A stretch of 64,000 nt of DNA from Phaeosaccion multiseriatum (Eukaryota > Protista > Ochrophyta, other classes), in the NCBI GenBank assembly GCA_965112735.1, contig OZ218965.1:1-64000 (forward strand), written 5' to 3'. Positions 1 to 64,000 of this stretch are shown here, one piece after another. The translations under genes and the position numbers were made by a program. The notes under the pieces were generated by a model. That model did not search any database. It saw only the letters and a program-made list of their open reading frames with translations, and was not told the DNA's origin. Within the stretch, counting starts at the first letter, position 1. Each line of letters starts with the position of its first letter.

Positions 1-3000
1 CTGGCCTGGCCTGGCCTGGCCTGGCCTGGCCTGGCCTGGCCTGGCCTGGCCTGGCCTGGCCCTGGCCTGGCCTGGCCTGGCCTGGCCTGGCCTGGCCTGG
101 CCTGGCCTGGCCTGGCCCTGGCCTGGCCTGGCCTGGCCTGGCCTGGCCTGGCCTGGCCTGGCCTGGCCTGGCCTGGCCTGGCCTGGCCTGGCCTGGCCTG
201 GCCTGGCCTGGCCTGGCCTGGCCTGGCCTGGCCTGGCCTGGCCTGGCCTGGCCTGGCCTGGCCTGGCCTGGCCTGGCCTGGCCTGGCCTGGCCTGGCCTG
301 GCCTGGCCTGGCCTGGCCTGGCCTGGCCTGGCCTGGCCTGGCCTGGCCTGGCCTGGCCTGGCCTGGCCTGGCCTGGCCTGGCCTGGCCTGGCCTGGCCTG
401 GCCTGGCCTGGCCTGGCCTGGCCTGGCCTGGCCTGGCCTGGCCTGGCCTGGCCTGGCCTGGCCTGGCCTGGCCTGGCCTGGCCTGGCCTGGCCTGGCCTG
501 GCCTGGCCTGGCCTGGCCTGGCCTGGCCTGGCCTGGCCTGGCCTGGCCTGGCCTGGCCTGGCCTGGCCTGGCCTGGCCTGGCCTGGCCTGGCCTGGCCTG
601 GCCTGGCCTGGCCTGGCCTGGCCTGGCCTGGCCTGGCCTGGCCTGGCCTGGCCTGGCCTGGCCTGGCCTGGCCTGGCCTGGCCTGGCCTGGCCTGGCCTG
701 GCCTGGCCTGGCCTGGCCTGGCCTGGCCTGGCCTGGCCTGGCCTGGCCTGGCCTGGCCTGGCCTGGCCTGGCCTGGCCTGGCCTGGCCTGGCCTGGCCTG
801 GCCTGGCCTGGCCTGGCCTGGCCTGGCCTGGCCTGGCCTGGCCTGGCCTGGCCTGGCCTGGCCTGGCCTGGCCTGGCCTGGCCTGGCCTGGCCTGGCCTG
901 GCCTGGCCTGGCCTGGCCTGGCCTGGCCTGGCCTGGCCTGGCCTGGCCTGGCCTGGCCTGGCCTGGCCTGGCCTGGCCTGGCCTGGCCTGGCCTGGCCTG
1001 GCCTGGCCTGGCCTGGCCTGGCCTGGCCTGGCCTGGCCTGGCCTGGCCTGGCCTGGCCTGGCCTGGCCTGGCCTGGCCTGGCCTGGCCTGGCCTGGCCTG
1101 GCCTGGCCTGGCCTGGCCTGGCCTGGCCTGGCCTGGCCTGGCCTGGCCTGGCCTGGCCTGGCCTGGCCTGGCCTGGCCTGGCCTGGCCTGGCCTGGCCTG
1201 GCCTGGCCTGGCCTGGCCTGGCCTGGCCTGGCCTGGCCTGGCCTGGCCTGGCCTGGCCTGGCCTGGCCTGGCCTGGCCTGGCCTGGCCTGGCCTGGCCTG
1301 GCCTGGCCTGGCCTGGCCTGGCCTGGCCTGGCCTGGCCTGGCCTGGCCTGGCCTGGCCTGGCCTGGCCTGGCCTGGCCTGGCCTGGCCTGGCCTGGCCTG
1401 GCCTGGCCTGGCCTGGCCTGGCCTGGCCTGGCCTGGCCTGGCCTGGCCTGGCCTGGCCTGGCCTGGCCTGGCCTGGCCTGGCCTGGCCTGGCCTGGCCTG
1501 GCCTGGCCTGGCCTGGCCTGGCCTGGCCTGGCCTGGCCTGGCCTGGCCTGGCCTGGCCTGGCCTGGCCTGGCCTGGCCTGGCCTGGCCTGGCCTGGCCTG
1601 GCCTGGCCTGGCCTGGCCTGGCCTGGCCTGGCCTGGCCTGGCCTGGCCTGGCCTGGCCTGGCCTGGCCTGGCCTGGCCTGGCCTGGCCTGGCCTGGCCTG
1701 GCCTGGCCTGGCCTGGCCTGGCCTGGCCTGGCCTGGCCTGGCCTGGCCTGGCCTGGCCTGGCCTGGCCTGGCCTGGCCTGGCCTGGCCTGGCCTGGCCTG
1801 GCCTGGCCTGGCCTGGCCTGGCCTGGCCTGGCCTGGCCTGGCCTGGCCTGGCCTGGCCTGGCCTGGCCTGGCCTGGCCTGGCCTGGCCTGGCCTGGCCTG
1901 GCCTGGCCTGGCCTGGCCTGGCCTGGCCTGGCCTGGCCTGGCCTGGCCTGGCCTGGCCTGGCCTGGCCTGGCCTGGCCTGGCCTGGCCTGGCCTGGCCTG
2001 GCCTGGCCTGGCCTGGCCTGGCCTGGCCTGGCCTGGCCTGGCCTGGCCTGGCCTGGCCTGGCCTGGCCTGGCCTGGCCTGGCCTGGCCTGGCCTGGCCTG
2101 GCCTGGCCTGGCCTGGCCTGGCCTGGCCTGGCCTGGCCTGGCCTGGCCTGGCCTGGCCTGGCCTGGCCTGGCCTGGCCTGGCCTGGCCTGGCCTGGCCTG
2201 GCCTGGCCTGGCCTGGCCTGGCCTGGCCTGGCCTGGCCTGGCCTGGCCTGGCCTGGCCTGGCCTGGCCTGGCCTGGCCTGGCCTGGCCTGGCCTGGCCTG
2301 GCCTGGCCTGGCCTGGCCTGGCCTGGCCTGGCCTGGCCTGGCCTGGCCTGGCCTGGCCTGGCCTGGCCTGGCCTGGCCTGGCCTGGCCTGGCCTGGCCTG
2401 GCCTGGCCTGGCCTGGCCTGGCCTGGCCTGGCCTGGCCTGGCCTGGCCTGGCCTGGCCTGGCCTGGCCTGGCCTGGCCTGGCCTGGCCTGGCCTGGCCTG
2501 GCCTGGCCTGGCCTGGCCTGGCCTGGCCTGGCCTGGCCTGGCCTGGCCTGGCCTGGCCTGGCCTGGCCTGGCCTGGCCTGGCCTGGCCTGGCCTGGCCTG
2601 GCCTGGCCTGGCCTGGCCTGGCCTGGCCTGGCCTGGCCTGGCCTGGCCTGGCCTGGCCTGGCCTGGCCTGGCCTGGCCTGGCCTGGCCTGGCCTGGCCTG
2701 GCCTGGCCTGGCCTGGCCTGGCCTGGCCTGGCCTGGCCTGGCCTGGCCTGGCCTGGCCTGGCCTGGCCTGGCCTGGCCTGGCCTGGCCTGGCCTGGCCTG
2801 GCCTGGCCTGGCCTGGCCTGGCCTGGCCTGGCCTGGCCTGGCCTGGCCTGGCCTGGCCTGGCCTGGCCTGGCCTGGCCTGGCCTGGCCTGGCCTGGCCTG
2901 GCCTGGCCTGGCCTGGCCTGGCCTGGCCTGGCCTGGCCTGGCCTGGCCTGGCCTGGCCTGGCCTGGCCTGGCCTGGCCTGGCCTGGCCTGGCCTGGCCTG

Positions 3001-6000
3001 GCCTGGCCTGGCCTGGCCTGGCCTGGCCTGGCCTGGCCTGGCCTGGCCTGGCCTGGCCTGGCCTGGCCTGGCCTGGCCTGGCCTGGCCTGGCCTGGCCTG
3101 GCCTGGCCTGGCCTGGCCTGGCCTGGCCTGGCCTGGCCTGGCCTGGCCTGGCCTGGCCTGGCCTGGCCTGGCCTGGCCTGGCCTGGCCTGGCCTGGCCTG
3201 GCCTGGCCTGGCCTGGCCTGGCCTGGCCTGGCCTGGCCTGGCCTGGCCTGGCCTGGCCTGGCCTGGCCTGGCCTGGCCTGGCCTGGCCTGGCCTGGCCTG
3301 GCCTGGCCTGGCCTGGCCTGGCCTGGCCTGGCCTGGCCTGGCCTGGCCTGGCCTGGCCTGGCCTGGCCTGGCCTGGCCTGGCCTGGCCTGGCCTGGCCTG
3401 GCCTGGCCTGGCCTGGCCTGGCCTGGCCTGGCCTGGCCTGGCCTGGCCTGGCCTGGCCTGGCCTGGCCTGGCCTGGCCTGGCCTGGCCTGGCCTGGCCTG
3501 GCCTGGCCTGGCCTGGCCTGGCCTGGCCTGGCCTGGCCTGGCCTGGCCTGGCCTGGCCTGGCCTGGCCTGGCCTGGCCTGGCCTGGCCTGGCCTGGCCTG
3601 GCCTGGCCTGGCCTGGCCTGGCCTGGCCTGGCCTGGCCTGGCCTGGCCTGGCCTGGCCTGGCCTGGCCTGGCCTGGCCTGGCCTGGCCTGGCCTGGCCTG
3701 GCCTGGCCTGGCCTGGCCTGGCCTGGCCTGGCCTGGCCTGGCCTGGCCTGGCCTGGCCTGGCCTGGCCTGGCCTGGCCTGGCCTGGCCTGGCCTGGCCTG
3801 GCCTGGCCTGGCCTGGCCTGGCCTGGCCTGGCCTGGCCTGGCCTGGCCTGGCCTGGCCTGGCCTGGCCTGGCCTGGCCTGGCCTGGCCTGGCCTGGCCTG
3901 GCCTGGCCTGGCCTGGCCTGGCCTGGCCTGGCCTGGCCTGGCCTGGCCTGGCCTGGCCTGGCCTGGCCTGGCCTGGCCTGGCCTGGCCTGGCCTGGCCTG
4001 GCCTGGCCTGGCCTGGCCTGGCCTGGCCTGGCCTGGCCTGGCCTGGCCTGGCCTGGCCTGGCCTGGCCTGGCCTGGCCTGGCCTGGCCTGGCCTGGCCTG
4101 GCCTGGCCTGGCCTGGCCTGGCCTGGCCTGGCCTGGCCTGGCCTGGCCTGGCCTGGCCTGGCCTGGCCTGGCCTGGCCTGGCCTGGCCTGGCCTGGCCTG
4201 GCCTGGCCTGGCCTGGCCTGGCCTGGCCTGGCCTGGCCTGGCCTGGCCTGGCCTGGCCTGGCCTGGCCTGGCCTGGCCTGGCCTGGCCTGGCCTGGCCTG
4301 GCCTGGCCTGGCCTGGCCTGGCCTGGCCTGGCCTGGCCTGGCCTGGCCTGGCCTGGCCTGGCCTGGCCTGGCCTGGCCTGGCCTGGCCTGGCCTGGCCTG
4401 GCCTGGCCTGGCCTGGCCTGGCCTGGCCTGGCCTGGCCTGGCCTGGCCTGGCCTGGCCTGGCCTGGCCTGGCCTGGCCTGGCCTGGCCTGGCCTGGCCTG
4501 GCCTGGCCTGGCCTGGCCTGGCCTGGCCTGGCCTGGCCTGGCCTGGCCTGGCCTGGCCTGGCCTGGCCTGGCCTGGCCTGGCCTGGCCTGGCCTGGCCTG
4601 GCCTGGCCTGGCCTGGCCTGGCCTGGCCTGGCCTGGCCTGGCCTGGCCTGGCCTGGCCTGGCCTGGCCTGGCCTGGCCTGGCCTGGCCTGGCCTGGCCTG
4701 GCCTGGCCTGGCCTGGCCTGGCCTGGCCTGGCCTGGCCTGGCCTGGCCTGGCCTGGCCTGGCCTGGCCTGGCCTGGCCTGGCCTGGCCTGGCCTGGCCTG
4801 GCCTGGCCTGGCCTGGCCTGGCCTGGCCTGGCCTGGCCTGGCCTGGCCTGGCCTGGCCTGGCCTGGCCTGGCCTGGCCTGGCCTGGCCTGGCCTGGCCTG
4901 GCCTGGCCTGGCCTGGCCTGGCCTGGCCTGGCCTGGCCTGGCCTGGCCTGGCCTGGCCTGGCCTGGCCTGGCCTGGCCTGGCCTGGCCTGGCCTGGCCTG
5001 GCCTGGCCTGGCCTGGCCTGGCCTGGCCTGGCCTGGCCTGGCCTGGCCTGGCCTGGCCTGGCCTGGCCTGGCCTGGCCTGGCCTGGCCTGGCCTGGCCTG
5101 GCCTGGCCTGGCCTGGCCTGGCCTGGCCTGGCCTGGCCTGGCCTGGCCTGGCCTGGCCTGGCCTGGCCTGGCCTGGCCTGGCCTGGCCTGGCCTGGCCTG
5201 GCCTGGCCTGGCCTGGCCTGGCCTGGCCTGGCCTGGCCTGGCCTGGCCTGGCCTGGCCTGGCCTGGCCTGGCCTGGCCTGGCCTGGCCTGGCCTGGCCTG
5301 GCCTGGCCTGGCCTGGCCTGGCCTGGCCTGGCCTGGCCTGGCCTGGCCTGGCCTGGCCTGGCCTGGCCTGGCCTGGCCTGGCCTGGCCTGGCCTGGCCTG
5401 GCCTGGCCTGGCCTGGCCTGGCCTGGCCTGGCCTGGCCTGGCCTGGCCTGGCCTGGCCTGGCCTGGCCTGGCCTGGCCTGGCCTGGCCTGGCCTGGCCTG
5501 GCCTGGCCTGGCCTGGCCTGGCCTGGCCTGGCCTGGCCTGGCCTGGCCTGGCCTGGCCTGGCCTGGCCTGGCCTGGCCTGGCCTGGCCTGGCCTGGCCTG
5601 GCCTGGCCTGGCCTGGCCTGGCCTGGCCTGGCCTGGCCTGGCCTGGCCTGGCCTGGCCTGGCCTGGCCTGGCCTGGCCTGGCCTGGCCTGGCCTGGCCTG
5701 GCCTGGCCTGGCCTGGCCTGGCCTGGCCTGGCCTGGCCTGGCCTGGCCTGGCCTGGCCTGGCCTGGCCTGGCCTGGCCTGGCCTGGCCTGGCCTGGCCTG
5801 GCCTGGCCTGGCCTGGCCTGGCCTGGCCTGGCCTGGCCTGGCCTGGCCTGGCCTGGCCTGGCCTGGCCTGGCCTGGCCTGGCCTGGCCTGGCCTGGCCTG
5901 GCCTGGCCTGGCCTGGCCTGGCCTGGCCTGGCCTGGCCTGGCCTGGCCTGGCCTGGCCTGGCCTGGCCTGGCCTGGCCTGGCCTGGCCTGGCCTGGCCTG

Positions 6001-6922
6001 GCCTGGCCTGGCCTGGCCTGGCCTGGCCTGGCCTGGCCTGGCCTGGCCTGGCCTGGCCTGGCCTGGCCTGGCCTGGCCTGGCCTGGCCTGGCCTGGCCTG
6101 GCCTGGCCTGGCCTGGCCTGGCCTGGCCTGGCCTGGCCTGGCCTGGCCTGGCCTGGCCTGGCCTGGCCTGGCCTGGCCTGGCCTGGCCTGGCCTGGCCTG
6201 GCCTGGCCTGGCCTGGCCTGGCCTGGCCTGGCCTGGCCTGGCCTGGCCTGGCCTGGCCTGGCCTGGCCTGGCCTGGCCTGGCCTGGCCTGGCCTGGCCTG
6301 GCCTGGCCTGGCCTGGCCTGGCCTGGCCTGGCCTGGCCTGGCCTGGCCTGGCCTGGCCTGGCCTGGCCTGGCCTGGCCTGGCCTGGCCTGGCCTGGCCTG
6401 GCCTGGCCTGGCCTGGCCTGGCCTGGCCTGGCCTGGCCTGGCCTGGCCTGGCCTGGCCTGGCCTGGCCTGGCCTGGCCTGGCCTGGCCTGGCCTGGCCTG
6501 GCCTGGCCTGGCCTGGCCTGGCCTGGCCTGGCCTGGCCTGGCCTGGCCTGGCCTGGCCTGGCCTGGCCTGGCCTGGCCTGGCCTGGCCTGGCCTGGCCTG
6601 GCCTGGCCTGGCCTGGCCTGGCCTGGCCTGGCCTGGCCTGGCCTGGCCTGGCCTGGCCTGGCCTGGCCTGGCCTGGCCTGGCCTGGCCTGGCCTGGCCTG
6701 GCCTGGCCTGGCCTGGCCTGGCCTGGCCTGGCCTGGCCTGGCCTGGCCTGGCCTGGCCTGGCCTGGCCTGGCCTGGCCTGGCCTGGCCTGGCCTGGCCTG
6801 GCCTGGCCTGGCCTGGCCTGGCCTGGCCTGGCCTGGCCTGGCCTGGCCTGGCCTGGCCTGGCCTGGCCTGGCCTGGCCTGGCCCTGGCCTGGCCTGGCCT
6901 GGCCTGGCCTGGCCTGGCCTGG
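1..6922. repeat. (CCTGG)n terminal array; probably mis-basecalled telomere repeat
   Basis: Near-perfect 5-mer array from base 1 with rare CCCTGG units. Mixed CCTGG/CCTAA/CTAACTGG units at ~6923-7032 lead into CCCTAA. Confidence 0.9.
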
Positions 6923-7032
6923 CCTAACCCTAACTGGCCTAACCCTAACCCTGGCCTGGCCTAACTGGCCTAACTGGCCTAACTGGCCTGGCCTGGCCTA
7001 ACTGGCCTAACCCTGGCCTAACCCTGGCCTGG

Positions 7033-7243
7033 CCTAACCCTAACCCTAACCCTAACCCTAACCCTAACCCTAACCCTAACCCTAACCCTAACCCTAACCC
7101 TAACCCTAACCCTAACCCTAACCCTAACCCTAACCCTAACCCTAACCCTAACCCTAACCCTAACCCTAACCCTAACCCTAACCCTAACCCTAACCCTAAC
7201 CCTAACCCTAACCCTAACCCTAACCCTAACCCTAACCCTAACC
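7033..7243. repeat. Telomeric repeat (CCCTAA)n / (TTAGGG)n
   Basis: About 35 perfect CCCTAA units with the C-rich strand on +, as expected for a left chromosome end. Confidence 0.97.
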
Positions 7244-9092
7244 TCAGTCCTCGGACGAAGTGGTTCTCCACTGGTTCTCGAGTCCTGAGGCCTCGGACGA
7301 AGTGGTTCTCCACTGGTTCTCGAGTCCTGAGGCCGCGGACGAAGTGATTCTCCACTGGTTCTCGAGTCCTGAGGCCTCAATCTCCACTGGTTCTCGAGTC
7401 CCGAGGCCGTGGACGAAGTGGTTCTCCACTGGTTCTCGAGTCCTGAGGCCTCGGACGAAGTGATTCTCCACTGGTTCTCGAGTCCTGAGGCCTTAAGTGG
7501 TTCTCCACCGGTTCTCGAGCTCTGAGGCCTCTGACGAAGTGGTTCTCAAGTGGTTCTCGAGTCCTGAGGCCTCGGACGAAGTGGTTCTCCACTGGTTCTC
7601 GAGTCCTGAGGCCTCGGACGAAGTGGTTCTCCACTGGTTCTCGAGTCCTGAGGCCTCGGACGAAGTGGTTCTCCACTGGTTCTCGAGTCCTGAGGCCTCG
7701 GACGAAGTGGTTCTCCACTGGTTCTCGAGTCCTGAGGCCTCGGACGAAGTGGTTCTCCACTGGTTCTCGAGTCCTGAGGCCTCGGACGAAGTGGTTCTCC
7801 ACTGGTTCTCGAGTCCTGAGGCCGCGGCCGAAGTGGTTCTCCACTGGTTCTCGAGTCCTGAGGCCTCAAGTGGTTCTCCACTGGTTCTCGAGTCCCGAGG
7901 CCGTGGACGAAGTGGTTCTCCACTGGTTCTCGAGTCCTGAGGCCTCGGACGAAGTGATTCTCCACTGGTTCTCGAGTCCTGAGGCCTCGGAAGAAGTGGT
8001 TCTCCACTGGTTCTCGAGTCCTGAGGCCTCGGACGAAGTGGTTCTCCACTGGTTCTCGAGTCCTGAGGCCGCGGACGAAGTGGTTCTCCACTGGTTCTCG
8101 AGTCCTGAGGCCGCGGCCGAAGTGGTTCTCGACTGGTTCTCGAGTCCTGAGGCCTCGGACGAAGAGGTTCTCAAGTGGTTCTCGAGTCCTGAGGCCTCGG
8201 ACGAAGCGGTTCTCCACTGGTTCTCGAGTCCTGAGGCCTCGGACGAAGTGGTTCTCCACTGGTTCTCGAGTCCTGAGGCCTCGGACGAAGTGGTTCTCCG
8301 CTGGTTCTGGAGTCCTGAGGCCTCGGACGAAGTGGTTCTCCACTGGTTCTCGAGTCCTGAGGCCTCGGACGAAGTGGTTCTCCACTGGTTCTCGAGTCCT
8401 GAGGCCTCGGACGAAGTGGTTCTCAAGTGGTTCTCGAGTAGTGAGGCCTCGGACGAAGTGGTTCTCCACTGGATCTCGAGTCCTGAGGCATCGGACGAAG
8501 TGGTTCTCCACTGGTTCTCGAGTCCTGTGGCCTCGGACGAAGTGGTTCTCCACTGGTTCTCGAGTCCTGAGGCCGCGGATGAAGTGGTTCTCCACTGGTT
8601 CTCGAGTCCTGAGGCCGCGGACGAAGTGATTCTCCACTGGTTCTCGAGTCCTGAGGCTTCAAGTGGTTCTCCACTGGTTCTCGAGTCCCGAGGCCGTGGA
8701 CGAAGTGGTTCTCCACTGGTTGTCGAGTCCTGAGGCCTCGGACGAAGTGATTCTCCGCTGGTTCTCGAGTCCTGAGGCCTCAAGTGGTTCTCCACTGGTT
8801 CTCGAGTCCTGAGGCCTCGGACAAAGTTGTTCTCCACTGGTTCTCGAGTCCTCAGGCCGCGGACGAAGTGGTTCTCCACTGGTTCTCGAGTCCTGAGGCC
8901 TCGGACGAAGTGGTTCTCCACTGGTTCTCGAGTCCTGCGGCCTCGGACGAGGTGGTTCTCCACTGGTTCTCGAGTCCTGAGGCCGCGGCCGACGTGGTTC
9001 TCCACTGGTTCTCGAGTCCTGAGGCCTCGGACGAAGTGGTTCTCCACTGGTTCTCGAGTCCTGAGGCCGCGGACGAAGTGGTTCTCCAGTGG
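7244..9092. repeat. Subtelomeric 42-bp tandem satellite
   Basis: Unit TGGTTCTCCACTGGTTCTCGAGTCCTGAGGCCTCGGACGAAG, head-to-tail, about 44 copies, with shortened and SNP variants. Abuts the telomere directly. Confidence 0.95.
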
Positions 9093-9099
9093 TCGTCGA

Positions 9100-9470
9100 C
9101 ATCAGGCCCAGATTGCCCACCGGGGGAGCCCACAGATGGGCCTATTCAACCCCACAGAGGCCCATGTTCAACCCCGCCGAGCGCGCCATGGACGCGATGC
9201 ACACTCATTGCGACCATGGTGGGACCTTTTCAACCCCACCGGCCCACAGAAGGCCATGTTCAACCCTCCCGTGTCGAAATCAGGCCCAGATTGCCCACCA
9301 CTGCCCACAGATGGGCTTGTTCAACCCCACAGAGGTTCATGTTCAACCACACCGGGCACACCAGAGACGCAAGGCAGACTCATGACGACCATGGCGGGAC
9401 CATTTCAGCCCCATCGGCCGAGAGAAAGCACAGTTCAACCCTCCCGTGTCGAAATCAGGCGCCAGATGAC
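9100..9470. repeat. Degenerate ~175-bp subtelomeric repeat (about 2 copies)
   Basis: TCAGGCCCAGATTGCCCACC at ~9102 and ~9280; GTTCAACCCTCCCGTGTCGAAATCAGGC at ~9258 and ~9433; many TTCAACCC sub-repeats. Confidence 0.75.
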
Positions 9471-9480
9471 CCACCGGGGC

Positions 9481-9735
9481 CCAATACATGTGGCCTTTGA
9501 GAGCGCAATCAATGCAAAAGTGCAGAGGAAGGAGGTGGCCACGGCGGCGGTGGCACAAGCTACGACGGGGGGGTCAGAAACTGAGAACAGTTGAAAGGGC
9601 AAGGCCGATGGAGCCAAGGGCACTGCAGGGGGTTCAGCAACTAAGAACAATGCTGAGGGCAAGGCCGAGGGAGCCAAGGGCACTGCTGCCGCTGCTCCGA
9701 AGGGCAAGAGGACGAGGAAGACCACAAACATCCGT
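9481..9735 (+). pseudogene. 3' relic of the subtelomeric P-loop ATPase gene family
   Basis: PIHVAFESAINAKVQRKEVATAAVAQATTGG...KGTAAAAPKGKR aligns with the end and downstream tail of the ATPase at 16750-16970 (PIHRAFENAIKAMLKRRRAATAAVE*ATTGG...KGTAAAAPKGKR). Internal stop; no 5' part. Confidence 0.8.
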
Positions 9736-10102
9736 AACTGTATTCGGGTGCCATCTAAAAATCGAGCATCGGCTCGTACTTGAGGGCTCTTTTGTAGCAG
9801 AGCATTACCAGCGAGGAACAGCACACAGGATTTCACCCCAATACATATCAACACCCTCGTTTGGAGACGTGAGACCAATCGCTAGCTACAGCTCGCCCAA
9901 CACACAAAGTCCACATGGCGCCCACAGGAGTAAGCCCAAAGTTCGATGTGTGTGTCTCTATCTATAGTCTCTGCTCGGTATTCTTTCACAATCACATCTT
10001 TGTGCATTTCATTGCGTCCCTCGAGTGCCCACAAGTCACAAATCGGATACAAATGCCGATGGCGTGAGGGCTCAGGGGAGGGGATGGCAGTGGATGGGCA
10101 GC

Positions 10103-11313
10103 TCAGAAGGGCGCCAGGCCGGAGAGGGGCGGGTCTGAGAAACAGAGCAGAGTGAAGGGCGCCTCCACTGGGGCGAAGGTACTGACGACCGCCACATATC
10201 GCCGGCCTGGCTCAAAGTGTAGCTCCAACAGGGGCGTGGCCGTGCCGCACACGCTGCCCATGTACACGCCGCCGCAAGAGGTCGAGGCCGCGGGAGCTGG
10301 GGGGGGGGACGGGAGGAAGCGGCAGGGTTAGGCAGAGGAGGAGAGGGGGGAGAGGAGAAGTGAGGGAGGAGGACGGGATACCTGTGCCGCTCAACAGACG
10401 CAGACACGCGCACACACACGCGCACACACACACACACGCACACTCGCGCGCACACCCTGACGCACCAAGGCTCCCATCGTATCAGGTGCTCACCTGGCCT
10501 CGCTCGTCCACGGGGTACACGGCGACATTCAAGAAAAATGGCCGGCCTCCCCTTGGGAAAAGGGCCCGCCCCCTTGGGGACAAGTAGGCGCAGCAGCACC
10601 CTGGTGGGCCTCTGCTGCGCCCCCCCTCCCGGCCGCAGCTCGAACTTTGGATTGTCGAGGTATCGGCCGTGGTTGTTGCGCCCCGCCGCGGAGCCGCTCA
10701 AGTGGTCCCAGCGCCCCTGTACTGTCTGCTCAACCATGCCGGCTCCCTCGGGCAGCAGCCGCCGGACTACTGGGGGGGCTGCGCCCTCGCTGGCCGTTTC
10801 CGTGTGCGAGATGGGGAGGAGGAAGTTGCCCTCCTGCCCGGCGCGGAAGGTGCTGCGGGGAGGGGGTTTCAGTTTCGGTTAGATCGTTAGCACATGCCAA
10901 GGCCTGCATCGCCATGCTCCGCCTTTGAGAGCGAAGGGGCGCAGTCCCCGTACCTCCGATGCCCCTGCCTCCCTGCCGTCCGCGGCCACCCCCCCCTCCC
11001 TGCTCCCTCCCTGCTCACCTCACGACGATCACATAGGTGCCCGGTCCACGGTCCCCTCGGCGCAGCAGAAGCCCTCTCGGTACGCGCCGCTGCCGACTAC
11101 CTCTTGCTCACGATCCACAGAGTCCACGCGGAGGGCCTCTCCTCCCTCCGTTCTGAGGAGCATGAAGTTAACTGAGTAGTCTTTGGGGGGCTGCAGCTGG
11201 ATGTGCAGCCTCTGTGTGCGGCTCAGTGTGACGCTCCACTGCGGGTTGAGGCGGAAGCCCGCCCTCCCCAAACCGCCCCCCGCCGTGGATGAGTCCCAGC
11301 TGCCAGCGATGGC
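10103..11313 (-). pseudogene. 5'-truncated calpain-7/PalB-like gene (two calpain domain-III modules)
   Basis: Spliced exons read IAGSWDSSTAGG..FRLNPQW..GTYVIVVS|TFRAGQEGNF..VQGRWDHLSGSAAG..YLDNPKFEL..RYVAVVSTFAPVEAPFTL..*. GT-AG introns; 1-nt frameshift near 11042; no protease domain upstream. Confidence 0.75.
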
Positions 11314-11479
11314 CTGTAGGGCGGCGGGCCAGTGGGATGGCAGTGGAGGGGAAGGGGTTGAGAGTTCGATCGCATCTACAGCACCCCCACAAACTCACTC
11401 ACGCACTCACTCACTCACTCACTCACTCACGCACCCGCTGTATCCCCCCTCTCTCTCTCTCTCTCTTTCTGTCTCTCTC

Positions 11480-11787
11480 TAGCTCCGCGATCACCTCCGC
11501 TGTGTGTTGCTTCACTGCAAAGGCCTCCGGCCACCGAGTCAAGTAGTCAATAAACACCACAATGTACTTGTTGCCGGCATCTGTGAGCGAGAGATCCACC
11601 ACATCTACCCCAGTCAAAAGGGGCGTGAATCTCCACATCATCTCCATTGGTAGGAATACCCACTACCTGGCGCAATCTCTTCCGACAACAGCGATGGCAT
11701 TGAGCACCCCACCTCTGGCAGTGGGGGTGCATGCCCGACCAAGCGAATCGAGCGGCCATCTTGCGGTAGGTGCGTGCAAAGCCGAAG
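11480..11787 (-). mobile_element. Ty3/Gypsy LTR-retrotransposon integrase fragment
   Basis: TYRKMAARFAWSGM..CHRC (zinc-binding end), then PFDW-GVDVVDLSLTDAGNKYIVVFIDYLTRWPEAFAVKQHTAEVIAEL (start of rve core). Frameshifted and truncated at a microsatellite; no LTRs seen. Confidence 0.85.
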
Positions 11788-13754
11788 GCCTCGAGAGCAG
11801 TCACCCCCGTACCCCTAGGGAAGGTGTCCAGCATGACGTCACAAGCGCCCACCTGCAGAGAGCGCAGAGAGTGCAGAGAGACAACAAGGGGGTCGAGGAG
11901 GAGGAGAGTGCGGCAAGCGTTGGTGACTGATGCCTCTGCACAAGAGCTCTGCGACAAGCCGTCCGCTGAGCACCACTAAAACAGCAGTAGCAGCGCGTCT
12001 TTCCCCAAGAGTGGCCATGGTCAGTAACAGACATTGGCCGCGCCCCCTCGTCTCCCCTCCTCTACCCCCCCCACTCAGCACTCACCAGCGCCATCATGTC
12101 CTTGTAGGGCATGTAGTCCACAAGCTCGAGGCGCTGCAGCAGGAGCGGGCCCAGCGAGAGCGCTGCCAGCGAGGCCAGTTCGCCTGCCGATAGCACAGTG
12201 CGAAGGAAGACAAGGAGGCAGCGCCAGGTGCATGAAGAGGCGAGAAAAGGAGGTTAGCGTGAGCTTGCTCAACTCCTTCCTCGATGGGCAGGGACCCTTC
12301 CTTGCCAACCTGATTGCCCTTGAGCGGAAGAATCCTGGCAGACGCATCTGCCTCCAGAATGCCCTTCAGTACCGCGTCGAAGGCCGGGTGGAGCTTGACA
12401 CTCGCCTGAAGGCAGTGAGTGGTACAGCATAGCGTTCGCAGGAACACGTAGAATGCCATCTCGCAGAGAAGCCGCAGCAGACACAGAGGGCGAGTCCGGA
12501 GCACAGGCGGCTCCAGATGGCCATGCGACAGTGAGAGAATCGAAGAGCACAGTCCTGGGCGCCGTCGCCATTTGCCTGTGGCTCTTGCGGCACTTGCTGA
12601 CTTCCTCCGCCATTTTCCAGGCGCCTTTCGGGTCAGTGGAAGTGTGCAGAGAGGACAGAGAGAAGAGAGCAGTGTCAGGATTTCCTCCCCGGCCATTCTC
12701 ACGGGACAGGGAGGTGGCCCGTGGTGTGTTTCACAGCTCAGCTGAGTCAGGCAAAAGTACTTTGGGTATCTCACGAGGCATCCCTTCTCGCTCACCACCT
12801 GCGCTCCTCTCTCGCCGCCAGTGAGGACTGCGTCTCGAACAGATCGGACGAGACAAAGTAGTCTATGCTGCCAGAGCCTGACGTCAAGGGGTGGCCGTGG
12901 CCAAATCCCATCTGCAAGAGCGTTACGGAGAGAGGGCCGGGGGAACGGTGTTTAGTGTTTAGTGGGTTGGCATTGCGACTTGGCAGGGAGAGCTACAAGT
13001 TTCATTTGGTTGAGCGCTTGTCCGCTTACCGTGCATGCGTGTAGATCCTGGCTCCCATGTCCTCCTCGCCCCACATCGCCACCACCCCCGCCGCACAAGT
13101 ATGGTGTCTCCTTTCTCTATCCTCCTCAGTTTCGTGCCCGGCTTCCTCCGTGGCGTACTCGCCTCTTTCCTCACCCCCCCCCCCCCGCCAAACACTCTCT
13201 CTCACCTGCACCGGAGCCAGCCTACCCACCGCCAGGAGCTGAGTGGTGAGGGTGTTCCCAAGCGCCATGACGAGCAGCACGTCCACTCGCGCGGCGCAGA
13301 CGGCTTGTCGAGCAGCCCACGTGTCCGACAGGCTCGGGAAGCTTGATGATGGAGCAGCCACACAACTTCGTCCGCCAAACTAAGCAACGCCGCAGCTGCC
13401 GGGGGATAGTGATGGCCGTGCTGCTCCTCCCCACTGCCACGCTTTCGGCTCCTATCGTCATTTCTATCATCACCTCCATCCCCGACGCCCGATGATGACG
13501 ACAGCGCCACCACTATTGCCGACGACGACTCCGGAGCAAACACAACGATTTGGAAGGCCGACAGATCAAGCTTCTCCAAAACTGGCACCAGCAGACGGAA
13601 TGGGGAGTGGTTGGTGGGTGGGCCTCTCAAACACCACGCCTAGACGGATGCGCTTGGCAGGAGGAGCAGCGGCGCCGCTCGCCGAGAGAGGGGACAAGCC
13701 GTAGGCTATTCCCGATAAGGATGGCGCAAAGGCAACCAAAGAGGCAGACAAGGC
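11788..13754 (-). pseudogene. TPR-GT41 (SPINDLY/OGT-like) glycosyltransferase, catalytic exons, copy A
   Basis: Ordered GT41 motifs across GT-AG introns: RIRLGVV..NHSPFRLL..LDLSAFQIVVF; DVLLVMALG..GRLAPVQ|MGFGHGHPLTSGSGSIDYFVSSDLFE; CLQASVKLHPAFDAVLKGILEAD; DYMPYKDMMAL|VGACDVMLDTFPRGTGVTALEA. Several frameshifts; 3' end replaced by the integrase fragment. Confidence 0.8.
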
Positions 13755-13859
13755 CTGAGTGGGGGTAGGAAAGGGAAGGAGAGGAGAGTCGGCGACGGGA
13801 GGGAGAAGGCGAGGGCAGAAGTTCAACGCAAAGGTATCAATCGCTTTCGGCTGTTTGTT

Positions 13860-13989
13860 CATGTCACAAGGAGAGACTCGAGTTTGTGCCGTACCCTCTT
13901 CTTCTTCGATGTCTGGAAAGCACTCAGACAAGCTCTGGGGGGAAAGCCAGCAGGACAAACGCTGCGTCGTGCATGCTCCTCTCTTGCCT
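13860..13989. repeat. Left direct repeat flanking the ATPase cassette
   Basis: CTTCGATGTCTGGAAAGCA(C/G)TCAGACAAGCTCTGGGG...TGCATGCTCCTCTCTTGCCT is shared with 17272-17371. Confidence 0.85.
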
Positions 13990-14004
13990 AGCCCTTGAGC
14001 AAGC

Positions 14005-14330
14005 CCTGTGATGGGACTGCTCCCCGCTTCGTGGCCCGCGCCACTCGTGCCTTGCCGGTGCAGCAGCTCTGGCAGGACGTACATGTAACGCGAGGTCACA
14101 TGGTCGTTCCCTCCATGCCCCCTGCATTCAGATGCCGTCCATCCCATTCAGCCAGCCGAGTCATCCTCCTTGCGTAGTAGCTAGCCCGTCAAAGTCTGAT
14201 ACCGCGGCGGTGCCTCGCGTGGTGAGCAGCACGTTGGAGGGCATAATGTCGTAGTGGGGGTGAAGGAAGTGCAGCCCAGCCAATTACGTCCCTCAGAATC
14301 TGTGAGGCGCGGACGGTATACGGAAGCGGA
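14005..14330 (-). pseudogene. Protein kinase relic, copy A
   Basis: Degenerate QILRDV..HYDIMPSNVLLTTRGTAAVSDFDG..GT..Y..PE (subdomains VI-VIII), frameshifted; paralog of 20815-21150. Confidence 0.65.
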
Positions 14331-14672
14331 GACCCGCTCAATGGAGAGCGAGGGTTGGAAAGGGATAGGCCCAGCTCTTTGCGGCTCCCGTCAGTGCTCT
14401 GCGCGAGGGCAGATCGTGCGCGGCTCCAACTGCCCACTGCCTCGCGGCTTGCAGGACACACCACCCCGGAAACCACGGACTGAAGTTGACATCCGATAGC
14501 TTTATAGAAAGAAGCGGGTCCAGTATCGTAGTCGGAGGAGGAGGTAGATTGGGAAGGCAAGAGTCACTGTGTGTGGTGGAGTGTGTGCGGAGAAGAGAGG
14601 ATCAGCGGCGTTTTTTTTTCTTCCCCCTTGCTTGGCTTGCCACCCTGTCCAAAAGCAACTTTATCCAAGAGC

Positions 14673-16830
14673 ATGCGGGTGCTCATGCTTTTGCTGCTGG
14701 GGGTGGTAGCCCATCTTGGGCTGGCCTTCAATTCCGGCGGACCGGCGCTTAACATTGGCGGGCCACACTCCCCCGCCGCCGAAGCTCCCACCAGGAGCAT
14801 CATGAAGTATGGTAAGAGAAGAGGTTGGGAGGGGCTGGCGCTTTTGGGCTTGGTGAGATTTCTCTCGCCTCCTCTCTCTCTCTCTCTCCTCTGTCTCTAT
14901 CTCGCTGAGTTTGTCTCTGTCTCTTTCTGTTCCAGTCTGCGTTGAATCCCCCCTTTGTATCTGCCCACTCGGTCTGAGTGCGTATTTTTTTGGTATTACT
15001 CTCTTCCCCTGTTGCTCTCTCTCTCTCTCTCTTCCTGTGTCTCCCTCCCCTTCAGTCCGTGCTCCTCTCTGTCTCCCTCCGCAATACTGGTTTAGGGGGC
15101 CTTACTTTGGCATCACTCTGGGGCTCTCGTCCAAGTGTATGTGCTCTCTGTCTTTGCCGCGCTTTCTTCCTGTCTTGTCCGCTTTGAATTCCCATGCTGT
15201 GCCGGTCTGACCTGCCCGCACACCCTGTGTCCTATGCCCATGTTGTGCTCCTTTGCTTCTTCGCAGGCCGTGACTTCGTCCCTGCTGGGCTTTGTACGGC
15301 GTGGCGGGGCTGGGCCGTAGCGAGTGGCCCCTGTGGGAGTCTCACTCGTGGCGTGTCTTCTGTGCTGTGCATGCAGCACGATAATGGAGAGCCTCCCTCG
15401 AGGCGGTGGGATGGTACGTGCCATGGCGTGGGCTTGTAGGGAAGAAGGCATGCTCTCGTGCTGCTCGCTCACGTCAGGGTTTTGCTCGTTTCGTATCAGG
15501 CACGGCGGAGCTGCCCCGTATCAACCACGGCGCCTACCTGAACACATTGAAGAAGTACGTGTCTAAGACTCCGGTGAGGCACGTCCTGATGGTTTGGGGC
15601 CGCAAGTCGGTGGGCAAGACCCGCACCATGCAGGAGGCCATCGAAGAGTGGAGAGCAGAGGGGAGGGTGGTGGTGGAGATCGATCTAAAGACGGTCAAAA
15701 TTGACTTCGAGACACTTCCTTCCATGATGTGGAGAGAATACTTCAAAGAGGTTCAGAGAGTGGGCGAAGATGGAGCCGTTAATGCCACCTTGGCTGAAAT
15801 GGTCTCCAACATCCCCACGATCATGGAGGAAGGCATGCAAAAAGTAAGGACTGTTTTTGAGCAGCTGAAGACTGATATCAGTGCCAAGGATGATGATCCA
15901 CTGGCGAAAGCCCTAAGCTCTCTGAGCGTAGGCGAGACTTCTGCCATCCCCCTGGCCGCGGCTAAAATTGTTCGGACCTTTTTGGAGGGTGATCCTGGGG
16001 TCACCATTTACAATGAGCTACTGAAGGAGTTGGAGAGAAACGCAGAGAGGAGCGAGAAGTCACCTCTGCTCATTGTGAGGGATGTGCAGGACCTGGTCAC
16101 AGTGGACGAAGGCAATCCCACAACGGCAGGTGAGGCTGTGTTTGACACACTTTTTTCGAATTTCAGGAATCGAAAGCAGGGAACCTCTAGGGTACCTGTG
16201 ATCGTGGAGAGCTCCGAGTATCTCTGGAGCAACCTCCAAAAGTATTTGCAATCTTCGCCGGACTCGTTTGAATCCTGTGAGGTGGGCCTGTGGCCCAAGG
16301 AGGAGGCGCGCAGGGAGCTTGTGCGTGGGGCAGAGCGTCTTGATGACGGCAAGCGCATCGAGTTCTTTACCGCAGATGAGTTTGAGCAGCTGTGGGATGG
16401 GGTGGGGGGGCATGCGGGACAGGTCTATACAGTGCACTCCAGGCTCCGCAGTGGAAAGACTCTGAAGGAGGCCCTGGAGGTCACACGGAGAGGAATGGCG
16501 GGGGTACTTAAATCCACCGTTAGAGCTGCGCAAGGAGTCGACTTTGCAGCTTTCCTTGAGGAGGAAAAAACGCCTGTGTACCGCGCCGGGTTTGCTGCCA
16601 GGGATTGCCGCCTGCGCGTGCTGGAGAAGCTGCATGGGTCTCCTCTGCAGCTTTTGCGCAGTGATGTGACGGACACAAAGGAAGAGCTCAGTCTCCAGTA
16701 CCTGCTTAAGAGCAATGTGCTGTGGGAGGAGGAGGAGAGCGATACCATCGTTCCGATACATAGGGCTTTTGAAAACGCCATCAAGGCAATGCTTAAGAGG
16801 CGTAGAGCGGCGACGGCGGCGGTGGAATAA
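14673..16830 (+). CDS. Leader-bearing STAND-like (archaeal ATPase/ATPase_2-like) P-loop NTPase, copy 1
   Basis: Exons 14673-14811, 15267-15413, 15500-16830 join in phase across GT-AG introns. Hydrophobic leader MRVLMLLLLGVVAHLGLA-F; Walker A GRKSVGKT; Walker B-like LLIVRDVQ; sensor strand VIVESS; GGH motif; C-terminal winged-helix-like region. Confidence 0.8.
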
Positions 16831-17271
16831 GCTACAACGGGGGGCGGAGATACGAAGAGCATTGCTAAGGGCAAGGCTAAGGGAACCAAGGGCACTGCTG
16901 CCGCTGCTCCTAAGGGCAAGAGGAAGAGGAAGACCACCCCCAAGGCAAAGGAGGATGTTCCCAAGGCGTGAGATTCAGCTGAGGAGGACTAACATTGGAG
17001 ATACAGCACACGCACATTTGGCGGTACAGCAGAAACAACAGCAATTAGACGTGTATCCGAACCGCTCCTCGGCGAACACACAGCCCTTGCTTGTATGATA
17101 GGGAGTAGGTGGACGTATGTAAGTACAAGTAGGGTGTAGGATGAAGGAAAGTTGAAGGTCGAGGAGGAGGGCAGTGAGCTGCTGAAAGGAGGCCGCCTGA
17201 GGGGGTCTCTGTTGACTTCGGTGGCGCATTCATGAACGGATCTTTCTCTTTCAATTACAAATCATAGTTTA

Positions 17272-17371
17272 CATGTGACAAAGAAAAAGGAAATCTGTGT
17301 CCTCTTCCCCTTCGATGTCTGGAAAGCAGTCAGACAAGCTCTGGGGAGAAATGCATGCTCCTCTCTTGCCT
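17272..17371. repeat. Right direct repeat flanking the ATPase cassette
   Basis: Diverged direct copy of 13860-13989 with an internal deletion. Confidence 0.85.
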
Positions 17372-17500
17372 GAAACTCTCAAGGGTAAGCAAATGCGGCC
17401 CCTTGACGCCATATCAACCCTCCCCCCCCCCTCTCAGACATCCGCAGCCACGCTCACCAGGCGACGGTACAGTAGTTGGGGCTAAAGAGCAAGCACGTAC

Positions 17501-18320
17501 CTGCATTAGCGGACGCATGCTGAATCCCATCCACTGCCACGCATAACTCGGTATCATGCATGTTGGTAATTTCCTTAGCAGGGTCGTATCCTTGACGTGC
17601 TCCATTCTCGTGTCCCTCGAGGTGCTCCTCGCGGTGCTGCGACTCCTCCTGCTGTCGTCGCTGCCGCTCCTGCTGCTGCCGCTCCTGCTGCTGTTCTGCT
17701 GCAGCTCCCCAAGGAGGTCCTGCATGGCTTGGAGCACGAGTGTGTACCTCGACAAGGCATCCTCCGAAGACTCGAAGTGGGCAGGCGCCGCTGCGGCGTT
17801 GATGAGCCTTACTCCGAGGCGGTCTGGCCGGCGCTGGACGTGCTCGGTGAAGAGATGACGCATCTGGGGCAAGCTGTTGGAGTGCTGCAGGCGGCCTCCG
17901 TGGAAGAGCGGCGCCGCTGCCATGTTCGCGAGACAGGAGAAGAGAGCGCACGCCGGGTGGTGGGGTGGTAAGCAAAGATGCATTCATTCACATGTATCAA
18001 CGCAGAGCCCGAAGGGGGCAAAAACAAGCTTCCGGAAAACCCAGCAATTCCAAAGTTGGGGCACAGCCTCTTGGCGGGCGATGCTGCAAGGTATGAGTGA
18101 CTCTCAACGCGAAAGGCAGGGTTAGCGGAGTATGGAGGGCGCGTGAGTGACAACTGCCTACAACTTGCCTACGTTGTCCGGGTCGAGTCTCAGAGGCGGA
18201 GACTCTCCTCGAACATGGCGTCTGCGGAGGCCTCCAGGGACACGAGGTTGGCCGCCAGGGTTGATGCAAGGGAGGGGAGAGACAGCACCTGGAGCAAATC
18301 AAGCGCAGCAGCCACAGGTT
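17501..18320 (-). pseudogene. Probable 5' exons (TPR/linker) of the same GT41 gene
   Basis: TPR-like AMFEESLRLDPDN / CLANMAAA.LFHGGRL. Exon ends WMGFSMRPLMQ|GT in phase 0 and would splice to the phase-0 acceptor at 13754 (ALSASLVAFAPSL), resembling the pre-catalytic segment of TPR-GT41 proteins. Confidence 0.55.
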
Positions 18321-19859
18321 GAGAAGGGAGAGCTGCGCCCGGGGAGAGCCCGGGCTGAGCAGGAGGGCTGAGAGGGAGATGCAAGAAAAAGAGCTCACAG
18401 TGCAGTGCATTACGAGGAGTGGGCGAAGTGGCGAGGACAAGAGAGGGGAAGGGGAGAAAGAAAGGTAGTCAAGTGAGAGGTAAGCACACCAACTCATGCC
18501 CGCATGAAGCCCCTCCTAAGACAATCCCTTAGCTCTGTCTGTCTAAGATGGCACAACAGGACCCACCTCTGCCAATGAGCTCCATCGCGTGTACGACATC
18601 TTCAACGCTGACAACTTGCTCTGCCCCTTCTGCTCCATCCGGCACTCCTTCCAACAGCAGCTGCGCCTCGCGAAGCAGGGCCTCAACTCCGTCTTCCACA
18701 GGCCTCTTGTCTCCAGTCCCATGGCCTATCCCGCCGTCTGCAGTCTTTTGCTGTTGAGCCTGGACCGAGCTCGCCGTTGTGAACAGGGCAAGATCTCAAG
18801 TTTCCCCCAAATCGGAGGGAGGAGGACGGCTGCACCGAGAGCAAAACCACACCGGCCTTCCCTGTCAGTAGCAGGGCCACGAGCACCGTTTCCAGCCACC
18901 ACACGAGGCGGACGTGGACAGAACCAGCCATCCGCCTTCCCCGCTGCGCCTCATGTCGAATCCACCGTCGCCAAGTCCATCTGGTGCCATCCTTTGCATC
19001 CTAATATCTTTATGACTGCCTGATGTCCGTTATATGTACTGAGGCAATGACTGAGGCTCTAGGGGCAACACGAGATATCACAGCTGCCAAGATGTCATGT
19101 CTTGACCGAACGATCGACCTTCGATACACACCTGGGACGGGTCGACTACAGCTGCGAGTAGCAGCATGCTCTGCCCCCAGGGGGCACGTATCGCTACTCC
19201 TTGTGGCCTCTGCCGTGAGTGCCACAGATTCCTCCCGCTGGCCACTTGCGAATGGGAGCACAGCGAGCACCACCTCCTGAAGCTGTGCTGAGTGGACGTC
19301 TCTCCCTCGTGCGTCTTCCACCGCTTTGCTCCCAAGTAATCAACCCCCCCCGTTTTGAGAAAGCCTTCCCATTCTCGAACCACCGCATCTGCAGGAGTTG
19401 AGCCGCGATCATCGCCCCGGTCACCACCGAAGCTGGAATGGTCAGGATCAGCATGGATGGAATCGAAGTCAGCGGAAGCCCAATGAGCGGGTGCCGCCGA
19501 GCCTTGATCTCCCGCCTGACCAAGTCGCGAGCAGGCCCTTCCTTTCTGGCCAAGCGCAATCGTCCAATTCCGTCACGATGAGGCCAGAGGTGAGCACGTC
19601 CCCTCCCAGCTGCAGCACTTGACAGACACCCTGTGAGAGAAGGAGGGGAAGGTACAAGAGAGGAGTAGAGGCCAGTCGAAGTCGAGGTCTGTAAGGCCAT
19701 GGCTCACGCCAGCAGCAGGAGGTCTGAGGCCAGGTCACCAAAACATTACATCAACAGCTTCCTATCTGGTTTCCTCTCCAGAGCAGGGGCCGTGTGAGGC
19801 GGTGTACTGCTGTCCCCAGTGGTGCCCGCCCCACAGCCCTCCTAAGCCCTGTCTCGCTG

Positions 19860-20762
19860 CAAAAACGAGCAACGCACCTAGAACGAAGAGTGACGACAGG
19901 CACACCCAGAGCGGAGGCCTCGAGAGCAGTCACCCCCGTACCCCAAGAGATGGTGTCCAACATGACATCACAAGCGCCCACCTGCAGAGAGCGCAGAAAG
20001 ACAATAATGGGGTCCATGAGTAGGAGAGTGGTTGGGTGACTGATGCCTCTGCTCAAGACCTCTGCGACAAGCCGTCCGCTGAGCACTTCAAGCTCAGCAG
20101 CAGCGCTTCTTTCCCAAGGGCGGCAATGCTCAGAAAGGGACACTGTCCACGCCCCCTCGTCTCCCCTCCTCTACCCCCCCCCACTCAGCACTCACCAGCG
20201 CCATCATATCCTCGTAGGGCATGTAGTCCACGAGCTCGAGGCGCTGCAGCAGGAGCGGGCCCGGCGAGAGCGCTGCCAGCGAGGCCAAGCACAGTGCGAA
20301 GGGAGGCAAGGAGACCGGGCCGCGTGCGTGAAGAGGCGAGAAAAGGAGGAGAGGCGAGAAAAGGGGGTTGGCGTGAATTTGCTCGAATCCCTCCTCAATA
20401 CCATAGGGAGGGACAGGGACCCTTCCTTCCCTTCCTTACCCACCTGATTGCCCTTGAGGAGAACAATCCTTGCAGACGCATCTGCCTCCAGAATTCCCTT
20501 CAGCACCGCGTCGAAAGCCGGGTGGAGCTTAACATTCGCCTGAAGGCAGTGAGTGGTACAGCATGGCGTTCGCAGGAACATGTAGAATGCCATCTCGCAG
20601 AGAAGCCGCTCCAGACACAAAGGGCGATTTCGCAGCAGACACGCCTCCCGACGACCATGCGGCGGTGAGAGACTCAAAGAGCACGAACTGCTCCGTGTAG
20701 TCCTGCGCGCCGTCGCCGTTTCCCTGTGGCTCTTGCGGCGCTTGCTGACTTCCTCCGCCATT
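19860..20762 (-). pseudogene. GT41 glycosyltransferase fragment, copy B
   Basis: AQDYTEQFVLF..CLQANVKLHPAFD..MPYEDMMAL|VGACDVMLDTISWGTGVTALEASALGVPVVTL. Duplicate of 11788-12612, sharing the same 4-bp frameshifting insertion. Confidence 0.8.
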
Positions 20763-21909
20763 AGAGGGGAGAGCTGTGTCAAGATAGAGAGGGGAGGGTT
20801 GTGTCAGTAAGCCCTGTGATGGGACTGCTCCCCGCTTCGTGGCCCGCGCCACTCGTGCCTTGCCGGTGCAGCTGCTCTGGCAGGACGTCACGCAAGGTCA
20901 TGGTCGTTCCCTGCATGTCATGCCCCCTGGCTGCATTCAAACGCCGTCTATCCCACTCAGCCAGCCGAGTCATCCACCCACCTTGTGTAGTAGCTAGCCC
21001 GTCAAAGTCTGATAGCGCGGCGGTGCCTCGCGTGGTGAGCAGCACGTTGGAGGGCACGAGGTCGTAGTGCACGAGACCGTTGGCGTAAAGGAAGTGCGGC
21101 CCAGCCAATACGTCCCTCAGAACCTGTGAGGCGCGGACGGTAGACGGAAGCGGAGAGCCGCTCAATGGAAAGAGATAGGCCCAGCTCTCTGCGGCACCCG
21201 TCAGTGCTCTGCGCGAGGGCAGATCAGTGCTCTGCGCGAGGGCAGATCGTGCGCTGCTCCCACTGCCTCGCGGCTTGCAGGACACACCACCCCGGAAACC
21301 ACGAAACAGCAATGTCGCCCCCCCACCAAATCCCAAATCCAGCCCGACAACTTTATATATAGAAAGAAGCGGGTCCGGTATCTTAGGCAGAGGAGGAGGT
21401 AGATTGGGAAGGCACGAGTGACTGTGTGTGGTGGAGTGTGTGCGGAGAAGAGAGGATCAGCGGCATTTTTTTTCTTCCCCCTTTGCTTGACACCCTGTCC
21501 AAAAGCAACTTCATCCAAGAGCATGCGGGTGCTCGTGCTTTTGCTGCTGGGGGTGGTAGCCCATCTTGGGCTGGCCTTCAATTCCGGTGGACCGGCGTTT
21601 AACATTGGCGGGCCACACTCCCCCGCCGCCGAAGCTCCCACCAGGAGCATTAAGTACGACGGTAAGAGCAGCATTGTGGTGGTTTGTGATGCTGGGAGGG
21701 GCTGGCGCTTTTGGGGTTGGTGAGATTTCTCTCGCCTCCTCTTTCTCTCTCTCTCTCTCCTCTGTCTCTATCTCGCTGAGTTTGTCTCTGTCTCAACTGC
21801 GTTGAATCCCCCTTTGTATCTGCCCACTCGGTCTGAGTGCGTGTTTTGCGGTCTTTTGGGGCAGGCGGTGTGTCGGTATGGGCGTTTGGTATTACTCTCT
21901 TCCCCTGTT

Positions 21910-21959
<50 letters not shown>

Positions 21960-23710
21960 TGTGTCTCCCTCCCCTTCAGTCCGTGCTCCTCTCTGTCTCC
22001 CTCCGCAATACTGGTTTAGGGGGCCTTACTTTGGCATCACTCTGGGGCTCTCATCCAAGTGTATGTGCTCTCTGTCTTTGCCGCGCTTTCTTCCTGTCTT
22101 GTCGGCTTCGAATTCTCATGCTGTGCCGGTCTCACCTGCCCGCACACCCTGTGTCCTATGCCCATGTTGTGCTCCTTTGCTTCTTCCCAGGCTGTGACTT
22201 CGTCCCTGCTGGGCTTTGTACGGCGTGGCGGGGCTGGGCCGTAGCGAGTGGCCCATGTGGGAGTCTCACTCATGTGTCTTCTGTGCTGTGCATGCAGCAC
22301 GATAATGGAGAGCCTCCCTCGAGGCGGTGGGATGGTACGTGCCATGGCGTGGGCTTTTAGGGAAGAAGGCATGCTCTCGTGCTGCTCGCTCACGTCAGGG
22401 TTTTGCTCGTTTCGTATCAGGCACGGCGGAGCTGCCCCGTATCAACCACGGCGCCTACCTGAACACATTGAAGAAGTACGTGTCTAAGACTCCGGTGAGG
22501 GACGTCCTGATGGTTTGGGGCCGCAAGTCGGTGGGCAAGACCCGCACCATGCAGGAGGCCATCGAAGAGTGGAGAGCAGAGGGGAGGGTGGTGGTGGAGA
22601 TCGATCTAAAGACGGTCAAAATTGACTTCGAGACACTTCCTTCCATGATGTGGAGAGAATACTTCAAAGAGGTTCAGAGAGTGGGCGAAGATGGAGCCGT
22701 TAATGCCACCTTGTCTGAAATGGTCTCCAACATCCCCACGATCATGGAGGAAGGCATGCAAAAAGTAAGGACTGTTTTTGCGCAGCTGAAGACTGATATC
22801 AGTGCCAAGGATGATGATCCACTGGCGAAAGCCCTAAGCTCTCTGAGCGTAGGCGAGACTTCTTCCATCCCCCTGGCCGCGGCTAAAATTGTTCGGACCT
22901 TTTTGGAGGGTGATCCTGGGGTCACCATTTACAATGAGCTACTGAAGGAGTTGGAGAGAAACGCAGAGAGGAGCGAGAAGTCACCTCTGCTCATTGTGAG
23001 GGATGTGCAGGACCTGGTCACAGTGGACGAAGGCAATCGCACAACGGCAGGTGAGGCTGTGTTTGACACACTTTTTTCGAATTTCAGGAATCGAAAGCAG
23101 GGAACCTCTAGGGTACCTGTGATTGTGGAGAGCTGCGAGTATCTCTGGAGCAACCTCCAAAAGTATTTGCAATCTTCGCCGGACTCGTTTGAATCCTGTG
23201 AGGTGGGCCTGTGGCCCAAGGAGGAGGCGCGCAGGGAGCTTGTGCGTGGGGCAGAGCGTCTTGATGACGGCAAGCGCATCGAGTTCTTTACCGCAGATGA
23301 GTTTGAGCAGCTGTGGGATGGGGTGGGGGGGCATGCGGGACAGGTCTATAAAGTGCACTCCAGGCTCCGCAGTGGAAAGACTCTGAAGGAGGCCCTGGAG
23401 GTCACACGGAATGGAATGGCGGGGGTACTTGACTCCACCGTTAGAGCTGCGCAGGGAGTCGGCTTTGCAGCTTTTCTGAAAGTGCCGGGTAAGGATTGGG
23501 ATGACGCAGGGTTTGATGCCGAGGATTGCCGCCTGCGCGTACTGGAGAAGCTGCATGGGTCTCCTCTGCAGCTTTTGCGCAGTGATGTGACGGACGCAAA
23601 GGAAAAACGCAGCATTGAGTACCTGATCCAGAGCAATGTGTTGTGGTATGATGTGAAGAGCAAGACCATTTCTCCGATGCATAGGGCTTTTGAAAACGCC
23701 ATCAAGGAAG
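19915..23710 (+). repeat. Segmental duplication of 11785-12612 + 13999-16790
   Basis: Colinear high-identity match covering the GT41 piece, kinase relic, ATPase promoter, introns and exons. Confidence 0.9.
20815..21150 (-). pseudogene. Protein kinase relic, copy B
   Basis: SQVLRDVLAGPHFLYANGLVHYDLVPSNVLLTTRGTAALSDFDGLA..MQGTTMTLRDVLPEQL: degenerate HxDxxPxN, DFG and APE motifs; no N-lobe. Confidence 0.7.
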
Positions 23711-23769
23711 AACTGGAGAGGAGACAGACAGGTTTGCTGAGACGCTGGCTCCGAAGATGGCGGGGGTAG
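21523..23769 (+). CDS. Leader-bearing STAND-like P-loop NTPase, copy 2
   Basis: Exons 21523-21661, 22191-22334, 22421-23769. Same motifs as copy 1; exon 2 differs by an in-frame 3-nt indel, which supports the splice model. Confidence 0.8.
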
Positions 23770-24718
23770 CAGGAGACGGGGGTGGAGGGCCCCTCCACTG
23801 CCATGAGAGGGCGGAACGTGCATGTATTGAAATGAGACCATGTAATTTTATGTAACAGTGTGGGTGGGTTCCTCCTCCCTCCTCGGCCCTGGACTGACCT
23901 GGTTATGGTATGCACCGACCATAATCAGTAAAAAAAAGAAAATCAAGTCCAGGGCCTCACGCCCTCATTGCCTCACTGCAGTGTTCTCACTTCCATTGCA
24001 GCTATTGGTGTGAGCCGGAGAGAGGGGACTGCAGCAGCGCTCTCTTCCCTGCGTGCGTGCGTGCGTCTGTCCCTCTCTCTGGGGCGGTACAGGACGGCGC
24101 AGGTCCGCTCTCACGCCTCGTCCTTCCCTCCGAGCCAGCCAGCTGCGGGTGGGCTGACTTCCTTCTCCTCGAGTCATTCAGCCAGGCCTTCAGCCAGGCC
24201 TTATCTGGCAACACTCCTTCTCCCTTCTCCTGCCCTTGCGAGGCAGCGCTCTCTCTATCTCTCTCTCTCTCTGCGGGTGTCTGTGGCGTCCTCCGTCCCG
24301 GTCGTAGCGATGATGTATTCGGGGGGAAGCCAGTCACCTTTCAAGGCCTCTGCCACCCCCCCCTCCTGCCCACCATCGCCCTTCCCTACCCCTCACTGCA
24401 CGTGAGAGACCTGCCTATACGCCTCACGTACCCCCCCCCCTCTCAACTCCACCCCTCCGCGGCCAATCGACCGGCCGAGCGCGCGCCACCATCCGCCGCC
24501 AAAGTCTACTCTACTCCGGCTTCTGTGGCCAAATTGCCACACAACGGTTCCTTCTCCACACACTTCACTTGCTTAGTAGCCTCCTGGGGGTCCGCCTTGG
24601 GGTCCTCCAAGCCCCTGCCACCTGTCCTAGCGATAATATAAGGAGTCCTAGCTCGTGATAAGGCATTGTGACGAGCCATGACACCTTGTATGTCGCTACA
24701 CACCCCACGCCCCCCTTC

Positions 24719-25029
24719 TCACCAGCCCTCAAAGTCGCCAGTGTCTGCAATGTACTCCCTGTCCGCCTTGGCCCGTGCCCCGTAGTCCTCCAGAGCAGCG
24801 ACCTTCTGCGCCTGCACCGGGGAGGAACGAGTCACCTCCTCCGTCGGGATGCGGTTGAAGTCCTGTGGCGAGGGGTGTCAGCCAGGACAGGGGGGTGAGG
24901 GGTAGTGTCAGGACTGGGGGAAGCCGTGCCGTGTGGTGTGGTTTGGTGTGGTGTAGGGTGTCTTGATGTGAAAAAAAAATCAGCAACCTGCGGATAGGCA
25001 GCGGCTGAGGACGGGAAGAAGAGAGAGTC

Positions 25030-25072
<43 letters not shown>

Positions 25073-27470
25073 GGAGGAGGAGGAGGAGGAGGAGGAGGTG
25101 GTGGCGGCGGCGCTCTTCTCTCTTCGCACGTCGTGGTGAGCCCTTGGGGCCAAGGTCGCTCTCTCCCTGACTCACCTCTACGTCTGTGGGCGGTGCCTCC
25201 AGCGCCATGTGCCCCCACTGCTGACGCCTAAAGTCCCCCAGCAGGCGGTCGGCAGCGTTGTTCATCTCGCCGTGGTAGAACTTCTGTGAGGGGCAGGCAG
25301 GGACAGGTGACCATTTGTTTGATTCGGTCAATGATTCGGTTGATTCCAAGTGGACGAAGCGATCCATCAGGGTCAAGTGAGAGGAGGAATACAGCGCAGC
25401 AGGGGGTAGAGGGAGGAAGGGGGTTATCTTGCCGCCGAGAGACGGCCCGCAGCCTCCAGCTCTAACTCAGACTCAGACTCAGAAAGGGGCGCGCCTGCCG
25501 GGCCCGTGGGTTCGCACCCACCCATCCACCCACCCACCCTGTGGTGCCACATACGTAACTAACACAACACATAACAAAATACTCAATAGTAACCCACCTT
25601 GGCCACGAGGTACACAAACTCCTGCCCCGAGTGCCTGCGCGGGTCAATCTTGAGTCTCTTGATGAGGGCGGGCATGTCCACGTACCCGGGGAACTGAATG
25701 GCGCACTCTACCACCCGGTCCATCATGGCCGCCGCCACCACCTGAGTCAGATGGCAGCAGACAGGGGCAGGGAGAAAGCAGACGGATGGCACCAGAGAGC
25801 AGAAGGGGGCCAGAGAGGGCGCAAGGGATGGATGGCAGTAGACACCATAAGTGGGGCATAGAGAGAGAGAGAGAGAGCAGAGACAAGACTCAGTCGCTCC
25901 GAGCAGAGAGCAGATGGATGGCAGCATACACAAGACCCACTCGCTCACCTGCGAGTCGTACGAGGCCTGCCCGATGTCGTTGCAGATGGCGAGCTTGAGG
26001 GCCTGCTCCTGATCGTCCTGCCTGGCGGGGATGATGCCCGGAGTGTCCAGCAGCTCCAGAGAGTCCTCGGGGTTGTTGCCCTGCGGCAGGCCAGGGGGGA
26101 TGGCAGTGGACGGGGGGGGGGGGGTGGTTAGACAGACAGGTGTCAGGACGCGAGGGTGCGACGGAGTGTATGAATGCTTGTTCGGCGAGGGTAGCGGGGG
26201 GGTTTAAGCAGGGGAGGGGGAGGGAAGCAGACACACACACACACACACACACACGTTCCTGTGGGGCTGCGGAAGAGGGCGGAAGATCTTAGGAGAGCAA
26301 AGACAGGCATATGGGCAAGAAGTCGACCCCCTCCCACCAGTCCTTCACTCACCACTCCTCCCACTCGGATCCAGCTGATGGAGCGAGTCACGCCCGGAGT
26401 GTTGCGCGTGGCGCAGATCTGAGGACAGAGGTGGAGACAGTGTGGAAAGGATGTTTCAATACCGTGGTCACTCACTCCTATAACATGCCGGCAGGCAGGC
26501 AACCAACGCCCAGAGAAGCTGTACACAAACACACAAAGGGCATGCAAACCCCGGAAAGAGGGCCAACGAGCCAGAGACACGATTCAACACCCCATGGATG
26601 CAACGGACACAACGGACACCACGGACCGACCTTCTTGCCGATGAGGTGATTGATGAGGGCGGACTTGCCGACGTTGGGGAAGCCGATGACGAGCACGCGC
26701 ACAGACCGCGGATTCAGGCCCTGTCGCAGGCGGCGGTCGTTCACGCGCTGCCCTGCCCTCATCGCCGCCTTCTTGATCTGTGCACGTTGAAAGAGGCCGG
26801 TAAAGGGGGCGCGAAATAGGAAGCCAGAGTCAGAGGGGGGCGAGGGAGGGAGAGGAAGAGGACGGAATCAACCCACCCCCAAAAAATCATCGGAAGCAGC
26901 CACTGCACGCACCAGATGGACCCCCCTGCCGCGCTTGGAGTCCACGAAGAAGACCGGCACGTTGCCCGATCTACCAGAGCGCTTGAGGCCCCCCTCCTGC
27001 GTAAAGTACTGGTGCCACTCCTTCACCACGCGGGGAGGCACAATGTCCTTGCGGTTCAGCACCACCAACAAGGGGCGATTACCCACCCATTCGGGCACCT
27101 TCTGGTGCGTGGTCGAGAGAGGGATTCTTGCGTCCCTGACTTCGATAACCACATCCACAAGCTTGACATAATCCTTCAGCTGGCGCTCTGCCTTGGCGAT
27201 GTGTCCCGGGTACCAGTTGATCATGTGGCCTCCTTGGATGCCTTCGTTCTCGTAGTCCTCATTGCCGAACTCCGCCTCTCCCTTCACACGCTTGTTGAAC
27301 TTCGCCCTCAGCCTGTGGCTCATCCCCCGTGAGGGCTGCTGCTGCTGCTGCTGCTGCTGCAGGCTCCACCCCCTCGCCCCCACGCGACACCCAGCAGGCG
27401 CGACGAAAGCATCAGCGCCCAGCGAGTCCAGGTAGAGAAGCCCGAGTATCCCAGCCGTCGTTGTCTTCAT
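24719..27470 (-). CDS. rbgA: Plastid-targeted ribosome biogenesis GTPase RbgA/YlqF family
   Basis: Seven exons. [64 protein letters not shown], ends GDFEGW*. Leader [25 protein letters not shown] is a signal peptide + Phe motif. Confidence 0.93.
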
Positions 27471-27594
27471 CTTACAATCACAACAATGAAATGAGAGGCG
27501 AGGGCTAAGCAATTTACATAGAAATTCGCCATTTTCCCGCGGGCGGGCGATCCGACCAACGCAGTGTGTCAGATTTTGTCGAAGAAGATTTGCG
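27471..27594. promoter_or_regulatory. Putative bidirectional promoter (RbgA / Fpg)
   Basis: Only 124 bp, relatively AT-rich, between two divergent start codons. Confidence 0.6.
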
Positions 27595-29942
27595 ATGCCC
27601 GAGCTTCCTGAGGCGGAGTGCGCTCGGCGGCTGCTGGAGACTGAGCTATGTGGCCGAATTATAGAGGAGGTATTTACGAATGAGTCAGGCGGCGGCCCTA
27701 GGGATGGATTGGAGGACGACTTGGTCCTCGCGGACGGCTTGTCGGGGGAGGCAGTCGTCAAGGCGCTCAAGGGGCGGCGAGTCAGCGCCGCCATGCGGAA
27801 AGGGAAGCAGTTGTGGTGCTTGCTGGACGGGGAGGGGCCGCATCCGCTCTTCCACTTCGGTACGAATCCGTTCGATCAGTCATGCTTTTGCGAAAGATTC
27901 TCTCCCCTTCCTCTTCTTGCCATCAACACACCTCTCTTCTTGGCTCTGTGTGTGTGAAGGTATGACAGGGGCATTCACCGTGATGGGCGTCGAGGGTATG
28001 ACATACAGGAGTACGAAGATTGTGTCTCAGGGTAAGTTAGAGTGCAAACTCCTGTGCCTCATCTTTACTGTACTCTACTCTACTCGTCGTGCGCTGCTCC
28101 GTCCTGCGGCTAACCACCCCTCACCTCTGCCTCTCTCCCCCCTTTTCCAGAGTCGTGGCCCCCTCGCTACACCAAGTTCGAGCTTCTCCTAAGCGGGGGG
28201 GTGAAGGTTGCCTTCACAGACCCTAGGCGATTGGCGCGCATCCGCCTCCGCGTGGACCCGCCCTCTGAGGAACCCATCAGCGCCCTCGGCAGGGTACGAT
28301 ACAGTGTTAATCTTTCTGCGAGCAAGGGCAGGGGAAAGCGGCCCTCTCATCTTTGCCTTCTCTCTCTCCACACACGCCTGCCTTGCTCGCTCGCTCACCC
28401 ACACGAAACTGACTCACTGAACAAGTATACATCACACCCAACCCCCTTACCCCTGTCCCTCCATCCCCAGGACCCGTACCTCGACCCCCCCTCCTTGCCG
28501 GAGCTGATCTTGGCTCTGGCAGGTATCAACGCCCCCATCAAGGCCGTGCTGCTGGACCAGAACAGAGTGGTGAGCGGGGTGGGCAACTACCTCGCAGACG
28601 AAGTGTGCTACCAGGCCAAGTGAGTACGTTGTGAGTTGCAGTTGTAGTTGCAGATGCAGCTTAACGGATGGATGGATCAAACGATCTCTTGATCAGTCAA
28701 TGAAGAGATCAACGTCGAATGCTTCTGTGAGGCAGTGTGGGGGTATTGGTTGGGTGGGGCCCTGTGTCGACCATTTCTCGCCGCTCCGACACCCCTCCCT
28801 CCCTCCCTCCTCCCTCCCTGCGCAGGATCCACCCCGCCAGCCCCTGCAGCAGCCTGGACGAGGCGCAGATGTCCGCCCTGCACACTTCCCTCGTGGGGGT
28901 CGTCGCCTTCGCCTGCAGTGTCAACGCCAGTTACAAGAAGTTCCCCCAAGGTCAGTGCTTGGTTTCAGTCAGTGAGTCACTCAGTCTCGAGTCAGTCAGT
29001 CAGGCACTCAGACAGGCATTTAGTACTTGGTGTCCGTCACTCACTCACTCACTCACTCACTCACTCAAGTCTCGAGTCAGTCACGTGACCGGGCAAGGTG
29101 GAGATTATGGACGCACCTCCCCTTCCTTCCTTCCTTCCTTCCTTCCTTCCTTCCTTCCTTCCTGCCTTCGGTCATCTCGCCGGTCCTCCTCCTTGTCCGG
29201 CTGTTCCTTGACACCTTGTACCCCGCCCTGCCTGGCCGCCCTGCTCTTTCATCAACATGGTCTCGTCTCGGTCTTGCCTGCTCACCGAACAGAGTGGCTG
29301 TTCCACTACCGCTGGGGCAAGGGCAAAGGAGGAAGCCAAGACTTCTACAAGAACTCCATCGCCTTCGAGACGGTGGGAGGAAGAACAACGGCCATCGTGG
29401 CGAAGGTGCAGAAAAAGGGCAGGCTCAGCGCCCGAGCGAGCACTAGCAGTAAGCCTGCCGCCAAGGCCAACGCCAAGGCCAAGACCAAGGCCAAGGCCGA
29501 GGCCAAGGGCGAGACCAAGGGCAAGGCGGTGAAGGAGGAAGACCTTAAGCAGGACGTCAAAACGGAGCCCGTAGCAGATGCAGGGGTTGGTGATATAGCA
29601 TCAGCACTAGCTGCAGTAAGCGTGCGGACGAGGAGGAGAAGCGAGACGTCGATGTCAGCAGACGGGGTGGAGGAAGACGCACAGCCCACCGGGAAGAGGA
29701 GGCGGCGAAGTGTCGCTGTGAAGGAGGAGAGAGGGGGGGCAGATTCGAGCGCTGCCGCCATGGTGGTCACCAAGTCAAAGGCGAGGGCCACATCAAAATC
29801 CAAATCCTCGTCAGCAGCCGCAGAGGAGAAGAAGACAAGCGCGCCAAAGACAGCCAAGAAGAAGGCATCGGGAGCCGAGAGCAAGGCGAGGAAGAGGAAG
29901 GGTCCGGCGGCGGCAGCACGGCCAAAACGTAAGCGAGCGTGA
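27595..29942 (+). CDS. FPG: Formamidopyrimidine-DNA glycosylase (Fpg/MutM, zincless plant/fungal type)
   Basis: Six exons. N-terminal MPELPE, RKGKQLW, FHFGMTG, WPPRYTKF, FTDPRRLARI, H2TH IKAVLLDQ..SGVGNYLADEVCYQAKIHP, WLFHYRW, VGGRTTA; Lys-rich tail. Confidence 0.95.
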
Positions 29943-31705
29943 CAGAGCCGAGAGAGGTGAGGGAGGGGGAGAGGGTGAGGAGAGTGGGAGGGAGAGAGAG
30001 AGGGGGGGGGGGGGCAAGGGAGGTGCGAATGACGAGCTGACTAGGGCAAGACAGGACAGACGAGGCGGCGGCTGGGGAGGTGCTAGTCTCAAGGCCTAGT
30101 GCACGGCTTGGGAGCGTTTGGCTTTGATCTAATCACGAGATGGTGCCAGCGGGCAGGCCTTTCTCGGCGAGGAGGAAGGGAGGGCCGAGCGCTTCAGAGC
30201 CCTGTGATTGACGCCCTCACTTCCCGCCCTGCTCCGCTGCACCCGTTCACGGCCATCCGTCGGCGTCATGTTTGTGTGCGTGTGTGTGTGTGTGTGCGTG
30301 CGTCTCTTGTAGACTCAGAGGCGGCAGAAGCGGGGGGCAATGGATGCAGCGGAGGCAGCGAGGCCCCCGGGGGGCGGGCACCGAAGCTGGGCCTGTCGGC
30401 GGCGGCGTCAATCTCTCTTGGCTCGCGTAGGTTCTCTCTTGACGCGTCGCCCGCCCCCGTGTCACCCTCCTGGGCCTTCTGCTCCCCGGGGCGGCGCGGA
30501 AGGAGTATGAGCAGGAGCATGAGCACGAGCACGCTGTGGATGGCAGCGGACGGCATCTCTGTCCTGACACCGGCACCGGATGGGCTCTCTGTCCTGACAC
30601 CCTCACCGTCGCTGTCGTGGCCGCGGAGGGCGCTGTGGTCTATGGCCTCCTCTGGGCCCTCTTTGGCCTCTCCGGGGCCGGCGTGGGACTCCGCTCCGTC
30701 GTGTTGTGATCTCGCAGCCCACCCCCCAGGGCTCCCCTCTTGGGGCGGCGGAGGTGTTGGTGGTGGTGGTGGAGGGGGGGGGGGCGGTATGATGCTGAGC
30801 AGAGGTGCTGTGACCATGCGTGCGTCTGGCCCGTGCGGCTCGGCTGTGACGGGGGGATGGCAGTGGATGGGAGGGCGCTCATCTTTGGCGGGGGCGTTGG
30901 GTCTCTTCTTGGCGACGACCCTAAGCAGCGCCCGTCGCCTTCGGAGCACTCACCCGGGGGGACGGGGGGGGGGCAGGAGGAGAATGCCAGGAGGAGGGGC
31001 TTCGGTTGGGCACAGCCTTGGGCATGGCATCAGGCAAGGGGGGGGGGTGGCAGCTCGCTTCCGACCACTTCACGCCACCAAAATCTTGAGATTGGGGTAG
31101 TGATTGTGGAACCAACAGAGGCGATACAGTGTAGAGCAGTGTGTAAACATAAAAGCAAGCACTGCGTTGTGCCGGTTTGCTAGTCGCGTCTATAACAACG
31201 AATGACCGCCTATAATCATGTATGTACACAAAACAAAACAAAACAACAACAGCCGCAGCTGTTGGTGATACAGCAGCAGCAGCAGCAGCAGCAACAACAA
31301 CAAGCCTCCAAGAGACTCGTGATTGGCGCAAAGCAAGTCAAGGCAAGGTAGAGGCAGGGCAAGAGACACCCTCCTCTTCGCTTCGCTCCACCCCAAGGGA
31401 CAGCCCCCCCTCTCCAATCTCCCCAACACACAGCGCCCTCCCCTGGAGTAAGTCAGTGAGTGGCTTCATCCCTCTTCATGGAGTAAGTCAGTGAGTGAGT
31501 GAGTGAGTGAGTGAGTGGCTTCACCCCTCTTCCTCTTCTTCGAGTCGCTGCGCTTCATCCCTCTTCATGGAGTAAGTCAGTGAGTCACCTCTCCTGTCAG
31601 TAAAGTATATACAGCCGCTTCACTCCTCTTACGCTTCATGCAGTCAACTTCCTCCATCCAGTCAGTCTTTTGGGGTGGAGTCGAGTCGCTTGCTTCACTT
31701 TGAAC

Positions 31706-33625
31706 TCAGCCCAAGCGTAGGCCCAGCACCACCCCAGCCCCGAAGCCCGTCCCTGCTGGCACCTTGTGATTAAGCACCTCCAGGACGCGCTCGTACATGA
31801 GGCGGAGGTCATTCCCGTCAACCTTGCCGTCCTTGTCGAGGTCAAGCAGCTCAGTGGCCATGTCTTGCACCTTCTCGTACTTTACGTCAACGTACCTGGG
31901 ATGGCAGTGGAGGGGCGAGGATGGCAGCGGAGGGGACGTCAGTCACACTAAAGACGCGCACGCACCCACACACACACAGAGGTACACTTCTAAAGAGACA
32001 AATCAGTCGCGCACACACACAACCAACTCGCAAACACTAAGCTAAGCCCCCTCGGCGAGCGGGCTCGAAACCCAGCCGAGCTCCGCCGTTGCCCGACGCC
32101 TGCGCCCTCCGCCCTCCACTGCCGTCCACTGCCATCCCCGCTCACCCAAAGTACGAAGCGGCCTGTGCCCCGCAGATAACGAGGCCCACGGCCAAAGCGG
32201 CCGCTCGAGTCACCTTCTTCACCGCGTAGCCTGCAGAGGGAGGGAGGGAGGGAGGAGGAGGAGAGGGGAGGGGGTGAGTAGGGGTGGAGTGGGACGGGAG
32301 CAGAATCGGAGAGGCGTGAGAACAGAAGGAGCAGCTCCAGCACAAGGGACCACAAACAACCCTTCCTTTCCAACTTCACGCAGCCCCTTCCACAAGGAGG
32401 GCGTCGCATACACGTAAGAGCTTCAGCAACCCTTCAGCGACCCACCTGCGCACACGCCTGCGACCATCCCCCCTGAGAAGGCAGGCACGACATCTTGTAG
32501 CATTGCACCATACTCGCCCACACTCGCCTTGCTGTCCTTCGAGATTGCTCCGCTACGGGGAGGGGGGGGGGGAGGGTGCGGGAGGGGTGCGGGGAAACTT
32601 AGCTGTCTGCCCCACTCTTGTTACTGTCGCTCTTTTGGAACGCATCTTGCCTTACTCTCGTCTCTTTTTCTTCTCCCTCTCCCCCACTCCCTTCCTCTCT
32701 CTGTTTGTCTGCTACTTTGTCTCTATCCCCTCCCTCTTTGCTCATTTCTTTCTTTCTCGTTCTCCCTCCATCTTTGCCTGCTCTCGACCCTCTTTTGTCT
32801 CTCTCTACCCCCCTCCCGTATCCCTCTTCCCCCTCTTTCTCTCAGTCTCTGTCTCCCCATGCCACGTACCGATCGACGGCCTGCTGCAGAAAGTCATCGA
32901 TCGCAGTGCCAATCTTATCCACCACAACAGCGGCGTCCTCCTTTTCCCCCTCCCTCTTGGCCTTTCTCCTCTCTACACTGCCCCACGTGGGAGAGGCAGA
33001 CGTCGAGGGGAGGGGGGGTGGCTTGCCGCCATCCCCCCCTGCTGCAGGCTTGCCCCCTCCCCATCCGAGCCATCCTGCGGACTGGGACTGTTTGCTGCTT
33101 GTATCTGCATCGTCCTTCTTCTTCCCCCCACCCCACCCCAACCGCCACCATCCTTTCCCTGAGCCCTCCCTCTCGTCGCCAGCAGAGGCGTGCACGTCGC
33201 TCTCCACGCCTGAGGCTGGTGCAGGCAGAAGGGGGAGAGCAGCCGGGAGGGAGGACATTCGGGTCAAAGCACGCAGGACGAGCGGGAGAGAAGGGAGGGG
33301 AGGGAGGGGAGGAAGTACTTTAGATTGGGGCTGGAGGAGTCCAGAGAAGCCGCTTTCATTGAAGCACCCCACCTGCTGCTACTGCCGCTGCTGCTGCGAC
33401 CGCCAATATCGGGGCAAACGATGAACTTGCGCCAGCTGTGGCCCGGCAGCACGCCGTGTGAGCGTGCCGCGTGGGATGGGTGCTTGGTCTAGGCGTCGCC
33501 GTGTAAGACGCTGGTTTTACTGCTGCTGCTGCCGCTGCTGCTCTTGTGTAGTGGCTCCTTCTGATCCCCGCCTGGAGGACAACGAGCCCCTTCCTAGACA
33601 GAGCTCTTGTCGCGGCGAGAGACAT
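31706..33625 (-). CDS. FUN14-family mitochondrial membrane protein with EF-hand-like insert
   Basis: Spliced FSGGMVAGVCAG|YAVKKVTRAAALAVGLVICGAQAASYFG|YVDVKYEKV..LDLDKDGKVDGNDL..GTGFGAGVVLGLRLG*. Presequence-like N-terminus; 5' exon limits uncertain. Confidence 0.85.
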
Positions 33626-33970
33626 TTGCGCTCGTGGGGGAAAACAAGATCACCCCTTCTTACCCGAAGGGACCACGGCCTCAAGCTCCTACTTCTTAAA
33701 CGCACCACCTAACAGAGCAATGAGGAGAAAGAGAAGAGGGAAGAAGGAACGACGAATGGAGAAAGAGGTGAAATTCAAATTGTTGAGATGCGCCATCTGT
33801 GAGCCAATAACTGTAACTTGTCAGCGAGCGCCGACGACGCGACTTAAAACATAAACCCCCCTTCTTCTCAAGGCCGCTGCACACACAGGGGCGCCTTTTG
33901 AGTCTGTCCTTAGCTTCCCTGAGACCAGAGTGGAACCGCGCTTGCAGGCTCCCTTGCCGTTGCAGGGCCA

Positions 33971-35425
33971 ATGCTCAGGGCCCTCTTCAAAGATGAAGAT
34001 GACAGGTCCAGTGATTCGTCGTCCAGCGACGAGGGAGAGAACGGCCAAGAGGAGGATCAGCACCTCCACCCGAGTGGCGGTGGTGAGGAGCAAGGGAAAG
34101 AAGGAAGGGACCTCTCCTTTTCTTCCCCTTCCCTGTCTACCCCCCTCGTAATTCGTCAGGAGAGAGGGAAGGGAATCGGCTTTCAGCTCTGGCCTGCGGC
34201 CACCGCCCTGTGCCGCTTACTCGAGAGTAGACCACAGCTTCTCTCAGAGCTGTCCCCAGGAGGGCGAAAGCCGCTCCGGGAGCTGAGTGTGCTCGAGCTT
34301 GGCGCGGGGGTTGGCATGGTAGGGCTCTTCGCAAGCGGCCTTGGTGTGCGGCGCTCAGTCCTCACAGACCTGCCGCAAGTGCTGGACTGTCTAAGGGACA
34401 ACGTCAGCGCCAACCAGGGGCTGCTGGCAGGGAGAGAGGTGGGGGTGCAGGCGTGTGCGTGGGGCTCGGACGACTGGAGGGTAAGTGTGCGTGTTGTAGG
34501 GGGGAGCGAAGGCGGGGTATTTTGGAGCGTGCGCCGCGCGTAGCTACGGGTACGCTGGCGACGATCATGACAAAGAGAATCGAAGGGAAGTAGTAGGAAC
34601 AACTGAATCAGATAATCAGACAAGACAGAAACAAAGCTCCTCGACATGCTGTGCCTTGACCCATCTTCTCCGTTGCCCCTGCTCTCTGCCGTCCCCACCT
34701 ACCCACCCATCTAGACGCTTCCCCCCTTCGACGTGGTGCTGGCAGCCGACGTGGTGTACTGGGAGGAGCTCTTTTTGCCACTGCTGGACACACTCACAAG
34801 CCTCGTCAGCCGCCCGCAGGAGTCGTTGGGGTCAGGAGAAGGGGGTGAGACTGACGGCAGGGCGGGCGGCGGAGCCAAGGTGCTGATGGCGCACAGCCGG
34901 AGATGGAAGAAGGACGGAAAGTTCTTCAAGATGGCTGCCAAGCGCATGCACGTGGAGATGATACACGAGATCGTCACGCGGGATGGTGTCCCTGTCCCGA
35001 AGAGAAGGGGTGTGATTCATCATCACACCGCTCCCAACGCTGGCGGTGCAGTACGCGAGGAGCCGCAGGAGGGAAACGAGCGAGGCCCAGGCCCAGGCTT
35101 AGGCGGAGGTAACACCAGTGGTGAGGGGGGGCAGCGCAGCGTGATGAGGTTCTATGTCTTCTCCGCCAAACGTGACCATATGACCCAACCGTCCTCGGTG
35201 TCGTCGACGGTGTCGGAGCTCTCGGAGCGGAAAGTTGAGCAGGAGGCAGAAGAGCAGCAAGCTCAACCGAACCCGCGTGTCAACAAGATGGGGGAGGGCG
35301 GAGAAGCAGCAGTCGCAGCAGCAGTAGCACCAGCACCAGCACCAGCACCAGCACCAGCACCAGCACCAGCAGTAGTAGCGGAAGCAGCACCAGTTGCACC
35401 GGTAGTAGTCGTAGCAGCAGTCTAG
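33971..35425 (+). CDS. METTL21-like protein-lysine methyltransferase (Methyltransf_16)
   Basis: Exons 33971-34480 and 34715-35425. GFQLWPAATAL, VLELGAGVGMVGL, VLTDL, CAWG, FDVVLAADVVY; low-complexity tail followed by a (GCA/GTA)n microsatellite. Confidence 0.9.
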
Positions 35426-35663
35426 CAGCGGTAGCAGCAGCAGCAGAAGCAGTAGCAGCAGCAGCGGTAGCAGCAGCAGCAGCAGCTGTAGCAGCAGCAG
35501 CAGAAGCAGTAGCAGCAGCAGCGGTAGCAGCAGCAGCAGCAGCTGTAGCAGCAGCAGTTGGTGATACAACAGTGGGGTGTCTATGCCATCCCCGCACGCC
35601 CCGCTCGCTCCGGTCAAGCCTCCTCCAAGATTCGCTTACCTCCCACCCTCTTCACCCGGCTGG

Positions 35664-36505
35664 TGCAGCGGTGCGGCAGGGGCGAAAGGGAGAACGGCGA
35701 CACCAGAGGCAGCAGCCGATGGGGCAATTGGTGGTACAGCAGCAGTGCCTCCCCCAGTACTTGCACCACCGCCGGCACGAACAGCAGCAGCAGCAGCCAG
35801 AGGGGGAGGAGGAGGAGGAGGAGGAGGAGGAGGAGGAGGAGGAGGAGGAGGAGGAGGAGGAGATCGCTCCTATCACCATCAGCAACCCCTGCCGCATCAG
35901 CAGTTCCTGCCCACAATCGGCCATGTCGCCGTGGAGGGCAAGACCAGTGGTCGCCTCGTTCGGAGCGAGAGTAGCCGCAGCAGTAGCAACACCAGGAGCG
36001 TGACATTCGTCCCTTGCGGAAGCCCTTTCCCAAGCAGCATCAGCAGCGGCAATCAGCAGCGGCAATGCCACACCCAGTCACGCTGGATCCAGGAGGGACG
36101 CCGTCTCTGCTGGATCCAGCGTGACTGGGTGTGGCATTGCCGCTGCTGATTGCCGCTGCTGATGCTGCTTGGGAAAGCGCTTCCGCAAGGGACGAATGTC
36201 ACGCTCCTGGTGTTGCTGCTGCTGCGGCTACTCTCGCTCCGAACGAGGCGACCACTGGTCTTGCCCTCCACGGCGACATGGCCGATTGTGGGCAGGAACT
36301 GCTGATGCGGCAGGGGTTGCTGATGGTGATAGGAGCGATCTCCTCCTCCTCCTCCTCCTCCTCCCCCTCTGGCTGCTGCTGCTGCTGTTCGTGCCGGCGG
36401 TGGTGCAAGTACTGGGGGAGGCACTGCGGCTGTACCACCAATTGCCCCATCGGCTGCTGCCTCTGGTGTCGCCGTTCTCCCTTTCGCCCCTGCCGCACCG
36501 CTGCA
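35664..36505. repeat. ~840-bp inverted repeat / near-perfect palindrome
   Basis: Arms ~35664-36100 and ~36102-36505 are reverse complements with essentially no spacer. They differ by a few SNPs and by (GAG)n length. Confidence 0.95.
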
Positions 36506-36599
36506 TGGCTGACGGGCTGACGGGCTGACGGGCTGATGGGCTCCTCGGTGGACTGTCAGACGCACAGCGGCACAAGGCAAAGGGCGGCCCGGGGCGGAG

Positions 36600-36868
36600 G
36601 GTGGCACAGCCAGGTGTCACAGGGGCGGACGATTCGACCCCTGACGTGGTATCTGCTAGCGCCGGCGTCAGCCGCCCTTGAGTTGCTACCGGTCAACCGA
36701 CCGGCCGGTCAACAATGAGCTACCTGGGTCTGCTACCTGCTACCGCCGGCGTCAGCTGGCGTGCTGCCGGGTCCGGAGGGCCACCGGGTCCGGAGGGCCA
36801 GGTAGCATGCTACCATAAATCGCTCGGTACCACGTCAGGGGTCGAGAAGGTGGCACAGCCAGGTGTCA
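36600..36868. repeat. Small structured element with 18-bp inverted repeats and 20-bp direct repeats (MITE-like?)
   Basis: TCGACCCCTGACGTGGTA 36634-36651 / reverse complement 36828-36845; GGTGGCACAGCCAGGTGTCA at 36600 and 36849; internal palindromes. Confidence 0.6.
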
Positions 36869-37210
36869 TCACAGGTGTCATCACAGGTCACAGGGGTACT
36901 GGGACTGCCGAGGGCGGTCTCCAGAGGGATCAGAATAGGGGTCAGACGGACCAAAGAGCGCAGAGTAGGGGTTCGACCCCTGACACGCTATCGCCCACAT
37001 CGCCCACTTGCTCGATAGCGCGCCGGCTGGCGCCGGCGATAGCGGATAGCGGATAGCGCGGGGGGGGTCGTTAACACTCACAGCCCCCGGAAGCAAATGA
37101 GAGATCAAATGTATTTTAATTTTTAAAAAAAAATGAAGAAGAACACAATCAAAACTGCGCCGAGGCCTATAGCTTGCTAGACTCACTCACTCACTCACGC
37201 ACGCACTCAC

Positions 37211-38726
37211 TCACTGGATTTGCTGCATGTGACACACAATCCCTACTCCGCCCTGCTCCTCCTCGATCCTTGCCGCTCCCCGCAGATGGTCAATGACGCC
37301 CAAGCCCCACCGCTCCATGGACTGATCCTGTCCAGACAGGGGGATGGCAGGCCCTCTGGACAGGGTCTCCAGCAGCTCGTCTACGTTGCCCACACAGTCT
37401 TTTGGGTTTGGAGGGAGGAGGGAATTGTGGAAAGGGGTTCATTTTCACGCAACACCCAAAGAGGGGAGGGGAGGGGAGGGGGGGATTTGTTAGAAGAATA
37501 TAAAGGATAGCAGCAGGGAAATAAGGCCTGAACAGACAAACGACAAACACTTCTACGCCTTCTCACGTCGCGCTTCACCGAACCTCAGGAAGCACTCCCC
37601 CTCCCCAGCTTCAAGAGAGGGCTGTCAAGGACGAGAAACCTAAAACTCAAACCGAGACGGAGCTCTCTCCTCTGCTGCCCTCCCATTCTCTCAACTATGC
37701 CAAAGACGGCGTGAGGGGTGGCGACCCCCTCCTGCCGATCCAGCAGGGACAGACGCTGGAAACTCAAATCAATGAACTAATCACCGAACCAACGCGCCAA
37801 ACAGAGAAAAGAAGCACAGCAACCCGCCACGCACCGTCACTGGGGGGCATGTGTGGGTTGAAGAACTGCTCCAGGTGGGCGGCGTGCGTCTTCATACCGT
37901 CGCACTGCCTCAGCAGCTTCTCCCGCTGGGCAAGGATCTCCATCTGAGGCAAGAGGGGTGGGTGGGTGGGTGAAGTATGTCAATGGGTGGGCGGGTGGGT
38001 GGGTTAGGGTGGGGCAGAAGGGTAGGTGGGTTTGAGTGGGGCAGAGGACATTAAACAAAAGCCTGGCTCGAAACTCTCCCTCGGCGCCCCCGCCCCGCCC
38101 ATATCCCTGCACCCAATCGCTGTTGCCCTGCCCCTACACCTCTACCCAATCCCTGCTGCCGTGCCTGCCGTACCCTGCCCTGCCCATACACCTCTGCCCT
38201 GCCCTGCCCATACACTTCTACCCTGCCCTGCCCATACACCTCTACCCCGCCCTGCCCATACACCTCTACTCTGCCCTGCCCATACACCTTCTCCTCTACC
38301 CCACCCTGCCCATACACCTCTACCCTGCCCTGCCCATACACCTTCTCCTCTACCCCACCCTGCCCATACACCTCTACCCTGCCCTGCCCTGCCCTCCCCT
38401 CCCCATACACCTCTACCCTGCCGTGCCCGCCCGCCTGCCCTCAGCCCCGTGTGTCTACACCGCTGACCTTGTCTGGCGGCTCCACACCAAGCCTTGACAC
38501 GTCGATTAGGGCCTTCGCCGTCTCCTCCACTAGAAGGGCGAGTCGTTCCTAAAATAGGGGGGGGTGGAGAGCGTTTCCAATCATGACATTCCAATAACGA
38601 GCGTGATTGCCGTGAGCGAACTGAGCCAAAGTGGCCGGCGACGAGAGAGAGACACAAAGAGAGCAGGGACCATACCTGTAGCGGGCTGCATCTACCGCTT
38701 CTGCTCCTCCTCCTCCTTCTCCTCAT
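37211..38726 (-). CDS. Hypothetical spliced gene
   Basis: Phase-compatible GT-AG exons: ..CSPLQ|ERLALLVEETAKALIDVSRLGVEPPDK|MEILAQREKLLRQCDG..PPSD|..CVGNVDELLETLSRG... No recognisable domain; ends uncertain. Confidence 0.45.
38170..38425. repeat. Intronic ~24-30-bp minisatellite (CCCTGCCCTGCCCATACACCTCTA)
   Basis: About 9 tandem variant units. Confidence 0.9.
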
Positions 38727-38773
38727 TGCCTAGGCTTCGGCGGTGCCTGCCTCCCGTCTCAGTGGCGTGCCAT

Positions 38774-38811
<38 letters not shown>

Positions 38812-39334
38812 TGCTCTGACTCCGAACCCCCCCCACTGTCGTTCCCTCCCTCCTTCCTTCCTTCCTTCCTTCCTTCCTTCCTTCCTTCTGCCCTTCCTCC
38901 TGCCTCCCTGCCCCCTTCCTTCCTCGCGAAGCGAACGACACTTCCTCCACCTACCGCTCCTCCTCTTCAGAGTCTCGACCCCTTCTGCCCTCTTCTCCGG
39001 TGGCAGACAGGCCGCTTTCTTCCCACCTAAACGGCAGGCAAGCAGGGAGAGCAACAGCGAAATGAGTCAGTTCAGAGGAAGGGGGTTGCATTCAGCAGGC
39101 CTGACTCCGACTCCGCTGACCACCACCGCCCACAGCGAGCGAGTGCAAGCCCAAGCTCCTGCCTACACTGTACCTACACAGACCCCGCCACTCCGCACAC
39201 CAGCCTCTCTTGGCACGCACCTGGATGGGGCCTCCTCTCCTCCTCCTGGCTTGCAGAGGGCGTCCGATTCCTTCGCAACTCTGCCCCGCTTCTGATTCCT
39301 TCGCAAGGCTCGGGAAAACGGGAGAGCTTCCGTG

Positions 39335-40348
39335 TCAAGAATAGGACTCCACGCGGAGCCCCTCCGGCAGATCTGCGGGCAGCGGGCACTGCCTCCCAAC
39401 CTCGAGATACTCGAGGCCAGCAGGCAGGTCCGTCAATGGACAGGTGTACCTCCAACGCAGCGTCAGCTCCCGCAGAGACGCAGGGAGCTGCAAGGGATGA
39501 TTAAAGCCGGTCCCCATCACCACCTCCTCCACACCACAAGGAAGAATCAACTGCTGACTGAACGCCGAATCCCAGAGGAAAGTAAGCTTCCTCAGCGAGG
39601 GAGGGAAAGCGATGGGTCTGTTAAAGTCCCTCCCGAATGTCAACTCCTCCAGCGAGCTCGGTAGGATCACATCAGGCTGATTGAACCGCGAGCCCTCAGC
39701 AAAAGCAAGCTTCCTCAGCGAGGGAGGGAAAGCGATGGGCCTGTTAAAGTACTCCCCGAATGTCACCTCCTCCAGCGAGCTCGGCAGGATCACATCAGGC
39801 TGATCGAACTCCGAGTTCTCAGCAAAAGTAAGCTTCCTCAGCGAGGGAGGGAAAGCGATGGGTCTGTTAAAGTCCCTCCCGAATGTCAACTCCTCCAGCG
39901 AGCTCGGCAACAACACATCAGACTGATTGAAAGCGTCAGAGAAGAGCACACCCTTCACCGACTGTGGCAACATGGACAACACTTTGACAACGAGAGCCTT
40001 CCTAGGGGCAGAACGGCCGCCTCGACACTGGACGCCGAGACGCACGGCGGTCACGCAAAATGAGCGCCTCTCCTTTCCCGGCCCAGTCTCATTGCGCTGT
40101 GAGCGCTCGGGCAGCTGGCGCTGTGCTCTTCCCTTTGCCCGCTTCCCCCCCCTTTCGAGCGCATCCTGATCTGCAGCAGCAGCAGACCTAGTCCCCGACA
40201 AAGAAGACGAAGACGCAGTATGGTGCTTCTCCTCGTCTTTCTGCTGCTGCTCCTCCAGCATGCTAAGCATGCGCCTATTGACATCACCAGGCATGTCGGC
40301 CCTAAGGACCAGAGTGCGGCACGTGAGCTTGTCCACCTCCTTGCACAC
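39335..40348 (-). CDS. FNIP-repeat (LRR-like) protein; 5' end uncertain
   Basis: Uninterrupted ORF with repeats LPSSLEELTFGRDFNRPI / FPPSLRKLTF..FNQP, arranged as a ~123-bp tandem unit x3. In-frame TGA shortly upstream. Confidence 0.8.
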   Translation of the reverse strand: MCKEVDKLTCRTLVLRADMPGDVNRRMLSMLEEQQQKDEEKHHTASSSSLSGTRSAAAADQDALERGGKRAKGRAQRQLPERSQRNETGPGKERRSFCVTAVRLGVQCRGGRSAPRKALVVKVLSMLPQSVKGVLFSDAFNQSDVLLPSSLEELTFGRDFNRPIAFPPSLRKLTFAENSEFDQPDVILPSSLEEVTFGEYFNRPIAFPPSLRKLAFAEGSRFNQPDVILPSSLEELTFGRDFNRPIAFPPSLRKLTFLWDSAFSQQLILPCGVEEVVMGTGFNHPLQLPASLRELTLRWRYTCPLTDLPAGLEYLEVGRQCPLPADLPEGLRVESYS

Positions 40349-41527
40349 TCCCCACAGAGCCTTGTGTGTCGGGAAAAGGTGGCCACAGTACTCAAGGCCC
40401 GCGCTCCGCAGGTATCACTCATGCTTCTCTAAGGATGAGACTCGATGTATTAGTAAAGCACAAGAAAGGGGAGAGGAAGAGGGGAAAGGGGGGGGGGAGG
40501 GAAGGAGGGAAGGAAGGAGGGAAGGAAGGAGGGAGGGAGGGAGAGGAAGACCGACGACCTTGGAACCTTTTAACAATCGATTCCTCCACAAACCTTACGT
40601 ATGCTTAGCGCACCCAAAAATCAACAAAGCTCTTTATCACACACACAGAGTCTCTTGGGACAAAGCAACGGACGAAGACGAGTTAGACGCCTTCAAACTA
40701 GCCCCCTACAGTGTCTGTGGTTGGGACGTGTGCTCAGTTCCAAAGGAAACTCTTCCTTTCATCCTCGCACGTTGATGTACGTTGCCCTCTGCTTCCGTCG
40801 GGAGGGTTGGAGCAAGAAACAGATGCCGATCGCAGAAGGAAGCAGCAGAAGGAGACGGTGCGAGAGTCTCGCCAGTCAGGCAAGTCGCTCACACTTGTAG
40901 ACGTCTCGCTCAAGCCTCGTGTGATAGAGAGAGAGGGAAAAGAAAAAGGAGGCCCTCCCTCTCCCTTCCCTCTTTCTGGTGCTCTCTAACTCATCCTTCG
41001 TGTGCGCCTTTCTGATAGTCACATGGATGTGCGCTGGGCGAGCGGTGAAGGGCTACCCTGAAGGCGCCAAGATCCCAGCAGCATCAAGGCGAAATGGCCG
41101 AGAGAGCAGTGAGTCGAATGAGGAAGAGTAGCGGCAGTGGCCGCCGGGGCTGAGGCCTCGAGAACAGCAGGTGAGGGGCGCGTGAATGTCTGGCTTGGCT
41201 GAGCTCGCTCTGTAGAGGAGGAGAGTCTCGGTACTACCTCTCTACCGCGCACCCCTGCCCTATTTTACACCACCCAGCGTCATAGTGCCGTTGAAAGCCT
41301 TGCTGTCCTGTGCTGTGCTGTTGTGCCTTCAAGTCGGTGGTACTGCACGTCGCCAGTCGCTTAGGTATAGAGACCTTGTTTTCGATGTGGATTTTCTGTG
41401 GATTTTCTGTGCCGCCCCTCGCCTATCCCCACTTTCACACTCACTCACACACGAATACGTCCCCACACACACACCCCCTCGCACACACACACGTACGTCC
41501 CCACACACGGAAAAGCAGACAGCAGGC

Positions 41528-42853
41528 ATGAGTGGTGCGACTGCCTCGCATCAGCCCTCCATACTCCCCAAGGCGCCACCGCAGGCAAGCAACAGCAACC
41601 GCAACACCGGAGGAGGAGGAGCAGGAGGAGGAGGAGGAGGAGGAGGAGGAGGGGGGGGGGGGGGCGCCAGCGGCAAGGACAAGGACGAGCGCTCCTCAGA
41701 GTCAACCTCCAGGCGGCGCAGGAGGCAGCGCTCCAAGAAGAGGGACCAGGATGACGAGGGTATGGCAGTGGATGGAGGAGGGGGGGGCGGGGCGAGGGGC
41801 GGGGCGAGGGGCGGAGGAGCAAAGGTCACCGGTACTAAAGCTCCCGCCAGCGCCACTCGTGCTGCTGTATCACCAATGCCTGGCCTGGCGCCTGCCTGCC
41901 AGCCCCCAGCCAAGGCCGCGCAGAAGGAGGTCGTGAGCTTGATCCCAGGCTCAAGCAATTGCTTGCAGCCTCGCCGCTCCTCCTCCACTTCGGTGCCTCC
42001 CACCCCCCTTGTGCCCACGGGCCCGAACGGCGCACGGCACACATCCCCTGCAGGAGGGAGAGGAGGAGGAGGAGGAGGCAACGGCATGGGCCCAAGCAGT
42101 GAGAGTGCTACGGGAGTTGGTGATACGGCGGCCCGACGGCAGCTGTGGAGCCCTGCGGACGAGTCAGAGAGCAGGGCCGTCGCCGAGGCCGCCGCTGCCA
42201 CTCTCACGGGGAGGGGGGTGGCAGCAGACGGACGAGCGAGAGGAGCGACCAGGGGCAAGGGAGGAGGGGCAGCGGCAGCGGCAGGAGGTGGAGGCAGCAA
42301 GCCGAAGGGAGGGAACAGGGAGGGACGAAGAGAGGGCGACGATCGCAAGGCGACGACGGAGAGAGGCCAAGAGGCCGTATCACCAACTCCCGCATTACGG
42401 CGGAGGGGCCCGAGGAGGGCCTCTCGAGGTGCCAAGGAGCTTGTTTCTGTTTCTACGGCCCCTCCTCCTCCTCCTCCTCCTCCTCCTGCTGCTGCTGCCC
42501 ATACTCCTGCCCCAGCCACCCCGCCCCGTGCTCCGGGTGGTCCGCTGGCGGCGGCGAAGGTGGAAACGGCAAAGACCCCGGTGTCAGGACCAGCTGCAGC
42601 CTCAACCCGAGGGAGTAATTCAGCCCGCGGCGGCAAAGCTGCTGCCACTGTTCCTTCTGGTGGGCCGGGGAGGGGCGGGCAGGGAAAAGGCAGCGGCGGT
42701 GGCGGTAAGGCGAATGCTCCGACCCCGCCTCGTGTCTCTGCCTCTACCTCTGCCTCTGCTGTTGCTGTACCTCCAACTGCCGCGGCTGCAGAGCGCACGG
42801 TGACCCTCGTGGCGGAGTCCAACCGCAAGAAGGCGGTCCTGGCCCTGACCAAG

Positions 42854-42890
<37 letters not shown>

Positions 42891-45800
42891 GGGCTGGGAA
42901 CGGCGCCGAAGCGAGAGGTGCCAACGGAGCGAATAGGGGAGGAGGAGGAGGAGGAGGAGGAGGAGGAGGAGGAGGAGGAGGAGCGCGCAGAGGGGCAGGA
43001 GCGGCGGGGGGGGGGCAGGGACAAGCGAGCAGCAGGGGCAAGTACGAAGAAGGGGCCCCGCTTTCGCAGCAGCCGCAGCAGTTGGTGATACCGCTGCCGC
43101 AGCAGCAGCAGATGCAGCGCATGAATCGCCAACAGCAGCAGCAGCACCAACAGCAACACCTGGTAGTACAGCAGCAGCAGCAGCAGCAGCAGCGCCAGAC
43201 TGCGCCTATGCAGCAGCGCTCTCCTCACCGGCAACAGCCGCAGCAGCAGCAGCAGCAGCAGCGGCAGCAGCAGCAGCAGCAGCATGGGGGCGCCTTGCCT
43301 CTGCCTCAAACTCAAACTTCTTACCAAAGTGCGGACAAGGAGCCTCCCCCTGCGCGTGCCCAGCCACAAACACAAGGACCTCCTGCCACCCTCGTGAATG
43401 GGGTTGGGGTGGCGGGAGACCCAAGTGCTGGGGGTGCGGCCCCTGCTGTGGGCCCTCCCCACCCCGCCCCCGACTACGACAAGCTCGTGCAGAAGGTGGA
43501 GGAGGAGGTGGTGCAGCGCCTAGCGAGAGCGCAAATGATGGGAATGATGCTCAAGGCGCACACTGAGGGGGAGAAGGAGAAGGAGAAGGAGAAGGGCAAG
43601 GACGAGGGGGGGGGGGGAAGGGGAAGGGGGTGGGAGCCGGAGGAGGAGCGAGGGACAGGGACAAGGACAAGGACAGAGACAGAGATAAGGAGAAAGACAA
43701 CCAACGCGACAAGAAGGGAGGAGGAGGGACGAGGAAGGAGAGGAACCAGGACAGAGACAAGCAGAGGGACAGGGACAAGAACTATCGAGACCGCGGGGGG
43801 GGCGGGGGGGATGGCAGTGGATGGAAGGGGGGAGGCAAGGCCAACAGCATTGACGACCTCATCCTGAAGCGTCCGGAGAGGAGCAGCATGTCTCCCTTAC
43901 CGCGCAGGGCGATGCTTGACAGAGAGGAGGGCGTGGTGCTGCTCAGCGAGCCCAGGAAGCAGGAGGCGGGGGGCGAGCAGGAAGGCTATGGGCAGGCATA
44001 TGGGCAAGGTCAAGGGGGGCAGCTAAAGAAAAAGGGAGAAGGGGGGGCAGACTCAGCAGCAACGGGAGCCACCAAAGAGCCTACCCATACGCCTGCTCTG
44101 CCCCCCCCCGACCTCGACAAGGAGGACCCGGAAACCCTCCCCCTCGAGCGGCTCTACCAGGTGCGGTGCGGGGTGGCAGTGGATGGCAGTGGGTGGCAGT
44201 GGGTGGGATCGATCCTTAGTATTGTTGGCGGGGAGGGCTGACGCGCTCTGGAAGCTCCTCGATGAGATGTCGACGAGGGCTTTCGGAGTGCTCTACTTGT
44301 CCCTCCTTGCACCTCCCTCACCACCCTCCATCTCTCTCTCTCTCTCTGCAGGGCATCAGCAAGCTTGAGAAGCAGCACAGAGCGCTGCAAGACCTCATGC
44401 GGGTAGAGTTGGGCCTCGCAGAGAGCCCAAGCAGCGGAGAAACCCCAGGGGGAAGCCAGTCGGAGCAGCAGCAGTCGTATGGGCAGAGCAGTGGCAGCGC
44501 CAGGCAAACGGGTGGGGCAGCGGCAAAGGCCGTCACCATGCTGGCCCGCCCGCCGTCCTCTTCCTCGGTTCCGCACGTACAGCCGCTGGTGGGACAGGAG
44601 AGCGCAGATGGCAGCGGAGGGCAGCAGGTGTTTGGAGGCGTGGTGAGCAGCGGCCTGTGGGACAAACTCTCGCGCTGCCGCTCCACGCTCTCCAAGGCCC
44701 TCGGATACGCTCTTCGGAGGGACGGGTATGTCGACGGACAGGACAGGCATAGGTATACGGGCATGGCCGCCGCCAAGAAGGCGCCTGGCAGGCTGTGGAT
44801 GGTGTACTACAAGGAGCTGGACTTGACACAGAGGAGTCTCAAGAAGGCCCATGCCGCCGCTGCGGCTGCCTCTTCCGCTTCCTCCTCCCCTCCCCCCGGG
44901 CTGAGCACCAGTGCTTCGCCGGGCAGGACTGCTGACTCCCCCGAGAGTGATGGCACCACCCCCGCCGGGCAGGAGAGTGGCAGCAGTCCTGGCACCAGGC
45001 ATATGGGCAGCGACGGCAACGTGCAAGGGTTGAAGGAGCTGCTCTTTCACCTCATTGAGTTGGCGGAGGGGGATATGGGGAGCCTTAGGGCAGAGCTGAG
45101 GGCCGGAGAGGCCAGGGCGGTTGGTAGTACGGTTGGGGATACAGAGTCCGGCGGTGATGCAGAGGCGGACCGGGGCTGGCCCACACTCAAGCAAGGAGGA
45201 GCTGCAGCAGCTGGGGCTGTGGAGGGGGCCGACGACGAGGAGGACGAGGAGGAGGACGAGGACGAGGCTGCTGACAAGGTTGATGAGGACGAGGGGGGAG
45301 ATAAGAGAGACGCAGGGGGGATGGGGATGGCAGTGGATGCCACCAAAGACGCGGCGGTGGCGGAGGGGGGGGGAGGAGGAGAGGAGGGGGGTGAGGGGAT
45401 GCGGAGGGCGCGTCGCAAGGCCTTGCTGGAGCAGCGGGCAGCAAGGAGGAGGAGGGCGGAGCAGCGCAAGAACCACCTACACGCCGTGCAGGTGCGTGCG
45501 TTGGGGCGTTGGTGGGACGGGGCGTCGCCATCTGGGCCTGGGCTGGGCGCAGACAGAGTTGATTCGTTAATTCGTTACTTTGGAGGGGTTGGTGGGTTCT
45601 TTGGTTGAAATTGATTGATTGGTTGGTTCATTGACACTCTGAGGGCCATCAAGGGCAAGGTCACAACCCTCGAAGGGCGTAGGGTCTAAGGCCGATGGAC
45701 GAGCGAAGAATGACAGGAGAGGGGGAGGTCGTGGGGTTGTTTTCAAACCCAGTGTACTGCTCACTGACTCTCCTTTCATCCGTTTTGCTTGGCCATATGA

Positions 45801-48800
45801 CCCCCCCTACTACACCACACACGCCCCTTAGGCCCTGACCCTGAACCTCGGCGACCTTCAGCGCTACCGAGTGCTCAACGGCTTCGACTCTATGGGCACA
45901 TCCATGACCACCTCTCTCAACACCTCTCTCAACACCTCTCTCAACACCTCTCTCAACACCTCTGTCGGCATGGAAGGGCTGCACTTGCGTGACTGGAGCG
46001 GTGCAGAGGCGCTCTATAGAGAGGCTTTCCTCATCGCCCCCGCTCGGGGCAAGGCGTGGTCACAGTTGGCGGTGCTGGCGCAGTACCGCAGAGACCCCCT
46101 CACTGCCTTCCACCACTTCCTCAGGGCCATGTGCGCGGAGGAGGGGGGGGGTGTTGCCGGCAAGGATAACCTCCAGGCCATTCACGCCAGGTAGGCTGGG
46201 GTAGGGTGGGTTGTATTGCCTTACATTACGTTATCTTGTGTTATGTGTGGGTAGTCGTTTTGGGTGTGTTTGGGGGGGGAGGGGGGGGGGGTTCTCTGTG
46301 TGTAGTTGTCCTGACACCAAGCACCAAGCGAGGGAGCAATCGACTCAACAACCCAACCAAACCGCCCCATACAGATGCAAGCAACAGCAGGCACAACTCT
46401 CTCCCGTGACGGCCCTGGACAGCCCCACCGCTGATGAGCACCGCCGCCGCTTCGTGCTGCACCTGGTGGCTCTCTGCGGCAACAACGTCGCCAGAGTGGA
46501 CCTGGAGGCCTTCGGAGGCCTCGGAGGGACAGCAGTGGATGGAGGAGGAGGCCTTCTCGCCGCGGTGCTGCGCCATCTCACTGGCTATGTGCAGCTCAGG
46601 CTCCTGCAGGAGGATGGCGCTGCCAATGCCGTATCACCAACTGCTGGAGCTGCAGGGGGCGACCCCACGGCCTTGGAGCTGCCCCTCTTCCTGTGCAAGG
46701 TCATGACCGTGGCGCTGTGCGGCAACATGTGCGCGCAACAAAGCTGGCTGGGGGCAGGAGCACAGGGACAGACAGACAAGCCGGTCTCAGGGGCGGTGCC
46801 GGGACAGAGGGGGGAGAGGGAGAGGGATGCGGGCGCGTGGGTGGAGGACACGGCTTGCAGTCAGGCTCTGGGGCTGTGCTTCGAACTGGCGGGGAGACTC
46901 TCGAGCTTGGGGCAGCACACAAGGGTCAGGGGGTGGGAGAAGGTACGTAAGGATACGTAAGAATATGTAAGGATATACATAGGGATATAGTAAGGATACG
47001 TAGGGATACATATACATTGGAGAGAAGTGGCGAGAAGTGGTTGGTCGGTAGTAGGGCAATAGAAAGGGTTGGTCGGTGGGTAGTGGGAGCCAGCCTCAAC
47101 CCATGCAATGCTCCTTTCCCCTTCGCTCCCTCCCTCCTCCACTGCCATCCATCCAGAGCACGGCTGCTGCCCTAGGGCTTTTCTGCGATTGGCTGCGCTG
47201 TCAGAGCTCTTTCGCAGAGGGAATGCGCAACACGCAGAAGGAACGCTTCGACATGACCATGCAGGGCCTCGTGTCCTTCATCAATCGGGTGGTTGGGGGG
47301 GGGGTGCTTCTATGGGGGGGGGCTGACTCCAAGCACCCCAAGCTCACCAAGCAGGCCGTGGATGAGATGATGCAGGAGATGGCAGTGCACGCGGAGGGAG
47401 TGGAGGTCTCCGAGGCTGTCATGTTGAGAGAGGACGTGGAGATGCAGGGCTTCCCGCCGCTGGAGCACCTGGTGGGGAAGAGGGCCGCCGCAGCAGCCGC
47501 AGTAGTTGGTGATTCGGTTGTAGCGGTTGGTGATACAGCGGAGGCTGGCGATACAGCTGCGGTACCTGTTGGTGACACGGCAAGAAACGGCAGCGTCGTC
47601 ATCAGTGTCGGAGGCACGGCACCGGAGGATGGCAGCAGAAGGGCGAGGAGGATGGCAATGGATGGGGCCGACAAAGAGTGGGCTGTGCGGACTCTGCGGC
47701 TGAGGGCCTTTGCAGAGGTGGCTGTGCTGCGTGGCTGGATAGCCAGGCACAGGGGGGAGGGGGGCGAGGAGGAACAGGACGAGGGGGGGGAGGAAGAGAA
47801 GGAGGAGGAGGAGGAGAAGGGGGTGGGGATGGCAGAGGACAGGCAGGGAGGGGGGCAGCTCGGGGGGGGGGAGCTGTACAGGACGCTAGACGGGCCGCTG
47901 TACGCCACAATTGTCGCAGCCTCCGCTGCGGCCAAGCACCAAGGTGAGGAGGGTGGGAGGGCAGAAGACCAGGACTACTGCTGATACGGCTGTATCGCCA
48001 ACTGTTGCTGCTGCTGCTGCTGCTGCTGCTTCTGTCTTCTCATGCTTCTCCTTCTCCTTCTTGTTCTGCCGTGCTGCAGGAGACAATGCCGGCTCTGCAA
48101 CTGGCTCTGGCTCTGGAGTCGAGGCCGTCGAGCAAGGGCAGGAGCAGGACATGCAGCAGTTGGTGGTACAGGAGCAGGAGCAGGAGCAGGACCCGCACGA
48201 GTTCTGGGGGCCGCCGAAGCCTCTTCCTCCAAAGGAGCCGCCACAGGAGCAGCAGTTGGTAGTACACCAGGAGCAAAACTCTGTTCAGCAGGCGCAGCCG
48301 CTCTCTGAAGAGCAGGAGCAGGAAATGCAGCAGTTGGTGATACAGGAGCAGCTGCTGCAGGCCGAGAGGGACGGAGAGCTGACCGCCACAGCCGTCGCCT
48401 TCGCCGGCCTGGGCCTCCTCGACGATGACGATGACGATGAGGGAGACACTGCTGTGTCACCAAGTGGTGCAGCTGCGGATGACCTGCAAGCGGCAGCGGC
48501 GGCGGCGGTAGCGGCTGTCACAGCAGAGGCCACGGGACAGCAGATACAGCAGTTGGTGGTACAGCCGCTCTATCACCACCCGCTGTCGTCGCCCCCCCCT
48601 CCCCCCCCGGGCTTCGGTCCGCCCGCGTCTGCGGGGGCAGGACGGGCCCTCTCGCCATCTGCGGAGGCAAAGCCTGCCGTATCACCAACGACTGGGGCAG
48701 TGGCTGTGGCCATCGGGAGCGACAAGAGGCCCTTGGTGCGCTGCGAGAGGCTGTGCAAAGAGTGCTCCAACACACTGGCGGAGGGGGAGGGGGAGTGCGC

Positions 48801-51302
48801 CTTTTGCGGGGCGGAGGTGGAGGTGAGTGAGTGGAGAGAGAGAGAAGGGGAGTGGGACGTCGGATGTGCTCGATTCGGGCCTTCCTCTCTCTCTCTTTGA
48901 TCTCTCCCTCTTCCTCTCCCTCTCTCTCTTTGTTTCCCTCTCTCTCCCTCTCCCCCTTTACGTCTCATCTACTGGTCCTGACAATCCCTACCCCGCGCTG
49001 TTGTTCCCTTGCGCTGCTCTTTCTTCCCTTGCGGTGTTCTGTGCTCCCTTGGGATGTTCTGTGGCAGGTCCCGTCCCTGCCCCCCGGGGGTGACGCGAAT
49101 GGCGATACGAGTGCCCCCTCGGGTGGTGTGTCTGTCTCTTCCGCCCCCCCCCCCACCGCCCCTCGCTCCTCCTCCATGCTCGCTGTGGACCTGGAGCAGG
49201 TCAGGAGGGAATCAAACAAAGCGTCCAGTTTGCGCTTGAGGCCGTCCCCCGGGGGGACAGGAGCAGGCTCGTCCCCCGCCAGGCATATGGGCATAGGGCA
49301 CGAGGGGCCTTTGCCTTTGATCATCATTGACGCTCCGAACGTCGCCATGCGGCATGGGCTCAAGAAGCGGTAAGCCTGGCAGTACTTATATGTGTTTGTG
49401 TTTGTAGGAGCGTGCTTTTGGCTTCTCTGTGTAATGTGTAATGGAGTGGGTGTGCTTTTGGCTTCTCCTCGGAGTTGTTTGGGCGAAGGGAAAAGGAAGA
49501 GAGCACAATCGGATCATGTGTGCCCTGACAATTCCTTGAATTCCTTCCTTACTGACTGAGTGAGGCATGTTTGCTTGCATACAGACAACCAACCAACAAC
49601 ACCAAACGTTATGTATGAACGGTCGACCGAATGGTTGTTTAACGGAATGAATGCTCCTCTACGGAACATTCTATGTTTTGTTTCCCAGATTCTCTTCCGA
49701 AGGGGTCCGCCTGGCGCTCGAGTTCTTCCGCACCGCCGGACACAGGGTTCTGGGCTTCCTGCCGGGTGAGAGTCAGAGAGATAGCTTAGAGGTATACGGG
49801 TAGGAACATGGGCCATGCGTGTCGCCCCATCCCGTGTGCCTGCGTGCCCCATACGCCTCTAATCGAATCCTTCCCTCCCGCTCCATACGCCTCTATCATG
49901 TGACCCCTGCCCAGACTATTACATGGACCAGGAGCGTCGCAATGGGCTCGTGCGTGCGCAGAAGCTCGGGCTTGGGCAGGTGCGGCCGTCGCAAGTGCCT
50001 GACGACTGTGCCTTGCTGCAGGTAAGCGGCAGTGAGGGGGGGGGGGAGAAGGGACGGGGGGGCGGAGGGAGGGAGGGAGGGAGGGAGACAGAGGGGGAGT
50101 AAGGAAGGGGGACCTACGTCACATGGGACTTGCTCGAACTCTGACTCTGTTTTACCCCCCACTGTCCTACCCGTATGCCTGTACCATGCCCTGTCCACCC
50201 CATCCGCTGCCATCCCTTCAGGCCCTGGTGGACGAGGGGCTGCTCATCGCCACTCCTGCCCAGGACTACGACGACAGGTAGGGATGGATGGCAGTGGATG
50301 GCTTGCAGAGGGGATCTGCCCTTCACTGACTGACTGTCGTGAGCAGTCCACGGCAGCTCACCAGTTGGCCTCTGCTACCCTCTCAAAGAAGGGACAATTC
50401 TTTTCTTGTATTTGGCCTAGCCACTGACCAAATGTCCGCTTCTATTGGCTCTGGGCCCAAATCATTGCCTTATCCTTTGCATTACAATCACAGCTACTGC
50501 ATCAAGTACGCAAGGGGCCACGGGGGCTATGTCGTTAGCAACGACATGTACAGGTAACGAAAGGACCTGTTGGTGATACAGTGGCACAGAGAGGCCAGAG
50601 AGGAGGGGCACATGGGGAGGGTAGGGGTGGACGCAGGAGGGGAGGGAGGGTTAGTGGTGGAGTTAGCGGTGGGGCTTTCGTCATTGAGTTTGTGATACGT
50701 TTCTCTTGCTCTGATCTCATCCAGTGCTGCCTCCTCCCCGCCTGGAATGGGTGTCCGGCGCTGTTGGTGGTTGGCGACGACTCATTGCGACCCTTCCTCC
50801 CTTCCTTCTCAGAGACCATGTGAAGGGCATCGAGGAGCGAAAGGCTCGCGCCTCTGCAGCCAAGTGGATTAAGACACACGTCATCAGCTTCACTTTCGTG
50901 CAGTCGGAGTTCATGCCCAACCCGTGAGTGTGTTGCATCGCTTGGGTCTGGGCCCGGGTCTGGTCTGAGCTTGGGCTGCATCGCATGGGGAAAGAGGAGG
51001 GGGCCCCCCTTCCTCCCCCAATTGATGCTGGCCCTCCCCATCGCTGGTTGAAGCTTTAGATGCTACTTGATGTCAGGAGGGCGGGGCTGTTGCTGCAGGG
51101 TCAGCAAGGCGTTGCTTGCACGGTCACTGACGCCTCTCTCCTTCTCTCCATCCCTCTCCTCTCGCTCTCCCTCCCTTCCCCCTCCCTTTCTCTCTCTCCT
51201 CTTGTCTTCCTCCTCCCTCTTCTCCCTGTTCGCTCTCTTGTCTCCCCTCATCACGCCCCCTTTGCTTTGTACAACAGCGACTTCTCCTTTGGCAAGGGTT
51301 GA
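41528..51302 (+). CDS. EST1/SMG6-like protein with C-terminal Regnase/Zc3h12a-type NYN ribonuclease domain
   Basis: About 13 exons. Long disordered N-terminus; EST1 TPR motifs RLWMVYY, NLGDLQRYR, AEALYREAFLIAPARGKAWSQLAVLA..HHFLRAM, DNL, FCDWL, LREDVEMQGFPPL; CxxC..CxxC ribbon; NYN motifs IIIDAPNVAMRHG, FSSEGVRLALEFF..GH, TPAQDYDDSY, VVSNDMYRD, FTFV..FMPNPDF. One frameshift in the G-run 43606-43617. Confidence 0.88.
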
Positions 51303-52697
51303 GCCTAAAGGGTTGAGCAAATGTACGCAAGCAAGGCATGCTTGAGCCTAGCCTCTCTGCGCAAGGAAGGCATGGACCGAAGTCACTTCTTTCTCTCTCT
51401 CTCTCTCGCAGGGCAGACATGAGACATGAGGCAATGGTGACGAAATGACACGAGGCAGGCCGTAGTGCCGCACACTCACCATGGACTTGTATGGCCTGGT
51501 CTCGCCTCGCGCTTGGTCGACCTGTGCATTGCCATCCATCCACTGCCATCCACGGCCATCAACGGCGGAGAGGAAGGTTTTCGGATCGCTCGTAGGGGTA
51601 CCGCTGCGTCCACCACCGGGAGAGGGGGGGTGTGGAGGGAAGGCAGTGGATGGCAGCAGATGCCCGCTTGCGTCGGTGAGGCCCACACAGGAGAGGGGCA
51701 GAGGAGTGCAGGAAGGGGAAGGGCGCTCCGGACTAGAGACATGCACACTTTGGGCACAGAGACAAGCGCAGCACGCGCACGCCATGCGGCATCAGCAGAT
51801 CGTCACACCTACATGCTTCAGAGCAGATCGTCACACCTACATGCTTCAGAGCTTCAGCGTGTCTATGTCTCGAAGAGGGGGAGGGAAGCGAAGCCGAGAA
51901 ATGTACCTGCTTCAGAGATTCAGAGGCGTTTTGGAAGCGAAGCAGAGATATGTACTCGTAAGGGAGGGAACAGTGCAGTGCAGAGGCCACGGACGGGGAA
52001 GGGCCACGCCACACACACACACACACGCACGCAGGGAAGAAGGAAGCCGGCACAGGCCTGGAGGGGTCGAGCTCACGCAGGGGGGCTGGGGCTAAGCTCG
52101 ATGCCCCCCCCCCCCATCAGAGCAATTAGTGCAGTGTTCTGTCCTGACGCCAAGTACAGCGTGGTGCGAAGGAGTGAAGTGAAGCGACGAAGCGAAGCGC
52201 GTGTAAGTCACAGTTGGCGCAGTCATGGGCGCCGCACGCGCCTTCCGGCAATGTATTGGGAGTGCAGGGTCAGAGCAGAGGCCGTATCACCAACTCCTCC
52301 GTTCCACAAGAGGGAGGCCCTCTGTATCACCAACTGCTTGACATGATCTGTCAACGGATCCTATTGGCCGATAGAGGACACATGCTTGAGTGGCACAGTG
52401 CGAGAGTGGAGGAAGTAGGGAGAGAGCGGAGCAGGGCGGGGAAGTCCACCGGGCTTGTCGGCTGCGACAGCAGCGCAGCAGCAGCAGTTGGTGATACAGA
52501 AGACGCATCGGCAGATGGTGATACAGCGCACACCTCTTCTCGGCCGAAGCCCAGGGGGGCCGTCCCCTCCTGGGGGGGCGAGGGAGAGGGCTCGTTTCCT
52601 GTATGGCCGACTTCCTCGTGCTCACTGCACTCTGTATTTGATTTTTTAATATATATACAACACCCACACTGCAGCTCTCATGGTCCCTGCTCACTTG

Positions 52698-55600
52698 CTA
52701 CTGCTGGGCGGCGCGTAGGGCCGTTGCTATCTTCTCCCGTCGGGCCTGAGAGGATTGTTGTAGGGAGGAAGCATGGCAGACCAGAGCCGAGCCGAGAGCC
52801 GAGCCGAGCAGAGCACAGGAGTGAGTGCACATCAGATCATTTAGGGAGATGGAAAAGGCCACACAGGGGGGCACTTGGTGTCAGAGGGTTAGGGTTAGTA
52901 CTTGATGTCAGAGGGTTAGGGTTAGTACTTGGTGTCAGAGGGTTAGGGTTAGTGTTAAGCCCTCTCCCCTTGCACACTCCCCACCCTTGGCGTGTCAAAA
53001 GCAATCCCTCGCTTGTGTTGTGTAGAGGACTTTGCTTTGCTTTGCTTTTGCTTCTGTACTATAAAGGCTTCTGCTGCACCCCCACTCTCACACTCTCCCT
53101 CCACCCTCAACGCCGCCCTCACTCCATCTCCGGGCATACGGGCACGGGTACTGACCTTGCACCTTTTGAGGTCCTCCCCCCCCCCCGCGAGGGGCAAGAG
53201 CTCATCTGTCCATCGCCTTGCCTCCAAGAGACGCCCCACCTCCAAGCACGTCAGGCCCTGATGGCACATGATGGCACATGATGGGACATGATGGGACATG
53301 CCCCAGAGGCAGGTGGGGGTGTAGAGAGAGGGGGGAGGGAGGGAGGGGAGGGAGGGAAGGAGGGAGAAAGAGTGGGAGGGAGGAGGGAGGGAAGGAGGGA
53401 GGGAGGGAGGGAGGGAGAGAGGGAGAGAGAGAGGGAGGGAGGGAGGGAGGGAGAGTGGGAGGGAGGAGGGAGGGAGGGAGGGAGAGAAAGGCAGTCGGAG
53501 AGAGGGGGGTAGAGAGAGAGGGAGAGACAGCCAGAGAGCCACAGCAGGCAGTCAGTCGGGAAGGACAGTTGGAAAGGGCAATCTTGATGATGACACCAGA
53601 GAGACCCAACGGGGCACAGCACCCAGACAGGGGGGCGAAGAGCAAGCCAGGTATATGGGTAACACGCCAGGCATGTGGGCAGAGCATTCAACAGAGACGC
53701 ACCCCCCTCAACCCTCTCCCCTCACCAGAGCGTTGAGCATCTTAATCTGGGTGTCTGAGTCCCTGAGTCTCCTCGCCAGGGCCAGACACGCAGTGTAGTA
53801 CTCCACCGCCAGCTGTGATTTCCCCAGGCGCTTGCTCACTGTGCCGAGATTTCCGAGGGCCCTGACCTCGAGGGCCGCCCATCCTCCACAACGGGCAAGG
53901 CACAGCGCAGAGGAGAACAGGGAGGCAGCCTCCTGCGAGGCACAGAGTAGAGGGAAGAGGGGGGGATGGCAGTGGATGGGGAGGTAGAGGGAAGAGGGGG
54001 GGATGGCAGTGGATGGGGAGGTGCGAGCGCGTGAGTGGATCGACTCCCACAGGAAGGCCCTTCCCTTGGCTCTTTGCAGTGGCCCCTCTGAGGCACTTTC
54101 CCCCTCATGCCTCCCCATCGACTGCCATCCACTGCCATCCCTCCCCTCGTCTGACCTTGATAGAGTCGGTGGTGTTGAGGTTGAAAAGGGCGTTGGCCTT
54201 ATCGATGGAGGCGCCGACCGACAGAGGGGTCAGGGAGGGGGGGGTTACGGCAGAGGCAAAGGCTGCAGTGGGCAGAGGAGGAGGAGGGGGGTGGCAGAGG
54301 ATGGGGACGGGGAGGAGAGAGGAACGGAGGGAGACAAGAGAGAGAGAGAGACAGGCAGGGAGAGATGAGGGGAGGGATGAGAGAGGGAGAGAGAGGGAGA
54401 GACAGACAGAGAGACAGACAGAGAGAGGAAGAGGAGAGAGAGAGAGGAGGAGAGAGAATGAGAGACAGGGGCAGAAGGGGGGGGGAAGGGGCGAGGCGGA
54501 GAGTGATGATGGATCCTCATCCCCCCCATCCACTGCCATCCTCCATCTGAGAGACACCTCCCTCTCCTCACCCTTGAAGCCGAGGAGATGCTCTCTGAGC
54601 TTTGCTCGGTCGTCGCCATCTGCAGTCGCCGCCATGAGCTCGGAGAAATGCAGGCGGATCTTGCCATCCCACAGTGGAGCCTGCCCGCCTGCTGAATCAC
54701 CAACTGCTGCTGTATCACCAACGGCTACTGTAGGATTGACCACTGTGTCACCACCTGCTGCTGGTGGCGGTGCTGCTGGTGGTGCTGCTGGTGCTGCCAT
54801 TAGAGGAGGTGGGTGAAGGTGTTCAGTTTCTCCTCCTCCCCCTGGTCCACACAGAGGAGTACCTCCCCTCCACTGCCCCCTCTCCTGCCTTTCTCCCTCT
54901 GTGGCTGCTGCGTTGGCGGCCTCACAACCGTCACAAGTGTCACAACTTGCTGCGGCTCTCTCTGTGTAGCAGAGCACCAACTGCAGGTGCGCGTGCCTCT
55001 TGAGGACGGCACAGCGGTGGGCATACGCGTCCCCATCCACTGCCATCCCCATCCCCATCTCCCCTCCGCTCCCCCATCCACTGCCATCCCCTCTCCCCTC
55101 CGCCCCCTCCAACGCGCGGAGCGCCAGCAGGAAGGCCTCCTCTGCCGCTTTGGAAAGCGCACCGCACCTTCGCGTGAGTACGTCCCCCCTCAGTCGCCAG
55201 GCCTTGGCCTCGAGGAGCACCACGTCACGCTTATCCTCGTAGCGAGAGGTCACAATTGGCGCAGCTTTGAGAGGAGACAACAACGTGGCTAGGGACGGCT
55301 TGAGGGGAAGGAGCCCCTCGGTTGTGCCATCTGTGACTTTGCTGCTGCTCAAAGTGTCAGGAACGCTTCTGCTGCTACTACTGCTACTGCTGCCGCTGGC
55401 CTTACTGCTCCTACTCCTGCTGCTGGTCTCACTACTGCTACTGCTACCACCCTCAATACTACTGGTGCTAACGCTACTGTCCTTACTGCTGCTGCCCTTT
55501 TCGTTCTCCAATGCGACGGCCGCGCGGATAGCGGTGAGCGCGCGGTGCAGCAGCTGCAGAGGCTCCTCCCCCTCCTCCTCCTCCCTGTTTTTCTCCTGCC

Positions 55601-57107
55601 ATCTGCGACGTCGCTGTAGCCACTCCTCCTCCTCCTCCTCCTCTCTCTGCTGCTGCTGCTGCTCCTCACTTGCCGCTACTCCTCCTGCTGCTGAAGCTGC
55701 TGCTGTATCATCAGCTGTGGCCCCCGCTGCTGCTGCTGCTGCTGCTGTATCACCAGCTGCGACCCCTGCTGCAGTATCACCAACTGTTCTACCTACAACT
55801 GCTGTACCACCAACCGCGTGCAGGGCCTGTGCCCTCGAGAGGAGCGCCTTGGCCTGCTTAAGCAGTGCTGCGCGAGGCGTATCACCAACTGCTGTATAAC
55901 CACCAGCGTCCCCCTTCCCACCATCCCCCCCCCCCTCATGGCCGTCCTTCTCGTCCTCCTTCTCCCCCTCACGACCCTCCTTGTCCTCCTCCTCCTTGAC
56001 CCGTTGGAGGGTCGTCCCAATGGAGGAAAAGCTGTCGCTGCGGTCATGCCCCGACGTCCCCTCTGTCCTCCGCCGCACACCTCCTGCCCCCCCTGCCCCT
56101 CGCCCTGGGCCTCCTCCATGAGGCCGGGCCCCTCCTCCCTTCCCTCCGGGCTGCTCCGTCATTCCCTCGTCCCTGAGGCGGGAAGGGAGGCGGGAAGGGG
56201 GAGGCACGGGCCACCGCAGCACACCCGCGTTGCCCTCCACGAAAGCCTGCAGACTGACGTAGGTTGGCGACGACGGTGCAGAGGAATAAGAGGAGGAGGA
56301 GGAGGAGGAGGAAGAGGAAGTGGAGTGTGGACCGCTTGAGGACAGTCGAGCGCCTCGGGCCTGACGACCTGTGGAGCGTGCGCTGCGTGAGTGTGCTGCG
56401 CTACGTGAGTGTGGGTGCGTGTGACTGAAGCCCTCCACCCCGAGGTTGTGTACCAGGGTGTGCCTGACGGAGGAGTCAAAGGGGTCGACGTAGCTGAGCC
56501 CGAAGGCCGTCTTGACGCTACCGTAGCGCATGAGGAAGCTTCCTGGGCTCGCTCCCACGAGGAGGTGTTCCGCGTCTTGGCGAGAGAGGTGTCCGTGGAA
56601 CCAAGCGTGCACCTTTCCGTTGTTCGGGTCCAGCACAGAGGCTCTGGCCTTGGCGAGACACTCGGAGACGGGGTACACGGGCCCGAAGCGGCCCACAAAG
56701 TTTTGGAAGTCGCTCAGCTGACAGATGGGGGCGGCGGCTGAGGGGGGGGGTGCTGCGGCTGCATGGCCCGAGGAGGGGGGTTGGGGGGGTGCCTCTCCCG
56801 TGCTCCCACCGCCCGGCGTAACCACACCGCCCATGACGCTATAGCGCAGCACGAGCTCCAGCGGCGCCGCTGCTTGTGCAGAAGACAAGAAGGAGGGCAG
56901 CGAGGTCGCGGCCAGGGCCCTGTCCGCCTTCTCGACCGAGTCCATGTAGGACACGAGCTTGTCCCACGGCACAGAGGCTCGACCAGGGAAGGCTGCTTGC
57001 CTGTCGGGAGTAGCATTGGACGAAAGGAGGTAAAAATAAGCATAAGGAGGGAAGGGTATCTCGTATCTGATATCTCACCAGAAGGTCAGCGTGAAGTCTT
57101 CCTCCAT
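52698..57107 (-). CDS. SH2-domain + TPR protein
   Basis: About 6 exons. MEEDFTLTFW|QAAFPGRASVPWDKL; DFQNFVGRFGP; SH2 AWFHGHLSRQDAEHLLVGASPGSFLMRYGS..FGLSYV..VRHTLV; C-terminal TPRs (EVRALGNLGTVSKRLGKSQLAVEYYTACLALAR); last exon ARREKIATALRAAQQ*. Confidence 0.85.
52873..52953. repeat. 27-bp x3 tandem repeat containing interstitial telomere motif (GGGTTA)2
   Basis: ACTTGGTGTCAGAGGGTTAGGGTTAGT x3 in the last intron of the SH2-TPR gene. Another (GGGTTA)2-3 lies at ~63433. Confidence 0.85.
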
Positions 57108-57370
57108 CAACACCCTCTTCAAAATACGCCCGAGTTGCTGCTACTGCTGCTACTTCAATTTGGATGATGATGATGGCGATGGTGGTGACGATATTGAGGT
57201 GGAGAATCGCGGCATTTTGCCTTGCAAAGGCTTTTCCGCATGGCTTTGAAGAGTTCGTGATCTCTCGCAGAAGAAATTGATGAGAAAAATGAAGTGGGCA
57301 GATCGCGTGTTGGTAATTCAATTATTGGAGCACAGATGGCAAGCACATTGCGTGAAAACCTGCGTTGTTC

Positions 57371-58266
57371 ATGATGATTAACACCACCTCCACTCTGCTC
57401 CTCGTTGCGGTGGCGATTGCCGCCTGCAGCCAGTGTAGCCATGCCTTTTCTGTCGCCCCTGCTGGCCTTGGAGGAATAGAAGGAAGAAAAGCAAAGCTTA
57501 CGGCAAAACACTCCGCCACCGAGGGGGCAGGACCACAAGAAGCAGTCCCAGCATCAGCAGCGGCAGCATCAGCGCCTCAGCCGCAGACGAGAAGGCAGTT
57601 GCTTTCGCAGTCCGCGTCTGGGGTGGGGCTGGCGGGGCTGTTGGGCCTCTCAGTCGGGATGGGAGGAGCGACACCGACCTTGGCCCTCATGTCTGCTGAC
57701 AAACCCAAGAAGGCCAGGGGCACGAAGGAGAAGGTGCAGACACCGGAGGAGTGTATCAAGGAGTGCGAGAAGGAATGCAACGCAGCGGCGCCAGGTGAGG
57801 AACTAGTGAATGCTTTGTTTCCTCTCTCTCTCTCCTTGCAAATTGGAAGCCCTTTCCCCTCTGGGAGGAAAGGGCCTGGTATGTGTCTGCAATATCCATG
57901 GAAGGAAGGAAGGAAGGAAGAGCGGGGGGGGCTGTGACTTCACATTGTATCTCTTTGTGTCTGAACAACACAATCTCGCTGCCGTCCGCTGTGCGAGTGC
58001 TGAGACTCAGCTTGCTGATGCTCGGAGACCACCACACACACACACACTCACACGTACATACACACCAATCGCACAAGCACGGACGCACACACACACGACG
58101 CGCACATATACACAATACACGCAGAACCACAGGCCCACACACCCGTAGCTGCCCGGCTTCTCTGGGCTGCCCATACGCCTCCCCTCTGCCCTGCCCATAT
58201 GCCTCTCGCCCCCCTTTGGCTCATCTGGCCCTACCCATGCGCCTGACGCCACCCGCGTGTGTACTC

Positions 58267-58300
<34 letters not shown>

Positions 58301-58568
58301 ATGTGTGTGTGTGTGCGTGCCTCTCTCGGGCTGTGACCTGGCCCTGCCCCCACGCCCACCCATCTGTGACTGCTACCACCTGTGACTGTTGCCAATCTGC
58401 GACTGCTGCCACCTGTGACTGCTGTGGCCACCATCACAACCAGGCAACGCGGAGTACTGCTCGGAGCAATGCATCGACTTCTGCAACAGCAAGCCCAAGG
58501 AGGGCGCCAAAGAGGACCTCACCGGCATGGGGGCCTACGACGATGACCAACCTGCAGCTAACAAGTGA
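57371..58568 (+). CDS. Small Cys-rich protein with tripartite (ER-plastid-Tat lumen) leader
   Basis: Exons 57371-57794 and 58444-58568 in phase. Signal peptide ..CSHA-FSV; twin-Arg TRRQLL + hydrophobic stretch + TLA; mature region CIKECEKECNAAAPGNAEYCSEQCIDFC. Confidence 0.8.
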
Positions 58569-58847
58569 CCATGACCTGACAACTGACCACTAGTGTGTGG
58601 CTAGTGTGGGGTATCAGGGTGGCGTATAATCCAATTAGCGGGCAGCTCCTTTCGGGCCAGCCATTGGTTCTTTATATATAATCTGAAACTCAAACTGAAA
58701 GTGAAACTGCATGACGCCCGCGTCGATTGCTCTGGCACTGGCCACGGTGTGCACTCTCGGGAAGCATCCCAAGAAGGATCAAGAAGCAGTTACAGAAGGA
58801 TCAAGAAGCAGCTAGTGGGCCTATGGGCCGCTGGTGCTGCTTATGGT

Positions 58848-58878
<31 letters not shown>

Positions 58879-61433
58879 CTGCTGCTGTATCACCACCTGC
58901 TGGTTGTGTACCACAACAATGGAAATCACTCAACATGTTCCCTTAGCATTGCCGCTCTCCTTTTTAGCAATTGATTGCCACTCTCATTATGCAGCAACTG
59001 AGTGGAAGAGGGAGAAGAGAGAGAGACTAACGACAGGAGGAGAGGGCGGCCATGTATTGCCTTCCATTCTTTCCAAGCGAGGGAGTGCTGGGTGCTCTGT
59101 AATTAGTGCTCTGCCATTCGTGCTCTGCACCTGATCAGTCACCATGTGGTGCCATCTGCCTACTGCTGTAGACACTGTGTGCGTGCGTGTGTGTGTGCGT
59201 GTGTGTGTGCGTGTGTTCGCGTGTGTGTGCGCGCGTTGTATCTCAATGAGCAGGCCGCTGATCCCCACCCCCCTCTCCCCCCCTGCCCTGGAGAGCTCTC
59301 GAACCAAACCGAGACGTGGGCAGTGACGTGGTCTGTGACGTCACGAGTCGCGAGGATGGTACGGCCTTTTGCCCAAGTGGTCCTCATCCTTGTAACAGCA
59401 GCAGCAGCAATAGCAGTTGGTGATACTGCTGTGTCCATCTCCAAGGCGGAGGGGAAAAGGCGAGGGAGGCGAGCAGTTGCTCCGTCCGGTGGGTGTCCTA
59501 GCTACGTCTCCATGGGTAGCCTTCCTTCGCCTCCACGTCCGTGCCTTCGGGGATGCATATTCTTACGCCCTCGCTTCACAAATACAACACACAACTACTG
59601 CTACCACTTTCTGAGCAAACTCTTGGTGTGTGTGATAGTTGGTACAACATCAACAACTACTAGACCACACCACTTTCTCCACCTCCACCACTACTACCGC
59701 TGCTGCTGCTGCTGCTGCTGTGGAGCCCCGCTCGCCCTCCTCTCGCCGCTCGCCTCGCTCCCTCGCCTAGCTACAGCAGTCCAGAGTATAGTGTGATACA
59801 GCGGTCAGAGTAGTCCAGCACATGTAGCTACAGCAGTCCACAATATTCAACACACACTCTCCCTTTCTTCTCTGCCTCCAAGTCAAGCCCTTCCGAGCCT
59901 GCCACCCTCGCTCCAGCAGGGTGTGCCTCCCGCTGGCATTTGGCCCCTCGAGATGGACAAGAAACTCACAGACAGACTTGGAACAGGGCTTCACCAACAC
60001 GACACTGCTGTTCACTGCTGTTCCTCTCCTTGACAGATGCTCGAACTGCTCGAACAGGGACAGACTTGTCAACGAACTCCTCTCAAAGGGGACGTTGGTC
60101 GCTGCCACGTTCCATACAGTACCCGGCAAGATTCTGAGCCTCGGAGGTTGCATACCCCGTCTCGAATGCTCGAGTGTTGGATACCCCGTCTCGTCTCAAT
60201 TTGACTTAGCTTGGACTAGACAACTTCATTCTTGTCAGCGTTGTGACCATGACGTTAACGTACTCCTTCTGCTGGGCCTTGTCCTCCTCTTGCTGCTGCT
60301 GCTGCTCCTCTGGCTTCTCCGTCTCTCCCTCCTCCTCCTCCTCCTCCTCCTCCTCCTCCTCCTCATCATCATCATCCTGTTCCTCTTCCCCGCTCCCCTG
60401 CTCCATCCCCTGGTCCTTCTCCTCGGCCTCCTCCTCCTCCTCCTGCTCCATGTCAAGAATCGGATGGAGGGACGCAGAACTGCCTGTAGCAAAGATTGGT
60501 CTGGCCCTTTCCATGACTGAGGGAGGGAGGGAAGCCGTAGCAGATAAGAGACCGATGGACCAATGCCCAAGCAAGAGAGCCTGGCACGCAGTAGGAATCT
60601 ATAGCAGATAGAGAGAGGGTGCGTCTGTGCATCACTCGCTCGGCTGGCTGGGCTCTCTTTGGGGCTCTCGTGGCTTGCCCGTATGCCCGTATGTGCGGCC
60701 TTGTGTCTTTGGGCTCTCTCCTCTGTTGGCTCTCTCTGCGGCTCTGTGACCTCACGCTTTGCTGTACCACGTGCCCACTGCTGTATCACCAACTGCTGCA
60801 CTGCCCCTGCCCACTGACTTCTGTCTGCCAGTCTGTCAGAGGCCTCGCACACTCCCATCGGCCCCAAGCCGAGCCCTCCAAACTTGGATGGCACCAGATG
60901 GGCGTTGTCTCCGCTCAGAGAGAGTCATACGCCTCTTTCTCTTGTGCGCGTGCTTGTGAGACCGGTGGATGCTCAGGCGGGTCCAGGTACCAACAGAGGT
61001 ACCAACAGGGCTGCGGTGGATGGAGGAGAGAAGAGGGCAGCGATGGATGGAGGAGAGAGAACGGAGGGAGAGAAAGAGAGGAGAGAGAGATACAGACAGA
61101 AAGTGAGAAACAGAGAGAAAGGAAGACGGGTTGAGAGGTGTCCGGGGGCAGTCGAAAGGACAGAACAAGAGAGGATACAGCGCCACTGGAAGTGTACCAA
61201 CATACCTGAGGGAGTTCGTGACACAGAAGAACGGAGGGAGGGAGGGAGGGAGGGAGGGAAGGAGAGAGTGAGGGAGGGAAGGGCAGCAAGTCTTTCAGCT
61301 TTCGCGAGCGATTGACCACACGAACACATGCACACATGCACACACGCGCGTACACACATACACACTACAAAAATACACCCTATTACACAAACACGTGCGA
61401 ATACACTCACAAGCACACACACACACACAGACG

Positions 61434-61468
<35 letters not shown>

Positions 61469-61469
61469 C

Positions 61470-62281
61470 TGAAAGTGCGGTTCCCGTGCTTGCTGTCACT
61501 GTGGTAACTGCCGCAAGTGCCCCTCGAGCTTTCTGTAACTGCTGCAACTGCCCCTCGAGCTCCCCTGCCGTGGCGAGCTCCGTAAATCCGTTGGGCACGA
61601 AGATGGACGTTCGCCTCCTCTTTGGTGGCGTGGCGACGCACTTGCCAAAGTTGCCAAAGTTGCGAAAGCTGCGAAAGCCCACCTCCACATCTGTCAATGA
61701 ATGCACCCTCACATCTGTCAATGAATGCACCCTCACATCTGTCAATGAATGCACCCTCACATCTGCAGACCGAAGATGTGGAGGGCGTTACGAGTTTCGA
61801 ACGAAGGCGTGTGCGTGTGCGTGTGCGTGTGCGTGTGCGTGTGCTGTACGAAAGAAGGGGGAAGGTGTAACGGGAAGGTAAGGGATATGTAAGGGGTGTG
61901 TAGGCGGTACGTAAAGGATGTGTAGGCGGTACGTAAGGAGTGTGTCGGCGGTATGTAAGGGGTATGTAGGCGGTATGTAAGGGGTATGTAGGCGGTATGT
62001 AAGGGGTATGTAGGCGGTATGTAAGGGGTATGTAGGCGGTATGTAAGGGGTGTGCAAGTGGGTGGTGAGGGCCGGGGGGGGGGGGGGGGTGGGGAGCAAG
62101 ACAAGCAAAAGTTTGGGCAGACATAAAGAGACCTTGACACACGCGAAGGGAGTGGGGGACACACACAACACGCACAGATGCACACACAGACGCACGCACA
62201 GACGCACGCACAGACGCACGCACCGTCGACTCCGCTCTTGTTCCTGGCGCCCTTCGCCTCCAGCTCCGCCAAAGTGTCCAT
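61470..62281 (-). CDS. Possible exons of a hypothetical or degenerate gene (may continue to the acidic ORF at 60206-60590)
   Basis: [19 protein letters not shown]|[18 protein letters not shown]| are phase-1 compatible GT-AG exons. No domain recognised; downstream joins unresolved. Confidence 0.3.
61885..62052. repeat. 22-bp minisatellite (GTATGTAAGGGGTATGTAGGCG)
   Basis: About 7 tandem units. Confidence 0.9.
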
Positions 62282-62778
62282 AAAGGACCTTTCTACCCTT
62301 CCTTTCTTCCTCTCTTCTTCCTACTGCTATTCATTCTACTGTTGTTGCTGTTGTTGTTCCTGCTGCTACTGCTGCTGCTGCTGTCCGCACCACCGCTGCC
62401 GTGGTCGGGACTCGGCCTCTTCCTCCTCCTCCTCCTCCTCCTGGCGCTGCTGTATCACCAACTGCTGCACGTCCATGCCTCTCTGCCCTGAAGAGGGGGG
62501 CCGCACAGACCACAACGCTCGGAGGAGTGTTCCGAGGAGAGTTCCGAGGAGAGTTCTTGGTCGGCAGAGAGGAGTGTTCCGAGGAATGTTCTTGGTCGGC
62601 AGAGGACCTCTCACCCACTCAAAACAGCAGGGGAGACCGCGAAACAAACTGAACCGAAAGCTGAAGCTGGAATTTCAAATTGAGGGCCGAGAGAGAGAGA
62701 GAGAGATAGCTGACACCGAAACTGTCCCTTCATTCTTCTGGAGAGGACTGGTACTGAAACTGTTTGTCCCTGTGCCTA

Positions 62779-63688
62779 TCACCAGTAGAATGTCCCCGGC
62801 AGGTACTTGTTGACGAGGGGCTCGAGCCACGCACGCGCCTGTGGAACAGAGGGCGCTTGGCGGGAGGGAGGGAAGCTCGACCCGGGGGGGCTCGACCCGG
62901 GGGGGCTCGACCCGAGGGGGTTGCACATGCTCACGCTGCGGACAGTGGCTCTGGAGGGAGGGAGGGAAATATCACCGGGGGGGGGGGGGTAAGCGGTGTC
63001 AGGACGGGGAACCGTTTGCACACTCGTCTCTTTGCCCGCACTCCCTCTGCCTCTCGCTCCCTCTCGCTCCCTCTCCCCCTCTCTCCCGGTCCCTCCCCGC
63101 CCTCCCCTCCCTCCCTCCTCCCTCCCTCCCTCCCTCCCTCCCTCCCTCCCTCCCTCCCTCCCTCCCTCCCTCCCTCCCTCCCTTCCCCTCACTCTGCCTC
63201 ACCTCCTCACAGCGTCGAACTGCTGCACCTTGCCGAGTACCTCCCTGTCCCTGTCACTCTCGAGCTCTCGATACGCCCCTCTGGCGTGCCACAGCTCTAG
63301 GGGCCAGTAACGCACCAGAGAGAGAGCCTCCGGGGGGAGGTGGTTGCTGGGATGGCAGTGGATGGCAGTGGATGGCAGTGGATGGCAGTGGATGGAAGTG
63401 GATGGCATATGGGCACCGGAGAGTGTCAGGACGGGTTAGGGTTAGGGTTGGGACCAACACCCAATAAGGAGGGCTGCCTGCCCGCATGCCTGCCCCCCCT
63501 GCCCTCCTTGCCTGTCCCACTCCTCGTATCACCAACTGCTGAACTGACCTGGAGCGTTTGTTGCTGAGCACCGCGTGAAGGTACTCGGTGCCTGCCCATG
63601 GCAGCAGCACGGCATCCAACCCGCACCCCGCACAGTTCATACCCAAGGGGGGCACACTGTAGAGGGGGTGCAGGCAGTCGGAGTTGAG
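62779..63688 (-). CDS. 3' exons of a hypothetical gene that probably starts beyond the window
   Basis: Exons 63688-63549, 63346-63211, 62838-62779 join in phase: LNSDCLHPLY..NKRS|SNHLPPEALSLVRYWPLELW..QFDA|ARAWLEPLVNKYLPGTFYW*. Confidence 0.5.
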
Positions 63689-64000
63689 CTGCAGGGGAGA
63701 GGAGGGCAGGGCAGGGGGGTAGGAGGGCAGGGCAGGGGGGTGGTCCCACATGGTTCCAGATGGTTCCAGATGGTCCCAGATGGAAAAAGGGCAAATCGTC
63801 CGACATGGTCCCAGATGGTAGGAAGAGGGTCAGTCAGAGGCAGACAAGAGCTGTCCCCCATACTCGGGCATATGGGCGGCGTGGCAAAACAGCAAGAGCC
63901 CCCACAGCGCCCTAAAAGGGCTCTTGGCCGTGTGTGGTGACCGCTCAGCTCCCCTCTCCTCCCGTCCCTCCTCTCCCCATCTACTGCATCTCTTTCCCGT

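Follow-up and report, generated by a model that had tools for sequence, protein, structure and literature searches.

Motif B is a fixed, lineage-specific 16-nt word, GGATGGCAGTGGATGG, which is neither a transposon nor the debris of a satellite, is no effect of composition, and fits no known repeat class. On its own strand we call this sequence the G-form, and its reverse complement the C-form. An account in which the word was spread by templated repair, sorted by splicing and expanded by slippage has, in our judgement, about an even chance of being correct. Literature searches returned no paper containing the word itself and no description of polar intron repeats in algae.

The word, its unit and its tandem forms

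The original prediction described motif B as an iterated motif of the 64-kb stretch of DNA analysed here (the window), and this holds: 37 matches with up to two mismatches, forming 25 clusters, were found against 0.08 expected from dinucleotide shuffles. Genome-wide, the exact word occurs 4,401 times (2,145 on the plus and 2,256 on the minus strand) and the word with up to one mismatch 11,123 times, against 0 and 5 for the reversed-word control; one-mismatch copies (6,722) thus outnumber exact ones. Across 254.4 kb (window positions 9601-64000 together with C1:1.0-1.2 Mb), 45 copies were observed where Markov models of orders 1, 3 and 5 expect 0.0004, 0.0008 and 0.026; orders 7 and 9 expect 5.2 and 33, and such models merely memorise the word. 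Genome counts, the reversed control and Markov orders up to 5 therefore bear out a DNA-level signal beyond composition, and the suggestion that local G-richness under a high-order Markov model might explain the enrichment fails (45 observed against less than 0.03).

Structurally, the word consists of two GGATGG hexamers and a CAGT joiner. The spacer between GGATGG pairs was CAGT in 45 cases, CAAT in 10 and CAGC in 4, all others being singletons. Every solo word is in one phase, with GGATGG at its start and end; phase 0 accounts for 45 occurrences and the nine other phases for 17-24 each, every one of them from arrays. Solo words occupy 3,739 of the 4,001 genome sites (93%), with sharp edges and flanks that are unrelated and G-rich. 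The G- or C-run flanks first described are real, G exceeding C within 30 nt on either side, on the word's own strand, in 63 of 65 clusters. Sequence shared beyond the 16-mer was at null level in the flanks of 33 independent sites, and partial or left-truncated words were in no clear excess. Six-frame stop-freeness was considered as a special trait of the word and rejected, as 34% of same-composition shuffles are also stop-free.

The predicted 10-bp tandem form was found at 63350-63405 (five overlapping words), 44171-44206, 32112-32137, 51536-51561 and 54115-54140. These 10-bp arrays are rare secondary expansions of the solo word: the array census (N16 = 4,401, N26 = 400, N36 = 138) gives 4,001 sites, 262 of them with at least three blocks. 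Tandem arrays with periods 10, 14, 20, 26, 29, 31, 36 and 41 were also found, each including the word, so that one short core lies inside arrays of differing unit length at many loci, as in minisatellites, and direct word pairs 70-130 nt apart number 779 against about 15 expected. The varying phase and length and the long source arrays of satellite or microsatellite debris were not found. An origin of the copies as random pieces of a (GGATGGCAGT)n satellite, or as a side effect of G-rich composition, is accordingly extremely improbable. Tandem forms do exist, and isolated arrays of the 10-mer also occur in unrelated organisms; however, solo copies keep to their single phase, a long satellite is absent (the longest exact 10-bp array has about 15 units), and both the Markov expectation (at most 0.03) and the reversed control (0 against 4,401) speak against composition. 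The phase and Markov tests refute this reading, and with it falls the earlier idea of seeding from a satellite. A scan of metagenome contigs, which has no bearing on sister species, found the 26-mer in 5 unrelated contigs, with one array each and without this genome's other words.

Motif B had also been proposed to be independent of motif A, and the two are indeed neither closely spaced (3% against 5% within 100 nt) nor linked in orientation (19 against 25); 61% of motif B copies lie within 1 kb of motif A, against 33% at random, reflecting shared gene-rich neighbourhoods.

Copies in the window and their placement at intron ends

All of the copies originally listed were recovered within 1-3 bases, with the qualification that the one near 23794 is merely a 3-mismatch C-form; copies at 30538, 31919, 46527, 47650, 50200 and 54289 had been missed. 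Homology between the regions around 17527 and 23794 was considered and rejected, as they are not homologous. The sites are as follows (a slash marks a splice boundary).

10082..10097 (+): exact solo word, with GTGAGG 19 nt upstream
11335..11350 (+): one-mismatch solo word, with GTAGGG 20 nt upstream
17527..17542 (-): two-mismatch solo word
about 23794: 3-mismatch C-form, CCCTCCACTGCCATGA
26098..26113 (+): solo word, 1 mismatch, then a G11 run; opposite-strand coding potential upstream (3' arm type)
30538..30553 (+): solo word, 2 mismatches
30855..30870 (+): solo word, exact
31896..32145 (-): GT-AG intron, FUN14 family, homology-validated
41760..41775 (+): one-mismatch solo word within a low-complexity, G-rich open frame that may be an exon
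43809..43824 (+): exact solo word flanked on either side by coding potential (candidate exonic)
44171..44206 (+): tandem array of three words that begins 10 nt past a CAG/GTGCGG 5' splice-like site
45325..45340 (+): one-mismatch solo word with strong coding potential on its upstream side only
46527..46542 (+): 2-mismatch copy lying in an open frame of the EST1/SMG-like gene
47135..47150 (-): C-form when read on + (the gene strand), 25 nt ahead of a CCCTAG/ acceptor-like site
47650..47665 (+): CAAT variant flanked on either side by coding potential (candidate exonic)
50200..50215 (-): C-form on +, then CTTCAG/ and a 56-nt exon (50222-50277)
50286..50301 (+): G-form 8 nt past the GTAGGG donor closing the 56-nt exon 50222-50277
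51536..51561 (-): pair of overlapping C-forms on +, with a short exon-like stretch downstream
51638..51653 (+): G-form 8 nt past a GTGTGG donor-like site
53933..54155 (-): putative intron, from splice signals only; GTCAGA donor and G-form array 54115-54140; two C-forms (53964-54016 on +) within an exact 37-bp tandem duplication, then a run of pyrimidines and CGCAG/
54289..54304 (+): copy with 2 mismatches within a G-rich tract
54526..54541 (-): G-form 30 nt past an AAGG/GTGAGG donor-like site, then a C-rich tract
55033..55089 (-): two exact words 41 nt apart in a 955-aa open frame, SH2-domain gene; candidate exonic, Gly/Trp-rich
63350..63405 (+): 5-word tandem array with GGATGG at both ends; interstitial TTAGGG repeats (63433-63450) lie 28 nt downstream

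The G-form occurs in the first tens of intron bases, just past the 5' splice site, and the C-form in the last tens, before the pyrimidine run and YAG of the 3' splice site; consequently, the word points away from the nearest exon. In 48 of 62 clusters, coding potential was higher upstream of the word than downstream (p = 2e-6; polarity 77%). By the codon model, 27 of these 62 clusters are arm-like, 2 are reversed, 9 have coding on both sides and 24, with coding on neither side, could not be classed. About 20 of 24 distinct C-form...G-form pairs genome-wide have the order C-form, Y-run, YAG/exon/GT, G-run, G-form. Between splice site and word lie 0-30 nt, with 1-6 words per arm. The predicted exonic translation is therefore borne out in part, about 9 of 62 clusters having coding potential on both sides and most lying at exon-intron borders; the description of a frame-independent exon sequence is not, since most copies are intronic and have a strong exon polarity that had been overlooked. 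The word was also seen in open reading frames, spacers and minisatellites.

Our intron calls draw on splice signals and a weak codon model and, at three word-bearing intron ends, on homology to Pfam protein domains (FUN14, Ion_trans). In an exon-by-exon search of the FUN14 model, profile positions 11-38 ended with the upstream exon and 41-92 began with the downstream exon of the intron at 31896-32145(-), which has the word in both arms and splits the domain exactly there (38/41). Its G-forms (32112-32137) begin 8 nt past the GT, and its two C-forms (31899-31934 on +) stop 3 nt before the last intron base. The Ion_trans exons start 8-22 nt past C-form arrays, at L006:344-379 and L006:2643-2708. 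A search for transcripts and annotation gave no match, either to the complete open frame of the SH2-domain gene or to its residues 60-330. In a crude genome-wide test, GTGAG within 30 nt of the word showed little asymmetry (499 upstream, 445 downstream); such donor-motif tests, including a regular expression within 45 nt, do not discriminate, because G-rich DNA yields these pentamers by chance.

The same polarity extends, more weakly, to generic tracts: it is 61-62% for GGGAGGG and G7 tracts (p ~1e-7), and long (GGGA)n and (CCCT)n microsatellites are polarised like the word, though less strongly. The word is thus part of a general intron design with a G-rich 5' arm and a C-rich 3' arm. Over the 200 nt past candidate donors, the G fraction drops (0.49 to 0.32) and the C fraction increases (0.08 to 0.26); in the Ion_trans gene, the 5' arms consist of (GT)n/(GGGA)n and the 3' arms of (CCCT)n. 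In position, G-rich past the donor and C-rich ahead of the acceptor, this agrees with G- and C-run enhancers.

How the word may have been copied

We propose the following route: (i) The word would spread by short templated repair among dispersed G-rich tracts, which would provide homology on both sides, through ectopic short-patch conversion or templated insertion of the end-joining type. (ii) Splicing would impose polarity. The C-form is 75% pyrimidine and lacks AG and GT, which would suit the region ahead of an acceptor, and the 5' arm would be the only place to tolerate the G-form, which is purine-rich and includes CAG and GT. (iii) Slippage between the two hexamers would give rise to the 10-bp arrays, and local duplications around the word to minisatellites of many periods. 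(iv) Where both arms have the word, the pre-mRNA could form a terminal stem bridging the splice sites, which looks like a by-product or bonus of the word and not a requirement. The copying mechanism is probably repair-templated, and any splicing role of the word is hypothetical. Against repair, the expected partial words or shared flank bases are not in clear excess; local self-BLAST gave no informative paralogue pair for gain or loss of the word. With regard to polymerase theta, the genome has three family-A polymerase genes. It is possible, and we suggest it only tentatively, that the word is a new type of self-propagating sequence, a 16-nt unit that lacks its own enzyme, termini and target duplication. 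Break repair would copy it between G-rich tracts, as it would motif A between CAG tracts, and the constraints of splicing would afterwards arrange it in a polar pattern around exons.

Selection might instead have shaped the word as a cis-element, be it an intronic splicing enhancer, a binding site of about 16 nt for a protein or small RNA, or one half of an intron-bridging stem, although we regard this as rather unlikely. The stem would then be kept for helping to define short GC-rich introns, and the number of copies and their sharp edges would come from selection acting on a footprint, not from copying. The fixed sharp edges and mostly full-length copies agree with this, as do the position of the word within tens of bases of splice sites and the precedents of complementary intron-end repeats in zebrafish, GGG/CCC in human introns (PMC4691745) and documented G- and C-rich intronic enhancers (PMC2481429). 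Word pairs within one intron number 56 against about 7 under uniform placement (7.7-fold), against 28 across an exon (3.8-fold); confinement to intron arms could account for a several-fold excess within introns. Terminal stems were present in predicted folds with z = -3.3 and -2.0, the former for the FUN14 intron at 31896..32145 in both its MFE and centroid folds. However, solo words make up 93% of sites, word-bearing introns mostly have the word in a single arm, the excess of one-mismatch over exact copies suggests that decay is tolerated, the word also lies in open reading frames, spacers and minisatellites, and the splice sites themselves would be sequestered in the stem. Moreover, selection alone cannot make 4,000 identical 16-mers, so a copying process would still be required.

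Other sources of copies fare worse. The words would be what is left of terminal inverted repeats from an introner or MITE family by which the introns were made, their interiors since decayed or turned over, if one follows the inverted words in both arms of some introns, the inverted similarity at L001:693-990 that reaches the splice sites (about 24 of 29 bases) and the introners with terminal inverted repeats known in a stramenopile and Amoebophrya (PMC7789003). This seems very unlikely, since the interiors of about 45 word-bounded introns are unrelated save for two paralogous pairs, flanks share nothing beyond 16 nt, and self-BLAST of 254 kb found no longer family; the same flanks and interiors do not support the notion that the copies are fragments of one longer repeat family. 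The distance from word to splice site (0-30 nt) and the copies per arm vary, no target-site duplication or direct border repeat was found in the three introns inspected (31896-32145, 53933-54155 and L001:695-979), most copies are unpaired, and the arms lack variant concordance: at equal spacing there were 0 CAAT/CAAT, 9 mixed CAGT/CAAT and 56 CAGT/CAGT pairs, which fits independent arms. Shared interiors, constant termini with duplications and concordant arms, by which such a family would be recognised, were thus all absent, and neutral decay cannot erase interiors yet keep 16-mers exact. We give slightly less credence still to the writing of the word at DNA breaks by a telomerase-like, RNA-templated polymerase whose template spans 1.6 repeat units, one round making the solo 16-mer and rare repeat rounds the 10-bp arrays. 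The fixed-phase 1.6-unit architecture, arrays that always finish on GGATGG, upstream G-rich flanks that could prime synthesis and interstitial TTAGGG runs adjoining some copies (63433-63450 in the window) would all suit it. But hexamer slippage in the solo word accounts for the same phase, the flanks are G-rich on both sides and not upstream alone, left-truncated words are not in excess, and the true telomere repeat of the genome is TTAGGG.

Known systems and wider meaning

Bacterial genomes contain over-represented short words such as Chi, uptake sequences, HIP1 and REP. Motif B resembles them as an exact oligonucleotide present in thousands, far above composition, in genes and spacers and on both strands, but differs in belonging to a eukaryote, in being polarised relative to introns and not replication, and in implicating no uptake or recombination machinery. 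The minisatellite core of Jeffreys et al. (1985) is said to be a short G-rich sequence common to arrays of different unit length. Motif B is likewise common to arrays of periods 10 to 41 at many loci, whereas 93% of its sites are single dispersed words placed relative to splice sites. G triplets reportedly act as intronic splicing enhancers, according to McCullough and Berget. G-rich and C-rich intronic splicing enhancers were described in short GC-rich introns by Murray et al. 2008 (PMC2481429). The arrangement here is similar, in that G-rich elements follow the donor and C-rich ones precede the pyrimidine tract of GC-rich introns, but those enhancers are degenerate runs of 3-4 nt that can arise anywhere, and one exact 16-mer in thousands of copies implies copying.

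Lin et al. 2016 found zebrafish introns with complementary (AC)m-(GT)n at opposite ends that are active in splicing, and human introns with GGG in the first 40 nt and CCC in the last 40 nt (PMC4691745). Both there and here, complementary low-complexity sequence lies just inside both splice sites, where it is able to pair across the intron, and such sequences occur together more often across introns than across exons (for motif B, 56 against 28 pairs). Unlike those repeats, motif B is a specific 16-nt word and not a dinucleotide or triplet run, lies mostly in one arm, and any splicing role it may have is putative. Introners and MITE-like intron-generating transposons are known from Aureococcus, Micromonas and Amoebophrya (PMC7789003, PMC9860276); these marine protists also have inverted repeats of 8-20 nt at both ends of one intron, and a hairpin can join exon borders. 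In contrast to introners, we found no family-wide interior similarity, fixed splice-site distance, direct repeats or target duplications, and the copies are mostly unpaired, with arms that show no variant concordance.

Dispersed eukaryotic repeats are usually explained by transposons, retroposition or satellites, which leave longer homology, termini or variable phase. Motif B is an exact 16-mer without such marks at about 4,000 sites, and at about 11,000 with one change. Since its orientation is tied to intron ends, a mutational copying process is linked here to the constraints of splicing. Such words confound repeat masking and, being stop-free in all six frames, gene prediction. If the copying is repair-templated, this genome would be a natural system in which short templated insertions shape genes, seed minisatellites and also build complementary intron arms like those that aid splicing in fish. 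If the word is indeed self-propagating, 'repair-borne words' would be a general, undescribed route to thousands of identical oligonucleotides, coding sequence included.

Motif B as a dispersed 16-mer

The 16-mer GGATGGCAGTGGATGG, in which two GGATGG hexamers enclose a four-base spacer (motif B), is matched 37 times in the window at up to two mismatches, against 0.08 expected from dinucleotide shuffles, and these matches group into 25 clusters, found on either strand, whose flanks are unrelated. All positions listed in the original prediction were recovered except ~23794, which is a three-mismatch copy, and the window holds six more copies beyond that list. Across the 67 Mb of the host genome, that of an intron-rich eukaryote with 58-60% GC and TTAGGG telomeres, the exact word occurs 4,401 times, evenly on both strands, and the reversed word not once; at up to one mismatch the counts are 11,123 and 5. 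A sample of 254.4 kb, made up of window 9601-64000 and of C1:1.0-1.2 Mb (C1 being a contig of this genome), contains 45 copies, and the Markov expectation is 0.0004 at order 1, 0.0008 at order 3 and 0.026 at order 5, orders 7 and 9 only memorising the word. Local G-rich composition therefore does not explain the enrichment, nor do fragments of a longer repeat family, the other explanation considered at the outset, since sequence identity past the word falls to the null level (33 independent solo sites). The 12-mers of motif B top all non-simple 12-mers of the sample for over-representation, and motif A, the other iterated word of this genome, ranks behind. The flanks are purine-rich and C-poor with no conserved positions, and G exceeds C on the word's own strand in 63 of 65 clusters.

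The unit of motif B is the 16-mer, not the 10-mer GGATGGCAGT of its tandem form. Every solo copy starts and ends with GGATGG, as do the arrays; of the ten possible phases of the (GGATGGCAGT)n 16-mer, phase 0 is found 45 times and the other nine 17-24 times each, inside arrays only. The spacer between hexamers four bases apart is CAGT in 45 cases, CAAT in 10 and CAGC in 4, the rest being singletons. Genome-wide counts of the 16-mer (4,401), 26-mer (400) and 36-mer (138) resolve into 4,001 sites, 3,739 of them solo (93%) and 262 with at least three hexamers. Given this census and array step ratios of 0.09 and then 0.35, which are non-geometric, the solo words are primary and the arrays secondary expansions, as slippage from one hexamer of a word to the other predicts. 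Seeding from a satellite, as first suggested, lacks its source: solo sites predominate, and the longest exact array has about 15 units.

Outside this genome, the 26-mer was matched in five metagenome contigs (L021-L025; GC 44-70%, composition unrelated), each with one isolated array of (GGATGGCAGT)3-6, no dispersal of the 26-mer and none of the study genome's other words. Two of them, L022 and L024, are one locus in two assemblies, where the word is combined with a (GGGAT)n run. Elsewhere, ordinary minisatellite formation can produce the 10-mer; its dispersal is, as far as seen, particular to the study genome. A literature search found the motif B word in no paper.

Placement relative to exons

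Motif B recurs in one layout: an exon is followed by GT(A/G)NG, 0-30 nt of G-rich filler and the word as GGATGGCAGTGGATGG (G-form), and the intron closes with the complement (C-form), a pyrimidine run and YAG before the next exon. Protein homology, with each exon searched on its own, backs three such intron ends: one intron has both of its ends backed, and two further introns their 3' end.

Genes referred to in the text
Window 31709-32375, minus strand: FUN14-family gene; last exon with a weak EF-hand loop score (DLDKDGKVDGNDL)
Window 45832-48897, plus strand: EST1/SMG5-7-like gene; Est1 DNA/RNA-binding domain, E = 2e-8
L006:300-2920 (C1:1050300-1052920): Ion_trans gene with long polar microsatellite introns
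C15:2336267-2338667, C9:577520-579764, C4:3160604-3162924: three family-A DNA polymerase genes, several exon matches each; one may be polymerase theta

In the exon upstream of window 32145, the match to Pfam FUN14 positions 11-38 runs up to the final residue; in the exon downstream of 31896, the match to positions 41-92 opens at the first. The junction is in-frame, so window 31896-32145 (minus strand) is a genuine intron; its G-forms lie 8 nt past the GT and its C-forms 3 nt short of its end. In the ion-channel gene, the exons with Ion_trans positions 36-141 and 203-234 start 8-22 nt past arrays of C-forms, one with 3 words and one with 6. Genome-wide, about 20 of 24 distinct pairs of C-form, 70-130 nt and G-form fit acceptor, exon and donor on a single strand. 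The EST1/SMG5-7-like gene comprises several open frames, with motif B in or beside at least five segments.

An annotation-free test used a codon model trained on long open frames and zones 20-110 nt either side of the word in G-orientation. In 48 of 62 clusters the upstream zone had the higher coding potential (Wilcoxon p = 2e-6); 27 clusters were arm-like, an arm being the intron end beside a splice site, 2 reversed, 24 unclassifiable and 9 coding on both sides, the last being candidate exonic copies (for example 43809 and 47650). The exon lay on the word's strand at 9 arm-like sites and on the opposite strand at 18. Counting GTGAG up to 30 nt from the word is cruder and gave little asymmetry (499 upstream versus 445 downstream); G-rich DNA yields that pentamer by chance.

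This polarity belongs to introns and not to motif B alone. Of the GGGAGGG and G7 tracts away from motif B, 61-62% are directed away from coding sequence (p ~1e-7), and motif A shows no polarity in the same codon-model test. Over the 200 nt past candidate donors, the share of G drops from 0.49 to 0.32 and that of C grows from 0.08 to 0.26, and the Ion_trans gene has 5' arms of (GT)n, (GGGT)n or (GGGA)n and 3' arms of (CCCT)n, 230-500 nt, on the sense strand. Taken together, these observations place motif B in a general intron design, with a G-rich 5' arm and a C-rich 3' arm, of which it is the most specific element. The introns of the Ion_trans gene carry complementary repeat classes at opposite ends. 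Acceptors are preceded by a pyrimidine tract and an AG-free zone; the C-form is pyrimidine at 12 of 16 positions and contains neither AG nor GT, and the G-form is purine-rich with CAG and GT inside. Splicing is a plausible reason for the polarity of motif B.

Pairs, arrays and neighbouring sequences

Pairs of the 12-mer core were counted over the whole genome at inner gaps of 70-130 nt, and the uniform expectation assumes ~5,700 cores, scaled from the sample.

Pairs of motif B, observed and expected by uniform placement
Convergent (same intron): 56 observed, ~7 expected
Divergent (across an exon): 28 observed, ~7 expected
Direct: 779 observed, ~15 expected

Inverted pairs exceed the uniform expectation several-fold, which is within what confinement to intron arms could produce, and the majority of copies lack a partner. 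Direct clustering mainly reflects tandem and higher-order arrays with periods of 10 to 41, all containing the word, which is minisatellite-core behaviour. For introns with the word in both arms, RNA folding predicts a terminal closing stem (z = -3.3 and -2.0). An exact 37-bp tandem duplication at window 53947-54022, each unit of which has one motif B word together with a G-run and a GTAGAG donor-like site, shows local duplication multiplying the word along with splice-like signals.

The proposed independence from motif A stands: the two words are commonly neighbours at the kilobase scale, with no fixed spacing or orientation.

Other sequence features
Window 7242-9093: 42-bp subtelomeric satellite, 44.8 copies, after the telomere run
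Window 26139, 30561, 30591, 42580, 46308, 62995: exact copies of GGTGTCAGGAC
Window 63422-63450 and 52873-52953: further locations of GGTGTCAGGAC
Window 54700-54740, minus strand: two motif A copies, GTTGGTGATACAG and GTTGGTGATTCAG; CAG-type run

The motif A pair lies within an SH2-domain open frame, with motif B at 54526 on one side and at 55033 on the other. GGTGTCAGGAC is a third word that recurs; it has 10 matches in the window at up to one mismatch (2.1 expected) and adjoins motif B in genome-wide listings too; interstitial TTAGGG sometimes follows it directly (63433-63450, and a 27-bp unit repeated three times at 52873-52953). The window starts with ~7 kb of (CTGGC)n (1,406 units, 99% matches), distal to a CCCTAA telomere run at 7033-7243. 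A pentanucleotide satellite outside the telomere repeat is odd; either an assembly artefact or an atypical chromosome end could account for it.

Spread of the word and its possible role

Motif B is a fixed 16-mer with sharp edges, embedded in G-tracts at ~4,000 sites, placed in intron arms with a polarity set by the exon and secondarily grown in tandem. Mobile introns of the introner or MITE type would bring both arms in together, and their defining features fail here: intron interiors are unrelated, word-to-splice-site distance and copies per arm both vary, and border duplications are absent from three introns inspected. Nor are the arms concordant for the common CAAT variant, as the pair counts (CAAT/CAAT 0, mixed 9, CAGT/CAGT 56) are those predicted for independent arms.

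We propose instead that short templated repair would copy the word from one dispersed G-rich tract to another; these tracts may supply homology or microhomology at both sides and fix the orientation of the word to the G-rich strand. Partial words and carry-over of donor flanks show no clear excess (254.4-kb sample; 33 solo sites), which would also fit a selected footprint or a template of fixed length. Intronic enhancers rich in G or in C are known (PMC2481429). Splicing constraints would then distribute the two orientations between 5' and 3' arms, and, by analogy with zebrafish introns, where complementary repeats bridge splice sites (PMC4691745), paired arms of motif B may do the same.
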